Shown one piece after another: positions 1 through 64,000 of a stretch of 64,000 bases of DNA; within the stretch, counting starts at the first letter, position 1, and each line of letters begins with the position of its first letter. Position numbers and translations under genes: made by a program. Source of the DNA: Candidatus Kerfeldbacteria bacterium RIFCSPLOWO2_02_FULL_42_19 (GTDB taxonomy: Bacteria; Patescibacteriota; Patescibacteriia; HO2-48-17). Below the pieces are notes generated by a model. That model was not told where the DNA came from. It ran no database searches and was given only the letters and a program-made list of their open reading frames with translations. The stretch covers positions 17,148-81,147 of the forward strand of contig MHKF01000006.1 of assembly GCA_001818315.1 (NCBI GenBank). The letters run 5' to 3'.

Positions 1-629
1 AGCATTCCGAAACAGATAATAATCAGCGCAAACATTCGGCCGGTGCGGAGATGTACAAACTTCGCGAAAAATAATGCCGTAATCGGCGCAAGATAGAGTC
101 CAACGGCATTTGGATATCCGTACACGCTCGTAGCGCGCCTCCACAATTCCGCATTCCAAGGTTCCGGAATGCCGAAACCCGTCGCATATTGAAAGACGGC
201 AATACTGGCAATAAGACATACGGAAATGCCGAGCGCAATGAAAATATGTCCAAAATTTTTTTGCTCAAAGACATGAGTAAGGACGACGAAAAAGAGCATC
301 GGTTCAACAATATAAGCCTTCAAAATGCCTAAGCCAGCGTGGAGATCAGGAGTAACGAAGAGCGCAATGCCGGAAGCAAGAAGTAATAATACGCACGGTA
401 TCCACCAACGACCGATGCGCATCGTATGCCGATTTCGGAAGAAAAAAGTAAAGAAAAGTATGAGAATCATTGCTTCAAGGAGCGTTGCAGGAAGGGCGAA
501 AATTTCAAATCGTATCACATACGTTGGGAGCGCGGAAAGAATAATATACGCGGTTAATTTTGGAGAACGAAACGCAAGAAAACCAAAAAGAAGAAGGAAA
601 ATGGAAAGGATGATGTAAAAAAAATCCAT
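1..629 (-). CDS. Polytopic membrane protein, Wzy/O-antigen-ligase-like, partial; N-terminus at 629, continues past the window start
   Basis: Not in the ORF track because it runs off the window edge. The minus-strand frame starting with ATG at 629..627 translates to [44 protein letters not shown]...[30 protein letters not shown]. It has many hydrophobic helices. It is tightly coupled to the upstream ligase gene, with a 3-bp gap. Confidence 0.45.
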
Positions 630-632
630 ATG

Positions 633-2045
633 TCACGCAGTTTTTGTTGATCGCAGAGCGAGATTTTGTATGCTGACGAGCAGTCCAATCAAAAACCACA
701 CTTGCATAATATAGAGTACTGAAAAAGTTTGATATTGCACAAGCATCGCTATAAAGGCACATGTGCTTCCAACAAGCATCGCACGAAGAAAAGAATCACG
801 ATTCACACGCAGCGCTTTCACCGAGCGCAACAACAAAATACTCACAATAATCAAAAAAGTAAAGAAACCTAACAACCCAACCTCACTGAGGAGCTCCAAA
901 AATTCATTATTCACAATCTTCCAACCTTCCTTCGGTACGACGTAAGGATGGATGGACATAAACGGACCGAATCCACCAACGCCGACGCCAATCCATGGGT
1001 GAGATATAAAGGCGCGTCGTGCGTATTCGAATGTTGCAAGACGTTCTTCAAAGGAAGCGCCAGAAAACACGTTTTGAGTATGCGTAAGAAATTTTTCCCA
1101 TGCATTATCGATATTCAAAAAACGGATTGCAAGCAACCCAACGACAAGCACCGCGATAGAAAAAGTGGCAATGCGCTTAAGACTCAGCACATTTCGAAGA
1201 GAGAAAACGGTAATACCGAGTATCATCACAAAAAAAGCTATATACCCGCCGCGTGAAACAGTCAAAATAAGATTCAAAGACCCCACAATCAGGATAAAAA
1301 AGAGCCATCGCAAGCGAAAATGAACAGATTTACTTAAAAAAAGAGCGTAGGCGAAACCCAAAGGCAAGAGAAGAAAATGAGCAAAATAGAGCGGCTCAAG
1401 TGCAGTCGATTGCACCCGTGGAAATCCCAGAATATCTTTCGTATAGAGTTCACGAAGTCCTGTTATTTCCGTCGGCAAACCTATAAAATCACCTATAAAC
1501 TGATACATCCCAAAAACGCTTACAACAGCTGTGCTCACGAAAACTACACGAGTCGCAGTAAGTATATTGTCCGAACGAGTCATTATCTGCGGAATGAGTA
1601 AAGCGAGCGATGATGTAAACACCGTAAAAGCGAGGACGAGCAAAGAACGGTGAATATTTTCAGCATTCACAAGTGAAAGAGTGTTGAGAGCAAAAAAAAG
1701 CAGCAGAGGAAAAAACAAAGGATTTTTTTGGAAGGTCAGACGTTGCTCCAGAATGCCGCGCGCTAGCCATCCTATAAGAGTAAGAAAAAAAAGAACTTGA
1801 CTTATACGTACCGTCGCACCAAGGACATCGTACGACCCGATACGTTCAAAAGGCAGAAAAAAAGTCATAGCATAAAAACCGAAATATGGATTGCGCAGGA
1901 TCAACCAAGCACTAAAAATAAAAAGTACCGCACCTAAGGCCATGAACGGAGAAAGAGCGGCAGTAAATTGTAAAAATAACAATAGGCCTGCGATGCCAAA
2001 AATCCCAAGGTATGATAAAGATGAAGAACGCAGCGTGTAGAACAT
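633..2045 (-). CDS. O-antigen ligase / Wzy_C family polytopic membrane protein
   Basis: The protein has more than 10 predicted TM helices and contains an ...LILTVSRGGYIAF... segment typical of the Wzy_C/O-antigen ligase family. The ORF-track start at 2315 would overlap the GT4 gene by 270 bp. The internal ATG at 2045 (MFYTLRSS...) leaves no overlap and is preferred. Confidence 0.6.
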   Translation of the reverse strand: MFYTLRSSSLSYLGIFGIAGLLLFLQFTAALSPFMALGAVLFIFSAWLILRNPYFGFYAMTFFLPFERIGSYDVLGATVRISQVLFFLTLIGWLARGILEQRLTFQKNPLFFPLLLFFALNTLSLVNAENIHRSLLVLAFTVFTSSLALLIPQIMTRSDNILTATRVVFVSTAVVSVFGMYQFIGDFIGLPTEITGLRELYTKDILGFPRVQSTALEPLYFAHFLLLPLGFAYALFLSKSVHFRLRWLFFILIVGSLNLILTVSRGGYIAFFVMILGITVFSLRNVLSLKRIATFSIAVLVVGLLAIRFLNIDNAWEKFLTHTQNVFSGASFEERLATFEYARRAFISHPWIGVGVGGFGPFMSIHPYVVPKEGWKIVNNEFLELLSEVGLLGFFTFLIIVSILLLRSVKALRVNRDSFLRAMLVGSTCAFIAMLVQYQTFSVLYIMQVWFLIGLLVSIQNLALRSTKTA

Positions 2046-2046
2046 A

Positions 2047-3183
2047 TTACAAAAGGATTGAAAAGCGAGAAAGCATTGTCTCGAGCGAAAATTGTGCGGC
2101 GACTTTCGCGCTGCCGCGTCGAGCTGATTCGAGCGCGTCAGTATAATGATGATAGGTAAAAAGTATTTGTTCCACAAGCGCTTCAACATTACCAGGATGT
2201 ACGAGATATCCAGTTTTGTTATGTTCGATAATTTCTGGCACCCCGCCAATATCAGAAGCAATGACTGGAACTTTCGCGCACAATGCTTCAAGTACAATAA
2301 TGCCAAAAGATTCACGTTTTACAGAAGGCAGAATCAAAACATGCAAATTTTTGAGCCATTTCTGAACATCCAGCTGAAACCCAACAAAAGTCACACGATC
2401 TAAGATACCAAATTCTCGTGCAAGCCATTCAAGATGACGCCTGGAAGATCCATGGCCAATAATAATGCCACGTATGTGCGGTAAAGAGAAACGAACTTCT
2501 TGAATCGCACGAAGCAAAATATCCACGCCCTTCTCCGGTTCTAAACGACCCACATAACCAAGTGTAAAATGTTTCGTCGGGTCTGGGAGATGTTTACGCT
2601 CAACAGTCCACGCATCAATACGCAATCCATAAGGAATGACATGAATACGTTTTTGCAGGACCCCGAGTTGTATAAAGGAATGAGCAGCATCTTGCGAAGG
2701 CGTAACGATAGACGCAAGACGCGAAAAGGCAACATACAGGGGACGAAAAGGATTCAGAACAAGCCAACGTCCACATGCAACATGTTCAATCCACAGCACC
2801 CGCATTCCTAGAAGTCTCGCAACAGGCGTGATGAGTATTTTTTCTGTTAAAGAAAGGCAGTAGAGTGTTTGCACTCGGTAACCAATACGAAAATAGATGA
2901 GGATGGAAGATAAAATACAAAACGCAAACAGTGCAACGAAAGGAAATAAAAAAACAGTGCCATATGAAACAGGCTCTTTTATAAATGGGAGTCGCCACGT
3001 CGATATCTGACGTCGCCGAAATTCTGGCACAAGGACTGAGCACGATGACACAAGAAAGAATTCAAATCCATGAGTTTGTAATCCTTCCACAAGATCAAGT
3101 GTATGTCGTTCACCCCCGCCAAAAAGTGAAGAATAGGGAAATTTATATATGAGAACGCGTTTCATGCAGTGCGAAATCAACAT
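2047..3183 (-). CDS. Glycosyltransferase family 4 (GT-B fold)
   Basis: The C-terminal half carries GYVGRLEPEKGVD...LIIGHGS...LPSVKRESFGIIVLEALCAKVPVIASDIGGVPEII, matching the GT4 E-x7-E/EALA motif region. Confidence 0.8.
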   Translation of the reverse strand: MLISHCMKRVLIYKFPYSSLFGGGERHTLDLVEGLQTHGFEFFLVSSCSVLVPEFRRRQISTWRLPFIKEPVSYGTVFLFPFVALFAFCILSSILIYFRIGYRVQTLYCLSLTEKILITPVARLLGMRVLWIEHVACGRWLVLNPFRPLYVAFSRLASIVTPSQDAAHSFIQLGVLQKRIHVIPYGLRIDAWTVERKHLPDPTKHFTLGYVGRLEPEKGVDILLRAIQEVRFSLPHIRGIIIGHGSSRRHLEWLAREFGILDRVTFVGFQLDVQKWLKNLHVLILPSVKRESFGIIVLEALCAKVPVIASDIGGVPEIIEHNKTGYLVHPGNVEALVEQILFTYHHYTDALESARRGSAKVAAQFSLETMLSRFSILL

Positions 3184-3191
3184 GTAAGTAT

Positions 3192-4670
3192 CTAGCGTAA
3201 TTTGAGAATATCTCGGATCATTGTTTTCGTAAAGCCTCGGAAAAAGTACAGCAGCACAAGATATATGAAGCCTCCAAAACCCAGTAAAATGAGAAGAGTC
3301 AAAGACTGGAGGATAAAATTTTTATGTATCCAGAGCGAGCCAAAAGAAGAAGCAAGGAGTGTCGATCGTAGGACGTACACGAGAGCGCCCATGATCATTG
3401 AGGCGACTAAAGATTTTAGAAATACACGATAAGAAAAACGTACCCGTGTGGTACGGAGCACAACGAACATAACAGCAAACATGATAGATCCTTCAGCAAA
3501 AATAGTCACCGCTGCCGCACCGACATAGGAATAGAAAGGAATAAAAATGATATAGCCGATAAAAGAAAGAAAAGCGACTCCAGCGTACACCCACAACATA
3601 GTTTTCTGTTGACGTATGACAACGATAGTATGTCCAAAAAGACTCCCAAGAAAAATAGCCGTCGTAGCAAAAGCGAGGAGTCGCAATGGAAGCGCGGCCT
3701 GAGTGAATTCAGTTCCACTCACGAGTACCATAACATCTTCTGCAAAAATCAGTAGCGTAAAAAGCATCGGTAGCGCGATAATCGTCATCGCATTAAACCC
3801 TTCTTGAAGATACCGACGAAAACGCTCCATGTCGTGCTGAGCAAAAGCCTGTGAAAGAAGCGGTAGAAGCAATCCGGCAAACATTGCTGGAAATGTAATA
3901 AGCACTTCCAGAACTTTATAAGCAGCGCCGTAGATTCCAACAGCGTACACAGGTTGCACAAGCGAGAGAATAAGCGTATCTGCTTTAAAATAAATCAGAT
4001 TAAAAACAATGGAGAAAGCGACAGGCCAGGTTTCCTGAAGAATTTTTTTCCATAAAACAAAATCAAAAGCCAAGTGAATACGTATATATTTTTTCGCAAA
4101 CAAAAACGTTATCAAAAATTGTGTAAAACTTCCGGCAACGACGCAAAACATTACAAGGAGTAAATTGCCATGAAAATATATTGTCACACCGGTAATAGTG
4201 ACTAAGATAATACGGCCAGCTATTTCAGCAAGCGAAGTTTGGTACGTTACGAGATGTTTTTGGAACACGCCTAAAAGTATTTGTGTTAAAGATATAAATA
4301 AAAAAGATGCCGCAGTCACAAGGATACCGACATGTACAATCGTTGGGTATGGAAGGAACAAACTCACAAGCGGCGCAAGTCCCAAAAACACAACCGAAGT
4401 TACAATACGGAGCGTAAAAATATTACTCATGACTCTATCGGCATCGCACTGAGGGTCGGAGATGTATTTAATGACAATAATGTATAATCCGAGATCAATG
4501 AGCATCCCAAAAAATTGCAACACCGTCATAATCGTTGTGTAGTGCCCAAATCCTACTTGACCCAAATAACGGGTGATCATACCGAGAGCAATAAGACCGA
4601 GAAGTGTGCTGACGACTTTCCCGAATATTTGAAAAAATGTATTATGCGCAATGCGACGCGTTAGGGACAT
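3192..4670 (-). CDS. Wzx/MOP-superfamily polysaccharide flippase (polysaccharide biosynthesis protein)
   Basis: The 492-aa protein has about 12 to 14 TM helices. Its N-terminus (NTFFQIFGKVVSTLLGLIALGMITRYLGQVGFGHY) is typical of Wzx/PST flippases. It is adjacent to the GT and ligase genes. Confidence 0.7.
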   Translation of the reverse strand: MSLTRRIAHNTFFQIFGKVVSTLLGLIALGMITRYLGQVGFGHYTTIMTVLQFFGMLIDLGLYIIVIKYISDPQCDADRVMSNIFTLRIVTSVVFLGLAPLVSLFLPYPTIVHVGILVTAASFLFISLTQILLGVFQKHLVTYQTSLAEIAGRIILVTITGVTIYFHGNLLLVMFCVVAGSFTQFLITFLFAKKYIRIHLAFDFVLWKKILQETWPVAFSIVFNLIYFKADTLILSLVQPVYAVGIYGAAYKVLEVLITFPAMFAGLLLPLLSQAFAQHDMERFRRYLQEGFNAMTIIALPMLFTLLIFAEDVMVLVSGTEFTQAALPLRLLAFATTAIFLGSLFGHTIVVIRQQKTMLWVYAGVAFLSFIGYIIFIPFYSYVGAAAVTIFAEGSIMFAVMFVVLRTTRVRFSYRVFLKSLVASMIMGALVYVLRSTLLASSFGSLWIHKNFILQSLTLLILLGFGGFIYLVLLYFFRGFTKTMIRDILKLR

Positions 4671-4674
4671 AAAG

Positions 4675-5841
4675 TTAGGAAATATTCAAATGTTTTCGCA
4701 ATACAGTGATAATCATCTCGTGAGCTTGTTGGAGATTTCGTTCTGGAAGTGTAAGTTTCAGGATATGCCCAGACATGTATGGAACGTATGCTGCGAAAAG
4801 TGTATGTGCTTGAAGGCGTATATAGTGTGGCACATGAAGGAGCGCAGTAGAACCTTGAGTCTGTATATATACCATCAGTATAGAAGAAGCCTCCGGAACA
4901 TGCATCATGAGTTCTTCAATAAGGCCTTGGAGATCATTTGCATGACTCGAGGTTTTTTCAAAATCGCTTGACTCAATCAGGACCGATACTATACGAGTTT
5001 TCGGATCAAAAGAAAACTTTTGCAAAATTTCACCCCAGAGTTTTATAGCGGTAAAAGATTTTTTGTAGTAAAGTTCGTGGACAATATCCGAAAATCGAGC
5101 GCCTTGTTCCACAAGACTACTTGTGACGGCGAGAGAACGTGGCGTGATACGATTGCGAAATGCATGCGTTTTAGAAATAATGCCGGTAAGCAATAATGTC
5201 GCAAGATCAGCATCCAGTGATTGCACAGGTCGACCTAATACATGGAGGAGTATCTCAGTATTTGATGTGGCTGTAATATCAATAAGATTCACCGCACCGA
5301 AGTGTTCATTTTCTGGATGGTGATCAATATTAACGAGAGGAGTAAGATAAAAAAAATCAGAATATTCCTGATAGAGATGATCAAGCTGTGCGAGGTCTTG
5401 CACGTCGAAAGTAATAATAAGATCAAAAGCAAACATGCGTGAGGATGTAAAAGTTTCGATGGGTTCAAGATGCGGTCGTTCCGGTGTAATAAAAAAAGAA
5501 AGTTGATCATCGACAACTTCATAATGCAACGCTTTAAATCCCATGTGAGCAAGATTCAATGTAATCACCAATGTACGCAACTCTGGAACAGTGGATGAAA
5601 CATGATGCTGTTCGAAAAGTGTAAAATTTTGTTGCGGCACAAAATTAGGACTGACAAGTTTTACGTATTTACCTTGTTTTTTCAGGATCGACATCAGCGC
5701 AATGCCAGAAACGATTGCATCAATGGAAGGACTCGCCGCTGGCAAGCAAATAAGAATGTGTTGTTTATCAGTAATAAGTAAACGGAACTGTTGCTCGAGA
5801 GAACGAGCCATAGAGCGGCTATTAAAAAAAGATGAAAACAA
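4675..5841 (-). CDS. DHH-family phosphoesterase (NrnA-like oligoribonuclease/pAp phosphatase)
   Basis: It has the DHH motif NIDHHPENEHFG and a ...LLLTGIISKTHAF... DHH-domain segment. The C-terminal DHHA1-like region carries ...MSGH in place of GGGH. Confidence 0.65.
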   Translation of the reverse strand: MFSSFFNSRSMARSLEQQFRLLITDKQHILICLPAASPSIDAIVSGIALMSILKKQGKYVKLVSPNFVPQQNFTLFEQHHVSSTVPELRTLVITLNLAHMGFKALHYEVVDDQLSFFITPERPHLEPIETFTSSRMFAFDLIITFDVQDLAQLDHLYQEYSDFFYLTPLVNIDHHPENEHFGAVNLIDITATSNTEILLHVLGRPVQSLDADLATLLLTGIISKTHAFRNRITPRSLAVTSSLVEQGARFSDIVHELYYKKSFTAIKLWGEILQKFSFDPKTRIVSVLIESSDFEKTSSHANDLQGLIEELMMHVPEASSILMVYIQTQGSTALLHVPHYIRLQAHTLFAAYVPYMSGHILKLTLPERNLQQAHEMIITVLRKHLNIS

Positions 5842-5976
5842 TATGAGCCATTTACAATATCGATTCTCGTGCGAAGTGTCAAGACATTCTTAAACGATGT
5901 CAACAGGAAATAGAAATATCATACTTTAGATAATTGATGCTTTTTGATATACTATAAAGAGTCAAGATGAACGTCA

Positions 5977-7107
5977 TTGAAAATTTTAAAAATGTCCATG
6001 CCGAATATGGACATGCAAAATACAAATCAAAAAAATATTTGGTGGAAAAGCTGTCGCGATCAAGGGTTAGGACTCTGGGAATGCCCAAGTTTTCTTTTTA
6101 TCTTTGCTGGGATAGTCACGATAATCCTCATGCTTGTCGCATATTTCGTTGCCAGTTTCTATGCGAGTCCTGAAATCGCAATTGCAAGTATTGCTTCAGT
6201 GACGATATTCATGGTTATCATTTCATATATTGTTGATCGAGCGATGAACAAAGTCGCAAGAGCGAGAAAAGAACTCATGCAGTCAAATGCACTGCTACAA
6301 AAAGCACTGCATAAAGCACAAAAATCGGATACGCTGCGAGAGAATTTTGTGAGTATGATTGTACACGATCTTCGTGCGCCACTCGTAGGAATTCGTTTCC
6401 TTGCCGAATCATTACAAAATTCAAAACGTATTGTTTCACTCACAGAATGTCATCTCAGCGGCAAAGCGATCGAAGCAAGCACCCAAAAAATGTTACGATT
6501 CGTGCAGAATCTTTTACTCGTACAGAAAATTGAAGCCAAAGCATTTCCGATCATCAAAAAAAATGTGAATATTACGCCACTTCTTAGGTCGCAGATAGCG
6601 AGTCAGAAAGCATTTGCTCAAAAACGCAACGTTACATTAAAATTATTCATCCCAAAGAAATTACCAACGTGTTTTTGTGATCCGGAAAACACGGAAAGAA
6701 TCATTGAAAATCTTATCCATAACGCTGTGAAATATACAAAAGAAAAAAGCACAATCAGCATCGGTGTTTTTTTGCACACACCGGGAAAAAGTATGCGAGA
6801 AGAAGCAAAACAATTTCGAATACCCTGGCATGCACCAACACAAGATGAAAATTTCACACACGCTTCAGCGGCTCTGGGAATCGCTGTGACAGATGCAGGT
6901 CAAGGTGTGCCGCAGAAAGAGCAACAAAAAATATTTGATAAGTTTCACCAAATCATTGCACATCAAAAGAAGACTGAGGGCGTCGGACTCGGCCTTGCTA
7001 TTGCGAAAGGTATTACACAAGCCCAAGGCGGTATTATTGGTGTCACCTCGGTAAAAGGACGCGGCGCAACTTTTTATTGTACCATTCCTATAAAGTCAAA
7101 AGTATGA
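5977..7107 (+). CDS. Sensor histidine kinase (N-terminal TM, HisKA + HATPase_c)
   Basis: The H-box is VHDLRAPLVGIRFLAESL and the N-box is IENLIHNAVKYT. The G-boxes are DAGQGVP and EGVGLGLAIAKGITQAQGG. A TM helix follows the N-terminus. Confidence 0.8.
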   Translation: MKILKMSMPNMDMQNTNQKNIWWKSCRDQGLGLWECPSFLFIFAGIVTIILMLVAYFVASFYASPEIAIASIASVTIFMVIISYIVDRAMNKVARARKELMQSNALLQKALHKAQKSDTLRENFVSMIVHDLRAPLVGIRFLAESLQNSKRIVSLTECHLSGKAIEASTQKMLRFVQNLLLVQKIEAKAFPIIKKNVNITPLLRSQIASQKAFAQKRNVTLKLFIPKKLPTCFCDPENTERIIENLIHNAVKYTKEKSTISIGVFLHTPGKSMREEAKQFRIPWHAPTQDENFTHASAALGIAVTDAGQGVPQKEQQKIFDKFHQIIAHQKKTEGVGLGLAIAKGITQAQGGIIGVTSVKGRGATFYCTIPIKSKV

Positions 7108-7478
7108 CGGACATCAAGAAAAACATCTTCATCATAGAAGATGATGCAGCGTTGCGTCTCGCGCTCGTCAGTCATTTAAAAAGAAATTATAAGGTCAGTG
7201 AAGCGGAAGACGGAGAACAAGCTATAGATATGCTCAGCACACTCAGACCTGATCTTATACTGCTCGATATTAAGATGCCCAAAATAAATGGTATAGAAGT
7301 TTTGAAATACATGCGAAGGAAAACTATGCTTAAAAATACACCTGTGATTATTATTTCCCAATTTGATGCCCCAACGTTGATTGCCCAAGGGCTTCTGCTT
7401 GGAGCTAAAGATTACCTTGCAAAAGCAAATTATACATTGGAGGATATAGCAGAGATGATAAAAACACGCTTACGATGA
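7104..7478 (+). CDS. Single-domain response regulator (REC only)
   Basis: It carries IFIIEDDAALRLAL...PDLILLDIKMPKINGIEV...PVIIIS. The start ATG at 7104 overlaps the kinase stop (ATGA), which is preferred over the ORF-track start at 7077. Confidence 0.8.
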   Translation: MTDIKKNIFIIEDDAALRLALVSHLKRNYKVSEAEDGEQAIDMLSTLRPDLILLDIKMPKINGIEVLKYMRRKTMLKNTPVIIISQFDAPTLIAQGLLLGAKDYLAKANYTLEDIAEMIKTRLR

Positions 7479-7680
7479 ATTTCGGTGACCTCACATTCCC
7501 CATGAGGCTGTCGCCGAATGTTATTTCTTGTGCAATGCGCATAGAAAAAGAGGAAGAAGACTCTCGCTTTCGAAGCACTGACAGTGCACAGTGTGCTGAG
7601 AAAGGAGAGTATTTTTCCTCTTTTTCTATGATCAAAAGCATGTTTCACGGATGAAAGCGCATTCGGCGACAGCCCACTCA
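7479..7680. repeat. Structured intergenic element A: outer 15-bp inverted repeats (GGCTGTCGCCGAATG / CATTCGGCGACAGCC) enclosing a hairpin with a conserved 38-nt loop. It is homologous to the element at 23213-23341.
   Basis: The region 7546-7675 aligns with 23213-23341. The loop CTTTCGAAGCACTGACAGTGCACAGTG(T/G)GCTGAGAAAG is identical except for 1 nt. The stem arms differ in sequence but each pairs with its own partner. The 3' flank, ...ATGATCA.AA..GT.TTTCAC..GAAAG(C/T)GCATTCGGCGA, is also conserved. Confidence 0.6.
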
Positions 7681-7682
7681 CT

Positions 7683-8195
7683 TCAGACGCGATAGACTTT
7701 TAATCGCCCGCGTATTTCAATGGGTTCCCAATCTGGAAAACGAAATCCAAAAGAAATAACATACACACCTTTACGACACTCGCGTTGAATTTTTGATTGC
7801 AGCCGTTGCATGATATGCGGAATGCCATAGACAAACAGAGCGTCGGCATTTGAGAGATGTATGTTCCAAAAATTGCAACAGAGAATGGTACAGTATTGAC
7901 GAGTGCCGGAGAGTTGGATACGCAACCACGTAAGAGCACAGAGTACGGGATTGATTTCGTAGCCGAGAGCACGAATGTGTGATTTCGCCGCCGCAATGAG
8001 AATACTGCCGTCGCCAGAACCCAGATCAATCAAGGTTTGGCCGCTCGTAAGTCTCGCGAGACGTACGACAGTATCAATTTCTTTGCGCTGCATGGGAACA
8101 TATGGTGCACCGGTAAAGGCAGATATAATAAAAAAGATACCAAAAACGAGCAACACAAGAAGAATGAAAAGCAGTGCGAGAAGAAAAAGAATCAT
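7683..8195 (-). CDS. Class I SAM-dependent methyltransferase with an N-terminal TM anchor
   Basis: Motif I is LIDLGSGDGSILIAAA. The N-terminus (MILFLLALLFILLVLLVFGIFFII) is hydrophobic. Confidence 0.55.
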   Translation of the reverse strand: MILFLLALLFILLVLLVFGIFFIISAFTGAPYVPMQRKEIDTVVRLARLTSGQTLIDLGSGDGSILIAAAKSHIRALGYEINPVLCALTWLRIQLSGTRQYCTILCCNFWNIHLSNADALFVYGIPHIMQRLQSKIQRECRKGVYVISFGFRFPDWEPIEIRGRLKVYRV

Positions 8196-8199
8196 ACAG

Positions 8200-9189
8200 T
8201 CAACATATTAATGAAGGATGAGTGACGTTTTTTTTCAGTGCGTGAAATACACGCAACATCTGTTTCCAACGCATTCGACCGCGCGAAAAACTCACAAGGC
8301 AAGCCCAATATTGATTAAAAAGTCGCAGGGTTTCAAATCGGCTTTGTTCTTGTTGGGTGAGTTTGTGGACGCGTTTATAACCACGCAGTACACCTTCAGC
8401 GAAGCCAGGATAATTCCAACTGATTTGTGTAAAAGCAAGATCCTGCATTGGATCACCGCCAACCCAAGTCCCCGGATCAATGAAAGTAATTTTGTATACT
8501 CGATTGCGAGTATCGCGATGAATAAGATAATTGTTGCCGCCAGCATCACCGTGGAGAAGTCTGGGAGTAAAAGAAGTGAGCAGATGATCAGAAAGGAGAT
8601 GCGAGACAAAGAGGAATGATTGTTGCAGTGATGTCGGGGGTGAAATAAGGGCATCAAATTTTCGTCTTAGTGATGTGCGGAGGAGATAACGCCAAGCATG
8701 TTGTGGATGAGCGAACACATGACTGCGAATATTTCCAACGCCATCAACATGTATGCGATGAATACGTGCAAGATATTTGCCAAAAATAATTCCCGCACGC
8801 AACCTTGCATCCTTTCGAAAAACATGTGGAGGTTGTCCGTGAACAAAACTCAGAAAAATAAAATCAAAAGGAATAATTTTTCGGGTAAAATCAGACATCA
8901 AAATGCGCGGCACGGGAATATTATGTAAATGTGCATTTTCAAGAAAGAATGTTTCACTCTCAAGATCTTCTTGCGCTGAAATTTTTAACACCCACGGTTC
9001 ATCATGATACACTGCGACCACAGCACTTTTGGTGCCATAACCAAGTCGTTCGAGACGCGTTGGATGAATATCATAATGTCGTAGTATAGTATGTATATAG
9101 GTGCCAAGATGTTCGAAAAGAGTATATTGACGCTCGGAAAGTCCTGGTTGTTTTCGAATGGATTTTTGGTTGAGTACATGAGTATGCAT
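8200..9189 (-). CDS. Phosphotransferase enzyme family protein (APH/choline-kinase-like kinase fold)
   Basis: It has the Brenner motif LLHGDAGGNNYLI and the downstream IDPGTWVGGDPMQDLA (DxG...D) that is typical of the APH family. Confidence 0.6.
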   Translation of the reverse strand: MHTHVLNQKSIRKQPGLSERQYTLFEHLGTYIHTILRHYDIHPTRLERLGYGTKSAVVAVYHDEPWVLKISAQEDLESETFFLENAHLHNIPVPRILMSDFTRKIIPFDFIFLSFVHGQPPHVFRKDARLRAGIIFGKYLARIHRIHVDGVGNIRSHVFAHPQHAWRYLLRTSLRRKFDALISPPTSLQQSFLFVSHLLSDHLLTSFTPRLLHGDAGGNNYLIHRDTRNRVYKITFIDPGTWVGGDPMQDLAFTQISWNYPGFAEGVLRGYKRVHKLTQQEQSRFETLRLFNQYWACLVSFSRGRMRWKQMLRVFHALKKNVTHPSLIC

Positions 9190-9208
9190 GACGAAAGTAT
9201 ACAGGAGT

Positions 9209-9237
9209 TTGACTTATTTGAAAAAATGTGGGAGAAT
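9209..9237 (+). promoter_or_regulatory. Candidate sigma70-like promoter upstream of the tRNA pair
   Basis: TTGACT (9209-9214), then a 17-bp spacer ending in TGG, then GAGAAT (9232-9237). The -10 is weak (4/6). This is inference only. Confidence 0.2.
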
Positions 9238-9279
9238 TTTGAATGCCAAAAATATCCGAAGTATAGAGGAAAATCATGT

Positions 9280-9353
9280 GTCCCCGTAGCTCAAATGGAA
9301 AGAGCAACTCCCTTCTAAGGAGTAGGTTGCATGTTCGATTCATGCCGGGGACG
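9280..9353 (+). tRNA. tRNA-Arg(TCT)
   Basis: A manual cloverleaf gives acceptor GTCCCCG/CGGGGAC, D arm GCTC-AAATGGAAA-GAGC, anticodon arm ACTCC-CTTCTAA-GGAGT (anticodon TCT), T arm GCATG-TTCGATT-CATGC, and discriminator G. CCA is not encoded. Confidence 0.7.
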
Positions 9354-9384
9354 CCGCAAAACATATGCTATACTTACTTTTGAT

Positions 9385-9456
9385 GGTGGCCATGGTGTAG
9401 TGGTAACACGCGGGGCTGTGGACCCCTCATCGAGGGTTCAATTCCCTCTGGTCACC
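9385..9456 (+). tRNA. tRNA-His(GTG) with an encoded G-1
   Basis: G-1 at 9385 pairs with discriminator C. The acceptor is GTGGCCA/TGGTCAC with one G-U. The D arm is GTGT...ACAC. The anticodon loop is CTGTGGA (GTG). The T arm is GAGGG-TTCAATT-CCCTC. The anticodon stem has one mismatch, so this should be confirmed with tRNAscan-SE. Confidence 0.55.
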
Positions 9457-9480
9457 CACACATACGTTTCCAAATCTCTC

Positions 9481-10938
9481 ATGAGTACACGATTGCAATC
9501 GAATATACTTTTCCAGGCATTGCCACAAGCGGTGCAAGAGGTATTGTTCAAGTTGAAAGGGGCCGGTTTTGAAGGTTTTATAGTAGGCGGTTGTTTACGC
9601 GATCTTATACTTGAGCGAGCTGTACGAGATTGGGATGTGACAACGAACGCAACACCAACCGAAATTCAAAAAATCTTCCCAAAAAGTTTTTACGCAAATG
9701 CTTTTGGGACCGTCACAGTACAAAGCGACGGAATGGAAATCGAAGTGACCACATACAGATCAGAAACAAAGTATTCAGACAAACGACATCCTGATGCAGT
9801 GCAGTTTGGCGTAACTCTTGAAGATGATTTGCAACGCCGAGATTTTACTATGAACGCCATTGCGAGCGATGGCGCAATATTGCACGATCCCTTTCAAGGC
9901 AGTAAAGATATTCAGAAACGTTTGATCCGCGCAGTTGGGAACCCAAAAGAAAGATTTGAAGAAGATGCCTTGCGGATGTTGCGCGCCATTCGATTTGCTG
10001 CTGAGTTACACATGCGCATCGAATCACATACATGGTCAGCAATCCTCTCCGATGTTCGGCTGATTGATTATCTGTCAAAAGAAAGAGTGCGAGATGAAAT
10101 AATGAAGATAGTTGCGAGTGATGATCCGTTGTGCGGTTTTTGGTTACTCATGACTTCCGGTGCATTGCAACGCATCATCCCTGAACTTCTCAAAGGCGAA
10201 AATGTCAGTCAAAATAAGCATCACATATATACTGTACTGTTTCATAATCTTTTTTCCATGGCCCATTGTCCTTCAGACGATCCTCTTGTGCGTTTAGCGG
10301 CACTGTTGCACGATGTGGGAAAGCCGCACACAAAACAAGGCGAAGGCACGGAGGCCACATTTTATCAGCATGAAATTGTTGGTGCGACGATGACAAGAAA
10401 AATCATGCGCAGACTAACTTTTTCAAACGCAGCTATAGAGCGAGTTTGCCATCTTGTGCGTCATCACATGTTTTATTACAACATTGGAGAAATCACAGAT
10501 GCAGGAGTGCGGAGATTTATTCGTCGCGTTGGAAAAGAAAACATCTCTGACCTCTTTGCGGTAAGGATTGGGGATCGCATGGGTTCAGGGGTCCAAAAAG
10601 ATAAACCTTTTAAACTCATCGAATTGGAAAAACGCATCGAAGAAGTACAAAAAGATCCCATTGATACGCGCATGCTTGCTCTTGATGGAAACGACGTCAT
10701 GCGTATTGCGAAGCTTGCGCCAGGAAGGACGATCGGCATACTACTGTATACGTTACTCGAAGAAGTTTTGGAAGATCCGACGAGGAATAACAGCGAGTAT
10801 CTGGAACAAAGAATACAAGCTTTGGCAGGAGAAGCGAAACAAGGGATATTGCCAATACCTCGTATTATGAAAGAGGATCAAAAACAGCGCGAAGAAAGAC
10901 TGACAGGAGGTCAAAAGTATAAACGAGTCACTGAATGA
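9481..10938 (+). CDS. cca: CCA-adding enzyme (class II tRNA nucleotidyltransferase with an HD domain)
   Basis: The head domain carries GGCLRDLILERAVRDWDVTT (the GGxxRD...DxD motif). The HD domain carries LAALLHDVGKP and a later HxxxxH. The ORF-track start at 9331 reads through the two tRNA genes. The start at MSTRLQ (9481) is preferred. Confidence 0.8.
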   Translation: MSTRLQSNILFQALPQAVQEVLFKLKGAGFEGFIVGGCLRDLILERAVRDWDVTTNATPTEIQKIFPKSFYANAFGTVTVQSDGMEIEVTTYRSETKYSDKRHPDAVQFGVTLEDDLQRRDFTMNAIASDGAILHDPFQGSKDIQKRLIRAVGNPKERFEEDALRMLRAIRFAAELHMRIESHTWSAILSDVRLIDYLSKERVRDEIMKIVASDDPLCGFWLLMTSGALQRIIPELLKGENVSQNKHHIYTVLFHNLFSMAHCPSDDPLVRLAALLHDVGKPHTKQGEGTEATFYQHEIVGATMTRKIMRRLTFSNAAIERVCHLVRHHMFYYNIGEITDAGVRRFIRRVGKENISDLFAVRIGDRMGSGVQKDKPFKLIELEKRIEEVQKDPIDTRMLALDGNDVMRIAKLAPGRTIGILLYTLLEEVLEDPTRNNSEYLEQRIQALAGEAKQGILPIPRIMKEDQKQREERLTGGQKYKRVTE

Positions 10939-10949
10939 TGTTTTGCCGG

Positions 10950-11035
10950 GTGAGGAAGAGGATGTATATTTTTTCAAATGCGTTGTGATAGGCAACTTTA
11001 CTGCATAAAAAGAAAAGTGTGCACTATAGTGCAAA
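10950..11035. repeat. Palindromic-element family copy 1: left arm plus core only, partial
   Basis: GAGGAAGAGGATGTATATTTTTTCAAATGCGTTGTGATAGGCAACTTTACTGCATAAAAAGAAAAGTGTGCACTATAGTGC is about 85% identical to the left half of copy 2 (12004-12085). No right arm was found. Confidence 0.5.
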
Positions 11036-11063
11036 AAGTCTAGAGCCTATCTCAAAAATAGCT

Positions 11064-11987
11064 CTAATGTTTACTATGATACCGCTTGTATACATCACGA
11101 AGGCGTTGATTGGTAATGTGCGTATATATTTGCGTCGTCGTAATGGAAGCGTGTCCAAGCATTGTTTGCACAGCACGAATATCAGCGCCGTTGAGAAGGA
11201 GGTCAGTAGCATAACTATGTCGAAGGGTGTGTGGAGTAATAGGTTTGGTAAGACCGGCAGCTCGAGCGTATTTTTGTATAAGTCTTTGTATGGAACGCGG
11301 CGTCAGCGGGACCGCGGTTCCTTGTCGTTTTTCAGCAAAGTCGTGACGCACAAAAAGATACGGAGACATATCTCTGCGGATGCGTATGTAGCGTCCAATC
11401 CACGCGCGAGCTATTTCAGATAAAAAAACTAATCGCAATTTTCCACCCTTGCCACGCACGGTAAATTCTTCTTTCGAAAGATTCACGTCATTCATCTTCA
11501 GACGAGAAAGTTCCGATACGCGTAACCCAGTAGAAAAGAAAACTTCTAAAATTGCTTTATCGCGCATTTTGAGAATCTCGCGCATTTTGAGTTTGAGCGG
11601 CGCATCAAGAAGTCGTGCGAGTTCGTTTCCTTCGAGAAAACTCACTTGACGATCGGGGAGCCTGCCGAGTTCGATTTTTTCTGATGCAAGTGTTGCGATA
11701 TCCTGTTTTGCAAGCCACTTAAGGAAACTCCGTAAAGCAATGAGGTGATAATTTTGGGTCGTAGTACGCAGAGGTTCAGAAGTTTTTGGATCGACAATGC
11801 GGTGGAGCCACAAACGGTATTTGTGCACCAGAGGAGCAGTAATATGATTGGGTTTTGAAATTCCTGCCCACCGTACAAATTTATGCAGCGAATAATCGTA
11901 GTTACGAATCGTCAGAGCGGAACGATTTTTTTCAACTTCAAGATATTCAAGAAATTGCGTAATGAGTTCTAAAAGTTGTGATTTCAT
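11064..11987 (-). CDS. Tyrosine site-specific recombinase, XerC/XerD-like
   Basis: The C-terminal catalytic region is HTLRHSYATDLLLNGADIRAVQTMLGHASITTTQIYTH, matching the R...HxxR...Y signature. The N-terminal SAM-like domain has the typical Xer N-terminus LLELITQFLEYLEVEKNRSALTIRNY. Confidence 0.8.
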   Translation of the reverse strand: MKSQLLELITQFLEYLEVEKNRSALTIRNYDYSLHKFVRWAGISKPNHITAPLVHKYRLWLHRIVDPKTSEPLRTTTQNYHLIALRSFLKWLAKQDIATLASEKIELGRLPDRQVSFLEGNELARLLDAPLKLKMREILKMRDKAILEVFFSTGLRVSELSRLKMNDVNLSKEEFTVRGKGGKLRLVFLSEIARAWIGRYIRIRRDMSPYLFVRHDFAEKRQGTAVPLTPRSIQRLIQKYARAAGLTKPITPHTLRHSYATDLLLNGADIRAVQTMLGHASITTTQIYTHITNQRLRDVYKRYHSKH

Positions 11988-12003
11988 ACTTGTACAAGAA
12001 TAT

Positions 12004-12159
12004 CGAGGAAGGAGGAGTATATATTTTCTTCAAATGTGTTGTGATAGGCAACTTTACTACATACAGAGGAAAGTGTGCACTGTAGTCACTCTTTCAAATA
12101 CAAATCGTCCATGTTTGGATATCACCGCATTTGAAAAAATATATGCTCCTCCTTCCTCG
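12004..12159. repeat. Palindromic-element family copy 2: 156 bp with 33-bp terminal inverted repeats
   Basis: IR-L CGAGGAAGGAGGAGTATATATTTTCTTCAAATG (12004-12036) matches the reverse complement of IR-R CATTTGAAAAAATATATGCTCCTCCTTCCTCG (12128-12159) at 31 of 33 positions. The core TGTTGTGATAGGCAACTTTACTACAT...GGATATCACCG is shared with copy 1. Confidence 0.6.
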
Positions 12160-12199
12160 TCTTCGATGGCAGAATAAAAAGATTTCGAAGACAGAGTAC

Positions 12200-13075
12200 T
12201 TAAATAATGTGCAAAATTTCTTTTACTTTTTCAGAGATAGCATGAGTATCGAGATTTGCTTTGATCAGATAATCAGCCGCTCCAAGTTCACGGGCGCGAT
12301 TTCGAAAACTCTCTTGGTCGAAATTCGAAATGATAATAGTAGGGATAGAATGAAATTGTTCGGATTTACGGAGTTGTTCCATAACCTCAAAACCGTCCAT
12401 ATCAGGGAGTCGGATATCGAGTAAAATAATATCCGGCATCCAACGCTGAATTTTTGGCAATACACTTTCGCCATCAATGACAATCTCGACATCAAATCCA
12501 TCACGGAAGAGTTGCATATATGCCAAATCAGAGAGCATTTTATCGTCTTCTACAAGAAGCACTTTCTTTTTTTCTCTCATCGGTATAGCAGCGTGTTGGT
12601 CGTCAATAGATTCGAGATCAGAACCAATATTGCGACCCGAATCATCAAAAGCATGTCGGTTCTGAGGTGTATCTGTTTCTTTGAGACATGCTCTTACTTT
12701 ACTGAGAACCTCTTGTGGCGAAAACTCCGCCTTGATGAGATAATCACAAATACCAAAGGCAAGGAAACGCTCGAGTTCCACAGGTTGCCCAGAATTAGAA
12801 ATAATGAGCACTGGCAAATCCTGAGTATATTCATGGGCACGTAAATGCTCCATAACTTGATATCCATCTTTTTTTGGCAATCGGATGTCTAATAGTAAAA
12901 GATCGGGTTTGCGCTGTTGAATTTTCATTAAACCCGCAACACCATCTGGCGCAATATCAACTTCATAGCCGACACTCATCAATTTTTTTCGAATGATATC
13001 GGCTAAGATCGGCTCATCTTCAACAATCAGAATGTAAAATGGACTATGAGTGGAATTTTGTTTTTCTGAATTCAT
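12200..13075 (-). CDS. Response regulator with two tandem receiver domains (REC-REC) and no output domain
   Basis: REC1 is ILIVEDEPILADII...LLLLDIRLPKKDGYQV...LIISNSG. REC2 is VLLVEDDKMLSDL...IILLDIRLPDMDGFEV...TIIISNF. The ORF-track start at 13213 would read through repeat copy 3. The start at 13075 (MNSEKQ...) is preferred. Confidence 0.75.
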   Translation of the reverse strand: MNSEKQNSTHSPFYILIVEDEPILADIIRKKLMSVGYEVDIAPDGVAGLMKIQQRKPDLLLLDIRLPKKDGYQVMEHLRAHEYTQDLPVLIISNSGQPVELERFLAFGICDYLIKAEFSPQEVLSKVRACLKETDTPQNRHAFDDSGRNIGSDLESIDDQHAAIPMREKKKVLLVEDDKMLSDLAYMQLFRDGFDVEIVIDGESVLPKIQRWMPDIILLDIRLPDMDGFEVMEQLRKSEQFHSIPTIIISNFDQESFRNRARELGAADYLIKANLDTHAISEKVKEILHII

Positions 13076-13104
13076 AAGAGAGCGGAAACAATAATGTGGA
13101 GATA

Positions 13105-13262
13105 GATCATAAGGGGGAGCGATATATTTCTTTGAATGCGATGTGATAGGAAGGTATAACGTACACCGAGGAAATTGAGCACAGAAGAAATTTGCTGCAA
13201 TATAAGGGTTCATCTCTGGAGATCACCACATTCAAAAAATATATCGCTCCCCCTTATGATCT
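13105..13262. repeat. Palindromic-element family copy 3: 158 bp with 34-bp terminal inverted repeats
   Basis: IR-L GATCATAAGGGGGAGCGATATATTTCTTTGAATG (13105-13138) pairs with IR-R CATTCAAAAAATATATCGCTCCCCCTTATGATC (13230-13262). The inner arm TATAT.TTTYTTYRAATG and the TGTGATAGG...GATCACC core are shared with copy 2. The outer arm differs (GGGGGAGCGA versus GGAAGGAGGAG) but pairs with its own partner. Confidence 0.6.
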
Positions 13263-13304
13263 GATTTCAGAATTATTTAAAGCATCTGACTATATCATAC
13301 CAAA

Positions 13305-15026
13305 TTATCGTATACCTTGAAATTCTTGAAATTGAGCATAAGAAGGAAGGCGAATAAAAAATGTTGTTCCTTTGCCTTCTTCACTGGTAAAAGAAATAGA
13401 ACCTCGGTGTTCTTCCAAAACATTTTTGGCAATAAAAAGTCCGAGTCCCGACCCCTCAGTTTGCAAACGGACGACATTTTCCGCACGAAAAAATTTGCTA
13501 AAAATATAACGTTGTTGCGATTGCGGTACGCCGACACCGGTGTCTTGGATAGCGCAAGTGAGGAAATTTTCTTTTGCATCATAATTCAATTGAATACGTA
13601 TCATGCCCCCGGATTTAGTATAGCGAATGGCATTATCAATCAGATTTTGAAATACCATACGTAATTTAGATTCATCCGCATAAATCGATGGAAGTTTCAC
13701 AGGAGGAATATCAAGTACAAGCTGCAAGTTGCTTTCCTTCAGAGCATGATCGAATTCTTGTACAATTTTTCGTAAAAAATCATCCAACGCTATTTTTTTA
13801 AATTCGTACCGGAAACGTCCCTCCTCAATTCGCGAGGCATCTAAAAGATCATTAACGAGATTGATCATGCGTTGATTACTCACAAAACCTTTTTCAAGCA
13901 TCTCATATTGCGATTCGTTTAATTTTCCGAGATCTCCATCGCGTACCATCTGCAGAGCCCATTTAATTGCAGTCAAGGGAGTACGCAATTGATGCGCTGC
14001 GACAGAAATAAATTCAGATTTTAGTTTATCAACAAGTTTTTCACGAGTAATATCGTGGATAATGATCATTTTACCGATGAACTCGCCATACAGATCCTGT
14101 ACTGGGAGCGGTGTGACTTCAAAAGAACGCTCGCGATTTTTTTCACCGAGAACATATTCAAAAGATGGCAGAGCTGATACATGAAGTTCGGTATATTTTT
14201 GTTGGGCCGGAGTGAAAAGGAGGGTGTGCAAGCGCTGCAATGCAGGTTCGGGGTTTTCATGTGGATCAAAACTATGCTGCAAAACATCTTGCGTGCGGAC
14301 ACCTACAATCGCTTCTGCTGCCGGATTCATAAAAAGCAACCGATTCGAAGGATCAAGTAAAATGATGCCATCAGGAAGATCGTGAATAATGGAGTCGATA
14401 CGGTGGCGTTCGGAAAAAATTTGCTCTTCTCGCCGTCGAATCATCGCTCCAATAAATGCGCCAAAGACAGCAACGGCCGTAATCCAAAGCACAGTTGCAA
14501 TAGCATTAAGAACCGTCGCTTCTGCATTTCCATACACACCAAGAGTAGCTTCGGTATAGCGAGGAAAATGTGGCAATATATGTAAATGTTCGAGGGTATA
14601 CAATAGCAATAGCCATAGGTCACTACCGAGGGCAAATAAAACTACCGCACGAGCAGAAAAGGCGGTAATAGTAAAAAAAGTTATGAAATGAAAGAGATGT
14701 ACTGCTACGCTTTCAATGCCTCCAGTAATACTCACAGCAATGGTCAGGAAAAATTGAACAAGGAGGACATTCAGTGTGAGTAAGATGCGAAGCGTGGAAG
14801 TCGGAAGTTGATGTCGTTTAAGAAAAAAGAGCGAATTAATGATGTTACTCGCACCAGTAAGCAGCAACACTATGATCATGTATTCTAGCGTCTGTGGAAA
14901 AATAGTGAGGGAAAATCCACGAATAAAAAACATTACAAGAATGACAACAACGATAATAAGCCACATGCCGTATATCAGCCATGTAAGAGGTGCAAGGAGT
15001 TTTTCGCGTTCGAATTCATTCGTCAT
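13305..15026 (-). CDS. Sensor histidine kinase (multi-TM N-terminus, PAS, HisKA, HATPase_c)
   Basis: There are six or more N-terminal TM helices. The PAS-like region is IIHDLPDGIILLD. The H-box is ISVAAHQLRTPLTAIKWAL and the N-box is LIDNAIRYTKSGG. The G-boxes are DTGVGVP and GSGLGLFIAKNVLEEHRGSI. Confidence 0.8.
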   Translation of the reverse strand: MTNEFEREKLLAPLTWLIYGMWLIIVVVILVMFFIRGFSLTIFPQTLEYMIIVLLLTGASNIINSLFFLKRHQLPTSTLRILLTLNVLLVQFFLTIAVSITGGIESVAVHLFHFITFFTITAFSARAVVLFALGSDLWLLLLYTLEHLHILPHFPRYTEATLGVYGNAEATVLNAIATVLWITAVAVFGAFIGAMIRRREEQIFSERHRIDSIIHDLPDGIILLDPSNRLLFMNPAAEAIVGVRTQDVLQHSFDPHENPEPALQRLHTLLFTPAQQKYTELHVSALPSFEYVLGEKNRERSFEVTPLPVQDLYGEFIGKMIIIHDITREKLVDKLKSEFISVAAHQLRTPLTAIKWALQMVRDGDLGKLNESQYEMLEKGFVSNQRMINLVNDLLDASRIEEGRFRYEFKKIALDDFLRKIVQEFDHALKESNLQLVLDIPPVKLPSIYADESKLRMVFQNLIDNAIRYTKSGGMIRIQLNYDAKENFLTCAIQDTGVGVPQSQQRYIFSKFFRAENVVRLQTEGSGLGLFIAKNVLEEHRGSISFTSEEGKGTTFFIRLPSYAQFQEFQGIR

Positions 15027-15290
15027 AAGTAGGAATGTCGTGTCTTAGAGAAGAAATTCACCAAGCGCATCATTCCTCTGAATAAAAAATCACAAGACTT
15101 GCCTACGCAGAGTCGTGTAATTTTAAAACAAAAAACAACGGTTTCATGCAATATTGTGTATTTGTTATCTTTAAATATCATAACATAGATAGACGATTTT
15201 TTCAACGACACCTATTTGACCTCCTCAGAGTAAAATGTTACTCTTAAGTTCACGTCTCAAGGCTCAGTTCCATAAAAAAATTTATACACT

Positions 15291-15572
15291 ATGCTTACCA
15301 AAGAAGACAAAGATCAAATCATCGGCAAGTTTAAAACGCACGAAAAAGATACCGGCAGTAGCGCGATTCAAATAGCATTGCTTTCTGTAGAAGTAAATAA
15401 ACTCACGCAACATTTACAAAAACATAAGAAAGATCATTCTTCACGAAGAGGATTGTTGCGAATGGTAGGACAGCGGCGAAGACTGCTAAAGTACTTACAA
15501 AAGGAAAATGTAAAACTTTCCGAAGAAGTAATTAAAAAATTGAAAATAAAACCAATCAAAGAAAAAGTATGA
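15291..15572 (+). CDS. rpsO: 30S ribosomal protein S15
   Basis: The 93-aa protein carries ...TGSSAIQIALLSVEVNKLTQHLQKHKKDHSSRRGLLRMVGQRRRLLKYL, a canonical S15 sequence. pnp lies downstream. Confidence 0.9.
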   Translation: MLTKEDKDQIIGKFKTHEKDTGSSAIQIALLSVEVNKLTQHLQKHKKDHSSRRGLLRMVGQRRRLLKYLQKENVKLSEEVIKKLKIKPIKEKV

Positions 15573-16153
15573 AAAATACATTACCGCAACCGGAGCAACG
15601 TGTCGGTGTGTTTGTTGACATCCAGAACATGTATTATTCAGCAAAACATCTCTTTGATAGCAAAGTAGATTTTGGCAAAATTCTTGCCGAGGCTGTGGCC
15701 GGAAGAAAGTTAATTCGTGCTATGGCGTATGTTATTAAAGCTGATGTCGGAGAAGAAGCGCATTTTTTTGAGGCACTCAACAGCCAGGGATATGAAGTGC
15801 GCGTGAAGGAATTGCAAACATTCTACAGCGGAGTCAAAAAAGGCGATTGGGATGTGGGGGTTTCTATGGATGTTGTGCGTCTTGCGTCCAAAATTGATGT
15901 TGTTGTGCTCGTTTCCGGTGATGGAGATTATGCAGAGTTAATAAAATACGTAAAGGCGCTTGGCTGCAAGGCGGAAATCATGGCTTTTGGAGAATCTTCA
16001 TCAATTCATTTGCGAGAGGCTGCAGATGATTTTATTAATCTTTCGGAATTTGCAGAACATTTCCTGATTAAAAACAATGGAAAAATAAAAAAGCGACGCA
16101 TAATTACAGGAACCAAAAATGTTAACAAGAAAGAAGTGAAAAAAACTGAGTAG
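15569..16153 (+). CDS. NYN-domain (LabA-like, PIN-fold) protein
   Basis: It has VGVFVDIQNMYYSAK...VVVLVSGDGDYAELI, the LabA/NYN signature. The start overlaps the rpsO stop (ATGA). Confidence 0.7.
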   Translation: MKNTLPQPEQRVGVFVDIQNMYYSAKHLFDSKVDFGKILAEAVAGRKLIRAMAYVIKADVGEEAHFFEALNSQGYEVRVKELQTFYSGVKKGDWDVGVSMDVVRLASKIDVVVLVSGDGDYAELIKYVKALGCKAEIMAFGESSSIHLREAADDFINLSEFAEHFLIKNNGKIKKRRIITGTKNVNKKEVKKTE

Positions 16154-16154
16154 C

Positions 16155-16685
16155 ATGAAAAAAATTTTCTGGATCGTTATTATAGGCAGCTTATTTGGAG
16201 CGATTTTTATTTTTACAAGAATTGTTTTTTCAGAGCAAACGAAGGTCAATCAAAATACCAATGTAACTGCGTCAGTGGAACAGCAAGAAGATGGGGCAGA
16301 GACAAGATCATCTTCATTATCGCCAGACACATTGCAGGAGGACATTTTTGAGTTCAATGGAGAGAAAACTTTTACACTGCGACACTCCGGCGAGGTGACG
16401 AAAACCACCGCTGAAGATATCACGACATTCATCATACCAGAAGGATCTATTTCAATAGTACCGCTCTCATACGAAGGTATTATTCGACACAGTCTCAGCG
16501 TACAGCAAGAAGAAAAAATTGTTATCGACGGGCGTGATGCTGTAAAAATTGCAGGTGCCTCTGCAAAAGACGGTACGTTCTTCACTTACATTCTTCTTAC
16601 CGAGGGAAATAAGTTGTACGAATTCCAAGGAAGTGATACATTTCTTACTAAGTTAGTGCCTGAAACATTTCATTTCTTACGATAA
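16155..16685 (+). CDS. Hypothetical membrane-anchored protein
   Basis: It has an N-terminal TM helix (IFWIVIIGSLFGAIFIFTRIVF) and sits in the operon between the NYN gene and pnp. No family was recognised. Confidence 0.4.
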   Translation: MKKIFWIVIIGSLFGAIFIFTRIVFSEQTKVNQNTNVTASVEQQEDGAETRSSSLSPDTLQEDIFEFNGEKTFTLRHSGEVTKTTAEDITTFIIPEGSISIVPLSYEGIIRHSLSVQQEEKIVIDGRDAVKIAGASAKDGTFFTYILLTEGNKLYEFQGSDTFLTKLVPETFHFLR

Positions 16686-16689
16686 ATAC

Positions 16690-18915
16690 ATGTCAGAAGT
16701 ACATCATTTCGCGACCGACGTAGGTGGCAAATCCCTGCGTTTGCAAATTGGAAAACTTGCAAAACAATCGAACGCCAGTGTCATTGCTCAGTATGGCGAT
16801 ACGATGGTCTTAGCAACAGCAGTCATGGGAAAACAGCCAACATCGCTTTCATATTTTCCATTACTCGTAGATTATGAAGAGCGATTGTATGCCGCAGGAA
16901 AAATCAAAGGTTCTCGTTTTATAAAAAGAGAAGGTAAACCGAGTGACGAAGCTATTCTCAGCGGTAGGTTGATTGATCGGTCATTGCGTCCGCTTTTTGA
17001 TCAACGGCTTCGCAGAGAAGTGCAGGTTGTGATCACTATTCTTTCGATTGACAAGGTCAATGATCCGGATTTTCCGGCAATGATTGCTGCTTCGTGTGCG
17101 CTGGCAATTTCTGAAATTCCTTGGGAGGGTCCTATTGGCGCAGTTGCGTTGGGATACGTCGACGGCAATTGGATAGTGAATCCGAGTATGGAACAAAAAG
17201 CAACCGCACCGCTGGAACTTTTTGTTTCTGGTAAAGGAAGTGATGTGATTATGATTGAAGCTAAAGGTCATGAAGTAGAAGAAAAACTCATTGAAGAAGG
17301 GCTCAAAAAAAGCGTAGAAGAAATTCAAAAAATGACAAAATTTTTTAAGGATATCCAGAATAAAATCGGAAAGCCAAAAGAAATGCAGCTCTTTACCGAA
17401 GGAGTGACAGACGAAGAGAAGCAACAACAGAAAATAATCGACGCAAAACTTACCAAACTCCTGAAAGATCAATATGCGGTACTGATGCAGAGTCCAAATA
17501 AGGAAGTCAGAAATCGAGAATTACAAAACATCGAAACAACATGTGTTGCGCAATTGCAAAAAGAATTGCCAGAAATAACAGAAACAAACATTGGATATGC
17601 GAAGCAAGAAATAAACGCAATACTTGAATTACACGCAACAAAGTATGTCATAGAAAAAGGAGTGCGCATTGACGAAAGGAAGGCGTCAGAAATACGCGAA
17701 ATTTCTGCAGAGGTGAGTATTATTCCTCGTGCACACGGATCAGGATTATTTACACGTGGAGAAACGCAGATTCTTTCTGTAGCAACACTTGGAGCCCCTG
17801 GCGATAAGCAAGTATTGGATGAAATGGAAATTGAGGGCGAGAAAAGTTTTATGCATCATTACAATTTTCCAGGGTTTAGCGTAGGTGAAGTCAAACCTAT
17901 GCGAGGTCCAGGGCGACGTGAAATTGGACATGGAGCGCTCGCGGAAAAGGCCCTCTTACCGGTGATACCAACAGATAAGTCAGCCTTTCCCTATACTATT
18001 CGACTTGTTTCAGAGACCCTGTCTTCGAACGGATCTTCTTCACAGGCATCTATTTGCGCATCTTCACTCGCCCTCATGGATGCTGGAGTACCTATTTCCG
18101 CGCATGTAGCTGGTATCGCGATGGGTATGATGTCCGATCCTAAGACTGGGAAACACACGTTGCTCACGGATATTCAAGGTATCGAAGATCATGCAGGTGA
18201 TATGGATTTTAAAATTGCAGGAACTCGCAAGGGAGTGACGGCAATACAACTTGATATTAAACTCGGGGGTATTACGCTTGATGTTTGTAAAGAAGCGCTT
18301 GAGGGAGCAAAAAATGCACGAGCAAGAATACTTGATTTGATGGAATCAATTATTCCAGCGCCTCGCAAAGAGCTCTCAATCTACGCGCCTCGTATTGAAA
18401 GTGTGCGTATTAATCCCGATAAAATTCGTGAAGTGATTGGCGCAGGCGGGAAAACAATCAACAAAATTATTGAAGAAACAGAAGTAGATATTGACATTGA
18501 AGATGATGGTCTTGTGATGATTACTTCCACAAATGCAGAAAATTTAGCACGCGCAAAAGCATGGATCGAAGAAATCGTCAAAGAAATAGAAGCTGGAGAA
18601 ATTTATGAAGGAAAAATAACACAGATCATTAAAGATCGTAATAACGGTAATGATATCGGTGCCATTGTCCAGCTCACTACTATGAAGGATGGAATGATTC
18701 ATATCTCGGAAATAGCTCATGAACGCATACGTCGCATTACTGATGTCGTGAATATTGGTGACCAAGTACGCGTGAAGGTTCTACGCGTGGATCATAACAC
18801 GGGCCGTGTTGAGCTTTCACGAAAAGAGTTGTTAGAAAACACACAGGGCACTCATGATCGTCCGGAACGAAGACGACCTGGGTTACGCGGAAAAATGGAT
18901 CGCAGATCACGCTAA
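16690..18915 (+). CDS. pnp: Polynucleotide phosphorylase (PNPase)
   Basis: It has two RNase PH domains, a KH domain (GAGGKTINKIIEETEVDIDIEDDG) and an S1 domain (GEIYEGKITQIIK...). It lies in the conserved rpsO-pnp arrangement. Confidence 0.9.
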   Translation: MSEVHHFATDVGGKSLRLQIGKLAKQSNASVIAQYGDTMVLATAVMGKQPTSLSYFPLLVDYEERLYAAGKIKGSRFIKREGKPSDEAILSGRLIDRSLRPLFDQRLRREVQVVITILSIDKVNDPDFPAMIAASCALAISEIPWEGPIGAVALGYVDGNWIVNPSMEQKATAPLELFVSGKGSDVIMIEAKGHEVEEKLIEEGLKKSVEEIQKMTKFFKDIQNKIGKPKEMQLFTEGVTDEEKQQQKIIDAKLTKLLKDQYAVLMQSPNKEVRNRELQNIETTCVAQLQKELPEITETNIGYAKQEINAILELHATKYVIEKGVRIDERKASEIREISAEVSIIPRAHGSGLFTRGETQILSVATLGAPGDKQVLDEMEIEGEKSFMHHYNFPGFSVGEVKPMRGPGRREIGHGALAEKALLPVIPTDKSAFPYTIRLVSETLSSNGSSSQASICASSLALMDAGVPISAHVAGIAMGMMSDPKTGKHTLLTDIQGIEDHAGDMDFKIAGTRKGVTAIQLDIKLGGITLDVCKEALEGAKNARARILDLMESIIPAPRKELSIYAPRIESVRINPDKIREVIGAGGKTINKIIEETEVDIDIEDDGLVMITSTNAENLARAKAWIEEIVKEIEAGEIYEGKITQIIKDRNNGNDIGAIVQLTTMKDGMIHISEIAHERIRRITDVVNIGDQVRVKVLRVDHNTGRVELSRKELLENTQGTHDRPERRRPGLRGKMDRRSR

Positions 18916-19490
18916 TGAAAAAGGGTGCAAATAAAAAGATCATTATCATCTCCGGACCCTCAGGATCGGGACAGGATACGCTGATTCAAGAACTGCGAGC
19001 ATTCATGCGATTCACGAAAGTCATCACGACCACATCACGCACGCAACGAGAGGGAGAACGGCAAAGTCGAGATTATTTTTTTGTTACTCAGCAAGCATTC
19101 GAAAAAGCACTCGCAGATGGCGCGCTGCTCGAATGGAAAAAAGTTTACGGTGAATATAAGGGAATAACTCATAAGGCATTCAATCGAGCGGTCAAAGAGC
19201 GATACCCGGTACTTTTGAAATTAGATTGGCGAGGCACACAGACTATAAAACAACTTTTTCCAAACGCACTGGCCGTTGGAATTCGTTTACCAAAAATTTC
19301 AATACTCAAACGCCGCATTGCTCGGAGACAAAAAGACGGCCAGCACATTTTTGAGCGACGATGGAAAGGGACCCAAGAGTGGCTAAAACACTATGATATT
19401 TATGACGTCGTAATTGATAATGAGGAAGGTAAAGTCAGGCAAACAAGTCGGAAACTCGCGTCGCTTATCAAGCATTATTTGGAATCATGA
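18915..19490 (+). CDS. Guanylate-kinase-like P-loop NMP kinase with a degenerate Walker A (GPSGSGQD)
   Basis: IIIISGPSGSGQDTL and the downstream YFFVTQQAFEKALADGALLEWKKVYGEYKGI resemble gmk. The invariant Walker A lysine is replaced by Q. The start overlaps the pnp stop (TAATG). Confidence 0.5.
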   Translation: MKKGANKKIIIISGPSGSGQDTLIQELRAFMRFTKVITTTSRTQREGERQSRDYFFVTQQAFEKALADGALLEWKKVYGEYKGITHKAFNRAVKERYPVLLKLDWRGTQTIKQLFPNALAVGIRLPKISILKRRIARRQKDGQHIFERRWKGTQEWLKHYDIYDVVIDNEEGKVRQTSRKLASLIKHYLES

Positions 19491-20731
19491 ACGTAGGAAT
19501 GAAAGTTCTCTACCTCGTTTTGAGTAGTATCGCCACATTGTTATTCGGCGGGATCATGTTCGGTGTGACGTACTTTGCACAGAGTCGTATGGATCATATT
19601 CTCCCTTTCGTACCAGCGAATGCAACTGCCTATTTTCATGATCGAGACGGAAATGCAACATCGTTCCTGAAAGTGTTCTTTCCAGGGAACGAAGATTTTT
19701 TTGTAGAAAATCAAGAAACCGGAATCGTAGTGAATACATCACAAGAGGTTGTAATCATGAGATATCAAAAGAAGAATATCGTGATAGAAAGTAGAAGTAA
19801 AAAAGCCGTGACAGAAGTGTTGGATGATTTGAATAATGAAACCGCGCAATATGATTTTGCGCGTCACACAATAGGAAGTGCGTTTCGGCAAAAACAAGTC
19901 GGTCTTTTTCCTGTGTACGGTATTCTGACCGAAAGCTTTCAAGGCAATCTGCGAAAGACATTGCCATGGATCGATCCGAACCAAAAAGGTATACAGTTCT
20001 TGTTAGCAAGACAAGTCGCAGAAGGTGCATTCGATGATATCGATGAAAAAGCCACATGGGCACTGCGTTTTCAATTGCAATCGCGACTTGGCTTTGCGAA
20101 TGTTTGGGGTTTTCAAAAGACGGAGGTTCAAATATTGGAGGGATACAAGCCAGTGTTGTTTGTTTCCCCCGGTGACATTGATGTTTTTCAAAAATACACA
20201 GACTTGTTTACGCCTTTTGCAGCATTGCCACGCGTGATACGCAAGGATTTTCCACAACTTATTCGCGCCTCCAATATTATTGTGTATAAGGAGGGTGAAA
20301 ATACACGCTGGCTTATTACATGGCCTCAGATGTACGATAAGGAGGTTGCGTTGTTAGTTCAGAAGTTGGCTCAAGAAGCATTTCCACAAGGAAGCGATTC
20401 AACAACACTCCCAGATGGTAGCAGTTATGCAACGTTAGTGCCTTCCGAATATCCCTTTCCGTCGCAAGACACAAATATCAATACATTCAAGCTCAGGCAA
20501 TATAAAAAAGATACTTGGGAACTGAATATTTTGGAGTCGACGGTGGGGATAGTCCTTACAAATATGTTAAATCCCGTCGAGAAACTCGATATACTCAACA
20601 AACCAAAGCCCGATTTTCTTGCGAGTAGTAATAAACAGGCGACTGTGTATGATCGAATGGGTAAAGATTACAACATATATATTGTGAAAAATCAAAGGGA
20701 CGAAGCATTATTTGGGTACATGTGGAAATAG
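19487..20731 (+). CDS. Hypothetical membrane-anchored protein
   Basis: It has an N-terminal TM helix (VLYLVLSSIATLLFGGIMFGVTYF). The start overlaps the gmk-like stop (ATGA). No family was recognised. Confidence 0.4.
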   Translation: MNVGMKVLYLVLSSIATLLFGGIMFGVTYFAQSRMDHILPFVPANATAYFHDRDGNATSFLKVFFPGNEDFFVENQETGIVVNTSQEVVIMRYQKKNIVIESRSKKAVTEVLDDLNNETAQYDFARHTIGSAFRQKQVGLFPVYGILTESFQGNLRKTLPWIDPNQKGIQFLLARQVAEGAFDDIDEKATWALRFQLQSRLGFANVWGFQKTEVQILEGYKPVLFVSPGDIDVFQKYTDLFTPFAALPRVIRKDFPQLIRASNIIVYKEGENTRWLITWPQMYDKEVALLVQKLAQEAFPQGSDSTTLPDGSSYATLVPSEYPFPSQDTNINTFKLRQYKKDTWELNILESTVGIVLTNMLNPVEKLDILNKPKPDFLASSNKQATVYDRMGKDYNIYIVKNQRDEALFGYMWK

Positions 20732-21059
20732 TGTGAATAAAATGTGGAAAAATAAAAAAATTATCCACAAAGTATATAATCACATTTCGTAATGTGTGGT
20801 ACAACAGAAAAAAATTTTCGCGTCAAATTCACAAAAAAAGAGCTAAGGAAAAATAAAAAATACAAAAGAACACCAAGAGAACAAGTGACAGATTGACCCG
20901 AATAGAAAAGTCTGCTATACTAAAAATATAAATTTCACATATTGCACTTTACCATTTTCTACACAACTTCCTTACCTCATACAAATAGGGATGGGCGTGG
21001 ACTGAAGCAGAATGCGCGCAAATGTTCCAATCTAGGTCCATCTCTATTACTGCCAAATG

Positions 21060-21300
21060 AAACAAAAACAAAACATTATACACCATCGCGTCTTTGACGC
21101 ATATGGCGGGGTAGAGAGAAGGTTAAGACACCTATATTTTGATAATATAGGGTCTGGAATGCACATTGTCCCTGGTAAGCGTTATCACCTCAATCTTCTT
21201 TAGCGGAGGAAAGAGGGAGCTGCCGGAGACGAAGGCGCATCCGGCCCATACAATTATTTTGGGACCAGGAGGGTCCCGGGGGCGCGTGATGCGCCTCTTC
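21060..21300. ncRNA. Candidate structured RNA: a GC-rich nested-hairpin region in an AT-rich intergenic stretch. The family is not identified.
   Basis: GCGTC-TTTGA-CGC, GCCGGA-GACGAAGGCGCA-TCCGGC, and GCGCATC...GGGACC-AGGA-GGGTCCC...GATGCGC form nested perfect stems. The region is upstream of the dksA-like gene. No RNase P, tmRNA or SRP signature motifs were recognised. Confidence 0.2.
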
Positions 21301-21319
21301 ATTTTGTGAAACCTTAAAA

Positions 21320-21715
21320 TTGATGATTATGAATCAAGAAGAGTTCAATAATATACGTCAGAACTTAGAGCTTGAAAAAACGCGTATCGAGAAAGCATTA
21401 CAAGGTGTGTCACATGCCGATGAGCGAGATCACGTACCCGGCGAGCATGAACCGACGTTTCCAGACTATGGAGATGATAACGCGACAGAGTTAGAAGATA
21501 ATTCACCAAACGAAGTGGCTGATTTTGCTCGGAACGTGAGTGTGACAGGCGATCTTGAACATGAACTCGAACGAATAAAAAAAGCGTTGCGACGTCTTCC
21601 AGAGGGAGATTACGGACGTTGCGTACGATGTAAAAAAGAAATACCTCTAGCGCGACTGAAGGTTTATCCCGCAGCATTGTATTGTTTGCAGTGTGCACAA
21701 CACGAAGGAGAATAG
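21320..21715 (+). CDS. DksA/TraR-family C4-type zinc-finger protein
   Basis: The C-terminus CVRCKKEIPLARLKVYPAALYCLQC is a CxxC-x17-CxxC finger. The N-terminal half is an acidic coiled region. Confidence 0.65.
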   Translation: MMIMNQEEFNNIRQNLELEKTRIEKALQGVSHADERDHVPGEHEPTFPDYGDDNATELEDNSPNEVADFARNVSVTGDLEHELERIKKALRRLPEGDYGRCVRCKKEIPLARLKVYPAALYCLQCAQHEGE

Positions 21716-21754
21716 TTTCGTTGCACAGGCTTTATTGGAAAAGAGTACAAGTCG

Positions 21755-22207
21755 ATGCGACAGTTTTCAAAAAAATTGATATTTTTCAGTTCGAGTGTTT
21801 TTGTTATCGATAGAATTACAAAAATAATCGCCGTACAATTTGTAGGTAGAACGATGAATCTAGGATCGTTTGTACATTTGCAAACCAGCTATAACAGCGG
21901 CATCGCATGGGGCATTGCTGCGCCTTTCTGGCTCATGATACTCCTCACGCCTTTCATTTTTTTTCTGCTTATCATCTGGTGGAAGCAGGCGTATGCTCAA
22001 AATAAAAAATGGGAAAGTATAGCAAGTAGCGCGATTCTCGTAGGAGCGGTAAGTAATTTGATAGATCGCATTTTCTATAGCGGAGTGATTGATTTTATAG
22101 CCATTGGCTGGTGGCCTGTATTTAATATTGCTGATATATTGATCAGTGTTGGCGTACTCCTTGGCGGCGTACAAATATTGCGATATGAAACGCTTTCAAA
22201 GACGTAA
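21755..22207 (+). CDS. lspA: Lipoprotein signal peptidase (signal peptidase II)
   Basis: It has the conserved SYNSGIAWGI, NLIDR...GVIDFI and FNIADILISVGV boxes and four TM helices. Confidence 0.8.
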   Translation: MRQFSKKLIFFSSSVFVIDRITKIIAVQFVGRTMNLGSFVHLQTSYNSGIAWGIAAPFWLMILLTPFIFFLLIIWWKQAYAQNKKWESIASSAILVGAVSNLIDRIFYSGVIDFIAIGWWPVFNIADILISVGVLLGGVQILRYETLSKT

Positions 22208-22487
22208 AGAAGATTTTGTTTGCGAATATTGTCATACGGTTGTGATCGGTGATGGATATACGAATCACTGTCCACAGTGTCTCGTCTCAAAACATGTAGA
22301 TATATTTCCAGGAGACAGAGCAGCGAACTGCGGTGGACGTATGAACGTCGCAGCGATTGATTTCCAAGACGGGGAATATATCCTCATTCATGAATGCGTA
22401 CGCTGCAGGCATCGTAAAAATAATAAAGTATCTCCACGTGATTCATTTCACACACTCTTTGCACTCATACAGGAACGGAATTCCTGA
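22185..22487 (+). CDS. RNHCP-domain cysteine-rich protein
   Basis: CEYCHTVVIGDGYTNHCPQCLVSKH...CVRCRHRK carries the (R/T)NHCP motif plus paired CxxC motifs. The start (MKRFQRRKEDF) overlaps the 3' end of lspA by about 23 nt. Confidence 0.5.
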   Translation: MKRFQRRKEDFVCEYCHTVVIGDGYTNHCPQCLVSKHVDIFPGDRAANCGGRMNVAAIDFQDGEYILIHECVRCRHRKNNKVSPRDSFHTLFALIQERNS

Positions 22488-22538
22488 GGTCAGAGAGACA
22501 AGACTCACCGACGTTACGAGAAGCACTAAAATGAAAGT

Positions 22539-23213
22539 ATGAGTTTATATATTGTGCCGACACCCATTGGAAATCTTGCAGACATCACGCTGCGTGCATT
22601 GGAAATACTCAAAAGTGCTGATCTGATTGTTTGCGAAGATACACGACACACAAGCATTTTACTCAAGCACTATAATATTCAGAAACCAACAGAAAGTTAT
22701 CATCAACATTCAAGCGCAGCAAAAGAAAAATTACTCCTCGAAAAACTGAAAGCAGGGCATCATCTTGCTCTGGTGAGTGATGCAGGAACCCCGGGAGTAA
22801 GCGATCCAGGACAAAAACTCGTCCAAAAGGCAATCGAAGTCGGCATCGAAGTTATTCCATTACCAGGGCCATCTGCTTTGATTACAGCAGTTTCTGGAGC
22901 AGGAATCCCTCTCTCTCGTTTTGTGTTTCTCGGTTTTATACCACACAAGAAAGGAAGAAATAAGCTTTTCGAATACATTGCCGCTTCGGAATTGCCTTGT
23001 GTGGTATATGAATCGCCGCACCGGATTCAAAAAACTTTACAACAATTTGTAGGTATCCTTACAAAGGATCGGAAGATGATAGTCGCGAAAGATATCAGTA
23101 AACGTTATGAGCGTTTTATACGCGGTACTGCGGACAGTATTTTGAAGGAAATCAACGCGATGGAAAAAGTTGTGGGCGAGTTTGTCATCATTATAGATCG
23201 TAAAAGTAAATAA
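22539..23213 (+). CDS. rsmI: 16S rRNA (cytidine1402-2'-O)-methyltransferase RsmI
   Basis: The N-terminus is LYIVPTPIGNLADITLRALEILKSADLIVCEDTRHT, a canonical RsmI tetrapyrrole-methylase fold. Confidence 0.85.
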   Translation: MSLYIVPTPIGNLADITLRALEILKSADLIVCEDTRHTSILLKHYNIQKPTESYHQHSSAAKEKLLLEKLKAGHHLALVSDAGTPGVSDPGQKLVQKAIEVGIEVIPLPGPSALITAVSGAGIPLSRFVFLGFIPHKKGRNKLFEYIAASELPCVVYESPHRIQKTLQQFVGILTKDRKMIVAKDISKRYERFIRGTADSILKEINAMEKVVGEFVIIIDRKSK

Positions 23214-23341
23214 AAAGGAGGAGATTATAGCTTTCGAAGCACTGACAGTGCACAGTGGGCTGAGAAAGCTATAATCTCCTCCTTTTCTTCTATGATCACA
23301 ATGTATTTTTCACAAGCGAAAGTGCATTCGGCGATAACCCC
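23213..23341. repeat. Structured element B: A-tract, perfect 19-bp stem (AAAAGGAGGAGATTATAGC / GCTATAATCTCCTCCTTTT) with a 36-nt conserved loop, then T-tract. The 3' flank encodes the last 15 codons of comM.
   Basis: It lies between the convergent rsmI and comM genes, like a bidirectional intrinsic terminator but with an unusually large loop. The loop and 3' flank are homologous to element A (7546-7675). Confidence 0.6.
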
Positions 23342-24876
23342 ATTCTTTTTTCCGCGACTTCACGAACACGATACTGCAAAGCTTCCTGCAGATGTTGTGC
23401 ATGTACTTCTGATTTTTGTTCAATATCAGCAATCGTTCGCGCCACTTTCATGATACGAACGATACTGCGAGGAGAAAGTGAATAATGCGTCATGGCTTTT
23501 TGCAGAATATTTTGGCATTGATTGTTTAAAGATAAAAAATTGCGCAGATTTTTACTTGGAATTTCGCTGTTTGTAAAACAACCAATCGAGGACAAACGAT
23601 TTTGTTGAATTATGCGGGCAGTAGCAACCTGTTCACGCAAGGTTGGAGTGAAAGTATTTTTTTGGGTTGAATGAAAAAATTCCGTGGGTGTCAGACGAGG
23701 GATTTCAATATGCATATCGATACGGTCAAGAAAAGGACCAGAAAGTTTTTTTTCATACCGTGTAATTTCTTGAGGTGAACAAGTGCAATCCACTTGTGTA
23801 TCAAAACGAAAGCCACAAGGACACGGATTCTGTGCAGCTATCAGCATCATGCATGCAGGAAAAACAAGGGAATTACGGATTCGGCTGAGGCGTATGCTAT
23901 ATGATTCGAGCGGCTCGCGTAGTGATTCCAAAACTGATCGACGGAATTCCGGAAGTTCATCCAAAAAGAGTACGCCTCGGTGCGCAAGAGAAATTTCTCC
24001 TGGTTTCGGAGACGCACCGCCTCCAACAATGCTCGCATACGAAGCAGTATGATGTGGAGCACGAAAGGGTCGCGTCGTAATAATGGGTTGTGATTCTGTC
24101 AAAAGTCCTGCAATACTATATAATTCAGTGACTTCAACGATTTCCTTTTCGGACATCGGTGGCAGAATTGCCGGGACGCTTTGCGCAAGAAGTGTTTTTC
24201 CGGCGCCAGGAGGGCCGGTGAGGAGAATGTTATGTCCTCCAGCAGCAGCAAGCGTAAGCGCTCGTTTTGCAAAAACGTGACCGCGAATATCATCAAAATT
24301 CGTTTGAGGTGTGACCTGTTTTAGGGTGTTTGTAGAAGTTGTAGGCGAGGAAAAGCTGGATAGTGTGTAGTTTCCAGTAAGAAAATCAAGCACTTGTTTG
24401 AGATGTCGAATCGGATAGAGAGTCAAACCGCTGATAAGCGCTGATTCATGAGCGTCTTTCTCAGGAAGAATCAAGTGAGTGATACGAGAGCGTTTTGCGA
24501 TATTTGCCAATACAATAGCTCCTTGAATAGAACGAATCGTGCCATCAAGTGCAAGCTCTCCAAGAAAAAGATAATTTTTAGGTATCTGTATTTCAGGATG
24601 ATGCACAGCAAAGATACCAACAGCAATAGCAAGATCGTATAACGCTCCTTCTTTTTTGATAGAGGCCGGTGCGAGATTCACAGTAATACGCATGGGCGCA
24701 AAACGACAACCCACATTTTTTAAAGCTGCTCTCACGCGCTCTTTAGCTTCTTGTACTGCAGTATCCGGTAGTCCAACAATTGTACAACTGGGTAACCCGG
24801 CGGAAAGATCGACCTCCACTTCTATCAGTGTGCCAGCAAGTCCGATGCGAGCCACTGAATAAACTGTTTTCATCAT
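23296..24876 (-). CDS. comM: YifB/ComM-family Mg-chelatase-like AAA+ ATPase
   Basis: It has a Lon-like N-terminal domain. The AAA+ Walker A is NILLTGPPGAGKTLLAQ, and the arginine-finger region is ...VLFLDELPEF... A ChlI-type C-terminal domain follows. Confidence 0.85.
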   Translation of the reverse strand: MMKTVYSVARIGLAGTLIEVEVDLSAGLPSCTIVGLPDTAVQEAKERVRAALKNVGCRFAPMRITVNLAPASIKKEGALYDLAIAVGIFAVHHPEIQIPKNYLFLGELALDGTIRSIQGAIVLANIAKRSRITHLILPEKDAHESALISGLTLYPIRHLKQVLDFLTGNYTLSSFSSPTTSTNTLKQVTPQTNFDDIRGHVFAKRALTLAAAGGHNILLTGPPGAGKTLLAQSVPAILPPMSEKEIVEVTELYSIAGLLTESQPIITTRPFRAPHHTASYASIVGGGASPKPGEISLAHRGVLFLDELPEFRRSVLESLREPLESYSIRLSRIRNSLVFPACMMLIAAQNPCPCGFRFDTQVDCTCSPQEITRYEKKLSGPFLDRIDMHIEIPRLTPTEFFHSTQKNTFTPTLREQVATARIIQQNRLSSIGCFTNSEIPSKNLRNFLSLNNQCQNILQKAMTHYSLSPRSIVRIMKVARTIADIEQKSEVHAQHLQEALQYRVREVAEKRMGLSPNALSLVKNTL

Positions 24877-25001
24877 ATAAAAAAACGCCCCGCTCTTGAG
24901 GACGCTTACTCGATAATGTTATTGTAGTGCAAAGTAAAAAAAGATGCAAGTCTATTTTCGCTATGGTAACATAGTGAGTACATATCGAATCACCGAAAAA
25001 T

Positions 25002-26666
25002 ATGATGTCCATACGACGCAAAGAAAAACTCATTCACACTTTACGATGGATCGTGAAAGGCCGATGGGCGATCATCGTAGGGATTCTTGCTGTTGGTCTG
25101 GCGCAGCGTTCTATTAATGTTGTTTCAATCCATTTACCAAGTAGTGTCATGATCACCCTCGCATTGACAGCGATTACATATAACTTGACATACTATTTCC
25201 TGCTGCGCCGAGGGATGCGTCTAAACGCATGGACCCTTCGCATCCTTGCCATCGCGCAAGTCTTCGTAGATCAACTCCTCTTTACCTACATTATTTACAT
25301 TAGCGGAAGTTCGGAAAGTCTTTCGTTTATATTTTACTTTTTCCCCATCCTCATAGCGACCGTACTCTTCCGCAATATAGGTATTTTACTCTTTGCATTC
25401 GTGAATAGTCTTCTCTACATTTTTCTCATTGTGATAGAAATGAACACAATATTGCCTTTTGTTGCACGCTATGATTTTGTATCCGGCATTCACGGTAATA
25501 TCCCAGTGATGATTTCAAATACATTGACGATCGTTGCAGTCATTATGCTCGCTGCATTTTTTTCGACGTACATTTCCAATATGATTCGGGACAGAGAACG
25601 TGAAATTCTTACGGAGCAAGATAAAGTGAATTCTATTTTAAACAGTCTGCCAGACGGTGTGATTATGATTGATGTAACTGGAAAAGTGATTGCGTTGAAT
25701 CCTCAAGGCGCAGAAATGCTTCAAGTAAAAGCCTCCGCTATCATCGATAATATCCTCGTGAAAGAAAATTTTATTCCGGAACTTCAAGAACTTGGCGCTC
25801 ATATTATTCAGCAAGGTTCTCACACACATATTGAGAGTAAAGAAATAGAAGTGGAAGAGCGCGGGATGAGACACGTGTATAAAATTACGACAATCCCTGT
25901 ATTTAACGCTCTCGGCAAGATTATGGGATCGATGAAGGTCATCACGGATTATACACGAGAGCGCGAACTCGACAGAATGAAATCAGATTTTATTTCTATA
26001 GCAGCTCACCAACTGCGCACGCCGCTTTCTGGTGTGAAATGGCTCTTAAAGATGATTATTGACGGCGATATGGGTCCATTGAATGAAGAACAGAGAAAAT
26101 TTCTGACACGAGGATATCAAAATCAGGAACGAATGATATCACTCATTAATGATTTGCTTGATGTGTCACGTATCGAAGAGGGGAGATTTAAATTAAATAC
26201 GGAACTTCAGCAGATTGAAAAAAGTATTATTGAGAGCATACGTGCTATTGAAACTCTGGCACAGAAAAAAAATATACAAGTTCGTTTTATAAAACCAGAG
26301 AAGCTGTTGCCACCTGTACTATTTGATAAGGAGAAAATTGAACTTGTGCTCCAAAACCTTCTCGATAACGCCATAAAATATACAAAAAAGAATGGCCACG
26401 TATTAGTGAATATTCTACAGGAAGGGAACATGGTGACAGTAAGTATCCAAGATAATGGAGTAGGTATTCCACAAGATCAACAGAAGAAACTCTTTTCAAA
26501 ATTTTTCCGAGCGCGTAATGTTATGCAAATGCATACAGATGGGTCGGGACTTGGATTATTTATTGTGAAAAATGTTCTCACGACTCATGGAGGGGACGTA
26601 GGAATCGAGAGCGAAGAAGGGAAGGGTACAAAAGTATGGTTTTCTTTGCCCATTCACAGAGTTTAA
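25002..26666 (+). CDS. Sensor histidine kinase (multi-TM, PAS, HisKA, HATPase_c), paralog of 13305-15026
   Basis: The H-box is ISIAAHQLRTPLSGVKWLL, the N-box is LLDNAIKYTKKNGH, the G1-box is DNGVGIP, and the G2-box is GSGLGLFIVKNVLTTHGGDV. The domain order matches the 13305-15026 HK, and the HisKA region is about 60% identical to it. Confidence 0.8.
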   Translation: MMSIRRKEKLIHTLRWIVKGRWAIIVGILAVGLAQRSINVVSIHLPSSVMITLALTAITYNLTYYFLLRRGMRLNAWTLRILAIAQVFVDQLLFTYIIYISGSSESLSFIFYFFPILIATVLFRNIGILLFAFVNSLLYIFLIVIEMNTILPFVARYDFVSGIHGNIPVMISNTLTIVAVIMLAAFFSTYISNMIRDREREILTEQDKVNSILNSLPDGVIMIDVTGKVIALNPQGAEMLQVKASAIIDNILVKENFIPELQELGAHIIQQGSHTHIESKEIEVEERGMRHVYKITTIPVFNALGKIMGSMKVITDYTRERELDRMKSDFISIAAHQLRTPLSGVKWLLKMIIDGDMGPLNEEQRKFLTRGYQNQERMISLINDLLDVSRIEEGRFKLNTELQQIEKSIIESIRAIETLAQKKNIQVRFIKPEKLLPPVLFDKEKIELVLQNLLDNAIKYTKKNGHVLVNILQEGNMVTVSIQDNGVGIPQDQQKKLFSKFFRARNVMQMHTDGSGLGLFIVKNVLTTHGGDVGIESEEGKGTKVWFSLPIHRV

Positions 26667-26699
26667 TCTCTTTGCAAATTTCTGTTATAATACTATTAT

Positions 26700-27086
26700 A
26701 TGACACAGCAAAAGAAATTCGCCGTGCTCATTATTGAAGATGATACTTTTTTGCATGAGCTCTCGAAAAAAAAGTTTATACAACAAGGATACGAGGTCAT
26801 TTCGGCATTTAACGGCGAAGAAGGAAAGCGAAAAATCCAACAAAAATTTCCTGACATTATTCTGCTCGATCTATTGCTCCCAGAAATGGATGGGTTGGAT
26901 CTCCTTAAAGAATTGAAAGAAAATAGAGCAACTCAACATATCCCAGTCGTTATTGTAAGCAATTACAGTGATCGCGAAAGAGTGCAGAAAGGTTTAGCGC
27001 TCGGAGCGAGCGATTATATCATTAAGGCGCATTTCACGCCGGATGAAATTGTACAAAAAGTGAATACACTTTTGAAAAAATCATAA
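26700..27086 (+). CDS. Single-domain response regulator (REC only)
   Basis: It carries FAVLIIEDDTFLHELS...DIILLDLLLPEMDGLDLL...PVVIVS...ASDYIIKA. Confidence 0.8.
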   Translation: MTQQKKFAVLIIEDDTFLHELSKKKFIQQGYEVISAFNGEEGKRKIQQKFPDIILLDLLLPEMDGLDLLKELKENRATQHIPVVIVSNYSDRERVQKGLALGASDYIIKAHFTPDEIVQKVNTLLKKS

Positions 27087-27090
27087 CATT

Positions 27091-27915
27091 ATGCAAAATA
27101 TTATCTTTATTGAACACGACCTGGCAATTCAAGAAGCATTACTTCCTACTCTCAAGGTAGCGGGTTTTACTGTTGAACTTGTAGAAGACGGTGAAGTTGG
27201 TTTTCAAAAGATTAAAAATATGAAACCAAATTTAGTATTACTCGACGCTGATGCGCCGAAAAAGAACGGTCGAGAAATTTTGGAAGCTATTCGCACTGAT
27301 TTTGACCTCGCTTTCATTCCCGTCGTTGTTATTATGAATAACCAAAATCAAAAAGTCACAGAACAGTATCTTGATCTCGGTGCGTGTGATACTCTTGCAA
27401 AAGAGAATATAACCGCAGAAGTGGTGCTCAATAAAGTCCAAAAATGTTTCGGTCTAGGCGGCGGATTTCTTGGAACAGAAAATTTCGAAAACGAGGAACA
27501 AGAAAATACTCTCGCAATGCCAAGCACATCAGAAGCAAAAATTTTGATTATCGAAGATGATCAATTTTTAAGTGAGTTGTGTCAAACGAAACTTGGTAAA
27601 GAAGGTTATCAAGTAGTCACGGCGCTTGACGGTGAGACAGGATTACAAAAGGCAATCACAGAAAAACCCGAACTCATTTTACTTGATTTATTATTGCCAG
27701 GAATTGATGGTTTTGAGGTGTTGAAAAAAATAAAAGCTCATAGTGAAGAAGCAGTACGCAATATTCCGGTACTACTTTTTTCGAATTTTGGACAAGAAGA
27801 TAAAATCCAAATGGGTATGTCTCTCGGAGCTATTGATTATCTGGTAAAAGCAAATTTTACGACCGACGAAATCGTCAACAAGATAAAAAAGGTACTCATA
27901 GAAAACAAAAGATAA
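27091..27915 (+). CDS. Response regulator with two receiver domains (REC-REC) and no output domain, paralog of 12200-13075
   Basis: REC2 (ILIIEDDQFLSELCQ...ELILLDLLLPGIDGFEVL...PVLLFSNFGQED) closely parallels REC2 of the 12200-13075 protein. REC1 has EHD in place of the usual acidic pair. Confidence 0.75.
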   Translation: MQNIIFIEHDLAIQEALLPTLKVAGFTVELVEDGEVGFQKIKNMKPNLVLLDADAPKKNGREILEAIRTDFDLAFIPVVVIMNNQNQKVTEQYLDLGACDTLAKENITAEVVLNKVQKCFGLGGGFLGTENFENEEQENTLAMPSTSEAKILIIEDDQFLSELCQTKLGKEGYQVVTALDGETGLQKAITEKPELILLDLLLPGIDGFEVLKKIKAHSEEAVRNIPVLLFSNFGQEDKIQMGMSLGAIDYLVKANFTTDEIVNKIKKVLIENKR

Positions 27916-27942
27916 AAAATATCCCATCCATCTGTGGTGATT

Positions 27943-29388
27943 TTACTTAACGTAGTGGAGCGGATTCACAGTGCGGCCATTAATGCGCACTTCAAAATGT
28001 AAGTGAGCCCCTGTTGAGCGACCAGTAGAACCTTGTTCGCCCAAGGTTTGGCCTTGATCTACAGATTGCCCAGTTTTTACATATGTTTTTTGCAAGTGAG
28101 CATAGAGCGTTTGTATTCCATCTCCGTGATTCACTACAACACGAATACCATAACCCCCGTCCCATCCAGCGGTAGCCACAACGCCACTGTCAGCAGCCCA
28201 CACCGCATCACCAAAACCGCCATCAATATCAATGCCGCTATGACGATAACCGAAATATTGACTGAGACGTTTCGCGCGAGTTGGCCAAATAAGGCCACTC
28301 TTTTTTTCTGAAGAACCAGCCGGGGCTTCATCATCGCTCAAAATTTCTCGGACACGTGCAAGACGTGATTTTGGTGCAGGAGGAGTAATCCGAGGTGTCG
28401 GAGGCGCAGGAGGTGTGCCATCAGGAATAATCAGAATATCACCTTCCCGAATCGCAGAGGCATTCGCGAGTGCATTATAATTTATAATCTCTTCTGCAGA
28501 TGCCGCATATTTTTTTGAAATCGATTCTATTGTGTCACCAGAGGTAATGCGATGTGAGACACCATCGCTGGGTAAAATAGTCAGCTTCTGTCCTGGTCGA
28601 ATCAAATCCTTGGTGCCAAGTTTGTTTTCCCACAGCAGCGTATGAGTCGTGATGCCATATTGCTCCGCAATTTCACTGGTAGTTTCACCTTCACTCACGA
28701 TGTGATATAAAATATCATCATATTGACGCGCGCCACCGGGAGTTGTTTCCGTCGTCGGAATATTTGTTTTTACGAGCGCTCCGCCAGTTTCCGCCACCTC
28801 CGTATCATTCACAATATCAAAATCAATATCATCAGCAAGATTCGGAGTTTTGTAAACTATGAAACCCGAAGTATCCACATACGAAGCAGGCGTTTCCTGC
28901 GTCTCAGCAGTTTCTATAATAAATTCGTTTTCGCCAGTCGTAAGAGTTGTCAAAAGACTTTTTTGTCCAACTGTTTCGGATTGAATTTCTTGCGCCCGAA
29001 GATTATGCGTCGCCACAGCGAGTGCAATCAAAATAAAGAGAGCATGAATCAGAAAACGATGCGTAGCAATATACAAAAAACGATTGTGATTAATAAAAAA
29101 TTTCACTTTAAATTTATGGCTGAGCGGCAGGTACAATTTATAAAATCGCAATAAAATATGCCTAAATAAAAATCTCCCTACAAAAAGCAAGGAGGCACGA
29201 AGGGTGATGGCATAGAGCAAGCTCAAGAATTGTTTGAGTAACGCGAAAAATTTCCATGTAAGGACGAGGAGGCGAACGAGAAATTTTTTAAGATGGTATA
29301 AAATAAAGGTTATCCCTTGTGAGTAGTCTAAGGTCGCTGACATATGCATGGGTTCGGAGTGAGAAAAAGCATATGCAAGTACCTCCAC
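27943..29388 (-). CDS. LysM-domain M23 family metallopeptidase, membrane-anchored
   Basis: Two LysM repeats are present (YHIVSEGETTSEIAEQYGIT... and HRITSGDTIESISKKYAASAEEIINYN). The C-terminal M23 domain is HSGIDIDGGFGDAVWAADSGVV...YGIRVVVNHGDGIQTLYAHL...GSTGRSTGAHLHFEV. Confidence 0.8.
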   Translation of the reverse strand: MEVLAYAFSHSEPMHMSATLDYSQGITFILYHLKKFLVRLLVLTWKFFALLKQFLSLLYAITLRASLLFVGRFLFRHILLRFYKLYLPLSHKFKVKFFINHNRFLYIATHRFLIHALFILIALAVATHNLRAQEIQSETVGQKSLLTTLTTGENEFIIETAETQETPASYVDTSGFIVYKTPNLADDIDFDIVNDTEVAETGGALVKTNIPTTETTPGGARQYDDILYHIVSEGETTSEIAEQYGITTHTLLWENKLGTKDLIRPGQKLTILPSDGVSHRITSGDTIESISKKYAASAEEIINYNALANASAIREGDILIIPDGTPPAPPTPRITPPAPKSRLARVREILSDDEAPAGSSEKKSGLIWPTRAKRLSQYFGYRHSGIDIDGGFGDAVWAADSGVVATAGWDGGYGIRVVVNHGDGIQTLYAHLQKTYVKTGQSVDQGQTLGEQGSTGRSTGAHLHFEVRINGRTVNPLHYVK

Positions 29389-29547
29389 TACTTTTAAAAG
29401 ACCTTTAGTTAAAGAAGTGTACCCATGCTAGCATCCAAGATAATCTCCGTCAATAAAACGGAGTGGAAGAAAGCAGTTTTGAAGCTAAGATAAGATAAAT
29501 TCCTTATGATATTGGCTAAAATAAGCTAAAAATTATATACTTCCTCT

Positions 29548-31998
29548 ATGCGTATGTATTTTCCACAAGATATAGAACCGAAATGGCAGAAACAATGGCA
29601 CGAACGCCAAGTCTTTCGAGCGCATGATGAAAAAAAACGAAAGTTTTACTGCTTGGACATGTTTCCATACCCCTCAGCAGAAGGTCTGCATGTTGGACAC
29701 CCTGAAGGATATACGGCTACGGATATTGTTAGTCGGTATAAACGAATGCGCGGATATAACGTTCTGCATCCTATGGGTTGGGACGCTTTTGGGTTACCAG
29801 CAGAGAATTTTGCTATAAAAAAAGGTATTCATCCAAAAATTTCCACACAGGCGAATATCAAAAATTTTCGGCGACAAATTCGATCATTTGGTTTTAGCTA
29901 CGATTGGGAACGGGAGATCGATACTTCTACGCCTGCGTACTATCGATGGACGCAATGGATGTTTTTACAAATGTATCGAAACAAGTTGGCATATCGTAAG
30001 AAGGCATTAGTGAATTGGTGCAATAGTTGCCAGACAGTGCTTGCAAATGAGCAAGTCGCAAGCGGCACCTGCGAACGCTGTCATAACCAAGTGATACAAA
30101 AAGAACTCGAACAATGGTTTTTGAAAATCACCGCCTATGCTGATGAACTGATCGACGATCTCAAGGAACTTGACTGGCCTGAAAAAATTAAAACTATCCA
30201 GCGGAATTGGATTGGTAAAAAAGAAGGCCTCCTCATGTGGCATGCTATTCAGGGGATGAAAGACACACTCGAGACTTTTACAGCTTATCCTGCTTGGGTC
30301 TATGCAGATACTTTTATTGTGATTGCACCAGAACATCCACTCGTAGAAAAAATCATCCAGGGAACGTCGAAGACAAAAACTCTACAGAAGTATATTCAAA
30401 AACTCAGAAATGACCGTGCAGGCGGTGCGCGAAATATCGTGACAAATGAAAAAGAAGGTATGTTTACTGGGCGATATGCTCTCGATCCTCTAACGAGCCA
30501 GGAGATGCCGATTTGGATAGCGAATTTTGCGCTTATGGATTTTGGGACAGGCGCCATTCGCTGTTCAGCGCATGATCCACGCGATTATGAATTTGCACAG
30601 AAGTACAATATTCCGCTTCGTGAAGTTGTGGATCGCGTTGGTGATAATCCAGTGAATGCGCACAAAAATAATGGGACGCTGAAAAATTCCGTCCAGTTTA
30701 CAGGCATGAACGTGACAGCAGCGAGTGTTGCGATTATGGATTTTGCAGAAAAACAAGGTTTTGGAAAACGACATACAACATATAAACTCCGCGACTGGCT
30801 GATTTCGCGACAACGCTACTGGGGCGCGCCGATTCCTATCATCTATTGTGATACGTGCGGGCCTGTAGAAGTGCCAGAAAAAAATCTACCAGTGCTTTTG
30901 CCTGATGATGTTGATTTTAAACCTACTGGAAAATCACCCCTCATGTACTCACAATCGTTTCATAAAGTAATATGCCCGCAATGTAATAAGTCGGCACGAC
31001 GAGAATCCGATACAATGGATACCTTCGTATGTTCTTCTTGGTATTTTTTACGTTACACAGATCCTCAAAACGCAACCGCCTTTGCTGACGCGAAAAAAAT
31101 GAAACACTGGATGCCAGTCGATCTCTACGTTGGAGGGGTTGAACACGCTGCGATGCATCTGCTGTACGCACGGTTTTTTACCAAAGCTTTGCGTGACTTC
31201 GGATATGTGAATTTTAACGAACCGTTTCGTTCGCTTCGCAATCAAGGTTTTATTTTAGGCGAAGATAATCAGAAAATGTCAAAATCTCGAGGCAATGTTG
31301 TGAATCCCGATGAAGTGATAGAAGCATACGGCGCCGATAGTATGCGCCTGTCTGAAATGTTTATGGGTCCTTTTGAAGATACGAAACCTTGGAGTATGCA
31401 AGGTATCAAAGGTTTGTATCGTTTTTTACAACGAATCTATGGACTCTTCGAGAAAATAGAAAAAGAAAGTGCGCCGTCAAAAATACAAGAAAATAAAAAT
31501 CGCAAGAAGATCAAAAAGGACTTAGAAGAATCCGCAGTCGATGCGCAATTGCATATGACCATCCGAAAAGTCACTAACGACATAGAATCTTTTCGTTTTA
31601 ATACAGCGATCAGTAGCATGATGATTTTTGTGAATGTGTTGAGTAAGCAGAAGACGATTTCGCAATCAAGTTTCGAACAATTTTTGAAAATACTCCATCC
31701 ATTTGCACCTCATATTACTGATGAATTGTGGTCAGAGCTCGGACATGACACACTGATTATGGAAACAGCGTGGCCATCATTCGATGTAAAACTCCTACAA
31801 AATAATTTCGTTACGATCGCCGTGCAAATGAACGGAAAATTACGAGCGACGATGCAAGTCGCGCGCAACACAACAAGCGCGCAGCTCGAACTCCTTGCCA
31901 AGCAGCACGAAAAAATACATAAAATTATACAAGGGCAAAAAATGAAAAGAATTATTGTGGTTCCAGGGAAAATCGTGAACATTGTGACAGAATCATGA
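29548..31998 (+). CDS. leuS: Leucyl-tRNA synthetase
   Basis: The HIGH motif is PYPSAEGLHVGHPEGYTATD, the KMSKS motif is KMSKSRGN, and a CP1 editing domain is present. The 816-aa length is typical. Confidence 0.9.
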   Translation: MRMYFPQDIEPKWQKQWHERQVFRAHDEKKRKFYCLDMFPYPSAEGLHVGHPEGYTATDIVSRYKRMRGYNVLHPMGWDAFGLPAENFAIKKGIHPKISTQANIKNFRRQIRSFGFSYDWEREIDTSTPAYYRWTQWMFLQMYRNKLAYRKKALVNWCNSCQTVLANEQVASGTCERCHNQVIQKELEQWFLKITAYADELIDDLKELDWPEKIKTIQRNWIGKKEGLLMWHAIQGMKDTLETFTAYPAWVYADTFIVIAPEHPLVEKIIQGTSKTKTLQKYIQKLRNDRAGGARNIVTNEKEGMFTGRYALDPLTSQEMPIWIANFALMDFGTGAIRCSAHDPRDYEFAQKYNIPLREVVDRVGDNPVNAHKNNGTLKNSVQFTGMNVTAASVAIMDFAEKQGFGKRHTTYKLRDWLISRQRYWGAPIPIIYCDTCGPVEVPEKNLPVLLPDDVDFKPTGKSPLMYSQSFHKVICPQCNKSARRESDTMDTFVCSSWYFLRYTDPQNATAFADAKKMKHWMPVDLYVGGVEHAAMHLLYARFFTKALRDFGYVNFNEPFRSLRNQGFILGEDNQKMSKSRGNVVNPDEVIEAYGADSMRLSEMFMGPFEDTKPWSMQGIKGLYRFLQRIYGLFEKIEKESAPSKIQENKNRKKIKKDLEESAVDAQLHMTIRKVTNDIESFRFNTAISSMMIFVNVLSKQKTISQSSFEQFLKILHPFAPHITDELWSELGHDTLIMETAWPSFDVKLLQNNFVTIAVQMNGKLRATMQVARNTTSAQLELLAKQHEKIHKIIQGQKMKRIIVVPGKIVNIVTES

Positions 31999-32603
31999 AG
32001 ATTCTCACTGTTACGCTGAGTAAGATTGCCAACAAGGCTCTGACAGAAGCCGTGAGTATTTTACAAAAAGGAGGGGTGGTGATCTATCCGACCGAAACAG
32101 CCTATGCGCTTGGCGCTGATGCAACCAATATCAGGGCAATTGAAAAAATAAAAAAGATCAAAACACGGCCGCGCGGCAAGCCTCTTGCGCTTATTGTGGC
32201 AAATTTTGCCATGGCAAAAAAATACGGCTTTTTCGACGCGCGCGCAAGAAGCTTTGCGAAAAAATTTTGGCCAGGTCCAGTAACATTGATTGTAAAACGC
32301 ACATCAGCATTGCCAAAAGAAGTTGCGGGAATATACATTGGGATGCGTATGTCAGAACTCGCGTGGGCGCAGAAACTCACGAAACACTTAGGAAAACCTA
32401 TCATCAGCACGAGTGCAAATCGATCTGGAGCGTCGACACTTTACAGCGCGCGGCGTGCGCGGAAAGAATTTCAGGTAGCTCCTATGCAACCCGATCTCAT
32501 GCTCGATGCCGGCACACTTCCAAAAAGAAAACCTTCGGCAATCGTGCATCTTGGTTTCAAAAATATTCGCATTCTCCGCAAGGGCACTATCAAAGTATTC
32601 TGA
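31995..32603 (+). CDS. tsaC: L-threonylcarbamoyladenylate synthase (YrdC/TsaC/Sua5 family)
   Basis: It carries VVIYPTETAYALGADATN plus the KxR...SxN boxes (KIKTRPRGKPLALIVAN and ISTSANRSG). The start overlaps the leuS stop. Confidence 0.8.
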   Translation: MKILTVTLSKIANKALTEAVSILQKGGVVIYPTETAYALGADATNIRAIEKIKKIKTRPRGKPLALIVANFAMAKKYGFFDARARSFAKKFWPGPVTLIVKRTSALPKEVAGIYIGMRMSELAWAQKLTKHLGKPIISTSANRSGASTLYSARRARKEFQVAPMQPDLMLDAGTLPKRKPSAIVHLGFKNIRILRKGTIKVF

Positions 32604-32718
32604 TATAAAAGAAATTGCTGAGCTTCCATCAATCAGATTTGACTTTTTTACTTTCGCAAAGTAAAAAAGTCAGGTCGACAGAGACAAGAATTATGGGAAA
32701 AGTCATAATCAAAGCCTT

Positions 32719-33552
32719 ATGTACTCAGTGACAGAAGTAAAATTTCTTTGTAAAAAATACGGTATCACCCCAATGCGTGAACGAGGGCAGCATTTTCTTA
32801 TCGACCAATCAGTGCTCAGAACTATAATTCAGTCAGCGCACTTAAGTCCACATGATCGTGTACTTGAAGTAGGAGCTGGATTTGGACAGCTTACTCTTGC
32901 ACTGCTTGATGCAGGAGCACAAGTCTGGGCTGTTGAATCAGATGCAAAGTTCATGAGCGCACTCCAGAAAATACAAACGCAGCATGCGCCACACACATCA
33001 GCATCACACCTCACACTTATTCACAAAGATATCCGCAAATTGAATATCTCAGAGCTCGTCAACGAGTCGCATTATACAGTCGTTTCCAATCTGCCATATA
33101 ACATTACTTCATGGTTTTTACGCATGATGCTGGAACAAAAAAATAAACCAATATCCATGACGCTGCTCCTTCAGAAAGATGTTGCCGAACGCATCGTTGC
33201 GCAACCAGGGCACATGAGTTTACTCGCTCTTTCGGTGCAATATTATGCTCGGCCAAAGATTATTCGCATAGTATCCAAAGCAAGTTTTTGGCCGAAACCA
33301 GAGGTTGATTCGGCGATCATACATTTTGCAAATATTCACGAACTCAATTTCGCATACGAAAAAAAACTTTTTCAAATCGCGCGCATTGCGTTTGCTGGAA
33401 AACGCAAGCAACTCTGTAATTCACTTTCCGCAGGACTCCAGAAAAACAAAAACGAAATCACAGCAATCTTAAAGTCCGTGCATATTAAACCAACGCAAAG
33501 GCCACAAGAACTATCGCTGCAGCAATGGAAATTGCTCGCAGAAAACCTTTGA
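32719..33552 (+). CDS. rsmA: 16S rRNA (adenine1518/1519-N6)-dimethyltransferase RsmA/KsgA
   Basis: It has GQHFLIDQSVL, the SAM motif VLEVGAGFGQLT, and the VSNLPYNITS catalytic loop. Confidence 0.85.
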   Translation: MYSVTEVKFLCKKYGITPMRERGQHFLIDQSVLRTIIQSAHLSPHDRVLEVGAGFGQLTLALLDAGAQVWAVESDAKFMSALQKIQTQHAPHTSASHLTLIHKDIRKLNISELVNESHYTVVSNLPYNITSWFLRMMLEQKNKPISMTLLLQKDVAERIVAQPGHMSLLALSVQYYARPKIIRIVSKASFWPKPEVDSAIIHFANIHELNFAYEKKLFQIARIAFAGKRKQLCNSLSAGLQKNKNEITAILKSVHIKPTQRPQELSLQQWKLLAENL

Positions 33553-33933
33553 GCCACCATCATAACGTGGATGCTCAAAGAACATAATCCTTTCTTCTGC
33601 TACGTAAGAAAGAATATCCTGTGCGAAAATCAGCGCAAGCATCGCGAGGCAGAGCACCTTATATGTCATCCACGCAAGGAAAAGATAGAAAAATAACATT
33701 GCAGTCAAGAGCAAAATCACAGTGCACCTTCCTTCCTTCCTGATTTATCTCAAACGTTTATGGAAAAGAACTTTGATATGAAAACAAATTACTGAATTTA
33801 TGTCAAGTTGACAGATATTCGAAAAAATTTTTTAACATCAACCTATCCATTAATCATACCCAATGCTTTAAAAAATTGCGACGGCTTTCAGAAAGTGCTA
33901 TAATAAATTTAAGTTTTCCACAAGTTTCATCTT

Positions 33934-35022
33934 TTGAACAAATCATCATTCCAAGGGGACAGAGTTCAAAACAATATGCAAAAACTCGACCTCAGTCATC
34001 CGCAGAATCCGTTGGAGCAACATGAGGATACTCCAACAGAAGCGGTAGCAAAAGAAACTATCAAACAAAAAGCAAGTCTTTGGGTTTTTATAGTCATTGC
34101 GCTTCTCACACTCATTTTGGGAAGTGCGAGTATTTATAAGCAGCTGACAGGTCCCTTTCAGCCGCAACTCAAGAATAGTAATCAATCAGCTGTCGTACTC
34201 GGAAAATCTGAACTTGAGAAATTACAAGAATTAAAAACGAAAGACACCGATAGTGATACATTGAATGATTACGATGAGCTCTATGTGTACGACACAAGTC
34301 CCTATTTAGCGGATTCGGATAGTGATAATGCAAGTGACGCGGAAGAACTGAAAGAAGGGCAGAATCCAAATTGTCCGCAAGGCACCATTTGTGATCAACC
34401 AAGAAAAAGCGATACACCCGCAACAAATTCAGGAGTAACCCCCCCCAGTGCACCTAGCAATACAATAACTCCCAGCATTCCAACGAACGCAGCTCCAGCG
34501 ACGAACACAGGCACAGCAAATCAAACTGCAGATACAGGACAGAATCAGCCAAGCATCACAGCCGACATCATTCGTCAAACGCTTAAAAATGCAGGCGCGC
34601 CGGCTGAATCAGTGGACGCGATGAGCGACGAAGCACTCCTTACGCTCTACGAAGAAACAGTCAAAGAAACGGGCTACAGTGGCACGACGACACCAGTCAA
34701 TAGCGCGAGCGACGATTTTGTTCCAGATGAAGTGGAAAACGCTTATAGCGACCTTCTTGTAGATACCGAAAGTCCCTACGGAGCGCTCGGTGAAGTATCA
34801 GCAGAAACACTGGAGCAATTGAAAAATCTTCCGCCAGAAGAGATTCGAAAACTTCTGATACAGCTTGGTGGCGAAGAAACGTTTATCCAGACGATCGATG
34901 ACGCGACGCTTCAGTTTATTTTTTTGCAAGCTATCGAAGAAATTATTCAATCGCAAAGCAAACCAAGCACAAGTGCAAACGCGAATACAAATTCAGGGTC
35001 AGTCAACACCAATCAAAAATAA
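33934..35022 (+). CDS. Membrane-anchored protein with TSP3-like acidic Ca-binding repeats and a T/P/N/A-rich low-complexity tail. It is the first gene of the large operon.
   Basis: It has a single TM helix (LWVFIVIALLTLILGSASIY). DTDSDTLNDYDE and DSDSDNASDAEE follow the DxDxD spacing of thrombospondin type-3 and calcium-binding repeats. The C-terminal half is low complexity (APSNTITPSIPTNAAPATNTGTANQT...). The start may be the internal Met at 33976. Confidence 0.5.
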   Translation: MNKSSFQGDRVQNNMQKLDLSHPQNPLEQHEDTPTEAVAKETIKQKASLWVFIVIALLTLILGSASIYKQLTGPFQPQLKNSNQSAVVLGKSELEKLQELKTKDTDSDTLNDYDELYVYDTSPYLADSDSDNASDAEELKEGQNPNCPQGTICDQPRKSDTPATNSGVTPPSAPSNTITPSIPTNAAPATNTGTANQTADTGQNQPSITADIIRQTLKNAGAPAESVDAMSDEALLTLYEETVKETGYSGTTTPVNSASDDFVPDEVENAYSDLLVDTESPYGALGEVSAETLEQLKNLPPEEIRKLLIQLGGEETFIQTIDDATLQFIFLQAIEEIIQSQSKPSTSANANTNSGSVNTNQK

Positions 35023-35027
35023 AAACC

Positions 35028-38000
35028 ATGCAAGTAAACGATGCAAGAAAAAACAAAAAATACACTCGCGCTCACTTAGGCTGGAAGAAGATGCTTTTCA
35101 TGTCGGTATTTACATTGGGAGTCTTGCTACAAAGTTTTATGATAGCAAGACCTGTCTTCGCCCAGGGTTTCATTGGTGACCCATTTTTTGATCCGCACGG
35201 GTTTACTCCTGCCGAAGAAATTAACTATACTGCTGTCGAACCACCGGGAGGAGGTCTTCCAGTAGCAGTGACAGTGGACACTCCTGGGTTCTTCCGAAGA
35301 ATCATGGATAAGATTGCGACGATAGCAAAAACAATATATGAAAAAGCTGGACGCGCCGCAGTGAAGGGCATGATCAGGGTAGTCTTGACGAAAGTTGCGT
35401 ATGAGACGGCTGTGTGGATCGCTTCGGGAGACAATAAGCAGAAACCGTTGCTTTTTACAAGTCAATGGGATGAATATCTGGAAGATGCTGGTGACGCAGC
35501 ATTAGGTGAGGCGTTCCAAACACTCGCCATGAAAAATGGATATCTACGATTCAATGTCTGTGATCCTTTTGATAATCGTGTGAACCTCGCGATTCAGTTG
35601 GGATTAGATTTTGCTACCGGTAGGCCGCAAAAACCGCAGTGTACTTTTAAAGAAATGCGCGAACGCTGGTCCGAAGTGAGAGATGATCCAGCAGCACAAA
35701 AGAAATTCCTTAGTAATTTCAAAGTCTCTTGGGACATTGAGCAAAATGACATCGGTCAATTTTTATCATTGCAAACAACGTTCCTTGCAACTCAGGCACA
35801 AAAAGAAAAATCAGCACAATTGCAAAGACAGGCATCCGATCCCTTTAAAGACGTGACTGGAAAAATTTCGCAGTTCATCGAAACGCCAGCACAAGTCGTT
35901 GCAGGAGTACAAAAGGACGCATTTGAAAAATCTTCCAATGAATTCTTGGTACTTGTAGGTGACCCAGCAGCGGATGCGCTTGGTGTTTTTACAAGCACAT
36001 TGATGTCAAAACTTTTAGCTCGCATCAAAGGTGGAGTGTATAGCTTTGGAGATCTTGTCAGAGAAGATTACCGTAATGAACAAGGCGGTTTCGTCGATGC
36101 AACTGCGTTTGCTCCTGCTGGAGGTGGATCGGGGCTCTTTAATCCATCGGGTGCTTCGGCTCCAGGAGTCGCCGCAGCCGAAGCGCATTACGCAAGTATT
36201 GCGGATATCAGCTTTTCAAGTGGCGACGAATTTCAGGTGCTCGCGGATCTCGTCGCGTGTCCATCCGAAGGCGCGCAAGCGATTAACTGTACGATCGACG
36301 AAAAATTTCGCATCGCGATTAACGACCGACTTACGGTGCGTGAAGCGCTCGATCAAAAACTTTTAGATGGTAAGAAACCGTTTGGGTTTGGAACGCAGGG
36401 ACAGCCGATTCCCAATGTGCGTGATGGATATTCATATCGCAGCGTCATTGTGCTCCAACGCTATCTCATCGTACCGGTTGGTTGGAAGATCGCCGCGGAA
36501 TACATCCGTGATTTTAATCCCGGAAATTTCACTTTAACTGATCTTGTATCAGCGTATGATAAATGCGGTCCAGATAATTACTCTCCTTTCTGCGGACTCG
36601 TTGATCCTGATTGGGTTCTGAAAGCGCCGGCAAACTATTGTCGTAAGCAAGGTTTCGGCAATCCAGTCGCAAAAGGTGAATACGTCGATCAGGATGGGAA
36701 TCCAGCAACACCGAGAAAGCCTTTTATCGTCCGGCAAGAAATCTGCGTGGACGACCAATCGTGTATTCAGGAAAATCCAGACGGCACATGTCGCGCGTAT
36801 GGATACTGCACGGAACAAAAGCGCATCTGGCGATTCGTTGGAGAACGCTGCGAGCCAGCCTATAACACTTGCCGCACGCTGACAGATACCGCAACAGGGC
36901 AACGCGCGTCCTTGCTTTTGAACACTGTAAACTTTAATGATTGTAGTCGTGATGTAGCCGGTTGTCAGTGGCTGTGTCAAGTATTTAATCCATTAGATAA
37001 CGACTGGCAGTGCGCTGGCAACGGGGTCGTCTATCCGACGTGCGACGCTGCACATGATCCGGATGGCGATGGCAACTGCGATGGAACCACAGGAGGGGCA
37101 ACATGCGCAACAAATCCGTGTGCAATAGAATCAGGCCGTTTTCGTTGTCAGAATACAGACGATGAGATATGTTACCTGAATCCAGAAAGCGATAATCCTC
37201 GGGAGTTTAACGACGCAAGTATCAGTTTAGACCGTGATGCGCCGAACTGTGACAGTAAAAATGCCGGCTGCGAAAAGTTTATCAGCACTCGTAATGGCAC
37301 GAATCTCATCAATAACCCGAGTTTCGAATACTTTGCCGATAATCCATTAGACCCACAGCCGTTGACATTCTCATCAGAAGGTGCGGGCGATGTTTTAAAT
37401 GACAACGACGCCGATGTGTTTGGATTTTGCGATGGTCGCGGTGGAGACACACACGCGTGCGATGATGATAGTGATTGCGCTGGTGAATGCGTCGGCTGGC
37501 AATCATTCGGAGCGCCCATTGTGCTCGGCGTTTCCGATCCTGTGGCGCGTGGACAAGTTGCAGTGAAATTTGTGGGTACTAATGATGCAGAAGCAGACAC
37601 ACTCATGTACGAATACGAAAGTAATACCGAACTTGCGAATCGTTCGTTTGACTTGAGTTTTCGTTACCGAAAAACAGGAGGAGGAGGAGCTTGTACAGTA
37701 AAATTGAAATATAACACCGATCAAGATTCAGATATTGCCACTAAAACTTTAGCAGTCAATGAAAGTTGGACAGAAGAAAAATGGAGCACAGATCAACTCA
37801 TAACACTTCCAAATACTCGGCAATGTTATGGTGGAAATGACGGGAGTCCTTGTACGAGAAACAGTGAGTGCGGCGGCGGGGTCTGCCGCAGCGATACTTC
37901 ACTGGAGATTCGTATTGGTGTCGAACCGGCAGGGTGCGAACTCTTGATCGACGAAGTAAAACTTGAAGAAATCAAACCTCTTAATTTCGAAAGTGCAACC

Positions 38001-41000
38001 GCCACAGCAGCATATTCGGAATATGCGAGTATCAACACAATACATCTCAATGGGCAGCGTTTGAGTTGCGAACCAAAAGATCTTGGTTGCGAGGCATATA
38101 CGGATGTCAAAGACAAAAGCGTTATTCCGGCAGTGATCACGAATCCAGTTTCAGAACTTTGTACCCAAGGGGTTAATAAAGATTACTCCAAAGCAAGTTG
38201 TAATCAGTGTGATCAAGGGCAAGTCGGGTGCGATTTCTATGAGGAAGTGCCGCTTAAGAATCAACCGCCAGATCCACTCGCGCCCGAAAGAACTGGTTTT
38301 TACTGTTCCAATTATCCAAATAGTGAAGCGCGAAGTTGCACCCCAGCATATTGCGACAATAATCCAAGTATTCTCTGTGATCCAACCGCTGATATTAATA
38401 CCCTTCGTGTCGTATGTGGACATAGTAATCCGACATGTGTGAACTCCGCGCCAGCGCAGTGCGGCGATCCAAGTGCAACATGTTTGCCACAAGTTTCGAT
38501 CATCCCGAAAACCGGTAAAAAATGTCGCGCTCAATACGTAGGCTGTGAAGAATACACGAATCTCGACATCGTAGGACAAGGCGGTGAAGGTTTGGAATAC
38601 TATAATCGTATCAAACAATGCGTTAAACCTGTTGATGGCGATCCGACGCAAGGCACGTACTACACTTGGGTCGGTTCAGAGACCGCTGGATATCAACTCA
38701 AAGCATTCAAACTCAAAAAGAGTAATATTACAGATCATAGCTTTTGCCCGGGTAATCAACAGATTTGTGATGTGAATGACATGATTAATGAAACAGGGAC
38801 AGCGCCTTGTACGCAACTTGATGTTGGTGATACTGCGAATCCAAACGCTGATTGCCAAGATACGATACAAGGTGATCCCGCAACATGTATAGAAGCAGAT
38901 CTTGAGACGAATCCAGACTGCGGACAATTCTACGATAGCGGTGGAAATATTTTCTACCGTTTGCGTTCGCGAGTGATTAGCGTTTCTGAAGAATGCAATC
39001 CCTTGCGCAGCACGATTGATAACAACGTTTACTACGCGATTCGATCACAGAGTAAAGTATGTCCCGCGCAAATGAACGGCTGCCGAGAATATAAAGGCAG
39101 CGCAGGGAACAACGTGCGCATACTCCTCCAAGAGAATTTCGAAAATACTACTTTTGAGGGAGCAGGGCTGAGCAATGAAGGCGCGATCGCCGGTTTCGGC
39201 GACCAGTCGATGGAGATTCGCATGGAAAATAACACAGATCCCAATGAAGGCTTTACTGATATACCGCAAACGCTCCTTACCAAAGGCAACGCCTACATCG
39301 TTTCGTTCTGGGCACGCAGCGGCACAAGTTCTGAAACAAATACACTCACAGTCAGCGCGATCTTCCGCAAGAAAGATGGCAGTGGCGTTCTCGAATTCGG
39401 CGAAACAACCCTCGAGCCGACGAATGACTGGAATTTGTACCGACTCGGTCCACTTGTTTTTGATCGCGAAGTTACCGATCAAGAAGTCTTTGCAATTCGC
39501 CTTAATCCACAAGACGCCAGTTACCCAAAGAGTCTTCAAATCGATAACCTCAAAATCACCGACAGCACGAGTCAATACCTGATTAAAGGCAGCGCGGCTA
39601 TTTGTCCAAAATTTGAAGGCTGTCGGGAATACTCAGATAGACAAGGCCGCACGAATTATCTCAAGTCGTTCACGCGGCTGTGTGAGCAGCGTTTCCTCGG
39701 CTGCGAAATTGCACTTGATACGCAGAATTCAAATCTCCCATTTGCTCAAAGTTTTAACTTAAACAACCCTGAAAAAGATCCGCAAGGTAAAGATGACGTT
39801 ATTGTTCCAGCGGATCAAGCGACACTTGTCGTAAATAATCCGAATAACTTTTGTTTTGCGACGGCTGAAGGTTGTAGCGCGCTCGGCTCCCCGAACGAAA
39901 ATAAGCAAGAAAACAAAATCGACGGATTTAGTACGACATATCGGATTAAAGATCCGGATAATTACGGTACGACATTGTGTCAGGATCATCAGATCATGTG
40001 TCGCGAATACCAATACGGAGAGACTCAATATTATTTCAAAGACCCCGGCAATAAGGCCTGTGAATATAGAATCGTGGGGCAGGATTTTAGTCCATCCGCA
40101 CCGAGTAACGATATATACGGCTGGGCAAAATTTGGTAAAGACGAAGGCTGTCCATTATTCAATCCATATGATTTTCCATCACGACCAAGCGGTTCCGTGT
40201 GTGCCGCGGGCGATCGTGTAGGTCAGCCGTGTCAACGAGACAGCGAATGTCCGGTAAGTTTCTGCACGAGCGATATTGCAGATGATCCAACAACACCAAA
40301 TACTGACGAAAGTCGCGGTTGGGTAGGTGCGTGTCCCGAAAGCGCTGATTCGTGCACATTGTATCTGGATACCTACGGCACGAATCCACGTGACGAAGAA
40401 ATTTTGAATTCAAGTTTCGAAACCGATGTACGTAATAACGCAACAGGAGAATACACTCCCGACAATATTCCTGATGATTGGCATCTCACCGCCTGCAGTG
40501 ACGGAACTTGCACGATCGCACGTGAAACCGGTCAGATTCGTAGCGGCGAAGCAAGTCTCAAAATCGAAGGAGGAGTAGGCAATCCAACCTTTACCATCGC
40601 AAGTGAACCCATGCGTGTGGATTCCAACGATATTTATACCCTGCGTGGCTATGTCCGGAAAAATTTCAATGGCATATTTGATCTTGGTCTCGCTTTCTTC
40701 GATCGTGATGGCAATCTCATAAGCGAAAATCCATTTATTGCTGCAAAACAAGAAGCGCTTACCGATCTGTCAGAAAAATGGGTTGCCTTTCAAGGAACGA
40801 TTGGTCCAACACAAAAAGGACCCGAACTCGCATTGGTGGAGTTCCCGCAAGATACTTTGGAAGTCAAGATTCTCATTGGTGGTACGACCGGTAGTGGCGG
40901 CATTTTTGTCGATGATGTTTCGTTCGATCACAACGACGAATATTATTATCTCGAAAACAGCGTCGACACCAAAAGCTGTCGAGGAAACGCAAATCGGGAT

Positions 41001-44000
41001 GATGGATGTGTAGTTTTGAATAACGTCACACAAAGTACACAAAATTATCGGGCTGATGATCCACGCACGCCGTTCGATGAATCAAAGTCTATCACGAGAA
41101 CCGAAGGCTACGACCCCGCGATTGCGAGTTGCGAACTCAATAGCATCGATGAAAGTAACACATGCCGCTGGAAACCAAACGCAGGAGTCGGAAATCAGGT
41201 GATTAAGGTGCGTCCAGATCGCGATTGCAAAGAATGGCTCGCCTGTTCGAGCGCCTACGCCGTAGAAAATCCGGACACTCGAGCGAAAGATTACTACTGC
41301 TTCGATGTTGGTCGCTGTCGTAATCTCTCAGAGGACGGTGTGTGCAATGACTGGGTTTACAAACCCGACCGCTACGAACTGACTGAAGAAAATATGACCG
41401 AAGTCAATTCGGCGCCGGGAGACACCGAAGAGCTTGAAAAAATACAGAATCTTACTGGGTACGTAAAAGCAGGTCTCAAAGCAGTCGTACCAAATCCACA
41501 AGGTGGGAGTTCACCAGCTCGTATCAAAGGATATTATACTTTCGACGCGATGCCGCAGGTAGGAATCTCTGGTAGGAATTCTTCACGTGACATTGTGTAC
41601 AGTGGAAGATTCGAAAACACATTCTGCGCTCAAGGGAGTATCGGCGCGTCTTGCACACTCGATCAACACTGTCGTAGAGTCGATCCGGCAACAGGGCAAC
41701 TTACAGATACAGAACCTGGAGCTTGCGTCAATCCACCCCGCGGTTGGTCAAAAACTGGCGGAGAAGGCAACAGCATTCAGGTGATTGATTTTGATGAGAC
41801 GATCGCACTGCCGTATGAAACCGCCCCAGAAACGATTCAAGTAGATTTACCTAATGTCTTGAAGGTCGTACCAAGTGGGGAACAAAGTAACGGTGCACAG
41901 TTGATGTTGCAGGATGATCTCATTCAACCCAATGGAGAGTATGTTCTTTCTTTTGACGGGCGCTATTTTACCGCGCCGACAGATGACGACACGTTGCGCA
42001 TTGGATTTTCCTATAACACAACCTGCAATGAAACAAGTTGCACGCGGGATAAAGTAGACATGTTCTCCGACGTGTGTCGTGGCGGAGTTCGTGACGGCCT
42101 TTTCTGCGACATCAACGCAGGTCAAAAACGATGCGCGGGTGGAGATAATAACGGCGATGAATGTAGCGCCGAAATAGATTGTCCAAACGGAACCTGCACC
42201 GCAAAAGTATGCATCAATGCAGGAGGAAACACGGGCCAGTCCTGTCTGGATGTGGACATTTGCCGTGTAGGACTCCCAATAGAGGAAGTAGGATTAGCGC
42301 GCTGCGGTGTGCCCTCCAACTGTCCTGATGGCGAATGTGTCCAAGATGCATTCAAAATGACTGGACAGATGCAACGCTATACTCTTGGCCCCGTCATGGT
42401 AAGTAATAAACCAACGGTGAAAGAACTTCGGTGTTCGAATGACATCAATAGTAGTTGCGTCAACGATGATGACTGTTCGGAAGATGGCATTTGTATCGAG
42501 CTTTCCACAACATTACTCTTCTTTGAACAAAGAGCAGCGAGTGCAAACACACCTTTCTTAATAGATAATGTTTCCTTGAAACCAGTACTGGAAGTGAGTA
42601 AAATTGTTGGTCTCGTTTCGCGCAACTGCCGAAGTTATCCGCGAGAAAATGCTCTCGGTTGCGATTACTTAGACATTAACCGTATTACCTATCGCGGATG
42701 GTATGGTTATTGTCTGGAATATGACCCATTGAATAAAAATCAGTGTTTGGTCTGGTGGCCAGTAGATGTAATCGGTGGAGAATCATCGCTCGCACCGCGT
42801 GTTCGAGCGGGTTACAGCGAACGCACACCTCTGTACATGTGTGTGGCCTCCAGCGGAACGCGTATTCGGGACACAAAGTATTGTGTGAATCATGACAATC
42901 CTGAATATGCCGGCAAAGTCTGTGAGTTGGATAATCAGTGCGGCGGGGGTCGATGTATTACTATGCAGGATACTGGCGAATACTCTCTCTTCCCAAAAGA
43001 TTATACATTCAAAGCAGCATATGATAATAATGGAAAACTTTTTTGCGGTAATACACACTCGCAGGTTTTTGCGTGTACAAGCAGTGTATTAACAGAACAA
43101 CAAGCGATTTTGGAAGATATTGTAGATCGAAAAGTCTGTGTCACACAAACCGAATGTACAACGGACTCTGAATGCGCTGTACAGGTACCGGAAACAGGAC
43201 ACATAACCTATACAAAATGCCTCGATGGCTTTTGTGTTGATACGCGGACATGCGAAAATGATGGTGATTGTCCGAATTCGAGTACCTGCGAACCCTGGTA
43301 TGATGATACGGTACCTGAAGATGAAATTATCATCCCCGGATATTGCGCCGGAAATATGTTTCGGCCGTGTAATATTCGTAATGAAATGAGCGGCGATGCC
43401 ACTAATTCGGATTGTTTTCTATCGGTCGGTGAATTCGGTGAAGAATGTATTCCAGATTTTGATATACCAGAGACCAGAGTGGAAGGAAAAGTGCGAGTAG
43501 CCATTCCTGAATGCGATGAAGATAACCTTCCGGGCGACGACGTGACTATAGTTGATTGGGGTCCATGTATTCCGTCGATTTGTGACTATATGGGTGGCGT
43601 ATGTGCTTCAGAACCAGAGAGTAGTGCAGGACTCCCAACGTATGGTGCTGTGTGTTTTAACGATCCAAGTTTGAGTTGCGGCGACGGTGTCAATTGTCCT
43701 GCAGACGCAGGAAGCTGTGTGTTCTCAACAACCACACGTTGGCAATGTGTTGGTGGAGCGAACGAGGGACTACCATGTACGCAGCACGGTGACTGTGACA
43801 GTAACCTCTGCTCAATGTGGCTACCACGTTTCGATGGCGTAACTGGCAGACTCTATAATTTCGCTGCTCAACTCGAACAGATCCCAGGCTATGCTGATAT
43901 TCAACACGTTATATTTGACACATTTGTTGCTGGTCAGGTTCAACCGAAAGATACTATTATTATTCCTGTAGGATACGTCACAGACCCTGGTTGTAATCAA

Positions 44001-45779
44001 GATAATACCGAATGTGGATATGGCGGTTCAGGTCCTGGTCTTGGAGGCGATAACTATGATATACGCGCGGTCAAGGCAAATGGCGGTATGGTATCTTATG
44101 GATTGAACCCCACTGATAATCCTTTTAACGATATTCCAACAGGTATCCTCTATCAACCGAAAGAAGGTGAAAGCATTGATCAACTTCCACAAGGAGGCGC
44201 CTATGGGAGTGCGAATCCACAGAGAGATCCCCCGGATTTCCTCGTGTGGTCGCAGTCTACTCAGGGTTCAAATAGATGGAGATCTAACGGCCGAGTTGTA
44301 GGTCTCTGGCTTGATAGCGAAAACGGAAAAATAAAAAATGCTTGGGCACTCATCTGGAATGACGGATCTATCAATGAAATTCGCTTCAAATTTGTTCTGC
44401 GTGAATCGTGTCAGTATTTCGCGAAAGTTGTGGATTTCGATGGAAAAAATGTAGCATGGGTGCAACGCTCGAAACGTGGGAGTGCGTATCATGTACCTGA
44501 AGTACTCTTTAATTTTTATCATGATTTCAATCCTTTCGGTGGAATGACTCCGGCCACTGGCGATGATCCACAAACGTGGGATAGTCGAATTCTGACAGAA
44601 ACAAGTCCTGGCGAAGTAGGGAAACAGCCCCCATTTGTAGAGCTTCCGGATGATTATCGTGATCCAGAGCAAGGCATTGATGATGCAGTAGGTGATCCTC
44701 CAGTTTGGCAATTCCGCGCCGGAAGGCCGTATGCGTGTGTAGGGAATTGCGGTGTAGGAAAGTGTGATAATTGGGTCACAGATATATCTTGTACAACGGA
44801 TGCGCGATGTTATCTTGAAGGATCTCACGGACGATGCATTGGGGCCATTGGTATTTGTGTGAATGCCCAGAATCAAGCGGCAGAAAAACCAACATATTGT
44901 AATAACGATCAGAATTGTCGAGACGCAAATCTGCTCTTCCCGATTTGTAAAACGGACTTCCGAAAAAATGGTTATTATTACATCAATAGTAGGGATCGTT
45001 CCGCACAAGAACTGGCGGTTGCAAAAAATGCTGTAGTTGACAGACTGCGATATGTATTTGCGGATATTTTGGAAGTGCTGCGGTATACACAACCCGGAAC
45101 TGGTGTTGATAATTTAGGAGGTTTCGTCACTCTCCCTCCGGAGACACTTTTTACACAAGCTGATGGGTTCACATATTATAAACTGATGCCTATCTGTTCA
45201 GCACCGCGCGGTAATACTGATTACTGTGGCTTGAGACCCGAAGTGAGTCAGATCAAAATGAATGAACTGCCAGAACAGGACAACATGGAAATCGATCTGG
45301 GAAGGGGTGGAGAGGTATCATTAAGTTTTGCTGCTCGTGTTGATTTGGAACAGTATCCATTGAAACATATTGTCATTGACTGGGATGATGGAGCCGATCC
45401 ATTTGTGGATATTTGGGAAGCAGCGCCACTCACGAAACACACATATATTCATGCATATAAGTGTAAAGGACCAGAGGATCCAAATTATAACGCCTATACC
45501 GGCGGCAATCCCGATAGTCGTTGTCATTTTAATCCTAAAATTCGTATCGTCGATAACTGGGATTGGTGTAGTGGAAACGAAATTGCGAATATCGGGCCGG
45601 GGGCAGACATCGCAACAGATCTCACGAATTGCAGTGATCTCGCGCAAGATTGTCGTAATCTTCAGAACGCTGTGGATGACGGAAGTGGCAATAACGGTGA
45701 TAACGGCGAGTGGACCTGTAACACCTGGGATGTGATTGGATCACCTGGCACCCTTGGATTGATTCACGTGAATCCGTAA
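35028..45779 (+). CDS. Giant (3583 aa) secreted cysteine-rich multi-domain surface protein with repeated CBM4_9/galactose-binding-like beta-sandwich modules
   Basis: It is an uninterrupted 10.75-kb ORF. The N-terminal signal-peptide-like segment is KKMLFMSVFTLGVLLQSFMIARPVFAQG. Hundreds of Cys residues occur in recurring motifs (CRAYGYC, CRAQYVGCEEYT, NGCREYKGS, EGCREYSDRQG, MCREYQYGE, LGCEAYTD, GCEKFIST). At least four modules begin with N..FE and carry CBM4_9-type strands, starting near aa 760, 1360 (ENFENTTFEGAG...GNAYIVSFWARSG), 1790 (ILNSSFETD...YTLRGYVRK) and 2290. No LPXTG or other recognised anchor motif is at the C-terminus. Confidence 0.7.
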   Translation: MQVNDARKNKKYTRAHLGWKKMLFMSVFTLGVLLQSFMIARPVFAQGFIGDPFFDPHGFTPAEEINYTAVEPPGGGLPVAVTVDTPGFFRRIMDKIATIAKTIYEKAGRAAVKGMIRVVLTKVAYETAVWIASGDNKQKPLLFTSQWDEYLEDAGDAALGEAFQTLAMKNGYLRFNVCDPFDNRVNLAIQLGLDFATGRPQKPQCTFKEMRERWSEVRDDPAAQKKFLSNFKVSWDIEQNDIGQFLSLQTTFLATQAQKEKSAQLQRQASDPFKDVTGKISQFIETPAQVVAGVQKDAFEKSSNEFLVLVGDPAADALGVFTSTLMSKLLARIKGGVYSFGDLVREDYRNEQGGFVDATAFAPAGGGSGLFNPSGASAPGVAAAEAHYASIADISFSSGDEFQVLADLVACPSEGAQAINCTIDEKFRIAINDRLTVREALDQKLLDGKKPFGFGTQGQPIPNVRDGYSYRSVIVLQRYLIVPVGWKIAAEYIRDFNPGNFTLTDLVSAYDKCGPDNYSPFCGLVDPDWVLKAPANYCRKQGFGNPVAKGEYVDQDGNPATPRKPFIVRQEICVDDQSCIQENPDGTCRAYGYCTEQKRIWRFVGERCEPAYNTCRTLTDTATGQRASLLLNTVNFNDCSRDVAGCQWLCQVFNPLDNDWQCAGNGVVYPTCDAAHDPDGDGNCDGTTGGATCATNPCAIESGRFRCQNTDDEICYLNPESDNPREFNDASISLDRDAPNCDSKNAGCEKFISTRNGTNLINNPSFEYFADNPLDPQPLTFSSEGAGDVLNDNDADVFGFCDGRGGDTHACDDDSDCAGECVGWQSFGAPIVLGVSDPVARGQVAVKFVGTNDAEADTLMYEYESNTELANRSFDLSFRYRKTGGGGACTVKLKYNTDQDSDIATKTLAVNESWTEEKWSTDQLITLPNTRQCYGGNDGSPCTRNSECGGGVCRSDTSLEIRIGVEPAGCELLIDEVKLEEIKPLNFESATATAAYSEYASINTIHLNGQRLSCEPKDLGCEAYTDVKDKSVIPAVITNPVSELCTQGVNKDYSKASCNQCDQGQVGCDFYEEVPLKNQPPDPLAPERTGFYCSNYPNSEARSCTPAYCDNNPSILCDPTADINTLRVVCGHSNPTCVNSAPAQCGDPSATCLPQVSIIPKTGKKCRAQYVGCEEYTNLDIVGQGGEGLEYYNRIKQCVKPVDGDPTQGTYYTWVGSETAGYQLKAFKLKKSNITDHSFCPGNQQICDVNDMINETGTAPCTQLDVGDTANPNADCQDTIQGDPATCIEADLETNPDCGQFYDSGGNIFYRLRSRVISVSEECNPLRSTIDNNVYYAIRSQSKVCPAQMNGCREYKGSAGNNVRILLQENFENTTFEGAGLSNEGAIAGFGDQSMEIRMENNTDPNEGFTDIPQTLLTKGNAYIVSFWARSGTSSETNTLTVSAIFRKKDGSGVLEFGETTLEPTNDWNLYRLGPLVFDREVTDQEVFAIRLNPQDASYPKSLQIDNLKITDSTSQYLIKGSAAICPKFEGCREYSDRQGRTNYLKSFTRLCEQRFLGCEIALDTQNSNLPFAQSFNLNNPEKDPQGKDDVIVPADQATLVVNNPNNFCFATAEGCSALGSPNENKQENKIDGFSTTYRIKDPDNYGTTLCQDHQIMCREYQYGETQYYFKDPGNKACEYRIVGQDFSPSAPSNDIYGWAKFGKDEGCPLFNPYDFPSRPSGSVCAAGDRVGQPCQRDSECPVSFCTSDIADDPTTPNTDESRGWVGACPESADSCTLYLDTYGTNPRDEEILNSSFETDVRNNATGEYTPDNIPDDWHLTACSDGTCTIARETGQIRSGEASLKIEGGVGNPTFTIASEPMRVDSNDIYTLRGYVRKNFNGIFDLGLAFFDRDGNLISENPFIAAKQEALTDLSEKWVAFQGTIGPTQKGPELALVEFPQDTLEVKILIGGTTGSGGIFVDDVSFDHNDEYYYLENSVDTKSCRGNANRDDGCVVLNNVTQSTQNYRADDPRTPFDESKSITRTEGYDPAIASCELNSIDESNTCRWKPNAGVGNQVIKVRPDRDCKEWLACSSAYAVENPDTRAKDYYCFDVGRCRNLSEDGVCNDWVYKPDRYELTEENMTEVNSAPGDTEELEKIQNLTGYVKAGLKAVVPNPQGGSSPARIKGYYTFDAMPQVGISGRNSSRDIVYSGRFENTFCAQGSIGASCTLDQHCRRVDPATGQLTDTEPGACVNPPRGWSKTGGEGNSIQVIDFDETIALPYETAPETIQVDLPNVLKVVPSGEQSNGAQLMLQDDLIQPNGEYVLSFDGRYFTAPTDDDTLRIGFSYNTTCNETSCTRDKVDMFSDVCRGGVRDGLFCDINAGQKRCAGGDNNGDECSAEIDCPNGTCTAKVCINAGGNTGQSCLDVDICRVGLPIEEVGLARCGVPSNCPDGECVQDAFKMTGQMQRYTLGPVMVSNKPTVKELRCSNDINSSCVNDDDCSEDGICIELSTTLLFFEQRAASANTPFLIDNVSLKPVLEVSKIVGLVSRNCRSYPRENALGCDYLDINRITYRGWYGYCLEYDPLNKNQCLVWWPVDVIGGESSLAPRVRAGYSERTPLYMCVASSGTRIRDTKYCVNHDNPEYAGKVCELDNQCGGGRCITMQDTGEYSLFPKDYTFKAAYDNNGKLFCGNTHSQVFACTSSVLTEQQAILEDIVDRKVCVTQTECTTDSECAVQVPETGHITYTKCLDGFCVDTRTCENDGDCPNSSTCEPWYDDTVPEDEIIIPGYCAGNMFRPCNIRNEMSGDATNSDCFLSVGEFGEECIPDFDIPETRVEGKVRVAIPECDEDNLPGDDVTIVDWGPCIPSICDYMGGVCASEPESSAGLPTYGAVCFNDPSLSCGDGVNCPADAGSCVFSTTTRWQCVGGANEGLPCTQHGDCDSNLCSMWLPRFDGVTGRLYNFAAQLEQIPGYADIQHVIFDTFVAGQVQPKDTIIIPVGYVTDPGCNQDNTECGYGGSGPGLGGDNYDIRAVKANGGMVSYGLNPTDNPFNDIPTGILYQPKEGESIDQLPQGGAYGSANPQRDPPDFLVWSQSTQGSNRWRSNGRVVGLWLDSENGKIKNAWALIWNDGSINEIRFKFVLRESCQYFAKVVDFDGKNVAWVQRSKRGSAYHVPEVLFNFYHDFNPFGGMTPATGDDPQTWDSRILTETSPGEVGKQPPFVELPDDYRDPEQGIDDAVGDPPVWQFRAGRPYACVGNCGVGKCDNWVTDISCTTDARCYLEGSHGRCIGAIGICVNAQNQAAEKPTYCNNDQNCRDANLLFPICKTDFRKNGYYYINSRDRSAQELAVAKNAVVDRLRYVFADILEVLRYTQPGTGVDNLGGFVTLPPETLFTQADGFTYYKLMPICSAPRGNTDYCGLRPEVSQIKMNELPEQDNMEIDLGRGGEVSLSFAARVDLEQYPLKHIVIDWDDGADPFVDIWEAAPLTKHTYIHAYKCKGPEDPNYNAYTGGNPDSRCHFNPKIRIVDNWDWCSGNEIANIGPGADIATDLTNCSDLAQDCRNLQNAVDDGSGNNGDNGEWTCNTWDVIGSPGTLGLIHVNP

Positions 45780-45791
45780 TCCGAAACATAT

Positions 45792-48700
45792 ATGGACGAA
45801 GTCAAGAAAACATTTAAAAAGAGAAGTTACAAAAGCCGTCTGAGGCGTTGGATACCGCGCATCACAGCGGCGTGGATGGTGTTGATTATCCTCGCAGCGT
45901 TTGGACAATTTTTTGGGGATCACATTATTCCAGCAGTATTAGCGCAAGATAAGCAAGAACCAGATTGGTTAGCACTTCAAATCGCGAAGATTCTGTTTTA
46001 TGTATTTGTTATTCCATTAGGGACGCTCACGACACTTTTGCTAAGGGTATTAATTTATGTTTCAACGATTGGCACTGGAGAATTTACAAAGACTTCGGGC
46101 GTTGTAGTCGGTTGGGCGCTAGTGCGCGATATCAGCAATATGTTTTTTATTATTATTCTTTTGGTGATTGCTTTCGCGACGGTATTGCGCATCAAAACCT
46201 ATAATTATCAAGCGCTCTTGCCGCGGCTTGTGATCATGGCAGTGCTCATCAACTTTAGTAAAACCATCGCTGGAATCTTCATCGATTTTTCTCAGGTGAT
46301 CATGTTGACGTTTATTAACGCCATGAGAGACGCAGCAGAGGTTGGACTCGCTGGAGTACTGGGACTTGGAGACCTGTTGAATCTTGATCAGTCGGTCTTA
46401 CAGGATCCAAATACCCTAAAGGGTATTACCAATACTCAGGTGATTGTGACCCTTATTGCAGCAATTCTTATGCTAGGAATCGCAGCTGTTACTATTCTGA
46501 TTTTTATTGTTACGCTGGTGTTTCGAGTTGCTATGTTGTGGTTTTTGGTAGTACTTTCGCCACTCGCGTTTCTTTCCTGGACATTTCCTAATGCTCGAAA
46601 GTATTCAGCGCAGTGGTGGGGTGAATTTGGCACTTGGACAACCATTGGTCCCATTACTGCGTTTTTCTTGTGGCTCTCGCTCCTCATTGTAGAAGCATCA
46701 AGGCAAGTATTTGTGGATCCCAATAATCAGGAGAGTCTCTCACTTTCCATACCATTAGTTGATCCAAAAACAGTAACAACAGAGAGCGAATTGAATGTCG
46801 GATTGAGTCGCGCAACGAGTAGCGCAGGGGTTTCAAATTTTATCCTTGCAATTTCACTCCTCCTTGCAAGTCAGAAGTTTATTTCACAAATGAGTACACA
46901 AGCAGGGAGCGTGCTCAGTCGCTTTACCGGAAAAGGTGCGGCCTTCTTAGCAGGCGCCATGATTGGCGCATACAAATGGGGCGGACGCACCGTGGGTGGA
47001 GCAGCATACGGACTTGGTCGCGCTGGAGTACAAGGAATAGATTATGCGGCTGGCGGTATTGGTGGGAGAAATAGATTTCGGCCATTTTTAAGCGATAGAA
47101 TTATTCATGGTGTTTCAGAAGGTCTTTCCGGGGTTCCTCTGATTGGAGGGTCGGTCAGAGAATGGCATGCGAATCGAACGCACCGTCTCCGCGAGGAAGC
47201 AAAGAAAGCCGGTGAATACACAAAATACACCACTTATGCTGAAGCAGAGGATTTGATCGGTTCAATACCATTTACGCGTCCAAGACAAGCAGCGCACCGA
47301 GCGCTCAGTAATAGAATGTTTCACATGATTCCCGGTTTGGATACTGCATTAGGACATTTTGAAAATATGGATACCGACGATATGAAACAGGCAATGCCTC
47401 ATGCATACGCCGCTTTTCGCAATCGAGTTTTTACAACTGGGAGTAACGCACAAATCCAGCGATATCTCCAAGCACTTACTAACGACGCATCTTTTTTTAC
47501 GCATCAAGCAGGAGCTGATCGAGCAAAGGCTGCGGGTTGGAATGCAGCAGCAGCGAGATTCGGGGAAAGAGAAGGCCTTTTGCCCCAACTTGGTGGTGTG
47601 GGTGGAGTACCAGCACCAGCGAATGCTGCGAGATCGGTAATAGGTAATGCTAACTTACCTGTTGGTGATCCTAGCAGACTCGTGGTAGATGAGACTCAGT
47701 TTGGACAGTATGATGCCCAGCTTAGTTTTAATCCGGCACATCCTGAAGCTGGACGCTATCACATGGAAAGGCCTTTTGATCGAGAAAAATATTTGCGAAC
47801 TCTGCGAATGTCACAACAGCAAGGCGACGCGTTGTTTCAATCGCCGGAATTTAATGCGGAGATGTATTATCCGCAGGCTCAGTTTGGAGCTATGCAGAAT
47901 CAGCGAAAAGCTCTGGGACTTGATACGCGTGATCAGCAACTTGCACTTCAGCAGGTTCGCGTTGAGCAACAACTCAACCGCATTGGCGGCGCTGATTCGC
48001 TCATCCGTAAAGGCGAGCGTGGGGACACAATGCACAGCGCAACACTTGCCGTCGATTTTAGCGATGTGCGGAGTCCCGAACTTGCACATATACAGGGCAA
48101 GCTTGGCGCAAATCTTTCGGGGACTGATAAACAAGCGTTTATTCATGAGGTCGCCGGCGCTATGGAAAATGTAGCGACGAACAAAGAAGCAGCTCAAAAA
48201 CAATGGAGCGAGACCGCTGAACCTGAAAAAGAAAAAATTCTACGAACCGCACTGAGTGCGCCTGGAAAATCTAACGCACAAGTACAACAGGAACTTGAAA
48301 GTCTCACTGAAAATCAGGAGATCGAACTTTTTCAAAAATCTCAGAAAGATCGCGCTGCGAAATTCCGTACGCATGCCGGTAGTCTGGATACATTGAGTGT
48401 TATTAACAAGGGTAGAGAGATCGGAGACGCACGCATGATCCTGACACACGAAAAAGCGCATGATGAAATGCACGCGCTTTCAACTGAAGAAAAAGACGAA
48501 GTATGGAGTGCAATTCCACAAGAAGCACAGAAACATCTTACAGAGCAGGTGCAACAAAATTGGGCAGGTCTCAAGGTCGATCCTGCTGATACGCCCGAAG
48601 TCGTGCAACAAAAACAAGCAGATATAAAAGAAGAAGCACTCTCGGAAATTATGGCTTATAGTCGTTTGAAAGGAATCGGAAAGAAAGTGCCGGGTGGAGC

Positions 48701-49670
48701 GGCGGTTACACAGATTGCAGCAGGAGGCGCTTTTGCCGAAGTTTCAAAAGACGTCGCCCTGATGATCAAAGAAAAATCCGAAGCAAAAATGCAAAAAATA
48801 GCTGCGGATCCTGTGCATCAGTTTTTGAAAGGTCAAGGTTTTGGCGGTGCGCCAGAAATAAATTATTCCATCGATGTCGTAGAAAAAGGTCCTGAAGGCA
48901 AAGAGACGGTTGGTGCAAAGTCATTCAATAATTTCACTGATCTTGCTGCGTTCGTACAAGCAAATCCAAATAAACTGACTGAAGAAGCGCGAAAAAATCT
49001 CGCCCAGGGTGCTCCATTTAAAGTTGGAATGAATTCAGGCGCGGCTTCATGGATGAAAAATCTCTCAGAAACGCAAAGGGCAGCCATCGAAAAAAGTTGG
49101 GTGCAAGTGACCGAAAAATTGAGACTTCCTGGCATGACGCAGGCACCGAAGATTCCATTTAAAGAATTACAAGCAACTGCAGCGCCGCGCGAAACACTTC
49201 AAACTGCCGAAGTCACAAAGCAGTCACGTGAAGAAGTATTTGAAATCACAGGGGAAAGTGTAAAGGAGGAAGAAGGGGGAGAAACAGCAGGAGAAGAACT
49301 AGGCGCAACACGTGCTGACATAGAAAAACTTGGGGAAAAAATGAGTCGCATCGAAAGGGGTGTGCGCAAGATTGGACCGAAAGTCGAAGAGACGGCTGGT
49401 AGAGCGGAATATCTGACGCGACTGAAACTGCAAGAAAAGATGGGTGCACCTCTTGAAACAGCGAAAGAAGAAGCTGAAAAGAAGGAATCCGAACGCAAAG
49501 TAGGCGGTCGCATTAGCGCGCTTGAAGAACGCATGAGCGGAAAAGAACCGGAAACACCGCGCGTAACACCAGAAACCAAACCAGAAGCTATCGAAACGCC
49601 AGCAGGTGAAACTCCAACAACAACGATACCACCAAAAGAAACACCACCAACGCCACCGAGTGAATTATAA
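45792..49670 (+). CDS. VirB6/TrbL-like polytopic membrane protein with a ~900-aa hydrophilic C-terminal extension
   Basis: The N-terminal ~400 aa contains about 7 to 8 TM helices arranged like TrbL/VirB6 (ILFYVFVIPLGTLTTLLLRVLIYV, MFFIIILLVIAFATVL, VIVTLIAAILMLGIAAVTILIFIVTLVFRVAMLWFLVVLSPLAFL, and others). The remainder is charged, coiled-coil-like, and ends in a Pro/Thr-rich tail (ETPTTTIPPKETPPTPP). The family call rests on topology and operon context and is inference. Confidence 0.45.
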   Translation: MDEVKKTFKKRSYKSRLRRWIPRITAAWMVLIILAAFGQFFGDHIIPAVLAQDKQEPDWLALQIAKILFYVFVIPLGTLTTLLLRVLIYVSTIGTGEFTKTSGVVVGWALVRDISNMFFIIILLVIAFATVLRIKTYNYQALLPRLVIMAVLINFSKTIAGIFIDFSQVIMLTFINAMRDAAEVGLAGVLGLGDLLNLDQSVLQDPNTLKGITNTQVIVTLIAAILMLGIAAVTILIFIVTLVFRVAMLWFLVVLSPLAFLSWTFPNARKYSAQWWGEFGTWTTIGPITAFFLWLSLLIVEASRQVFVDPNNQESLSLSIPLVDPKTVTTESELNVGLSRATSSAGVSNFILAISLLLASQKFISQMSTQAGSVLSRFTGKGAAFLAGAMIGAYKWGGRTVGGAAYGLGRAGVQGIDYAAGGIGGRNRFRPFLSDRIIHGVSEGLSGVPLIGGSVREWHANRTHRLREEAKKAGEYTKYTTYAEAEDLIGSIPFTRPRQAAHRALSNRMFHMIPGLDTALGHFENMDTDDMKQAMPHAYAAFRNRVFTTGSNAQIQRYLQALTNDASFFTHQAGADRAKAAGWNAAAARFGEREGLLPQLGGVGGVPAPANAARSVIGNANLPVGDPSRLVVDETQFGQYDAQLSFNPAHPEAGRYHMERPFDREKYLRTLRMSQQQGDALFQSPEFNAEMYYPQAQFGAMQNQRKALGLDTRDQQLALQQVRVEQQLNRIGGADSLIRKGERGDTMHSATLAVDFSDVRSPELAHIQGKLGANLSGTDKQAFIHEVAGAMENVATNKEAAQKQWSETAEPEKEKILRTALSAPGKSNAQVQQELESLTENQEIELFQKSQKDRAAKFRTHAGSLDTLSVINKGREIGDARMILTHEKAHDEMHALSTEEKDEVWSAIPQEAQKHLTEQVQQNWAGLKVDPADTPEVVQQKQADIKEEALSEIMAYSRLKGIGKKVPGGAAVTQIAAGGAFAEVSKDVALMIKEKSEAKMQKIAADPVHQFLKGQGFGGAPEINYSIDVVEKGPEGKETVGAKSFNNFTDLAAFVQANPNKLTEEARKNLAQGAPFKVGMNSGAASWMKNLSETQRAAIEKSWVQVTEKLRLPGMTQAPKIPFKELQATAAPRETLQTAEVTKQSREEVFEITGESVKEEEGGETAGEELGATRADIEKLGEKMSRIERGVRKIGPKVEETAGRAEYLTRLKLQEKMGAPLETAKEEAEKKESERKVGGRISALEERMSGKEPETPRVTPETKPEAIETPAGETPTTTIPPKETPPTPPSEL

Positions 49671-49675
49671 TCATC

Positions 49676-51304
49676 ATGCTTGACGCATTATACACACAAT
49701 TCCACGCTCTTCCAGAGAAGATACGCGACGCTGTGAGCTCTGCAGAAGCTCTTAGTGTACTTGAAGAGATTGAAGAAAAATACGATATTCTTTTAGCGAA
49801 GTTCGTCATGAAAGTAATGATTCGTGAGATTCCTATAGAATCCATCGGTTCGCGTTTGATACAGGATTACCATAAGGATCCAGATGAAGCAGTACGCATC
49901 GCACGGGAACTCATTGATCGTTTTTTTAAACCCGTGTTGGGTTTTTTGACAGCACATAAACGTAGGGTGGAAGAAATAAAAAAGCCACAATACATACAAC
50001 CAACACGTGCATCGTCAGAAAAAAAGTTGGAGCAAATGACACCGTCACAGGTGCCTTTATCGAGTAGAACAGTTTCTCCAGCATTTATACCGTCGCAATC
50101 ATTTCAACAACAGGCACACATACCCGAACGTTCGCCGATAGTACCAAGCGCTCGTGACGTGACACAAAGAATGGGAGTAGACATCTTGCCGAACACATCA
50201 AAGCAGATGGAACCCACGCAAGATATCACAGCATTTACGCAAGAACTCATTCGTATGTATCAGCTGCCGGTGCAAACTCAGGATCAATTACGTCGATTTT
50301 ATAATCTCATCGTGTCGCGCATGAAGGGGATTCGCGATGAACAGGAACTTCATGATATGTTGATCAGTCCTTGGAATCTTGGAGGTATGGATTTTACGAC
50401 AGGTCTTGTACAACAAGTACAAAGTTCTATACAAAAACAAGCTGCGTTTCTTCAACAGATGACTGATGAACAATCTGAGACTTATGAAAAGAACGGTCAA
50501 GAAAAAATAGTCTTCGCTCATGGAGATGCCGCAAGTGTGAATATTCGTACAGAGCAGCCTACCAAAATAGCGCGACCCGTTTTTGAAAAACCGATCCATG
50601 ACATCCCAGCGCCACAGGTAGCGACCCCAACGACAACATTAGAAGAGCAAAGAGGGCAAGACGCACGACAAGCACAAACAACCTCAATCTATACGAATCC
50701 TCTGCAACAAGGATGGCAATATACTACGAAAGTAGAGTACAAAAAAGACGCACCTTCAAGAACACCAGTAATTCTACCAACAGAGAGCAAAGAAATAGAG
50801 TCACAAAGCAAACCCCAAGTTGTCAGCGCGCCTGTTCCACAAGAGGTAGTAAAACCTAAGCCGCTAGAAGCAACAACAATACCCAAAATAATGCCTGCAC
50901 AGAAAATTTTCCCAACCGTTCGGAAGAGCCTTTTACCGGATTCCAAACCAAAACTTTCAGACATTAGAATGCGCCCTACACCCATGGGACCACTGGAAGA
51001 GTTGCAAAGTTTCAGTGTGAAGGATCTGCGGCAACTTTCTCAAGATCCAAAGCAAGTTACGCAACTCTTACAAGGAAAATTGGATTTGCTCGAAGAAGAA
51101 TCGCTCGAAGCAAAAAGCAAGGGCATCAACGCATGGAAGCGATCAGTACTCAATCAACTCTATATTGAAATGGGTCAAGAAAGTCTTGTATCTGGCGAAT
51201 CTATTGAAAATATTATGCAGAAGCGCGCCGAACAAAAAAGGCCATATTTAACTGTAGAAGAATTTGAGGCGATTGCGGATTTTAATACTTCTTTGCGATT
51301 TTAA
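49676..51304 (+). CDS. Hypothetical hydrophilic protein (Q/P-rich central region) within the T4SS-like operon
   Basis: It has no TM segments and no recognised motifs. It is translationally coupled to the upstream gene by a 5-bp gap. Confidence 0.4.
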   Translation: MLDALYTQFHALPEKIRDAVSSAEALSVLEEIEEKYDILLAKFVMKVMIREIPIESIGSRLIQDYHKDPDEAVRIARELIDRFFKPVLGFLTAHKRRVEEIKKPQYIQPTRASSEKKLEQMTPSQVPLSSRTVSPAFIPSQSFQQQAHIPERSPIVPSARDVTQRMGVDILPNTSKQMEPTQDITAFTQELIRMYQLPVQTQDQLRRFYNLIVSRMKGIRDEQELHDMLISPWNLGGMDFTTGLVQQVQSSIQKQAAFLQQMTDEQSETYEKNGQEKIVFAHGDAASVNIRTEQPTKIARPVFEKPIHDIPAPQVATPTTTLEEQRGQDARQAQTTSIYTNPLQQGWQYTTKVEYKKDAPSRTPVILPTESKEIESQSKPQVVSAPVPQEVVKPKPLEATTIPKIMPAQKIFPTVRKSLLPDSKPKLSDIRMRPTPMGPLEELQSFSVKDLRQLSQDPKQVTQLLQGKLDLLEEESLEAKSKGINAWKRSVLNQLYIEMGQESLVSGESIENIMQKRAEQKRPYLTVEEFEAIADFNTSLRF

Positions 51305-51334
51305 GAATAGGCGAAGAAATGGTATAATAAATGT

Positions 51335-51784
51335 ATGCAATTTGTGGTTCCGCAGTTTATTGAAGTCGAAAACAAAATTATCGGTCCGATTTCAACAAGA
51401 CAATTCATTCTCCTGGTAATTCTGGGAGTTATTGAATTTTTACTCTTTCGACTTGCGCCGGTATGGATGTTTATTATCGGTGGCGTCATTACGCTTGTAA
51501 TGTTTATCACCCTTGCTTTTGTGAAAGTGAACAGTCAGCCTTTTCATTTATTTCTCCTGGCAATTATCCAAACACTCAAAAAACCATCACAAAGAGTGTG
51601 GACCAAAGCAGGACACTATCAAGAAAAGAAAAAGAGCAAAGAGAAAGAGTCGCTTCCAAAAAGTATTCCAATCAAGCCACATTTTACACGCTCAAGACTT
51701 GCAGAACTTTCGCTGGTGGTCGATACCGGCGGCGCATATCGTGATACAGAAGTGTTCAATCTCAATCCATTCAAACATCAATAA
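51335..51784 (+). CDS. Small two-TM membrane protein, VirB3/PrgI/TcpE-like by position and topology
   Basis: The 149-aa protein begins MQFVVPQFIEVENKIIGPISTRQFILLVILGVIEFLL, with a second TM at WMFIIGGVITLVMFITLAFV. It lies immediately upstream of the VirB4 pieces, as in MPF-FA type systems. Confidence 0.4.
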   Translation: MQFVVPQFIEVENKIIGPISTRQFILLVILGVIEFLLFRLAPVWMFIIGGVITLVMFITLAFVKVNSQPFHLFLLAIIQTLKKPSQRVWTKAGHYQEKKKSKEKESLPKSIPIKPHFTRSRLAELSLVVDTGGAYRDTEVFNLNPFKHQ

Positions 51785-51789
51785 AAAAC

Positions 51790-52473
51790 ATGCATTCACA
51801 AAAGTTGGCACAAGGTCGCATCACAAAATCGGTGCAAAAATATATCGACATTTATGAAATTAAGGATGATGTCGTGGTATTGAAAGATGGTTCCATGCGA
51901 GGCGTACTGCTTGTTTCGAGTATCAATTTTGCTTTGAAATCAGAAGAAGAACAAAGCGCCATTATCCAATCTTACGTCCAATTCCTCAACTCCCTTAATT
52001 TTCCTTTGCAGATCGTTATACAATCCCGCAGGCTTAATATCGAAGCCTATCTCGAACGCCTCAAAAACATCGAAAGAGAACAAACAAACGAACTCCTGCG
52101 AATCCAAACAGCCGATTACCGAAAATTCGTCGGAGAACTCGTAGAAATTGCCGATATCATGAGTAAACATTTTTACGTAGCTATACCGTATTCCCCGTAT
52201 CATAAAGGAGAAAAAAAAGGTTTTTTTTCAAGATTCGGTGAAGTGTTTTCGCCAGCGACCGTAATTACGCTCCAGAGACAAAAATTTGAAAAATACAAAC
52301 AAGAGCTCGAAAGAAGAGTATCACTCGTAAGCGATGGATTGGCTTCTATGGGACTGACATCCGTCATGTTGGATACGCAAAGTCTTATTGAGTTGTATTA
52401 CAATACCTATAATCCCACTATGTACGAGCATCAGCGTTTAACGGATCTCAACGCGATCCAAGTAGTTGAATAA
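51790..52473 (+). CDS. VirB4/TrbE/CagE N-terminal domain as a separate 227-aa ORF (split VirB4)
   Basis: IDIYEIKDDVVVLKDGSMRGVLLVSSINFALKSEEEQSAIIQSYVQFLNSLNFPLQIVIQSRRL matches the CagE_TrbE_VirB N-terminal domain pattern. It stops with TAA 2 nt before the ATG of the ATPase ORF, in a different frame. Confidence 0.55.
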   Translation: MHSQKLAQGRITKSVQKYIDIYEIKDDVVVLKDGSMRGVLLVSSINFALKSEEEQSAIIQSYVQFLNSLNFPLQIVIQSRRLNIEAYLERLKNIEREQTNELLRIQTADYRKFVGELVEIADIMSKHFYVAIPYSPYHKGEKKGFFSRFGEVFSPATVITLQRQKFEKYKQELERRVSLVSDGLASMGLTSVMLDTQSLIELYYNTYNPTMYEHQRLTDLNAIQVVE

Positions 52474-52475
52474 AT

Positions 52476-54311
52476 ATGCCACAAGAGATTGTAAAAACAG
52501 TACAAACCACAATCGATAAAAAACAGGAAAAGCAAATTCTCGAAGCCGAACGCGTATTCCGGCGAGGAGAAATATCCGTGCGCGATCTCATTGCACCAGC
52601 AGCAATGAAAGTGAGTCCACGTGCTCTGGATATCGGTGGGAAACTCGCAAGCACACTCTTTGTGATCACGTATCCCCGATACATCGGCGTCGGCTGGTTT
52701 ACGCCCATCGTGATCTTGAATCTTCCTATCGACATCGCGATGTTTTTTTACCCTGTTGCTTCCGATATCGTACTCAAGCAGCTGCGCAATAAAGCAGGTG
52801 CCATCGAAGCTCAACTCCTTTCGGATGCAGAAAAAGGAGCGCCTCGTGATCCCATTCGCGAAACAGCGTTAAAGGACATCGAACAACTCCGCGATAATCT
52901 TGTGCAAGGTACCGAGCGATTTTTTCAATTTGCGCTCTATGTGACCGTATACGCTGATAACGAAAAGCAACTCGAAGAACGTGTTGAAAAAATAGAAAAT
53001 ATCTTCGGATCACGACTCGTGTATGTGAAGCGGGTGCTCTATCAAGCAGAACAAGGATTCAATTCAACAATGCCACTCGGCAATGACGAAATTGCCGTAT
53101 ATTTCAACATGAATTCTTCGCCATGCGCATCGTCATTTCCTTTTACTTCAGCTGAACTCACGAGCGATGAAGGGGTGCTCTTTGGAATCAATCGGCACAA
53201 CAATAGCCTCGTGCTTTTTGATCGTTTTTCACTGCAGAATGGCAATGCAGTCGTTTTTGCAACAGCAGGTGCTGGAAAAAGTTATGCGGTGAAACTTGAA
53301 GTTTTGCGAAGTTTGATGTATGGCACCGACATTATTATCATCGACCCAGAACGCGAATATAAATACCTCTCTGATTCTGTTGGCGGGACATTCATCAACA
53401 TTTCGTTGAATTCAGAAGCGAAAATTAATCCTTTCGATCTCCCGCGTCCAGTGGGCGGTGCCGATAGACCAGCGGACATTATTCGATCCTCCGTCATTAC
53501 ATTGAAAGGTTTGATTCGGATCATGGTAGGTAATTTGACGCCAGAAGAAGATTCGCTCGTTGATCGCGCACTCATTGAAACCTACGCGAAAAAAGATATT
53601 ACTGTTGAAAGCGACTTACATTCCATTGACGTACCGACAATGTTGGATTTCCAAGAAATACTTTCGGGTATGGAAGGGGGCGAAGGTTTGCTTTTGAAAA
53701 TAAAAAAGTACACTGAGGGAACGTTTGCCGGACTTTTTTCGAGTCAGACGAATATCGACATGAAAAATCAACTCGTTGTGTTTAGCGTGCGCGATCTTGA
53801 AGATGAGCTTCGGCCGATTGCGATCTATACGATTATGACCTATATTTGGAGTGTCGTACGTTCGCAACTCAAAAAACGAATTCTTGTGATCGATGAAGCG
53901 TGGTGGCTTATGCAGCACGAAGATTCCGCGAAATTTATTTACGCGTTGGTGAAACGATGTCGGAAATATTATCTGGGCGTCACGACGATTACACAGGATG
54001 TGAATGATTTTTTGCGTTCACCTTACGGTCAAGCGATTGTGACGAATTCAGCATTGCAACTCCTCTTAAAACAATCACCGGCATCAATTGATATTGTCGC
54101 AAAAACATTTTTGCTGACACAGGGTGAAAGGTATTTGTTGCTTGAAAGTGGGGTCGGTGAAGGTATTTTTTTCGCAGGCAGCAAACATGCGGCTATTAAA
54201 GTTGTTGCGTCGTATGCAGAAGATCAGATCATTACCTCAGACCCACGGCAGTTGCTCGAAATCGAAAAAGCGAAAAAAGAATTCGAAGAATCTATAGGAA
54301 ATAAACAGTAA
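52476..54311 (+). CDS. VirB4/TrbE-family T4SS ATPase (C-terminal ATPase portion)
   Basis: Walker A is VVFATAGAGKSYAV. Walker B is RILVIDEAWWLM. The downstream TTITQDVNDF motif region and the typical post-Walker A IIIDPEREY are present. Confidence 0.8.
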   Translation: MPQEIVKTVQTTIDKKQEKQILEAERVFRRGEISVRDLIAPAAMKVSPRALDIGGKLASTLFVITYPRYIGVGWFTPIVILNLPIDIAMFFYPVASDIVLKQLRNKAGAIEAQLLSDAEKGAPRDPIRETALKDIEQLRDNLVQGTERFFQFALYVTVYADNEKQLEERVEKIENIFGSRLVYVKRVLYQAEQGFNSTMPLGNDEIAVYFNMNSSPCASSFPFTSAELTSDEGVLFGINRHNNSLVLFDRFSLQNGNAVVFATAGAGKSYAVKLEVLRSLMYGTDIIIIDPEREYKYLSDSVGGTFINISLNSEAKINPFDLPRPVGGADRPADIIRSSVITLKGLIRIMVGNLTPEEDSLVDRALIETYAKKDITVESDLHSIDVPTMLDFQEILSGMEGGEGLLLKIKKYTEGTFAGLFSSQTNIDMKNQLVVFSVRDLEDELRPIAIYTIMTYIWSVVRSQLKKRILVIDEAWWLMQHEDSAKFIYALVKRCRKYYLGVTTITQDVNDFLRSPYGQAIVTNSALQLLLKQSPASIDIVAKTFLLTQGERYLLLESGVGEGIFFAGSKHAAIKVVASYAEDQIITSDPRQLLEIEKAKKEFEESIGNKQ

Positions 54312-54322
54312 TGAATTAAGGT

Positions 54323-54928
54323 ATGAATAAAAAATTTTTCATAATACTCATCGTTTTCGTGACTCTTCTGATTATCGGCGGAGGTATTCTCGTCTGGTTC
54401 TTATTGAAGTATCAAGAACTAAACTATGTAACGAATCAGCCGCAGAATGTAAATTCGAGGGCAGTAAATATTCCGGTAACAACAACAAATACGCAAACAG
54501 CGAATGCAAATGTAATTGAGCAAAATACGAATCAAGAGAAGAGTAACCTTGAGCAAAACACAGAAGACGAAATTACGGCGCTCAGTAGAAGTTTTATAGA
54601 ACGTTTCGGCACGTTCTCGAATCAGAATGAATACGAAAATATTAACAACCTTCGTATTTACATGACCAAGAAAATGCAAGCATATGCAGATACGCTTATC
54701 AAGAATGCAAAGGCAACAGATGAAAGCAGTCCTTATTATGGAATTACAACAAAAGTCGTAAGCGTTGAAATCAACGAACTTGCTCCCCCACAAGCGCAGG
54801 TAAAAATTACAACCCAGCGTAAGGAAACGAAAGAAAATAGCGAAACGAAAGTATTTTATCAAGATGTTGAGATGGGTGTTGTGCAGGAGAGAGAAGTTTG
54901 GAAGATTGATAGTGTCACATGGAAGTAA
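54323..54928 (+). CDS. Bitopic membrane protein with a C-terminal NTF2-like domain (VirB8/TcpC-like candidate)
   Basis: It has an N-terminal TM helix (FFIILIVFVTLLIIGGGILVWFLL) and an N/T/Q-rich linker. The C-terminal ~110 aa ends ...VFYQDVEMGVVQEREVWKIDSVTWK, a pattern typical of NTF2-like/VirB8 folds. Confidence 0.4.
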   Translation: MNKKFFIILIVFVTLLIIGGGILVWFLLKYQELNYVTNQPQNVNSRAVNIPVTTTNTQTANANVIEQNTNQEKSNLEQNTEDEITALSRSFIERFGTFSNQNEYENINNLRIYMTKKMQAYADTLIKNAKATDESSPYYGITTKVVSVEINELAPPQAQVKITTQRKETKENSETKVFYQDVEMGVVQEREVWKIDSVTWK

Positions 54929-54945
54929 GAGTATAGATAATTATT

Positions 54946-55680
54946 ATGTCAGCAGAAGCAGCTGAAAATCTTCAAAGTATGCCTGTGTTGCCAGCAGCTT
55001 ATCAGGCGCAGGCAGCGAGGCAACTTTCGCGGGAAAAACAAGGTAGACGTCTTTCCGCTGTACCAGCGCCATTAGGTTTGGATTATGGGGGGGCTGGAAT
55101 GCCTTCTGCGGAAAGTGATGCTGCGGAAGCGTCGAACGAAGCAAGTTCCGCAACATCGGCAGAAGGTGCACTAGATCAAAAACCAGTTATCCAAGGAGCG
55201 CAACTACAGCAGGCACTGAGGCGTTCATTGGGACAACGAACAAAACTTGCGCGCGAGGGTTCGGAAGGCGCAGAAGAAGAAAGTAAAAAAGGGGCGGTTT
55301 CAGATGCCACGGCTACCGGTGTGCGACTTTTGACTGATAACGCATTGACATGGTGCTTCCGATACTGCGCAACGTTTGAACCTTTTGGAATTGTTTTGGT
55401 TGTACTGCCGTATCTGAATTTTCATTTTTGCCAAGCGCACTTGCGTGGATCCCAATGGTTTCGAAAATTCAAGTTGTGGGAAATCGTTGTGTTTATACTT
55501 CTAGATCTTCTCGTTATTGGTATTATCGCAAGCATTTTTATGCTCGTGATACTCGTCGTTGAGTCAGCACAAAAAAAAGCAGAAATCACGTGGCGTCTTA
55601 TTATGGGTTTAGTCACCGGCGGTATATCAGGTCTTAGTGGGGCAGCAGGATCTATTCTCGGAGAAGAATTGACTCAATAA
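54946..55680 (+). CDS. Hypothetical membrane protein (acidic/Ser/Ala-rich N-terminus with a C-terminal multi-TM region)
   Basis: The C-terminal hydrophobic helices are FGIVLVVLPYLNFHF, WEIVVFILLDLLVIGIIASIFMLVILVV and LIMGLVTGGISGLSGAAGSIL. No family was recognised. Confidence 0.4.
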   Translation: MSAEAAENLQSMPVLPAAYQAQAARQLSREKQGRRLSAVPAPLGLDYGGAGMPSAESDAAEASNEASSATSAEGALDQKPVIQGAQLQQALRRSLGQRTKLAREGSEGAEEESKKGAVSDATATGVRLLTDNALTWCFRYCATFEPFGIVLVVLPYLNFHFCQAHLRGSQWFRKFKLWEIVVFILLDLLVIGIIASIFMLVILVVESAQKKAEITWRLIMGLVTGGISGLSGAAGSILGEELTQ

Positions 55681-55688
55681 TTAAATTT

Positions 55689-56930
55689 ATGCTCGGCGTT
55701 AAAATAGAAATATTCAAAAAAATCGGATTCGTTTTTATCTTCTTGTTGGTTGCAATAGGTATGGGGTTTGTTATTTATCGTATCTTTTTTGGCCCACTTG
55801 TTCGTGAACCTGCAACGAATGTGAATATTTCGCTTCCTCCCGGAACACTACCGCCGACAAACGTCAATATTAACGCAGGAGTGATTATTCGTAATATTAA
55901 CGGAGTGCAAGAAGTCGTACTCCCTGCAATCGATACGGTCGCACGTGGAGGAAATACACTTGCTGAAGATGTACCTGCTGAGGCCGTGAGTAATGCGGAA
56001 GTAACCGAACGCGGAATCGTATATTATAACGAATTCGAAGGAAAATTTTACACACTAGATAAAGATGGCAAACCGCAAACGCTCACAGACGATGTGTATC
56101 GATCGGCAGAAGAAATCACGTGGAGCCCTGAAGGTTCTAAAGCAATTTTAGAATTTCCGGATGGCAGCAATATTCTGTATGATTTTGATAGTAAAAAACA
56201 AACAACACTCCCAAAGGAGTTAAGCGATTTTTCTTTTGCTCCAAGCGGCGGCGAGATTGCATTTAAATTTCTCACCGATCGCAAAGAGCACCGATGGCTT
56301 GGTGTATCTTCTCCCGACGGTTCGCAAGCGCGCGGCATTGAACAACTTGGAGAAAATGCAGAGAAGGTGACAGTTGATTGGTCACCGTCTGGACAGGTGA
56401 TTGCGACGTTTCGGGAAAGCGTCAATGCGGAGGATAACGAAATTACGTTCGTGGGTCTTAATGACGAGAATTTTAAGGGCCTTGTTGTGCAAGGAAGAGG
56501 ATTTCAATCGCAATGGTCACCTGCAGGAGATAGATTATTATACAGTGTCTATAATGCCCAAGGGAATTATCAGCCAGAGTTGTGGATTACCGATGCGCAA
56601 GGAGAGAATATCGGTCGAAACAATGTTCCACTGAAGATCAATACCTGGGCGGACAAATGTACTTTTTCGGTAAATACCGCAATCTATTGCGCAGTGCCAC
56701 AGACGTTACCGTACGGAGCAGGGATTGTGCCGGACCTTGCTGCGAGCACGCCAGATATTTTTTATAAAATTGATCTTGCAACCGGTACAAAAACTGTTAT
56801 CGCATACCCCGTGGATAGTAGCGGAAATTCACGATTCTCTGCCGAGAAGCTCTATGTAGGCAACGATGGCAAAAACCTCTTTTTTACGGATAAGCAAACT
56901 AGAAAACTCCAGAAAATTAGATTAGAATGA
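55689..56930 (+). CDS. TolB-like beta-propeller protein (PD40/WD40-like repeats) with an N-terminal TM anchor
   Basis: It has an N-terminal TM helix. Repeated W-S-P-x-G blades are present (ITWSPEGSKAILEFPDGSNILYDFD, FAPSGGEIAFKF, VDWSPSGQVIATF, SQWSPAGDRLLYSV), as in TolB C-terminal propellers. Confidence 0.5.
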   Translation: MLGVKIEIFKKIGFVFIFLLVAIGMGFVIYRIFFGPLVREPATNVNISLPPGTLPPTNVNINAGVIIRNINGVQEVVLPAIDTVARGGNTLAEDVPAEAVSNAEVTERGIVYYNEFEGKFYTLDKDGKPQTLTDDVYRSAEEITWSPEGSKAILEFPDGSNILYDFDSKKQTTLPKELSDFSFAPSGGEIAFKFLTDRKEHRWLGVSSPDGSQARGIEQLGENAEKVTVDWSPSGQVIATFRESVNAEDNEITFVGLNDENFKGLVVQGRGFQSQWSPAGDRLLYSVYNAQGNYQPELWITDAQGENIGRNNVPLKINTWADKCTFSVNTAIYCAVPQTLPYGAGIVPDLAASTPDIFYKIDLATGTKTVIAYPVDSSGNSRFSAEKLYVGNDGKNLFFTDKQTRKLQKIRLE

Positions 56931-57665
56931 GTGTATATGAAAAATATTGGCCGTGAAACATTTTTTATCACTCTCAGCATCCTTGCCCTGATTTTTATTG
57001 TCGTGCTCTACGCCTTTGGACAATACCTCATGCAACAACCTGTCAAAACGCAAGCACAACAAACTTCTGATTTACAATATGATCCTTTAATTACGCTTGT
57101 ACCTGAGCAGTATCAAGTGCCGCCAGAAGGTAAATTTGAAATTTCAAATAATGATCCACAGCGTGGGGCCGAAGACGCGCCTGTGACGCTCGTGATTTTT
57201 TCGGATTTCCAGTGCCCGTACTGTTTGGACGCAGAAAATATTATCGCGCAGCTCGAGAAAGATTTTCCAGAAAAAATCCACATCGTCTGGAAAGACTTAC
57301 CGAATCCACGGCTGCATGCGGAAGCAAAGCCCGCAGCAGAAGCAGCGCGCTGCGCACAAAAGCAGGGAAAATTCTGGGAATTTCATGATGCCCTTTTCAA
57401 AAATACAGACAACCTCGCTACCGAACTCTACACAAAAATTGCAACAGACCTTCAGTTAAACTCCGAAGATTTTACAACGTGCGTCGAGTCGCATATGACA
57501 GAATCTCTCATACAAAAAAATTACATCGAAGGAAAATGGCTCGGTATCACCGCAACACCGTATTTTTTTATTAACGACGTGACGGTTTCCGGTGCGCGAG
57601 ACTATGAGTATTTTAAAGATGTCATAACGCAAGAACTCCAAAAGAAAGAGTCGACAATAGAATAA
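56931..57665 (+). CDS. DsbA-like thiol:disulfide oxidoreductase (thioredoxin fold, CPYC active site), membrane-anchored
   Basis: It has an N-terminal TM helix. APVTLVIFSDFQCPYCLDAENII is followed by ...KFWEFHDALF, which is typical of the DsbA family. The start abuts the previous stop with a 0-bp gap. Confidence 0.7.
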   Translation: MYMKNIGRETFFITLSILALIFIVVLYAFGQYLMQQPVKTQAQQTSDLQYDPLITLVPEQYQVPPEGKFEISNNDPQRGAEDAPVTLVIFSDFQCPYCLDAENIIAQLEKDFPEKIHIVWKDLPNPRLHAEAKPAAEAARCAQKQGKFWEFHDALFKNTDNLATELYTKIATDLQLNSEDFTTCVESHMTESLIQKNYIEGKWLGITATPYFFINDVTVSGARDYEYFKDVITQELQKKESTIE

Positions 57666-57669
57666 GTCT

Positions 57670-58563
57670 ATGCAACAACAGAGCAAAAAAAATATATGGA
57701 TTCAAAGATACTTAGGAAGGAGAGGCTATATTCCATTAGTTTTGGGCATACTTTTTGGAATGCTTTTTGCACTGCAGAACTTTGCACTCATTCCTGTTTT
57801 AGCACAAGGTCCGGATCAGCCCGCGAATACTGGTGCGCCAGATGCCGAAGCAGGGCCACTTCTCATTTCACTCGAAATTCCTATTGGTGGAAAAGCGACC
57901 GTAGGGAAACTCGATGAATATATTTCGGAACTCTATACATTTGCTCTCTCATTTATTGGTATTGTCGCGACGATCATGATTATGTGGGGCGGATTTAAGT
58001 GGGTAACAGCAGCAGGAAATTCAGGGAGAATTTCGGATGCTAAGGATACGATTTATAATGCAATTATTGGACTTGTGTTGGCGCTCCTTTCGTGGACTAT
58101 GTTGAATGTGATTAATCCCGCGTTAACATCAAATACGTTTCCAGAAGTGAGACCGATTAAACCAGCATATTCGAAGCTCGCGGACTATGTCGGAGCAAGT
58201 TGTGTGGCAGCTAATGCCGTTGACTCCATGAATATTTGTGAACATTTCAGTCTAGAGGCAACCCAAAACAAAAGTACAGATAGTTTAGTATGTAGTTTTG
58301 ACAGAAAAACTGGTGCTCAGGCATTCGATCATTGCACGATGAAACTATGTGCTGATACACTGGCGAATTGTGCTGGTACATACCCCGGTAACACTTATAA
58401 TTACAGGAAATGCCTTTGTTTATTGTATCAAAAAGATGAAAGTGACTGTAAAAAAGATAGTGAAACTTGCAAATTTCGGTGTAGTTGGCTGGAAGAACCG
58501 ATAACAAATTTAGAGCAAAGAGCAAATCCATGTTGGCCGGATGGGCTTACGCCAGTGATTTAG
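57670..58563 (+). CDS. VirB2/TrbC-like pilin-fold protein with a ~120-aa cysteine-rich C-terminal extension
   Basis: A signal-peptide-like TM (YIPLVLGILFGMLFALQNFALIPVLAQG) is followed by two hydrophobic helices (LYTFALSFIGIVATIMIMWGGFKWV and IYNAIIGLVLALLSWTMLNVI) separated by a short polar loop (TAAGNSGRISDAKDT), which is the VirB2/TrbC topology. The tail carries about 12 Cys (SCVAAN...ICEH...VCSF...HCTMKLCADTLANCAG...KCLCLLY...DCKKDSETCKFRCSW...PCW). Confidence 0.5.
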   Translation: MQQQSKKNIWIQRYLGRRGYIPLVLGILFGMLFALQNFALIPVLAQGPDQPANTGAPDAEAGPLLISLEIPIGGKATVGKLDEYISELYTFALSFIGIVATIMIMWGGFKWVTAAGNSGRISDAKDTIYNAIIGLVLALLSWTMLNVINPALTSNTFPEVRPIKPAYSKLADYVGASCVAANAVDSMNICEHFSLEATQNKSTDSLVCSFDRKTGAQAFDHCTMKLCADTLANCAGTYPGNTYNYRKCLCLLYQKDESDCKKDSETCKFRCSWLEEPITNLEQRANPCWPDGLTPVI

Positions 58564-58653
58564 TTATTTTGGTGTGTTTTGATTTCGGATGGCAATCATA
58601 ATGATACCGGAGAGAAATTCTTGAATAGAGAAGTTTGTTTTTAAATCAGTACA

Positions 58654-60135
58654 ATGCAAAAAAGTATTTTTTTATGCACACATTGCGAGGCTCAGTATCC
58701 AAAGTGGCAGGGGCAATGCAATGAATGCGGTCAATGGGGCACTATAACACAGGAGATGCACAATACCGCAGCGTCGGTGCAAACTTCAGTGAGGCCACAA
58801 AAACTTTTGCGATTAGAAGATAATGTCGAGGAAAAAAGAATCACAACTGATCTGAAGGAGTGTGATCGCGTATTGGGCGGCGGCATTATTCCAGGGTCAC
58901 TCATACTTTTAGGTGGCGATCCTGGCGTAGGGAAGTCTACACTGGCTTTGCAAATCGCTTTGAGTGTTGCTCGAGGCGGCGCAAGTGTTCTGTATGTTTC
59001 TGGCGAGGAATCAGCAAGTCAAATTGGATTACGACTCAAGCGTTTGGCGATAACTCACAAAAAAATACACCACGATCAGCGACAAGAAACGTACTTGCAT
59101 GCAACCCAAACTTTATCGGAAAGACAAGAATTATCAGCAAAAAAAGCATCATTTCAAAACTTGGGTTTTCTTGGCGAAACTTGCGTCGAATCTATTATCG
59201 AAACACTCAAGCATGAAAAGCCAACGCTTGTCATCGTAGATTCCGTGCAGACGCTCGTCGGCCTTTCTGTCGCTCAAGAAGCAGGCGGCATCACGCAAAT
59301 TAAAGCATGCACGACAAAGCTTTTGGAAGCGGCAAAAAAGTATAACGTCGCCATTATTCTGATCGGTCACGTTACAAAGGAAGGTTTCGTGGCAGGACCC
59401 AAGAGTCTGGAACATCTTGTGGATGTTGTATTGTATCTTGAGGGTGAAAACACTTTCGCGTACCGCTTGCTGCGATCAGTAAAAAATCGCTTCGGTGCTA
59501 CAAACGAAGTCGGTGTCTTCGATATGTCCGAACATGGTCTCGTGGAAGTTGCTAATCCATCGGAATTTTTTCTTAGCGAACATCATATTCACGCGCCCGG
59601 TTCCGTAATTACAGGGATATTGGAGGGGAGTCGAGCGTTTCTTGTCGAAGTCCAGGCACTTGTGACGAAGACAGTCTTCGGATATCCGCAACGCAAAGGT
59701 TCCGGATTTGATGTGAATCGCTTACAGTTGCTTCTTGCGGTGTTGCAGGAACGCGCACGGATCAATTTTCAAATGTATGACGTGCATGTAAATATTGTTG
59801 GAGGGCTCAAAATCAAAGACCCGAGCGCCGACCTCGCCGTATGTTTAGCAGTTGCATCTGCGTTACAAAAACAGCCGCTCGATCCAAAATTAGTAGCGCT
59901 TGGAGAAGTTGGACTCAGCGGCGAAATACGAAAAGTTGTCAAACTCGCTGAGCGCTTGAAAGAAGCAGAGCGTATGGAACTGACTACAGTAGTTATGCCG
60001 AAAATGAAACTCCGTGCACGAACAAGTCTGATAGTGCGCGAAGTTACGCATATCTCTGAAGCAATCGTACTTATTCAAGGTGAAAGTTTTCCTGCCAGGC
60101 AGAAAGTTTTTGTGCAAGTAAAGGATAGTGCGTAA
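58654..60135 (+). CDS. radA: DNA repair protein RadA/Sms
   Basis: The N-terminal zinc finger is CTHCEAQYPKWQGQCNECGQWGT. The RecA-like Walker A is GGDPGVGKSTL. The KNRFG motif (VKNRFGATNEV) and a Lon-protease-like C-terminal domain are present. Confidence 0.85.
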   Translation: MQKSIFLCTHCEAQYPKWQGQCNECGQWGTITQEMHNTAASVQTSVRPQKLLRLEDNVEEKRITTDLKECDRVLGGGIIPGSLILLGGDPGVGKSTLALQIALSVARGGASVLYVSGEESASQIGLRLKRLAITHKKIHHDQRQETYLHATQTLSERQELSAKKASFQNLGFLGETCVESIIETLKHEKPTLVIVDSVQTLVGLSVAQEAGGITQIKACTTKLLEAAKKYNVAIILIGHVTKEGFVAGPKSLEHLVDVVLYLEGENTFAYRLLRSVKNRFGATNEVGVFDMSEHGLVEVANPSEFFLSEHHIHAPGSVITGILEGSRAFLVEVQALVTKTVFGYPQRKGSGFDVNRLQLLLAVLQERARINFQMYDVHVNIVGGLKIKDPSADLAVCLAVASALQKQPLDPKLVALGEVGLSGEIRKVVKLAERLKEAERMELTTVVMPKMKLRARTSLIVREVTHISEAIVLIQGESFPARQKVFVQVKDSA

Positions 60136-62107
60136 GCGTTGCATCTTCTACAAGAATATCTCGCGCTGCCGCACGAGCCGTTTCAATGAGCGGTAAATCA
60201 GATAGCGTTGCGATTTTGAGTTCCGGCACAAATCCGGATTGTTGTGTTCCATACATGGTTCCTGATCCGCGGAGTTTAAGATCTGCTTCTGCAAGCGCAA
60301 ATCCATCATGTGAACGAACAAGCATTTGGAGTCGTACAGGAACGCGTTGTGCGTCAGTAACGAGAAAGCAGTATGAAGCAGCGTCGCCGCGTCCGACGCG
60401 GCCGCGAAGTTGATGGAGTTGCGCAAGACCAAAACGTTCCGCGCCTTCAATAACAATGACGGCAGCATTCGGAATATCGATGCCGACTTCAACAACCGAC
60501 GTCGCAACCAAAATGTGGATTTCATTCCGACGAAAATGCTTCATCACTGCGTCCTTCTCTTTCGGTTTTAACTTGCCGTGCAGGAGTCCAACACAGTACG
60601 TTGGAAATATGTGTTTTTGCACACGTTCGTATTCTGTGCACGCAGCCGTCACGCCGAGTGCGTCGTTTTCTTCTATGATTGGGCAAATAATGAAAGCTTG
60701 TTTACCGGCAGCAAGTTCTTCACGAATTTTAGTGTACATTGTTTCACGCTTCGAAGCGCTCACAATTTGAGTAGTCACGAGCGACCTACCGACAGGTTTC
60801 GAGTGAATCTGCGAAACTGCAAGATCTCCGTACAGTGTAAGCATCAGAGAACGGGGGATCGGCGTCGCCGTCATAGAAAGAAGATGCGGCAACAATTGCG
60901 AGCCGTTTTTTGTATTATTTTTATAATGCAGCATACGCCTTTGTCCAACGCCAAAACGATGTTGTTCATCAATAATTACAAGGCCAAGATGATCGAGCTG
61001 TGCTTGTGTAGCAATCAATGCGTGCGTGCCGATAATAATTTGTGCAGACGCTGTCTCATGTTTTTCTGAACCGGTTAAAAGCGCGATGCGAACATCCTGA
61101 GGAAGAAGCGCTTGGAATGTTGCAAACGTTTGTCGTGCCAAAATTTCCGTGGGGCTCATTACCGCAACGCGCGCGCTTGAAAGTATACAGTTATACGCAG
61201 CAATCGCAGAAACGACCGTTTTACCGGATCCGACATCACCCTGTAGCAGACGATGCATTGGCGTTGTTTTTTGCATGTCTTGTAAAATGTGCCATGCTGC
61301 TTTTTTTTGATCATCCGTCAAGCGGAAGGGGAGTACAGCAACGAAGCGCTGAATCGCTTCCTTGTGAAAATGCAGCGGCTGGGCGGGATTGCGAGTAAGA
61401 AACTGTTGATATTGAAGGACGCCGAGTTGAATCGTAAAAATTTCGTCGAATTGCAGACGTAGGCGAGCCTGTGACAGTTTTGGAAACGTTGGTGGAAAGT
61501 GAATCCACTGCAGTGCTTGTGAGAGAGGAATAAGTTTATTTCGGAAGCGGATGGATTGCGGTAGCCATTCCGGAAGAAAACGCAGAAGCGGAAGAATGTG
61601 ACGCACGAGCGTTCGTATTTGTTTTTGCGTGAGTCCTTCGGTGAGCGAATAAAAAGGTACAATACGCCCTGTATGCGTCAGACCTTGCCTGCTGTCTACC
61701 TTTTCATATTGCGGCGACTGCATGAATACACCAAATTTGTTCTGAATGACTTTGCCGGAAAGTGAAATTTTTTCACCAACTTTGAGATTTTTTGTAAGAA
61801 AAGGTTGATTGTACCAAACAGCACGTAGTAAGTCTTCATTGCTGCGTACAAGCGCTTCGGTGACAGCAACTCTTTTACGAGAACTGTTTTTATTTCCGAT
61901 ACTTTCGATCGTGCCGCGCACCGTGACCGGCGTATTGAGTGGCAGCGCTGTCATGTTTGGCATCGTACGAAAATCCTCGTAACGCAAAGGAAAATACATA
62001 AGCAGATCCGCTTGTGTCACGAGACCAAGTTTTTTTAAAAGCGATTCTGTGTGAGCGCCAACGCGCGAAATATTCGAAAGAGGGCGAAGAAAAATCGGTG
62101 GAAACAT
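60071..62107 (-). CDS. recG: ATP-dependent DNA helicase RecG
   Basis: It has an N-terminal wedge/OB domain. Helicase motif I is LLQGDVGSGKTVV, the DEAH box is VIIDEQHRFGV, and motifs V/VI are LVATSVVEVGIDIPNA and QLRGRVGRG. Confidence 0.85.
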   Translation of the reverse strand: MFPPIFLRPLSNISRVGAHTESLLKKLGLVTQADLLMYFPLRYEDFRTMPNMTALPLNTPVTVRGTIESIGNKNSSRKRVAVTEALVRSNEDLLRAVWYNQPFLTKNLKVGEKISLSGKVIQNKFGVFMQSPQYEKVDSRQGLTHTGRIVPFYSLTEGLTQKQIRTLVRHILPLLRFLPEWLPQSIRFRNKLIPLSQALQWIHFPPTFPKLSQARLRLQFDEIFTIQLGVLQYQQFLTRNPAQPLHFHKEAIQRFVAVLPFRLTDDQKKAAWHILQDMQKTTPMHRLLQGDVGSGKTVVSAIAAYNCILSSARVAVMSPTEILARQTFATFQALLPQDVRIALLTGSEKHETASAQIIIGTHALIATQAQLDHLGLVIIDEQHRFGVGQRRMLHYKNNTKNGSQLLPHLLSMTATPIPRSLMLTLYGDLAVSQIHSKPVGRSLVTTQIVSASKRETMYTKIREELAAGKQAFIICPIIEENDALGVTAACTEYERVQKHIFPTYCVGLLHGKLKPKEKDAVMKHFRRNEIHILVATSVVEVGIDIPNAAVIVIEGAERFGLAQLHQLRGRVGRGDAASYCFLVTDAQRVPVRLQMLVRSHDGFALAEADLKLRGSGTMYGTQQSGFVPELKIATLSDLPLIETARAAARDILVEDATLTHYPLLAQKLSAWQENFHLE

Positions 62108-62297
62108 ACGGCGTCCTTTGTTTGAAAATGCGCGAACCTTTTTTTTGAACAGAACTGACGGCGCGCTTCGCGCGCCAAACTGAACGCTCGGGCGGGGCGG
62201 GCAGAAAAAGGGGTGTGGGGAAAATGAATGCCCGCCCCGCCCTCGCTTTCGCCGCCGCCGAATTTCGTGCCAACGAAGTTGGCGCGCCGCAAGAACA
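62108..62297. other. GC-rich intergenic block with three perfect palindromic hairpins
   Basis: The hairpins are GGCGCGC-TTC-GCGCGCC, GGGCGGGGCGGGCA-(about 24 nt)-TGCCCGCCCCGCCC, and GCCAAC-GAAG-TTGGC. GC content is much higher than in the surrounding sequence. The block lies between the PLP-enzyme gene end and the recG start, both on the minus strand. Confidence 0.4.
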
Positions 62298-63434
62298 TTA
62301 TATCAAACCTTTGCCGGTATTGACTATCAAAATTTTCTTCCCTTTCTTAACTAATCCCTTTTCAAAACGATCAATATACAAACCAAGTCCTGCGGCACCG
62401 GACGGTTCTGCTTCAATTCCCTGCGAAGTCAAAAGCTGATGGGCTTGTCGAATTTGTTCTTCAGTTATTTTATTTTTGCCAGTTTCAGAACCAGTGAATG
62501 AAAGATTTACAACTGCACTGATGTCCTCGTCTTTGAAAAGTAAAAATGGTTTGAACGGGGCGGCTAATTTATCAGCATCGCTCGGATATTCTGCTGGTTC
62601 TGCACCGAAAACATTCATTGCAATAACTTTAGAAACTGGAACTTTTAATCGTGGGTCACGTCTTCCTTCTGACTCATTACGCATAGAACGAGCTTGCCAC
62701 ACAAGATAATTCTCCATTAGCCGCCCCGAACCATAAGGAACATAAATCTCGTCGGGCTTTTCATTGAAAGATTCGTGCACGTGCCAATCATAAAATACAG
62801 ACGATGGTTCAATCGCGCGAATAGAAGTTATATCTATTCCTTCGGGGTTATTTGAAATGTGTTTAATATCTTCCGGTTTAAGCTGGCGCGATAAGTCAGT
62901 TGTATACACATCGGCACGAAGCTTTAGAAGCTCGTTTAGAATTGTCGCGCGAGTGTCCTTGCCGGCAATCAATTTTGGTGGTGGTAAATCATATTGTTTG
63001 AAACATTCTGCAATCGCCTTGCCTTCATTACCAGCAGTAATAAGTGAAAGACGAGGCGTTACAAGTCGCTCTAATTCCTTTTTATCTAATGTTCCAGTTC
63101 TGATTTTAAGATACAAAGCCCTTGCGTAATCTCGATAAAGCGTTGCAAGCTCCCACGCGGCCCTATCCTTAATTGTTCCCGTTGGGTTACTTTCTCGGTC
63201 AGCCTCATTTTTTACAAAAATCTCTCCTAGGCCATCTTTTATTAAATCCAATGGAATTACTGGAGTTGATTTCCATTCTGGCGCGCGTGGGTCGGTCTCG
63301 GCGAAAGTAGGAATTCCATCACCCCACTTTTCTACTATTTCATAACTAACAAATCGTGGATATTCTACTTCCTTTTTAACCTCTCTTTCTAATTCGGTTT
63401 GTTCTGGCGGCCTTGGGCCTTTTTCACTAAACAT
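62298..63434 (-). CDS. PLP-dependent enzyme of the tryptophan-synthase-beta superfamily (fold type II; threonine-synthase/cysteine-synthase-like)
   Basis: ESNPTGTIKDRAAWE matches the PLP-lysine motif (x-P-T-G-S/T-F/I-K-D-R). A glycine-rich loop (VPYGSGRLMEN) is present. Specificity is not determinable from sequence alone. Confidence 0.5.
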   Translation of the reverse strand: MFSEKGPRPPEQTELEREVKKEVEYPRFVSYEIVEKWGDGIPTFAETDPRAPEWKSTPVIPLDLIKDGLGEIFVKNEADRESNPTGTIKDRAAWELATLYRDYARALYLKIRTGTLDKKELERLVTPRLSLITAGNEGKAIAECFKQYDLPPPKLIAGKDTRATILNELLKLRADVYTTDLSRQLKPEDIKHISNNPEGIDITSIRAIEPSSVFYDWHVHESFNEKPDEIYVPYGSGRLMENYLVWQARSMRNESEGRRDPRLKVPVSKVIAMNVFGAEPAEYPSDADKLAAPFKPFLLFKDEDISAVVNLSFTGSETGKNKITEEQIRQAHQLLTSQGIEAEPSGAAGLGLYIDRFEKGLVKKGKKILIVNTGKGLI

Positions 63435-63495
63435 ATGATTGGTTAAATTATTTTAACAATTCGTCAGCCGACACATCAAGCGCGCGCGCCAGTTT

Positions 63496-63539
63496 GGTGC
63501 CCCCGACAGGATTCGAACCTGCGACCTTCCCGACATCAG
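63496..63539 (-). other. tRNA 3'-half fragment (variable loop, T arm, acceptor 3' strand, discriminator, CCA)
   Basis: The minus-strand sequence is CTGATGTCGGGAAGGTC-GCAGG-TTCGAAT-CCTGT-CGGGGGC-A-CCA. No matching 5' strand (GCCCCCG) lies upstream, and the fragment abuts the intact tRNA. Confidence 0.45.
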
Positions 63540-63613
63540 CGTCCTCCACAGGGATCGAACCTGTAACCTCAGGCTCCGCAAGCCTGCGCTCTATCCAATT
63601 GAGCTAGGAGGAC
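63540..63613 (-). tRNA. tRNA-Arg(GCG)
   Basis: The minus-strand cloverleaf is GTCCTCC-TA-GCTC-AATTGGATA-GAGC-G-CAGGC-TTGCGGA-GCCTG-AGGTT-ACAGG-TTCGATC-CCTGT-GGAGGAC-G, with all stems perfect. The anticodon GCG is unusual for bacterial Arg and should be confirmed with tRNAscan-SE. No CCA is encoded. Confidence 0.55.
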
Positions 63614-63626
63614 GCACATGTCGAGA

Positions 63627-63655
63627 CGCTCTATCCAATTGAGCTACGGAGAGAC
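63627..63655 (-). other. tRNA 5'-half fragment: acceptor 5' strand plus D arm, a near-duplicate of the tRNA-Arg 5' end
   Basis: The minus-strand GTCTCTC-CG-TAGCTCAATTGGATAGAGCG matches positions 8-27 of the adjacent tRNA exactly. The acceptor strand is divergent, and non-tRNA sequence follows. Confidence 0.45.
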
Positions 63656-63734
63656 AAATAAAACATGCCTTACTATCAGAATTTCATACTTTTATGCTAC
63701 TGATTGTACTAAAAATGAGCGAAAACGCAAGGGT

Positions 63735-64000
63735 TTATTCAACTTTTGAGTACACGATATAATTGTTAATAGTGTTCAAGCGGTCACTGGGTGCAGAACC
63801 AACAGTCGATGGATACGGCAATGTATTCCTGAAGCCGTGACCAAATTTGAGTGTGAAACGATCAAATTGATAGATATCATAGAGTGTTTGGCCAGAATCA
63901 GTATCGGCGAGATCAATTTGTCCTGGCTCCGGGACAGTGTAGGTATAGTTGTCTGTGAGCGTATCATCGGGTCCAGAACACGTTGTTTTATAAAATGTTT
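63735..64000 (-). CDS. Hypothetical protein, C-terminal part (gene continues past the window end)
   Basis: The open minus-strand frame ...TFYKTTCSGPDDTLTDNYTYTVPEPGQIDLADTDSGQTLYDIYQFDRFTLKFGHGFRNTLPYPSTVGSAPSDRLNTINNYIVYSKVE ends in TAA at 63735-63737. It is not in the ORF track because it is truncated by the window edge. Confidence 0.35.
   Translation of the reverse strand, partial: TFYKTTCSGPDDTLTDNYTYTVPEPGQIDLADTDSGQTLYDIYQFDRFTLKFGHGFRNTLPYPSTVGSAPSDRLNTINNYIVYSKVE

Follow-up and report, generated by a model that had tools for sequence, protein, structure and literature searches.

Elements A (7504–7675) and B (23213–23341) of the window (the whole 64,000-nt stretch of DNA analysed here) are very probably two old copies of a lineage-specific, non-coding and fully palindromic transposable repeat of about 162–172 nt that resembles a MITE, judging by comparisons with further copies in this genome and in that of a relative.

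Two related elements between convergent genes

An earlier note on this DNA had proposed that 7546–7675 is homologous to 23213–23341 and that the two share a conserved loop of 38 nt, and our comparisons bear out both proposals. The two regions are 78% identical over 136 columns (blastn, E 9e-24; nhmmer, E 5e-19), with MAFFT aligning them likewise, and the loop proves to be a 39-nt apex in which 38/39 positions are identical between A (7566–7604) and B (23230–23268). When the window was searched with the loop pattern, exactly these two copies were returned, compared with none in 100 shuffles. Identity elsewhere is 18/34 in the two stem arms and 43/56 in the 3' flank, so that the apex is significantly more conserved than either the arms (Fisher p 8e-6) or the flank (p 0.006).

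Element A, 172 nt in length, is a complete old copy lying between two convergent genes: a response regulator gene on the plus strand (7077–7478; Pfam Response_reg) that stops 25 nt before it, and a putative methyltransferase gene on the minus strand (7683–8195; a weak DOT1 match just under the Pfam cut-off) whose stop lies 7 nt past it. The whole of 7504–7675 forms one imperfect palindrome, with a self-reverse-complement identity of 72.5%; folded as RNA it reaches −89.8 kcal/mol (z = −11). Its outer inverted repeats are real and longer than had been claimed: 7506–7527 pairs with 7653–7674 at 86% over 22 nt, 15 nt of which form a perfect core. The left terminal inverted repeat (GAGGCTGTCGCCGAATGT; 7504–7521, plus strand) was found as one of an inverted-repeat pair and is matched by a profile of the family's ends (described below) at 7504–7550 (E 5e-9); it is of the type that we call End-2, and its subterminal part is nearer to End-2 than to End-1 of element X, which is described in the next section. 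The right terminal inverted repeat with its subterminal region (7631–7675, minus strand) is of the End-1 type, is matched by the same profile at 7675–7625 (E 1e-12) and aligns with B and with copies C and X. Between the two ends stands a central hairpin (7540–7630), predicted by folding, with arms at 7540–7565 and 7605–7630 (26 pairs, 1 mismatch, 1 G-T; 92% complementary). The apex that it carries is itself partly paired, CTTTC with GAAAG and AGCAC with GTGCT around a 14-nt loop.

Element B, on the other hand, is a truncated copy that consists of the hairpin and End-1 and is without the End-2 arm. The sole match of the end profile at B is 23341–23289 (E 3.5e-12), and a second end was not detected by it. 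The hairpin (23213–23286) has 23 consecutive pairs, 23213–23235 with 23264–23286, holds the conserved apex and folds at −59.2 kcal/mol (z −8). As with A, the element fills the gap between convergent genes, here an rsmI-like methyltransferase gene on the plus strand (22539–23213; Pfam TP_methylase), whose stop (23211–23213) lies at the hairpin base, and comM on the minus strand. The last codons of rsmI were considered as the missing End-2, with a likeness of about 10/16 by eye; this likeness is undetected by the end profile and is attributed to chance.

The same ends decide what the flank of A is. The earlier note had read it as an orphan copy of the last codons of comM, and had offered two origins for it, donation of the present comM end by an element or a segmental duplication that placed a second comM 3' end, terminator included, at 7546–7675. 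A duplication would account for A and B being direct repeats of the same polarity, and for a flank that is in frame in comM and open in the same frame at A. At the same time, ComM homologues are without the tail, the motif occurs twice and inverted within A itself, the multi-copy elements of another genome, at sites unrelated to the comM 3' end, have it at each end, and there is a third copy elsewhere in this genome, all of which makes duplication very unlikely. Donation by an element is the origin that stands, considering that the repeat is multi-copy elsewhere and that orthologues are without the tail, and the flank of A is the terminal inverted repeat and subterminal region of a palindromic non-coding element and no orphan of comM. 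Similarly, the 83-aa frame at 7430–7681 is open, as had been noticed, but is not a translated remnant of ComM: the peptide GLSPN(A/T)LS is spelled by the terminal repeat in one frame and is present at both ends of the relative's copies, and a search of 1.84 billion representative proteins returned no relatives of the 83-aa product, just two low-complexity matches.

Several other identities for the flank were tried and set aside. GLSPNxLS as the N-terminal motif of a tyrosine recombinase pseudogene was rejected, the local XerC/D-like protein reading EKNRSALTIRNY and the repeat at both ends explaining the peptide. A parS-like or dif-like site was likewise rejected, only A having a partial TGTTTCAC half-site, seen by eye. 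Two public 'hypothetical proteins', of 59 aa (window 7475–7654, plus strand) and 92 aa (contig L007, 20776–21054), are ORFs across A and across the decayed copy C; clustered at 90%, they fall in groups of one and two sequences.

A and B could also be taken for attL and attR of a 15.7-kb element integrated in the comM 3' end, perhaps by way of the tyrosine recombinase at 11064–11987. They are direct repeats of about 130 nt placed 15,665 nt apart, one of them at a gene 3' end and with a Phage_integrase-family gene in between, and in other bacteria comM is known as a hotspot of integration. We consider this extremely unlikely: the repeats are just 78% identical, A, X and Y each have these ends as an inverted pair 125–130 nt apart, and the 15.7 kb between A and B hold PNPase, gmk, two tRNAs, cca, lspA, RsmI, a DksA-like gene and the XerC/D-like recombinase itself, in the gene order of the relative's contig L021. 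Because this interval is housekeeping and syntenic with L021, A and B do not bound an island. Within the interval, the longest ORF of the CCA-adding enzyme (9331–10938) overlaps tRNA-Arg(TCT) and tRNA-His(GTG) (9280–9457), its true start being further downstream (485 aa at NCBI). Elsewhere in the window, at about 52300–58600, a T4SS/conjugation-like cluster (TraC-like, TraG P-loop, T4SS pilin, DsbA-like) lies beside radA-like and recG genes.

Hairpins can also induce chimeras and mis-joins during assembly of a MAG, and Logan and MEGAHIT contigs do end within these repeats (L006 at window 23228, L010 at window 7535, and both L017 and L021 at their position 1, in element Y). Both junctions of the window are nevertheless spanned identically by independent contigs of 28–95 kb from different samples and assemblers, two NCBI MAGs among them, and an assembly artefact is scarcely credible as the source of A and B. 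The contigs that we read, among about 20 from ENA, NCBI and Logan with the flanking genes, had 0 differences at B and at most 1–3 differences at A in about 14.7 kb.

Further copies and empty sites

Two elements of the same family are found in a distant Kerfeldbacteria relative (contigs L015/L017) whose ComM is 49% identical and whose G+C content is 49.5%, and in which the 23-nt flank motif occurs three times in a 6.6-kb piece. Element X (L017, 6083–6244; 162 nt) occupies the spacer that separates the stop of a histidine kinase gene from the start of a response regulator gene. Element Y, also of 162 nt and in the opposite orientation to X, lies between a 414-aa gene and a DnaA-box-rich region, and was assembled from the L017 and L021 contigs, whose overlap of 122 nt falls within the element. 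Between X and Y there is a difference at 1 position in 162; both have perfect terminal inverted repeats of 18 nt (GGGTCTGTCGCCGAATAC), and have subterminal regions that can be told apart, which defines End-1 and End-2. Y has a perfect 5-bp direct repeat, ATAGT, at its two borders, and X has GTGAT and ATGAT (4/5), or TGA/TGA if the element is one base longer; border repeats are seen at these two elements only, with no target-site duplications seen at A, B or C. X folds as a single rod hairpin (−94.2 kcal/mol, z −14.6). Next to Y, and upstream of a dksA-like gene, three TGTGGATAA/TTATCCACA DnaA-box-like 9-mers mark L017 150–260 as a probable replication origin; the corresponding gap of the window is 20732–21319, 590 nt.

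The elements of the relative can be aligned with those of this genome. X aligns with A end to end (X 2–161 against 7675–7505; nhmmer, E 0.001), and also matches a third copy, C (nhmmer, E 3e-9), which is decayed and lies 6.2 kb before the window start (L007, 20837–20910); the 23-nt motif of C, GAAAGCGTATTCGGCGACAGACC, is identical at 23/23 positions to the ends of X and Y. What X and Y share with A and B is the ends and not the apex. A profile built from six ends was run over 190 kb, and its only matches were four ends in this genome and another four in the relative. About 85 kb of this genome were read, with at least 3 copies, and about 28 kb of the relative, with at least 2 copies. The anatomy of the family is that of an element of 162–172 nt with perfect terminal inverted repeats of about 18 nt (about 39 nt if imperfect), a variable core and a rod-like hairpin over the whole length.

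Sites at which the element is present in one genome are empty in the other. The gap between histidine kinase and response regulator genes in the window, orthologous to the X site, is 33 nt and holds no element. In turn, comM and rsmI of the relative are convergent with a 44-nt overlap and no hairpin, comM ending in ...QYRAR, and in a second relative the next gene begins 1 nt past comM. At the level of sequence, these comparisons establish that A and B are members of one family, with the repeat anatomy given above, with several copies in each of two genomes and with reciprocal empty sites. We infer the insertion events of A and B themselves from this membership, because neither has target duplications and B has one end only.

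These features agree with what is expected of MITEs: the elements are short and non-coding (162–172 nt, compared with a limit of about 600 bp), terminal inverted repeats are found in X, Y and A, and the copies are dispersed with presence or absence at orthologous sites, as seen between distant relatives only. A non-coding, multi-copy element that is present in two lineages, with terminal inverted repeats and, at X and Y, probable short border duplications, fits a MITE mobilised in trans, and the young, near-identical copies with border repeats in the relative are what one would expect if a transposase acting in trans had inserted them by a cut or copy mechanism. The copies in the window are old, being 78% alike and without target duplications, with A complete and B having lost End-2. 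The two lineages that carry the element co-occur in the same sample series.

Searches further afield were negative. No element copies were found in relatives L018, L019, L020, L022 and L024, which were sampled through histidine-kinase homologues, a sampling that did yield the L021 part of Y, and there were no transposase genes at the loci read and no autonomous partner with these ends. Neither a 19-mer of the apex nor an 18-mer of the repeat had an exact match in a viral collection, while exact searches with the apex 19-mer gave only a chance match to Leptolyngbya among GTDB genomes and a low-complexity contig among JGI metagenomes; BLAST of X against plasmids gave chance matches only.

The C-terminal tail of ComM

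The gene affected by element B is comM (yifB; 23296–24876, minus strand), which was recognised by Pfam (PF01078, PF13541, PF13335) and homologue search and encodes a Mg-chelatase-like AAA ATPase of 526 aa, identical to the ComM of a Candidatus Kerfeldbacteria MAG from the Rifle aquifer. That the flank at B encodes the C-terminus of ComM, as the earlier note had it, is correct. The product ends in ...RMGLSPNALSLVKNTL, the codons for which fall inside the repeat; from the ORF list and translation, the element's terminal repeat supplies the stop, the final 14 codons (GLSPNALSLVKNTL) and a single base of the preceding Met codon (23296–23341).

Comparison with other ComM proteins sets this tail apart. 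The Pfam Mg_chelatase_C domain ends at residue 503/526, and a QYR motif is found in 116 of the best 120 homologues. In 115 of those 116 the protein ends 1–10 residues (mode 5) past QYR, whereas here it runs on for 23 residues, the lone outlier; the native part after QYR, VREVAEKR, is of ordinary length. The earlier note had named orthologues with neither the tail nor the hairpin as a sign that an element had been inserted, and this is what the alignment gives, with the tail absent from the orthologues and no hairpin after comM in the two relatives. Since 115 homologues are without the long tail and the two relatives lack room for a hairpin, we conclude from these alignments that the present tail of comM is of foreign origin, donated by the mobile element.

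Two routes to this tail can be proposed. Either B inserted at the comM end, or a later deletion, that of End-2, reached the comM end; in both cases the native stop would have been removed, and for this reason the comM frame now runs 14 codons into the terminal repeat and ends at its first in-frame TGA. Both A and B may have persisted at convergent 3' ends because insertion would be least harmful there and a hairpin would be able to end both transcripts.

In an 84%-identical relative, contig SRR22388088_1079130 breaks off about 50 codons before the comM 3' end. The comM/rsmI pair is inverted as a block with respect to the RNHCP and histidine kinase genes (window 22146–25002 compared with L017 1657–4319), and in L024 (200–5426) a ClpB-like gene lies between comM and rsmI.

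Maintenance of the hairpin and likeness to known repeats

Although the stems of A and B have diverged in sequence, they have largely kept their pairing: of 17 pairs compared, 8 are identical, 7 are changed on both sides, 1 is changed on one side and 1 is broken. The apex is carried by two sequences only, and the covariation therefore amounts to one comparison. Both stems are 23–26 bp long and, whichever strand is read, rise from an A-rich 5' base and return to a U-rich 3' base, which suggests that the copies surviving at convergent gene ends would act as bidirectional intrinsic terminators or as stabilisers of RNA 3' ends. They resemble such terminators in lying between convergent stops and in offering each of the two transcripts a long G+C-containing stem with a U-run; they differ in having a structured 39-nt apex in place of a 3–8-nt loop and in being a dispersed repeat with transposon ends, the terminator function being a prediction. 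A consensus terminator scan called neither hairpin, because the apex exceeds its 8-nt loop limit, so with a stem and a U-rich 3' base present the hairpins may still work like terminators.

Stem pairing and a constant apex would be kept either by such use as terminator or stabiliser or by a structural need of transposition. A nearly invariant apex is odd for a neutrally decaying MITE, and may be due to host selection (for a terminator or a binding site), to a transposition structure inherited from different masters, or to arm-to-arm correction combined with local gene conversion.

The same features could be those of a host-encoded, non-mobile structured RNA, such as a 3'-UTR element, a small RNA or a protein-binding hairpin, with A and B as paralogous RNA genes. 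This would be in keeping with the strong folds on both strands, the 7 compensatory pairs and the significantly more conserved apex, and a second palindromic family shares the 10-mer ACAGTGCACA with the apex, within a small GAAAG/CTTTC hairpin. On the other hand, transposition is indicated by the terminal inverted repeats, the 5-bp direct repeat and the nearly identical copies that lie in unrelated contexts and in either orientation, the relative's copies are without the apex and have only the ends in common, and covariation in a palindrome can come from arm-to-arm template switching and is here a single comparison. No Rfam match was above noise: over the window only tRNAs passed the gathering thresholds and no family was found at permissive thresholds either, the best match around A reaching 28 bits compared with a threshold of 55.8 and being a generic long-hairpin match. 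We regard a non-mobile RNA as unlikely, and as a reading that overlaps with the best explanation, being compatible with later exaptation of a MITE.

The second palindromic family comprises two complete copies and one half copy (10948–11030, 11998–12165 and 13098–13268), in the spacers of a cluster of cca, xerC-like, response regulator and histidine kinase genes, and the complete copies fold at −69 and −68 kcal/mol (z about −9 to −10). The mini-hairpin inside this repeat, GAAAG..GTGCACTGTAG..CTTTC, contains the reverse complement of the 10-mer that it has in common with the A/B apex. This family was not found in the relatives' loci. A third palindrome (L007, 20972–21140), about 6.3 kb left of the window start and 60 nt from C, has arms of about 48 nt with TAGAGCCTAT; this 10-mer is also found as a small hairpin at window 11040–11068, beside the half copy of the second family.

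Returning to the MITE-like repeat, it is conceivable, though we hold it only tentatively and think it rather doubtful, that the A/B subfamily has become a domesticated structured module, a site whose sequence is recognised by a host factor (be it a nuclease, a DNA-binding protein or a factor in termination or processing) and which repeats have spread. Such a site is suggested by an apex kept at 38/39 despite compensatory turnover of the stem, by the position between convergent genes and by the similar GAAAG...ACAGTGCACA...CTTTC mini-hairpin in an unrelated palindromic family. If true, a reduced CPR genome would have a signal for regulation or termination that travels on a repeat.

Among known repeats, the closest likeness is to bacterial MITEs and Correia elements (CREE), which are equally non-coding, 100–260 nt long, bounded by terminal inverted repeats, folded as a hairpin over the whole length and present in several copies near gene ends. 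Correia elements of Neisseria act on neighbouring transcripts as terminator or processing hairpins and alter gene termini. The elements described here have no sequence similarity to these, their border repeats are of 5 bp (ATAGT) or possibly 3 bp and not TA, their host is a small-genome lineage of the Patescibacteria (CPR), no cognate transposase was seen at the loci read, and the A/B subfamily has a very long perfect stem and a 39-nt apex that hardly varies. Rickettsia palindromic elements (RPE) are palindromic repeats that are joined to coding sequence and translated as an extra peptide with the gene left intact. They are typically in frame inside genes, whereas the element here replaces the stop region and adds a C-terminal tail of 14 residues only, with no sequence relationship between the two.

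In TIMEs the terminal repeats, of about 38 nt, are better conserved than the core, and target duplications are AT-rich and 5–6 bp long (PMC4133298). Our elements are alike in their imperfect repeats of about 39 nt and in a core that varies between subfamilies, and perhaps in a 5-bp AT-rich duplication, which is perfect at Y and 4/5 at X, but are 162 nt long compared with 262 nt and have several copies where TIMEs are mostly single-copy, and no Tn3-family transposase was seen in the loci read. The outer GGGTCTG.CGC of the element agrees at 10/11 bases with what we take to be the Tn3 repeat, as present in the pBR322/pUC backbone, a string that is printed verbatim in 25 papers. The similarity over the full 38 nt was matched by 232/2000 shuffles and is not significant, and a Tn3 origin of the ends is no more than conceivable.

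With no sequence relationship to Correia, ERIC or RPE-type repeats and yet a similar behaviour, the element would make a new family within a kind already known, its sequence unrelated to known palindromic repeats. A full-text search of the literature for MITEs together with the Candidate Phyla Radiation returned nothing related and one unrelated mention. The finding accounts for an oddity of annotation, in that among 116 motif-bearing homologues only the ComM of this Kerfeldbacteria species has a long tail, and these repeats are predictable places at which short-read assemblies break. As a case of a repeat reshaping a gene end it is a neat and rather ordinary example, and a concrete one of how the C-terminus of a gene product and a terminator shared by convergent genes may both come from a repeat. 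Moreover, it suggests that even the very small genomes of CPR/Patescibacteria carry active or recently active miniature transposable repeats.

Follow-up and report, generated by a model that had tools for sequence, protein, structure and literature searches.

In one Candidatus Kerfeldbacteria strain (MAG contig MHKC01000012.1), three successive spacers of the HK-REC-Xer cluster hold copies of an imperfect palindrome, which we call family A, and comparison with relatives shows that they are lineage-specific insertions. We place about even weight on the reading that family A is a small family of non-coding, MITE/ERIC/Correia-like palindromes co-transcribed with the operon. Since nothing ties the elements to the neighbouring recombinase, they look like an ordinary MITE/ERIC-type repeat in an unusual host.

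Within the window, the whole 64-kb stretch of DNA that was analysed, a profile of copies 2 and 3 matches the + strand at three places and nowhere else (nhmmer), and self-BLAST of the window returns the same three copies and nothing more. Together with inspection of the sequence, these searches bear out the repeat family described in the initial annotation. Copy 2 (positions 12004–12159, 156 bp; nhmmer match 12000–12163, E = 6e-46) is a complete imperfect palindrome in the REC-Xer spacer. Copy 3 (13104–13262, 159 bp; nhmmer match 13101–13265, E = 3e-45) is likewise complete and is located in the HK-REC spacer. The two score 174.5 and 177.8 bits, respectively, against the covariance model. Copy 1 (10950–11035) had been called a left-half copy, and it indeed matches only profile positions 13–89 (10953–11030, E = 1e-10); it consists of the outer arm GAGGAAGAGGATG, the inner arm, and the core's left part, without a right arm. 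All copies are on the + strand and intergenic. Copy 1 lies between the convergent genes for the CCA-adding enzyme and Xer. The gene for Xer, a XerA-type tyrosine recombinase (11064–11987, − strand; Pfam PF00589 and PF02899), is outside the elements and separates copies 1 and 2, whose orientation is direct, as first reported. Copy 2 ends 16 nt upstream of the Xer start codon. Copy 3 ends 26 nt upstream of the start codon of the gene for the 292-residue REC-REC response regulator (12200–13078, − strand), and this start codon is shared with the orthologue from the closest relative, L128. Copy 1 is 88% identical to positions 12005–12086 of copy 2 over 82 nt (BLAST). The homology begins at the outer arm (GAGGAAG-AGGATG versus GAGGAAGGAGGAG), and the flanks outside it are unrelated. 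Because copy 1 has the outer arm of copy 2, the alignment identifies the whole palindrome, including the outer arms, as the copied unit.

The arms of the full copies can be divided into an outer segment, a (TA)n run that forms a TA-rich junction, and an inner segment. The left arm of copy 2 (12004–12045) comprises the outer segment CGAGGAAGGAGGAG, the (TA)n run, and the inner segment TTTTCTTCAAATGTGTTGTGAT, contains a bulged C and a TT bulge, and pairs with the right arm (12121–12159). The left arm of copy 3 (13103–13147) begins with the outer segment AGATCATAAGGGGGAGCG, followed by the (TA)n run and the inner arm, contains the same bulged C and an AT bulge, and pairs with the right arm at 13222–13263. 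The fold and the arm-to-arm alignment yield stems of 39 (copy 2) and 41 (copy 3) pairs, which makes the arms longer than the 33–34 bp originally assigned to them, and the inverted repeat of copy 3 extends weakly out to 13090–13277 in the self-BLAST. The outer arms had been described as self-complementary and different between the copies. The self-complementarity holds, but the arms are homologous after a shift of one nucleotide (AAGGAGGAG versus AAGGGGGAG) and share AAGG(A/G)GGAG. The inner arm is common to the copies, as had been noted, yet contains two compensated pairs (CA/TG versus TG/CA). The core outside the stem is about 65–72% identical between copies 2 and 3.

Folding, proposed as a check in the initial annotation, marks copies 2 and 3 as strongly hairpin-forming on both strands, with z-scores of about −7 to −10 (−7.3 to −10.3; none of 200 shuffled sequences folds as well). 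The RNA fold energies are −67.9 kcal/mol (+ strand) and −59.5 kcal/mol (− strand) for copy 2, and −65.7 and −70.9 kcal/mol for copy 3. The predicted shape is a hairpin with a stem of approximately 40 bp. The z-scores for DNA folding are −9.4 and −8.6, and the fold of copy 1 is no better than those of shuffled sequences (z = −0.3).

The stem has retained its complementarity through sequence change, as initially proposed. The 40 pairs of the long stem compared between copies 2 and 3 comprise 27 that are invariant, 12 changed on both sides, one changed on one side, and none that is broken; five of the 12 double changes are register artefacts of the (TA)n run, so that seven genuine double substitutions remain, and the covariation statistics from two full copies are weak. 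The one-sided change results in a U-G pair. All cells of the long stem are paired, compared to 41–57% when the partners are slid by 1–3 columns. An apical hairpin contains one compensated pair, and a 4-bp apical hairpin is kept in both full copies. The seven genuine double substitutions, next to a single one-sided change and no broken pair, argue that pairing has been actively maintained, and random decay would not produce such a pattern of pair changes. The accompanying claim that the pattern points to selection rather than to a MITE is too strong, since presence or absence at orthologous sites and the truncated copy fit a small mobile repeat. Complementary arms can also be preserved by template switching, or by a transposase with which both ends co-evolve. 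A single template-switching event makes or restores perfect complementarity and thereby mimics compensatory substitution (PMC8794818). Template switching could account for the perfect outer arms of family A, although it is a mutational mechanism and not a class of element. The arms have not simply been homogenised, because the left-arm bulges, including those of the inner arm, are conserved between copies 2 and 3. The two copies are old relative to each other (approximately 70% identity), and their near-perfect stems and common bulges look more constrained than typical MITE remnants.

The compensated stem changes and conserved bulges would also be expected of a structured RNA specific to this locus, a cis-regulatory or small-RNA element of the HK-REC-Xer operon kept by selection, for example for the control of translation or stability of REC-REC and Xer, with the 3′ arm placed 16–26 nt before the start codons. 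The compensated apical pair and retained apical hairpin, the very strong fold z-scores, the single orientation of all copies relative to the genes, and their clustering at one operon, with none in the approximately 80-kb flanks, agree with such a role. We nevertheless consider a locus-specific RNA unlikely: the orthologous spacers of all four relatives lack the elements, Rfam 15 matches only three tRNAs in the window at the gathering score and nothing over the elements even at E ≤ 10, and the covariation comes from only two full copies. Furthermore, both strands fold equally well, and the G-T mismatches give no RNA-strand signal because the strand they favour is + in copy 2 but − in copy 3. 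Equal folding and opposed G-T bias mark a palindrome in DNA rather than a single transcribed strand.

A tandem-duplication artefact of assembly, which would have voided the observation, is excluded because independent assemblies from several samples contain the elements: they are present at 99.85–100% identity in at least six assemblies from ENA, Logan, JGI, and NCBI. The only contig that ends inside copy 2 is a 1734-bp JGI contig (L125).

Four relatives, in which Xer is 69–87% identical, keep the HK-REC-Xer order without the elements, and a search for REC-REC homologues returned the same four and none closer. The closest is L128 (Xer 87%, REC 84% identical), with element-free HK-REC and REC-Xer spacers of 34 and 67 bp. 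The element-free spacers of L165 measure 47 and 20 bp, the HK-REC spacer of L127 has 29 bp, and the REC-Xer spacer of L164 has 4 bp. The relatives' spacers thus range from 4 to 67 bp, save for the unrelated 161-bp HK-REC spacer of L164, which contains three unrelated hairpins and has only CTCCCCCTT in common with copy 3. Searches at E ≤ 1 found no family A element in the relatives' loci (nhmmer on L127 and L128, covariance model on all four); the best covariance-model score among the four is 12.4 bits (E = 0.55, L164). The sites are therefore polymorphic for insertion between orthologous loci, and the conserved gene order in element-free relatives argues for lineage-specific insertions and against cassette boundaries. 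In public gene calls, REC-REC is extended through copy 3 to 337 residues instead of 292, so that one practical effect of the element is to inflate the annotation of this protein. A protein look-up for the 292-residue form, which would flag strains without copy 3, returned no record.

The recombinase encoded between copies 1 and 2 is, judged from its sequence, the conserved single XerA-type housekeeping Xer of CPR bacteria. It passes model NF040815 (230.5 bits, cut-off 220), and XerA is the best passing model; it fails the integron-integrase model TIGR02249 (125.5 versus 265 bits), NF011946 (81.6 versus 435 bits), and the tyrosine-type DNA invertase model (49.5 versus 221 bits). Thousands of homologues are about 60% identical or more. 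The initial suggestion that the elements are substrates of this recombinase or cassette boundaries does not fit a gene order kept in element-free relatives and an Xer that fails the integrase model, and the Xer gene is probably a bystander. We regard it as quite improbable that the CPR XerA-type Xer acts on the elements as structure-specific DNA sites, be they invertible segments or single strands in folded form. In that case, a housekeeping Xer would have a further role, in controlling or rearranging genes locally.

Integron attC sites are imperfect palindromes of 57–141 bp, in which pairing and extrahelical bases outweigh sequence. Family A resembles them in that imperfect palindromes with conserved bulges, and with pairing conserved more than sequence, are placed in direct orientation with genes between them and adjoin a tyrosine recombinase gene. 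Folded single-strand sites for the adjacent Xer, like attC or the attP of CTX phage, would make the intervening genes cassettes or modules, and the conserved bulges would play the part of the attC extrahelical bases. Such sites are very improbable here. The intervening genes are fixed housekeeping genes, syntenic in the element-free relatives. Modules of the pdif or IMEX type would come and go with their flanking sites, whereas the relatives have these genes but lack the sites. No IntI-type integrase is found at the locus, and the recombinase is nothing beyond a plain Xer. The R″/R′ core (RYYYAAC ... GTTRRRY) is absent from the base of the stem, where the sequences are CGAGG/CCTCG and AGATCAT/ATGATCT. 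In attC the R boxes at the stem base are conserved and the interior varies, whereas family A has a conserved interior and a variable base. By inspection of the sequence, no dif-like core of 28–31 bp, with two inverted binding arms of about 11 bp around a 6–8-bp spacer, stands out in the stem; the (TA)n run of each arm is surrounded by symmetry at the purine/pyrimidine level alone.

The invertible promoters of C. difficile and Bacteroides are similar to family A in size and build, and inverted repeats within elements of approximately 155 bp, placed upstream of genes and beside a tyrosine recombinase gene, could be invertons. The outer arms would then be crossover sites at which a tyrosine recombinase flips the interior of approximately 110 bp and alters downstream expression, and the arms would stay complementary since recombination requires identical crossover regions. 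Copy 3 alone contains a promoter-like TTGAAT-17-TATAAC, pointing away from REC-REC. However, promoter-like sites are not conserved among the copies (five were found, compared to 6.4 expected from shuffled sequences), and a promoter element was rejected because there is no consistent site. All independent consensus assemblies have one orientation, the housekeeping Xer scores far below the cut-off for invertases, copy 1 lacks one arm, and the arms are unusually long, with inner ends just about 75 bp apart. The inverton reading is consequently improbable.

No further copy of family A was detected in approximately 80 kb of the same genome around the locus (nhmmer, BLAST, and covariance model). The pattern TGTGATAGGN{18,22}RAAANTGNGCAC gave 27 matches in a metagenome scan, all by chance, and none in viral contigs, where the family B pattern (see below) also had none. 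A loose pattern, RAATGYGNTGTGATAGG, gave at least 120 chance matches in a scan of GTDB genomes, and none of those listed fits the family profile. Six-frame translations of the elements, used as protein queries, returned no gene calls over other copies and equally missed the known 337-residue call. The initial annotation had linked a functional element to both further copies and arms that covary: the flanks, metagenome, and viral contigs yielded no further copies, and the complementarity of the arms through change holds. With three copies within 2.3 kb and none in these other searches, the term dispersed repeat is not established for family A, and a function specific to this locus keeps some probability.

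The elements are, as far as their reading frames indicate, non-coding, with no conserved open reading frame. A coding element was rejected because the frames differ between the copies: the longest open reading frame through copy 2 reads the common right arm in another frame than does that through copy 3, and the frame that is open in copy 2 stops after seven codons in copy 3. The sizes of 156 and 159 bp fall in the MITE range of about 50–500 bp, and the imperfect terminal inverted repeats of about 40 bp are likewise MITE-like. Prokaryotic MITEs are AT-rich and intergenic, have stable stem-loop transcripts, may cluster or insert into one another, and have direct repeats that fade over time (PMC10969869). 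Copy 2 has no target-site duplication, and copy 3 has just a 3-bp GAT on both sides, which would occur by chance about once in 64 cases. About 82 kb of sequence revealed no transposase whose ends match, and no transposase gene was noticed in the gene lists of the loci analysed. Neither full copy ends in an intrinsic terminator, as no T-run follows the hairpin; the sole terminator-like site of family A is a small internal hairpin of copy 1 (11033–11020, − strand) followed by a T-rich tail.

The window contains a second set of palindromes, family B, and a second family of the same build in the genome shows that families of palindromic repeats are a feature of this lineage. In family B the apex is conserved, while the purine-rich stems vary, are self-complementary, have A- and T-runs at their flanks, and are located at convergent gene ends. 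Its copy 1 (7540–7630), a terminator-like palindrome flanked by convergent genes, has a 39-nt conserved apex and its own purine-rich stem, and is nested in a larger inverted repeat (7506–7520 with 7660–7674). Copy 2 of family B (23205–23295) has the same apex and the stem AAAAGGAGGAGATTATAGC, which holds the 9-mer AAGGAGGAG, as in family A copy 2. L128 has a B-like hairpin downstream of its Xer gene. Motifs AAGGAGGAG and TGTGCACTGT are common to both families and otherwise rare in the window, and family B copy 1 scores 34.3 bits against the family A covariance model. Homology of the two families is only marginal, with local alignment z-scores of 2.5–3.2 and 5–9 of 300 shuffled sequences aligning as well.

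The nested palindromes of family B and of the 7506–7674 region, together with the placement of the variable part of family A outside a conserved interior, could mean that the mobile unit is a smaller core (TATAT...ATATA, approximately 125 bp) inserted in the loops of older hairpins, with the outer arms derived from host terminator stems. Pyrimidine-rich tracts are present upstream of REC in the relatives, including CTCCCCCTT in L164, and repeats inserting into one another are known (PMC10969869). A smaller core is quite improbable, since copies 1 and 2, which occupy different loci, have the same outer arm, homology (AAGGRGGAG) also links the outer arms of copies 2 and 3, no such hairpin is present in L128 where its sites are empty, and the window has no element-free, purine-rich long hairpins elsewhere.

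ERIC/IRU elements are non-coding imperfect palindromes of approximately 127–150 bp confined to transcribed intergenic regions. Family A is similar to them in that related genomes differ in whether an orthologous site is occupied, and in its predicted long mRNA hairpins. It differs in having no sequence similarity to them, in its host phylum (CPR/Patescibacteria), and in the three clustered copies known, compared to tens to hundreds of dispersed copies. The Correia elements (CREE) of Neisseria are approximately 105–155 bp long, have long terminal inverted repeats that start with TATA-rich sequence, and are intergenic near gene starts (PMC2649163). Family A shares their size, TATA-rich inverted repeats, and intergenic position near gene starts, whereas CREE number in the hundreds, duplicate a TA target, and have 26-bp ends that are conserved; the outermost 5–7 bp of family A vary between copies, and there is no clear duplication. 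The SPRITE, RUP, and BOX elements of Streptococcus pneumoniae are small palindromic repeats, some terminator-like, that cluster and nest (PMC10969869; PMC3049150). Family B looks SPRITE-like in its position at convergent gene ends. The sequences and host of the pneumococcal repeats are unrelated, and the family A hairpin lacks a T-run.

Under the MITE/ERIC/Correia-like reading, family A would have multiplied locally as DNA, through non-autonomous transposition or through recombination or template-switch copying, in an operon whose orthologues have spacers of 4–67 bp, and would be co-transcribed with it. In the mRNA, each full copy may form a hairpin with a stem of approximately 40 bp and a branched tip directly upstream of the REC-REC and Xer start codons. 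Such a hairpin could be a substrate of an RNase III-type enzyme and a barrier to exonucleases. Correia elements are bound or cleaved by RNase III, which can cut their hairpin transcripts, and change the expression of adjacent genes (PMC2649163). By analogy, family A may provide Correia/ERIC-like punctuation of processing, stability, or termination that uncouples the three cistrons. The pairing would be kept by selection on the hairpin or by template-switch repair of quasi-palindromes.

A literature search on palindromic repeats between genes of Patescibacteria returned no relevant work. Proteobacteria and Firmicutes are well-known hosts of small palindromic repeats, and CPR bacteria have tiny, streamlined genomes. 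The locus described here is a clean case in which occupied sites can be set against empty ones and stem pairing has been actively kept. It may therefore serve as a test case for two questions: whether selection or template switching lies behind "compensatory" change, and in what way hairpin insertions punctuate operons.

The family A elements, imperfect palindromes of about 156 bp, occupy three successive spacers in a run of genes encoding a PAS histidine kinase (HK, 13305–15026, minus strand), a REC-REC response regulator (12200–13078, minus strand), a tyrosine recombinase (Xer, 11064–11987, minus strand), and a convergent CCA-adding enzyme (ending at 10938, plus strand). A search profile made from copies 2 (12004–12159) and 3 (13104–13262) has three matches in the 64-kb window, all on the plus strand. 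Copies 2 and 3 are matched in full (12000–12163, E = 6e-46, and 13101–13265, E = 3e-45), and copy 1 (10950–11035) matches only the left half of the profile (10953–11030, E = 1e-10). Self-BLAST of the window identifies the same three copies: copy 1 is 88% identical to the left half of copy 2, and copies 2 and 3 are 72% identical. The region reads as the initial annotation stated, including the description of copy 1 as a left-half copy only. The elements are present at 99.85–100% identity in contigs from ENA, Logan, JGI, and NCBI, derived from several samples, which rules out an assembly artefact as their origin. The window lies in contig MHKC01000012.1 (GCA_001818755.1), and Candidatus Kerfeldbacteria (Patescibacteria/CPR) are its closest named relatives. 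One matching contig (JGI 3300002529, 1734 bp) terminates within copy 2, at window position 12041, which is consistent with a palindrome or repeat interrupting short-read assembly.

Copies 2 and 3 each fold as a single long hairpin, with energies of −67.9 and −59.5 kcal/mol for the plus and minus strands of copy 2, and −65.7 and −70.9 kcal/mol for those of copy 3. The z-scores range from −7.3 to −10.3 over both strands, no shuffle folds as well, and DNA parameters give the same strong folding. Copy 1, the partner arm of which is absent, has no significant fold. When copies 2 and 3 are aligned, the long stem of 40 pairs contains 27 invariant pairs, one pair altered on one side (U-G), 12 altered on both sides, and none broken. 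Five of the double-sided changes represent a register shift in a (TA)n run, and the other seven are genuine (columns 1, 6, 7, 12, 18, 30, and 31), columns 30 and 31 forming an inner-arm swap of CA/TG to TG/CA. Every cell is paired, compared with 41–57% when the partners are slid by 1–3 columns; the sequence beyond the stem is only about 65–72% identical between the copies. Since unconstrained decay would break many pairs, the absence of broken pairs supports the central proposal of the initial annotation, that complementarity is actively kept, and stem pairing in family A has been maintained through sequence change, as seen in only two full copies. In both copies the left arm has a bulged C and a bulge of two bases, and a pyrimidine mismatch falls at the same position; these shared asymmetries argue that the arms were not simply homogenised. 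The conclusion is limited in that one event of template switching during replication can produce or repair a perfect stem (PMC8794818), and co-evolution of both ends with a transposase would be an alternative way of keeping the arms matched.

The G-T pairs favour the plus strand in copy 2 and the minus strand in copy 3, a pattern that does not point to selection on a single transcribed strand. At the Rfam gathering score, the window contains three tRNAs only, and nothing is found over the family A elements even at E ≤ 10. A locus-specific structured RNA, to which the stable folds could also belong, is an unlikely reading. The elements contain no conserved open reading frame; the frames are not the same from copy to copy, and the one left open in copy 2 is closed by a stop after 7 codons in copy 3. 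Promoter-like sites are no commoner than in shuffles, and none is common to the copies. Neither copy 2 nor copy 3 ends in a hairpin followed by a T-run. There is no clear target duplication, with none at copy 2 and only a 3-bp GAT at copy 3.

The outer arms, which had been described as different, are not unrelated: after a 1-nt shift, CGAGG-AAGGAGGAG-T-(TA)n of copy 2 lines up with AGATCAT-AAGGGGGAG-CG-(TA)n of copy 3. The outer arm of copy 1 is that of copy 2 (GAGGAAG-AGGATG), and the homology between them starts at this arm, with unrelated flanks beyond. Because copies 1 and 2 carry one outer arm at different loci, the unit copied is the whole palindrome. This argues against a smaller core having landed in the loops of pre-existing host hairpins, and the window contains no purine-rich long hairpins elsewhere that lack a family A or B core; we regard such an origin as very improbable.

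The HK-REC-Xer order is kept in four relatives, all of which lack family A (best profile or covariance-model score 12.4 bits, E 0.55, in L164). The HK-REC and REC-Xer spacers measure 34 and 67 bp in L128 (Xer identity 87%), 47 and 20 bp in L165 (69%), and 161 and 4 bp in L164 (71%); in L127 (73%) the HK-REC spacer is 29 bp and an extra gene separates REC from Xer. The REC-REC and Xer start codons are the same in L128 and the window, so copies 3 and 2 were inserted 26 nt and 16 nt, respectively, ahead of genes that had stayed unchanged. Judged by this comparison, the family A elements are lineage-specific insertions. The short ancestral spacers suggest that HK, REC-REC, and Xer are co-transcribed. 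The 161-bp spacer of L164 (808–970) forms three stable hairpins unrelated to family A (z −6.65); its purine/pyrimidine arms include CTCCCCCTT, a 9-mer that also appears in copy 3, as its 3′ outer arm. REC-REC is 337 aa long in public gene calls, residues 1–45 being translated copy 3 (13079–13213, minus strand); the L128 orthologue and the common start codon indicate a true length of 292 aa. The public 535-aa reading frame of the CCA-adding enzyme (9331–10938) overlaps two tRNA genes (9280–9353 and 9386–9456) in its 5′ part, and the enzyme probably starts near 9529, as its Pfam domains begin later.

The Xer protein has thousands of homologues in CPR bacteria at about 60% identity or more, scores 230.5 with the NCBIfam XerA-type model, above the cut-off of 220, and fails integron-integrase and DNA-invertase models. 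By these results, it is the housekeeping single Xer of CPR bacteria. The suggested link between elements and recombinase is not supported, since relatives keep the genes without the elements. The genes between the copies are not cassettes but fixed housekeeping genes, the order of which is kept in those relatives. As R boxes are also absent from the stem bases of family A, attC- or Xer-type folded recombination sites are highly improbable; an inverton is quite improbable. The Xer gene contains an 18-bp-period tandem repeat (11560–11591, unit core TCGCGCATTTTGAG) encoding LKMREILKMRD. One unit is missing from assembly ERZ27254836 (P0001), so that this housekeeping recombinase shows a slippage polymorphism, a deletion of 6 aa (EILKMR).

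A second palindromic family, B, has copies B1 (7540–7630) and B2 (23205–23295), each between convergent genes. Their 39-nt apex, GCTTTCGAAGCACTGACAGTGCACAGTG(T/G)GCTGAGAAAG, is identical, and their stems differ but are self-complementary and purine-rich, with A- and T-runs on the flanks. B1 is nested within a larger inverted repeat (7506–7520 with 7660–7674), and in L128 Xer is closely followed by a B-like hairpin (2229–2287). The rare motifs AAGGAGGAG and TGTGCACTGT occur in both families, and the family A covariance model scores B1 at 34 bits; overall similarity is marginal only. With family B built in the same genome from a shared apex and differing stems, the lineage carries hairpin-repeat families in which the interior is conserved and the stems drift with compensation. 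The right-hand extension of B2 (23296–23340) is 78.6% identical to 7630–7675 and overlaps the final ~15 codons and stop of ORF 23296–24876 (minus strand), the protein of which may derive its C-terminus from the repeat. Elsewhere in the window, a G+C-rich hairpin at 62190–62242 (GGGCGGGGCGGGCA, 25 nt, TGCCCGCCCCGCCC), unusual for a 43% G+C genome, lies near a recG-like ORF (60071–62107, minus strand) and upstream of ORF 62298–63434. There are also two giant ORFs (35028–49670 and 49676–58563; 3583 and 1292 aa); the block that comes after them includes, in the gene lists of locus L160, TraG/TraC-like ATPases, a T4SS pilin, and a DsbA-like protein.

No further family A copies were found elsewhere in the window or in some 18 kb of additional flanking sequence. 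When JGI metagenome contigs were scanned for the motif, the 27 matches were all due to chance; viral contigs gave none, and repeating the homologue search brought up no closer relatives. A GTDB genome scan with a very permissive pattern says little, as its hits (at least 120) were due to chance and none fitted the family A profile. Family A is therefore rare, and in the sequences covered its copies occur in this strain alone, grouped at a single locus. The reading that we prefer, with about as much doubt as confidence, is that family A is a palindromic intergenic repeat of the MITE/ERIC/Correia type. Family A was acquired in this lineage and copied as a whole palindrome; this copying, we infer, was local. 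Co-transcribed with the operon, it would place a very stable transcript hairpin immediately ahead of two start codons. If it behaves like Correia and ERIC elements, the hairpin may uncouple the cistrons by serving in RNase III-type processing or in stability (PMC2649163, PMC2229807, PMC10969869). Family A would thus be an already known kind of element and a new case in an under-studied phylum.

Follow-up and report, generated by a model that had tools for sequence, protein, structure and literature searches.

Type IV secretion systems (T4SS) of Patescibacteria have already been published (McLean 2020; Wang 2023; Quinonero-Coronel 2025). The core described between 2020 and 2025 consists of VirB4, TrsD, PrgI, VirB6, VirB8 and a VirB2-like pilin; a relaxase is absent from its neighbourhood. 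The homologous cluster of Southlakia epibionticum is essential for epibiotic growth; pilins are present, and relaxase and coupling protein are absent (PMC10633639). A phylum-wide survey regards these T4SS as non-conjugative, reports KsgA frequently near virB4 and finds that ABY1 T4SS loci adjoin radA/recG (PMC12102498).

Here, we analysed a 64-kb stretch of DNA (the window) from an ultra-small groundwater bacterium, Candidatus Kerfeldbacteria of the ABY1 class of Patescibacteria. Region 33934-58563 is a chromosomal type IV secretion gene cluster. As an earlier note on this DNA had stated, it contains twelve ORFs (O1 to O12, Table 1), all co-directional on the + strand with gaps of 0-30 bp (from O1 to O12: 5, 12, 5, 30, 5, 2, 11, 17, 8, 0 and 4 bp). 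It is flanked upstream by LeuRS, TsaC and KsgA and downstream by RadA, RecG, TrmB, Ldh and a class I aminoacyl-tRNA synthetase. The further claim that the system had not been described before has to be withdrawn: the core is the known Patescibacteria T4SS and is not new. The encoded proteins, VirB4 among them, are identical to those of GCA_001818335.1, an ABY1 Candidatus Kerfeldbacteria genome of 1.07 Mb in the supplement of the 2025 survey, whose entry carries a 'Yes' that we take as virB4-positive (PMC12102498). The locus is chromosomal and probably vertically inherited, in an arrangement typical of ABY1. We read it as a minimal monoderm-type translocon with a surface module that serves host contact and not conjugation, with a probability of roughly 0.7.

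Table 1. Positions of the cluster genes, neighbouring genes and sequence elements in the window.
Feature	Position	Strand	Evidence or remark
ksgA/rsmA, 16S rRNA dimethyltransferase	32719..33552	+	PF00398 E 1.1e-46; conserved upstream neighbour, outside the machine
Candidate promoter	33876..33904	+	TTGCGA, 17-nt spacer, TATAAT, TG extension; 10/12 match
O1, bitopic membrane protein with two bacterial thrombospondin-type-3 (TSP3, Ca-binding) repeats, Cys pair, helical repeats	33934..35022	+	
O2, secreted Cys-rich giant, 3,583 aa	35028..45779	+	signal peptide (...VFA|QG)
CBM_4_9 carbohydrate-binding module in O2, aa 1365-1468	39120..39431	+	PF02018 31.6 bits vs 25.9 cut-off, E 2.5e-7
O2-family signature motif CRxYP..C.Y....GWxGYCLE.D...CLxWWPVD.I.GE, about aa 2535-2600	42630..42830	+	family alignments
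O3, extended VirB6-like polytopic protein	45792..49670	+	TM prediction, family-level TrbL matches
O4, orphan, no TM segment, no signal peptide	49676..51304	+	always immediately 5' of PrgI
Candidate internal promoter	51301..51328	+	TTAAGA, 16-nt spacer, TATAAT, TG extension; 10/12 match
O5, PrgI/VirB3-like two-TM protein	51335..51784	+	PF12666 36.1 bits vs 27
O6, TrsD-like, VirB4 N-terminal domain as separate ORF	51790..52473	+	VirB4-model N-terminal matches
O7, VirB4 ATPase, monoderm (MPF-FATA-like) type	52476..54311	+	NF045971 CD1110 family 347.9 bits, cut-off 325
O8, VirB8-like bitopic protein: TM helix, linker, NTF2-like domain	54323..54928	+	AF2 + Foldseek
O9, lineage-specific orphan, low-complexity N-terminus, hydrophobic C-terminal hairpin	54946..55680	+	
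O10, membrane-anchored, probable beta-propeller (PD40/TolB-like repeats)	55689..56930	+	N-terminal TM
O11, membrane-anchored DsbA-type thiol-disulfide oxidoreductase	56931..57665	+	PF13462 (Thioredoxin_4) 93.5 bits, PF01323 (DSBA) 62.1 bits
O12, VirB2-like pilin module (signal peptide + two TM helices) fused to 145-aa C-terminal domain	57670..58563	+	
radA	58654..60135	+	Pfam AAA_25, Lon_C, zinc ribbon; conserved downstream neighbour
recG	60071..62107	-	Pfam RecG_wedge, DEAD, Helicase_C; convergent w/ radA, overlapping radA

The translocon would comprise seven genes: the extended VirB6, O4, PrgI/VirB3, TrsD and VirB4 as a split ATPase, the VirB8-like protein and the VirB2-like pilin. O7 carries ATAGAGKS as Walker A and ILVIDEAW as Walker B motif, matches VirB4 in PDB 4ag5 with E 9.8e-47, and has Mycoplasma ICE VirB4 (256 bits) as its second-best NCBIfam model. 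O6 matches N-terminal positions of VirB4 models (NF045975, E 7e-9; NF041427 TrsD, E 4.2e-6; CD1110, positions 3-86) and is on record with PF26593 TraC-like. Judged by these model matches, two ORFs, one TrsD-like and one for the ATPase, together encode VirB4. The earlier note had overlooked this split. The AF2 model of O8 (pLDDT 81.9) has CagV 6iqt (E 6.6e-6), R388 TrwG, PrgL 7aed, TcpC 3ub1 and TraH 5aiw as top Foldseek matches, and one family member carries PF04335 VirB8; the sequence profile alone found nothing in PDB. The fold search confirms O8 as VirB8-like at the level of the predicted structure. O12 matches PF18895 T4SS_pilin at aa 78-148 (46.7 bits vs 26.6), as do 17/17 orthologues, whose C-terminal domains are hypervariable; its own C-terminal domain, the extracellular tail, holds all 12 Cys (aa 178-288). 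The earlier naming of a VirB4 ATPase, a small VirB3/PrgI-like protein, a VirB2-like pilin and an NTF2/VirB8-like protein is borne out by these matches and those in Table 1, while the naming of a VirB6/TrbL-like protein holds for the family but not for the window copy. PF04610 TrbL/VirB6 is matched by 10/35 O3 orthologues (best E 3.5e-7), and the window copy alone gave no match in Pfam or PDB searches. O3 has about seven TM segments (aa 20-360), and a helical, Cys-free extension of ~860 aa forms its C-terminus. Its N-terminal 430 aa are conserved among 34 orthologues; no sequence conservation was found in the C-terminus.

A scan of 43 window ORFs (up to 34000 every ORF with 120 aa or more, then all twelve of the operon and the three large ones downstream of it) and of the 10 kb past the window revealed neither a relaxase nor VirD4 or VirB11. 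The absence of these genes from the operon, as first described, extends to its surroundings, and the search for an adjoining relaxase and VirD4 found housekeeping genes on the flanks. An apparatus with no relaxase or coupling protein nearby argues against conjugation. That the locus belongs to an ICE or an integrated plasmid, with relaxase, coupling protein and oriT beyond the window, is highly improbable. VirB4, TrsD, PrgI and the VirB8-like protein have homologues among the conjugation proteins of Gram-positive bacteria, and the window contains a tyrosine recombinase (11064-11987) and tRNA genes (9280-9457 and 63539-63613). However, housekeeping genes flank the locus and separate the recombinase from it (PNPase, Gmk, LeuRS, TsaC, KsgA, RadA, RecG), the chromosomal context is the same across many species, and the ORFs scanned over 34 kb upstream and 15 kb downstream include no relaxase or T4CP. 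GC content stays within 0.42-0.485 and shows no abrupt change. VirD4-like genes distant from virB4 are common in Patescibacteria, whereas the survey found relaxases in only 103 of their genomes (PMC12102498); a T4CP or relaxase may still lie elsewhere in the 1.07-Mb genome. The earlier idea that a small-genome episymbiont has repurposed a T4SS-like apparatus for a non-conjugative role fits all tests run and the published work (PMC10633639, PMC12102498, PMC12857230).

Upstream of the translocon genes lie two proteins of the proposed surface module. O2 contains 166 Cys (4.6% vs 0.57% in other window ORFs), densest in aa 500-3000, and is indeed the giant secreted Cys-rich protein recognised before. 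Homologues in 14 complete metagenome ORFs have 2,554-3,793 aa and 3.2-5.7% Cys; relatives form 417 clusters (50% identity) at E<=1e-3 and 350 at E<=1e-10, many of 2,000-3,900 aa. Of the multiple carbohydrate-binding-like modules proposed earlier, one is recognised by Pfam. Three more jelly-roll-like modules are suggested only by a common terminal-strand motif, h.hD[DEN]h[KS]h, at aa 972, 1503, 1959 and 2510, and similarity between the candidate modules compared pairwise is mostly non-significant. On the Pfam match and its composition, O2 is a candidate host-binding adhesin. O1 has a predicted TM segment at aa 43-71 and the invariant motif DTDxDGLSDYDE...SPYLxDSDSDG..D..E..G.DPNC..G..C. Its description as a Ca-binding-repeat protein stands for the family, with PF18884 TSP3_bac matched by 12/15 orthologues (best E 3.2e-11), but the window copy has no Pfam match. 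The start codon of O1 is uncertain (TTG 33934 or ATG 33976).

At the far end, O11 has the active site CPYC (CxxC at aa 95) and is a disulfide oxidoreductase, as had been proposed. In public annotation it begins 6 nt later, at ATG. For O10, the TolB-like label is at most a resemblance at the level of the fold: TIGR02800 gives E 4.5e-4 and 19 bits vs a cut-off of 343, and the family profile matches PDB TolB 7mx5 with E 0.004. O9 has no match in Pfam or NCBIfam, and no homologue was found among 64 same-position ORFs in relatives. The family HMM comes out against O9 as pilin-like.

VirB4 shares 70-75% identity with its counterparts in 80 other Patescibacteria genomes, and the order O4-PrgI-TrsD-VirB4-VirB8 is retained around it (O4 in 63/67 loci, PrgI in 72/72, TrsD in 78/78, VirB8 in 70/72). 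In a reciprocal synteny test, the O2-family signature motif used as bait returned 32 metagenome loci, 25 of which extend >1 kb beyond the giant ORF and are informative for the downstream order. In 23/25, a VirB6-like gene follows directly, then O4, PrgI, TrsD and VirB4; the TSP3 protein lies upstream, with KsgA directly before the TSP3-giant pair, in all 16 loci that extend that far. Among 40 related loci with at least 9 kb downstream, DsbA occurs in 20, the propeller in 15 and each of DsbA, propeller and pilin in 15-20. All three occur together in 7/40, so the full 12-gene set represents one lineage's version. The synteny tests support the giant and TSP3-repeat proteins as conserved members of the locus, with DsbA, propeller and pilin-like protein recurring downstream.

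It is unlikely, in our estimate, that the locus consists of two functionally uncoupled neighbours, a KsgA-linked adhesin pair (TSP3 and giant) and a separate T4SS operon. Two divergent loci, L117 and L118, keep the KsgA-TSP3-giant triad with no T4SS genes such as VirB6 or O4 in the next 5-7 kb, which indicates that the giant protein is not strictly T4SS-dependent, and 14/50 VirB4-anchored loci have other genes and no VirB6-like gene within 8-10 kb upstream. In addition, the promoter-like site directly ahead of PrgI, in the biggest internal gap (30 bp), means that O1-O4 and O5-O12 could be separate transcripts; statistically, this site is no different from chance. Against a division stand the gene order in 23/25 giant-anchored loci, the window gaps of 5-12 bp, and the far-end DsbA and Cys-rich pilin head, which suit the needs of a Cys-rich giant. 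From spacing (gaps <=30 bp), co-transcription of the twelve ORFs would be expected. The candidate promoter 30 nt ahead of the ORF1 TTG start, within the sole long upstream gap (381 bp), is only suggestive as promoter of the locus, because the overall count of such sites is not above shuffles. RadA starts 90 bp after O12, and no hairpin above chance was found in 58550-58660 (z 0.06); with this distance and no terminator, radA is possibly co-transcribed with the locus.

The Helicobacter ComB system is composed of VirB2/3/4/6/8-like proteins and is not known to include VirD4, VirB11 or a relaxase. By analogy, the composition of our locus appears to mirror ComB, and a ComB- or archaeal Ced-like T4SS could take up host DNA or nucleotides into the epibiont and deliver them to RadA/RecG and ComM. 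We regard this reading as doubtful. The conserved downstream neighbours radA (20/40 loci) and recG (24/40) would fit it, as would a pilin-RadA adjacency that persists when the block is inverted with respect to VirB4, and a ComM-like gene at 23296-24876. However, radA and recG serve housekeeping functions and may lie here through synteny alone, and the window ORFs scanned (120 aa or longer) include no ComEC or ComF. For ABY1, coordinated function with comF, recG and radA has been suggested (PMC12102498) and uptake from the host speculated (PMC12857230), but the only genetically tractable relative needs type IV pili and ComEC for competence, and its T4SS is essential independently of ComEC (PMC10633639, PMC12857230). 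VirB4 matches CedB weakly (E 4e-12), and with 45 bits vs a family cut-off of 700 it is not a Ced orthologue.

For the favoured host-contact translocon, we propose the following mechanism. The surface module around the core would consist of the Sec-exported giant with its carbohydrate-binding module(s) and the membrane-anchored TSP3 protein, propeller and DsbA; the pilin-like protein of the translocon would be a surface element. After export by Sec, the giant protein and the pilin-like protein's Cys-rich head would be oxidised by the DsbA that the locus encodes. Perhaps with the TSP3 protein as its anchor, the giant may then bind host-cell glycans, and the VirB4-powered channel and pilin-like element would move material between epibiont and host. 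The parts of this scheme that concern adhesion, the targets of DsbA, and what is transported and which way are inferences. In the searchable literature, we found no discussion of the giant protein, TSP3 anchor, DsbA or propeller as T4SS partners. The step past this literature is that the giant and TSP3 proteins are conserved T4SS-locus members, with DsbA, propeller and pilin recurring downstream. For these epibionts, the locus may provide an apparatus for secretion or uptake at host contact, equipped with its own adhesin and a module for oxidative folding.

The locus consists of twelve ORFs (O1 to O12), all on the + strand between 33934 and 58563. The ORF listing of the window bears out the co-directional arrangement with gaps of 0 to 30 bp described in the earlier note; in order, the junctions measure 5, 12, 5, 30, 5, 2, 11, 17, 8, 0 and 4 bp. 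Because the spacing is this tight, O1 to O12 are probably co-transcribed, and two units are possible since two promoter-like sites with an extended -10 are present (see the table). Promoter and terminator scans gave site numbers not above shuffled expectation, a search for a terminator between O12 and radA found none, and an Rfam scan of the window returned three tRNAs and nothing else. The 5' neighbours are leuS, tsaC and ksgA; on the 3' side radA follows at 90 bp and then a convergent recG, the 3' ends of the two genes overlapping by 65 nt. GC content across the window is 0.42-0.485 and a sharp boundary is absent. The 381-bp gap 5' of O1 holds a 69-codon ORF with a hydrophobic N-terminus, which overlaps the ksgA 3' end by 42 nt and may be a small membrane protein or spurious.

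Positions of the features discussed and their presence in the VirB4-anchored loci (denominators are the loci long enough to judge; positions refer to the window unless a homologous locus, L, is named)
Feature	Position	Strand	Presence
O1, TSP3-repeat protein	33934-35022	+	
O2, giant protein	35028-45779	+	
O3, VirB6-like	45792-49670	+	36/50
HEKAH motif in O3	48447-48461		
O4, orphan	49676-51304	+	63/67
O5, PrgI	51335-51784	+	72/72
O6, TrsD-like	51790-52473	+	78/78
O7, VirB4	52476-54311	+	
O8, VirB8-like	54323-54928	+	70/72
O9, orphan	54946-55680	+	
O10, propeller	55689-56930	+	15/40
O11, DsbA	56931-57665	+	20/40
O12, pilin	57670-58563	+	20/40
DsbA, pilin and propeller jointly			7/40
radA		+	20/40
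recG		-	24/40
radA/recG 3' overlap	60071-60135		
Promoter-like site	33876-33904		
Promoter-like site	51301-51328		
69-codon ORF	33511-33720	-	
LysM + Peptidase_M23 protein	27943-29388	-	
ComM-like ATPase	23296-24876	-	
XerC-like recombinase	11064-11987		
CCA-adding enzyme ORF	9331-10938		
tRNA-Arg and tRNA-His	9280-9457		
Histidine-kinase/response-regulator set	5977-7478		
Histidine-kinase/response-regulator set	12200-15026		
Histidine-kinase/response-regulator set	25002-27915		
Locus with giant, no T4SS genes following	L117:3512-20129		
O1 homologue and giant in one frame	L104:3368-11692		
O12 orthologue, variant head	L008:16325-17503		
O12 orthologue, variant head	L012:15336-17414		
O12 orthologue, variant head	L054:8927-10366		
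O12 orthologue, variant head	L030:16243-18366		

Within this operon the parts of a type IV secretion system (T4SS) core are recognizable. O7 scores 347.9 bits against NF045971, the NCBIfam model of CD1110-family VirB4 (cut-off 325), ahead of models for Mycoplasma ICE VirB4 (256 bits), F-type TraC and VirB4/CagE, and carries the Walker A and B motifs ATAGAGKS and ILVIDEAW. The only solved relative in a PDB sequence search is 4ag5/4ag6 (E 9.8e-47), deposited as 'type IV secretory pathway VirB4 components-like protein'. O7 is thus a VirB4 ATPase, in agreement with the earlier note, and of the monoderm type; the note had overlooked the TrsD-like ORF beside it. O6 covers the initial 100-200 positions of the VirB4 models (E 7e-9) and also matches the NCBIfam TrsD/TraD model (E 4.2e-6), both with scores below the curated cut-offs, and PF26593 is on record for it. 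VirB4 is therefore divided between two ORFs, one TrsD-like and one with the ATPase. The small VirB3/PrgI-like protein proposed from sequence is recovered as O5 (PF12666, 36.1 bits, cut-off 27), and the VirB2-like pilin as O12 (T4SS_pilin PF18895 at aa 78-148, 46.7 bits, cut-off 26.6; NF045849, E 8.7e-7). O12 is built from a signal peptide, the pilin domain and a 145-aa tail that holds all 12 of its cysteines.

For O8 (201 aa), previously described as an NTF2-like bitopic protein, the family sequence profile gave no significant match in the PDB. Its AlphaFold2 model (21 sequences, pLDDT 81.9) contains a TM helix joined by a disordered linker to an NTF2-like domain, and the top Foldseek hits are the VirB8 homologues CagV (E 6.6e-6), R388 TrwG, PrgL, TcpC, TraH and TraM, all with a probability of 1.00. 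One member of the O8 family carries Pfam VirB8. By this fold comparison O8 is a VirB8/NTF2-like T4SS subunit. The homologue searches for alignments yielded 7, 21 and 6 proteins, so that alignment depth was limited. The first 360 residues of O3 (1,292 aa) contain about seven TM segments. The VirB6/TrbL-like label given to O3 holds at the family level, where 10 of 35 orthologous N-terminal domains match PF04610 (best E 3.5e-7), but the window copy alone has no Pfam match and the family profile finds nothing significant in the PDB; we accept O3 as an 'extended VirB6' at family level only. The C-terminal ~860 residues lack Cys, abound in Ala, Glu and Lys, show no sequence conservation across species and, from their composition, are taken to be helical. 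Within this extension, at aa ~886-890, lies an HExxH motif, HEKAH. The polytopic core with a large hydrophilic C-terminal extension is shared with the extended VirB6 proteins of Rickettsiales, including the Anaplasma VirB6 paralogues, whereas the extensions have no detectable sequence similarity. For O4, the family profile against the PDB gave nothing significant.

An ordinary integrative conjugative element is a reading that a tRNA and a recombinase in the window could suggest. Pfam scans of 43 window ORFs (up to 34000 all those with 120 aa or more, then the operon's twelve and three large ones downstream of it) found no relaxase, VirD4/TcpA or VirB11, in line with what the earlier note said of the operon, and the 10 kb past the window end, with TrmB, a lactate/malate dehydrogenase, a class I aminoacyl-tRNA synthetase, a glyoxalase and a NUDIX protein, contains no relaxase or T4CP by Pfam. 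The XerC-like recombinase lies 22 kb from the locus, and the genes between include PNPase, Gmk and signal peptidase II. As these housekeeping genes separate the recombinase from the locus, the locus is not a mobile element. Its flanks are the same in many species. Of the features that define a conjugative T4SS or ICE, a MOB relaxase and VirD4/TcpA are thus absent from the ORFs scanned, and no integrase is adjacent; we reject this reading because housekeeping genes intervene and synteny is conserved. The locus lies in the chromosome and has no associated relaxase or coupling protein among the scanned ORFs of the 64-kb window and the adjoining 10 kb. Elsewhere in the window, three histidine-kinase/response-regulator sets, double-receiver proteins included, lie within 28 kb, notably many signalling genes for a ~1-Mb genome. 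The listed start of the CCA-adding enzyme ORF overlaps two tRNAs, so its true start must be downstream of 9457.

A relaxase-free T4SS core in Patescibacteria has been described before. McLean et al. 2020 described homologues of VirB4, VirB6 and VirB2, together with small Sec-dependent proteins, across Saccharibacteria and other CPR bacteria. Wang et al. 2023 (PMC10633639) found a T4SS cluster essential for epibiotic growth of Southlakia epibionticum, which resembles Gram-positive conjugative T4SSs and has pilins, without relaxase and coupling protein. Quinonero-Coronel et al. 2025 (PMC12102498) placed the Patescibacteria VirB4 in a clade related to MPF-FATA, with TrsD as its most frequent partner besides PrgI, VirB6 and VirB2-like pilins; VirB8 homologues occur almost only in ABY1, the class of this genome, relaxases in few genomes, KsgA is frequent nearby, and radA, recG and comF adjoin ABY1 loci. 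A 2025 review (PMC12857230) treats these systems as established newcomers and the 'extended VirB6' as a known concept. A protein identical to O7 is found on 20 public contigs, among them MHKG01000003.1 of GCA_001818335.1, and the O8 protein is attributed in one source to a Candidatus Kerfeldbacteria MAG. In the PMC12102498 supplement, the GCA_001818335.1 assembly is entered as an ABY1 Candidatus Kerfeldbacteria genome of 1.07 Mb and 973 CDS, in a row marked 'Yes', which we read as virB4-positive. The core of the locus is thus an already published Patescibacteria T4SS in a genome listed by a published survey. The proposal of a repurposed, non-conjugative T4SS was sound in its direction but overstated in its novelty, and the statement that the combination is not a described system fails for the core because this literature already covers it.

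With the Patescibacteria-clade systems (S. epibionticum SEML1_0006-0019, Nanosynbacter lyticus TM7x and those of the survey) the locus has in common VirB4 with adjacent TrsD, PrgI/VirB3, VirB6 and VirB2-like pilin(s), a chromosomal position and the absence of a relaxase or coupling protein nearby; with the ABY1 systems it further shares the radA and recG neighbours and a detectable VirB8-like protein. Saccharibacteria carry arrays of 4-6 small pilins and peptidase/lysozyme genes, whereas here one pilin module with a Cys-rich head is found. Among the MPF-FATA systems (pCF10 Prg, pIP501 Tra, pGO1 Trs, C. difficile CTn2 CD1110), CD1110 provides the best VirB4 model. The order PrgI, TrsD, VirB4 is the same, the VirB8-like fold of O8 resembles Gram-positive PrgL, TraH and TcpC, and neither they nor the locus have outer-membrane core components. 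In contrast to these mobile systems, the locus is chromosomal and conserved across species, its operon lacks relaxase, T4CP and VirB1-type hydrolase, and it contains a VirB2-like pilin, which is absent from Gram-positive systems (PMC12102498). A LysM and Peptidase_M23 protein is encoded 4.5 kb upstream of the operon; VirB1-like candidates with domains of this type have been noted in Patescibacteria (PMC12102498).

What this locus adds is an accessory module that is conserved, together with O4 and O9, both unassigned. The giant O2, its TSP3-repeat neighbour O1, DsbA, the propeller and the nearly universal ABY1 protein O4 are additional to the published Patescibacteria T4SS descriptions as far as we searched them. 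They receive no mention in the main text and the searched supplement parts of PMC12102498 or in full-text literature searches, and the terms Thioredoxin, DSBA, CBM and TolB do not occur in the searched supplement parts. In the synteny figure of that survey, genes without profile matches are drawn grey.

The accessory genes were followed in a VirB4-anchored scan with one genome per species. In the best 80 loci VirB4 is 70-75% identical. Where their record titles name a lineage, it is Falkowbacteria, Kerfeldbacteria, Jacksonbacteria, Uhrbacteria, Parcubacteria or 'Patescibacteria group'; some 26 titles read 'uncultured Gammaproteobacteria' and one Nanoarchaeota, and we regard these as mislabelled. 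Loci often have 2-3 pilin genes. In six loci (L026, L038, L042, L066, L074, L080) pilin, radA and recG are inverted together relative to VirB4, the pilin remaining directly upstream of radA. A reciprocal test, in which a metagenome collection was baited with the giant-protein motif GWxGYCLE.D...CLxWWPVD (alignment A9), gave 32 loci, each with a very large ORF; the 14 complete ones measure 2,554-3,793 aa and have a Cys content of 3.2-5.7%. Sequence extends for more than 1 kb beyond the giant in 25 loci, and in 23 of these the VirB6-like gene comes next, followed by O4, PrgI, TrsD and VirB4, and the order KsgA, TSP3 protein, giant is kept in 16/16 loci reaching upstream. This reciprocal, giant-anchored synteny makes the linkage of giant and T4SS core, as the earlier note had it, real and conserved rather than a chance adjacency. 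The exceptions are L117 and L118, which keep KsgA, TSP3 and giant and have no T4SS genes (VirB6, O4) in the next 5-7 kb. They speak for the alternative that the adhesin pair and the T4SS are merely syntenic neighbours, an explanation that we regard as doubtful. Both loci are divergent, and only small genes on both strands follow the giant.

The giant protein O2 conforms to the Cys-rich secreted protein described earlier: it has 3,583 aa, a signal peptide and 166 cysteines (4.6%, vs 0.57% in the other window ORFs). The multiple carbohydrate-binding modules claimed for it are only partly supported. One Pfam CBM_4_9 match is found at aa 1365-1468, but three further jelly-roll-like modules are hinted at only by a common terminal-strand motif, and pairwise similarity tests of the four putative modules were mostly non-significant. 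A phmmer search of O2 against the PDB found nothing. An exhaustive HMMER search with its C-terminal 1,150 residues gave 417 clusters (50% identity) at E<=1e-3 and 350 at E<=1e-10, many of them 2,000-3,900 aa long. In L087 and L091-L094 (upstream 10 kb) the giant region is broken into frames of about 1,400-1,760 aa, and matches to the window's giant nonetheless span about 12 kb; the breaks could be frameshifts, assembly errors or genuinely split genes. Its neighbour O1 is bitopic with the invariant motif DTDxDGLSDYDE...DSDSDG. Its description as a Ca-binding-repeat protein is supported by 12 of 15 orthologues matching the bacterial TSP3 repeat (best E 3.2e-11), and not by the window copy, which has no Pfam match. 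In L104 the O1 homologue and the giant form a single open frame of 2,775 aa, and in the near-identical L103 they are separate ORFs; the single frame may reflect a true fusion, which would support a physical partnership, or else a difference in sequencing. Omnitrophota giants also combine a surface protein with CBM-like domains and an adjacent secretion/pilus system in ultra-small predatory/episymbiotic bacteria. Unlike O2, they have type II/Tad-like loci as neighbours, reach far greater sizes and are not reported to be Cys-rich.

The disulfide oxidoreductase is readily recovered in O11 (Thioredoxin_4 PF13462 93.5 bits, DSBA PF01323 62.1 bits, CPYC at aa 95-98, N-terminal TM anchor), which we predict to be a membrane-anchored, extracytoplasmic DsbA-type enzyme. 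The membrane-anchored O10 had been called TolB-like. It is not a TolB of the Tol-Pal system, as TIGR02800 gives 19.3 bits against a cut-off of 343 and the window has no Tol-Pal genes. What stands is a weak resemblance, at most at fold level, to a TolB-type propeller (family profile vs PDB, E 0.004 over about 120 residues). For O9, no homologue emerged from phmmer and jackhmmer runs against 64 positional analogues in relatives or from the pilin family HMM. The C-terminal domains attached to the VirB2-like pilin module are swappable among related ABY1 loci. Among 17 O12 orthologues we observe SLT lytic transglycosylase heads in 3 (best E 2.7e-20), Peptidase_M23 in 1 and further Ig-like (Big_7, Big_13) and beta-helix heads, next to the 12-Cys head of the window's O12. 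As the heads include hydrolase domains, a pilin fusion may supply the 'missing' VirB1-type hydrolase.

A similar pairing of a secretion machine and disulfide-bonded proteins is known from the Bordetella pertussis Ptl system, a T4SS without VirD4 coupling protein that exports a Sec-delivered, disulfide-bonded toxin. Pertussis toxin depends on Dsb. Sec signal peptides and a need for disulfide formation would likewise mark the partner or putative cargo proteins of the locus. Unlike the locus, Ptl belongs to a diderm and includes VirB7, VirB9 and VirB10. The Ptl analogy has been drawn for TM7x by McLean et al. We propose, as the most likely mechanism, that O2 and the pilin head of O12 would be exported by Sec and oxidized by the locus-encoded DsbA, that O2, perhaps held by O1, would bind host surface glycans, and that a VirB3/6/8 channel powered by VirB4/TrsD, with the pilin-like element, would carry material through the envelope where the cells make contact. 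The proposal builds on the part identities, the linkage, the lack of DNA-processing genes nearby and the cross-species chromosomal context that we observe.

The conserved RadA and RecG neighbours make a machine for DNA or nucleotide import, of the ComB or Ced kind and coupled to these two proteins, an attractive alternative. Helicobacter pylori ComB and Sulfolobales Ced likewise have a VirB4-family ATPase, no relaxase or VirD4 and a functional tie to recombination; ComB also has VirB2/3/6/8-like partners, as the locus does, and differs in its outer-membrane parts. Orthology to ComB or Ced is not supported: the CedB model reaches 45.5 bits (cut-off 700) and the CedD model 19.6 bits (cut-off 600), and the window ORFs scanned contain neither ComEC nor ComF. 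This failed Ced test weakens the import reading, as does the ComEC-independent essentiality of the T4SS in Saccharibacteria (PMC12857230), and we consider it unlikely; ComEC-dependent competence is separate from the T4SS in Patescibacteria (PMC12857230). Ten kb upstream of the locus lies a ComM-like Mg-chelatase-family ATPase (PF01078, E 8.9e-88), which with RadA and RecG makes three recombination/transformation-associated helicase-type genes near the locus. More speculative still, and in our view quite improbable, is a combination in which O2, its TSP3 partner and the variable-headed pilins form the host-recognition front end of a reversed T4SS without coupling protein, a contact-dependent DNA/nucleotide import feeding RadA/RecG (and ComM), with O4 as a new cytoplasmic gating or energizing subunit.

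Returning to the contact-site reading, Patescibacteria represent a large share of bacterial diversity and apparently live on other cells, and theirs is the first T4SS with a demonstrated essential role for its carrier bacterium (Wang 2023, PMC10633639). To this, the T4SS core of the locus adds nothing new, while its conserved neighbours are candidates for the missing ABY1 parts; they are leads and not a new kind of system. Candidate parts are O4, present in 63/67 related ABY1 loci, and the pilin modules with swappable heads (Cys-rich, lytic transglycosylase, M23 peptidase, Ig). The locus-encoded DsbA is a candidate for oxidative folding, and O2 with its Ca-repeat partner, a disulfide-rich, carbohydrate-binding surface protein, is a candidate host receptor-binding element.
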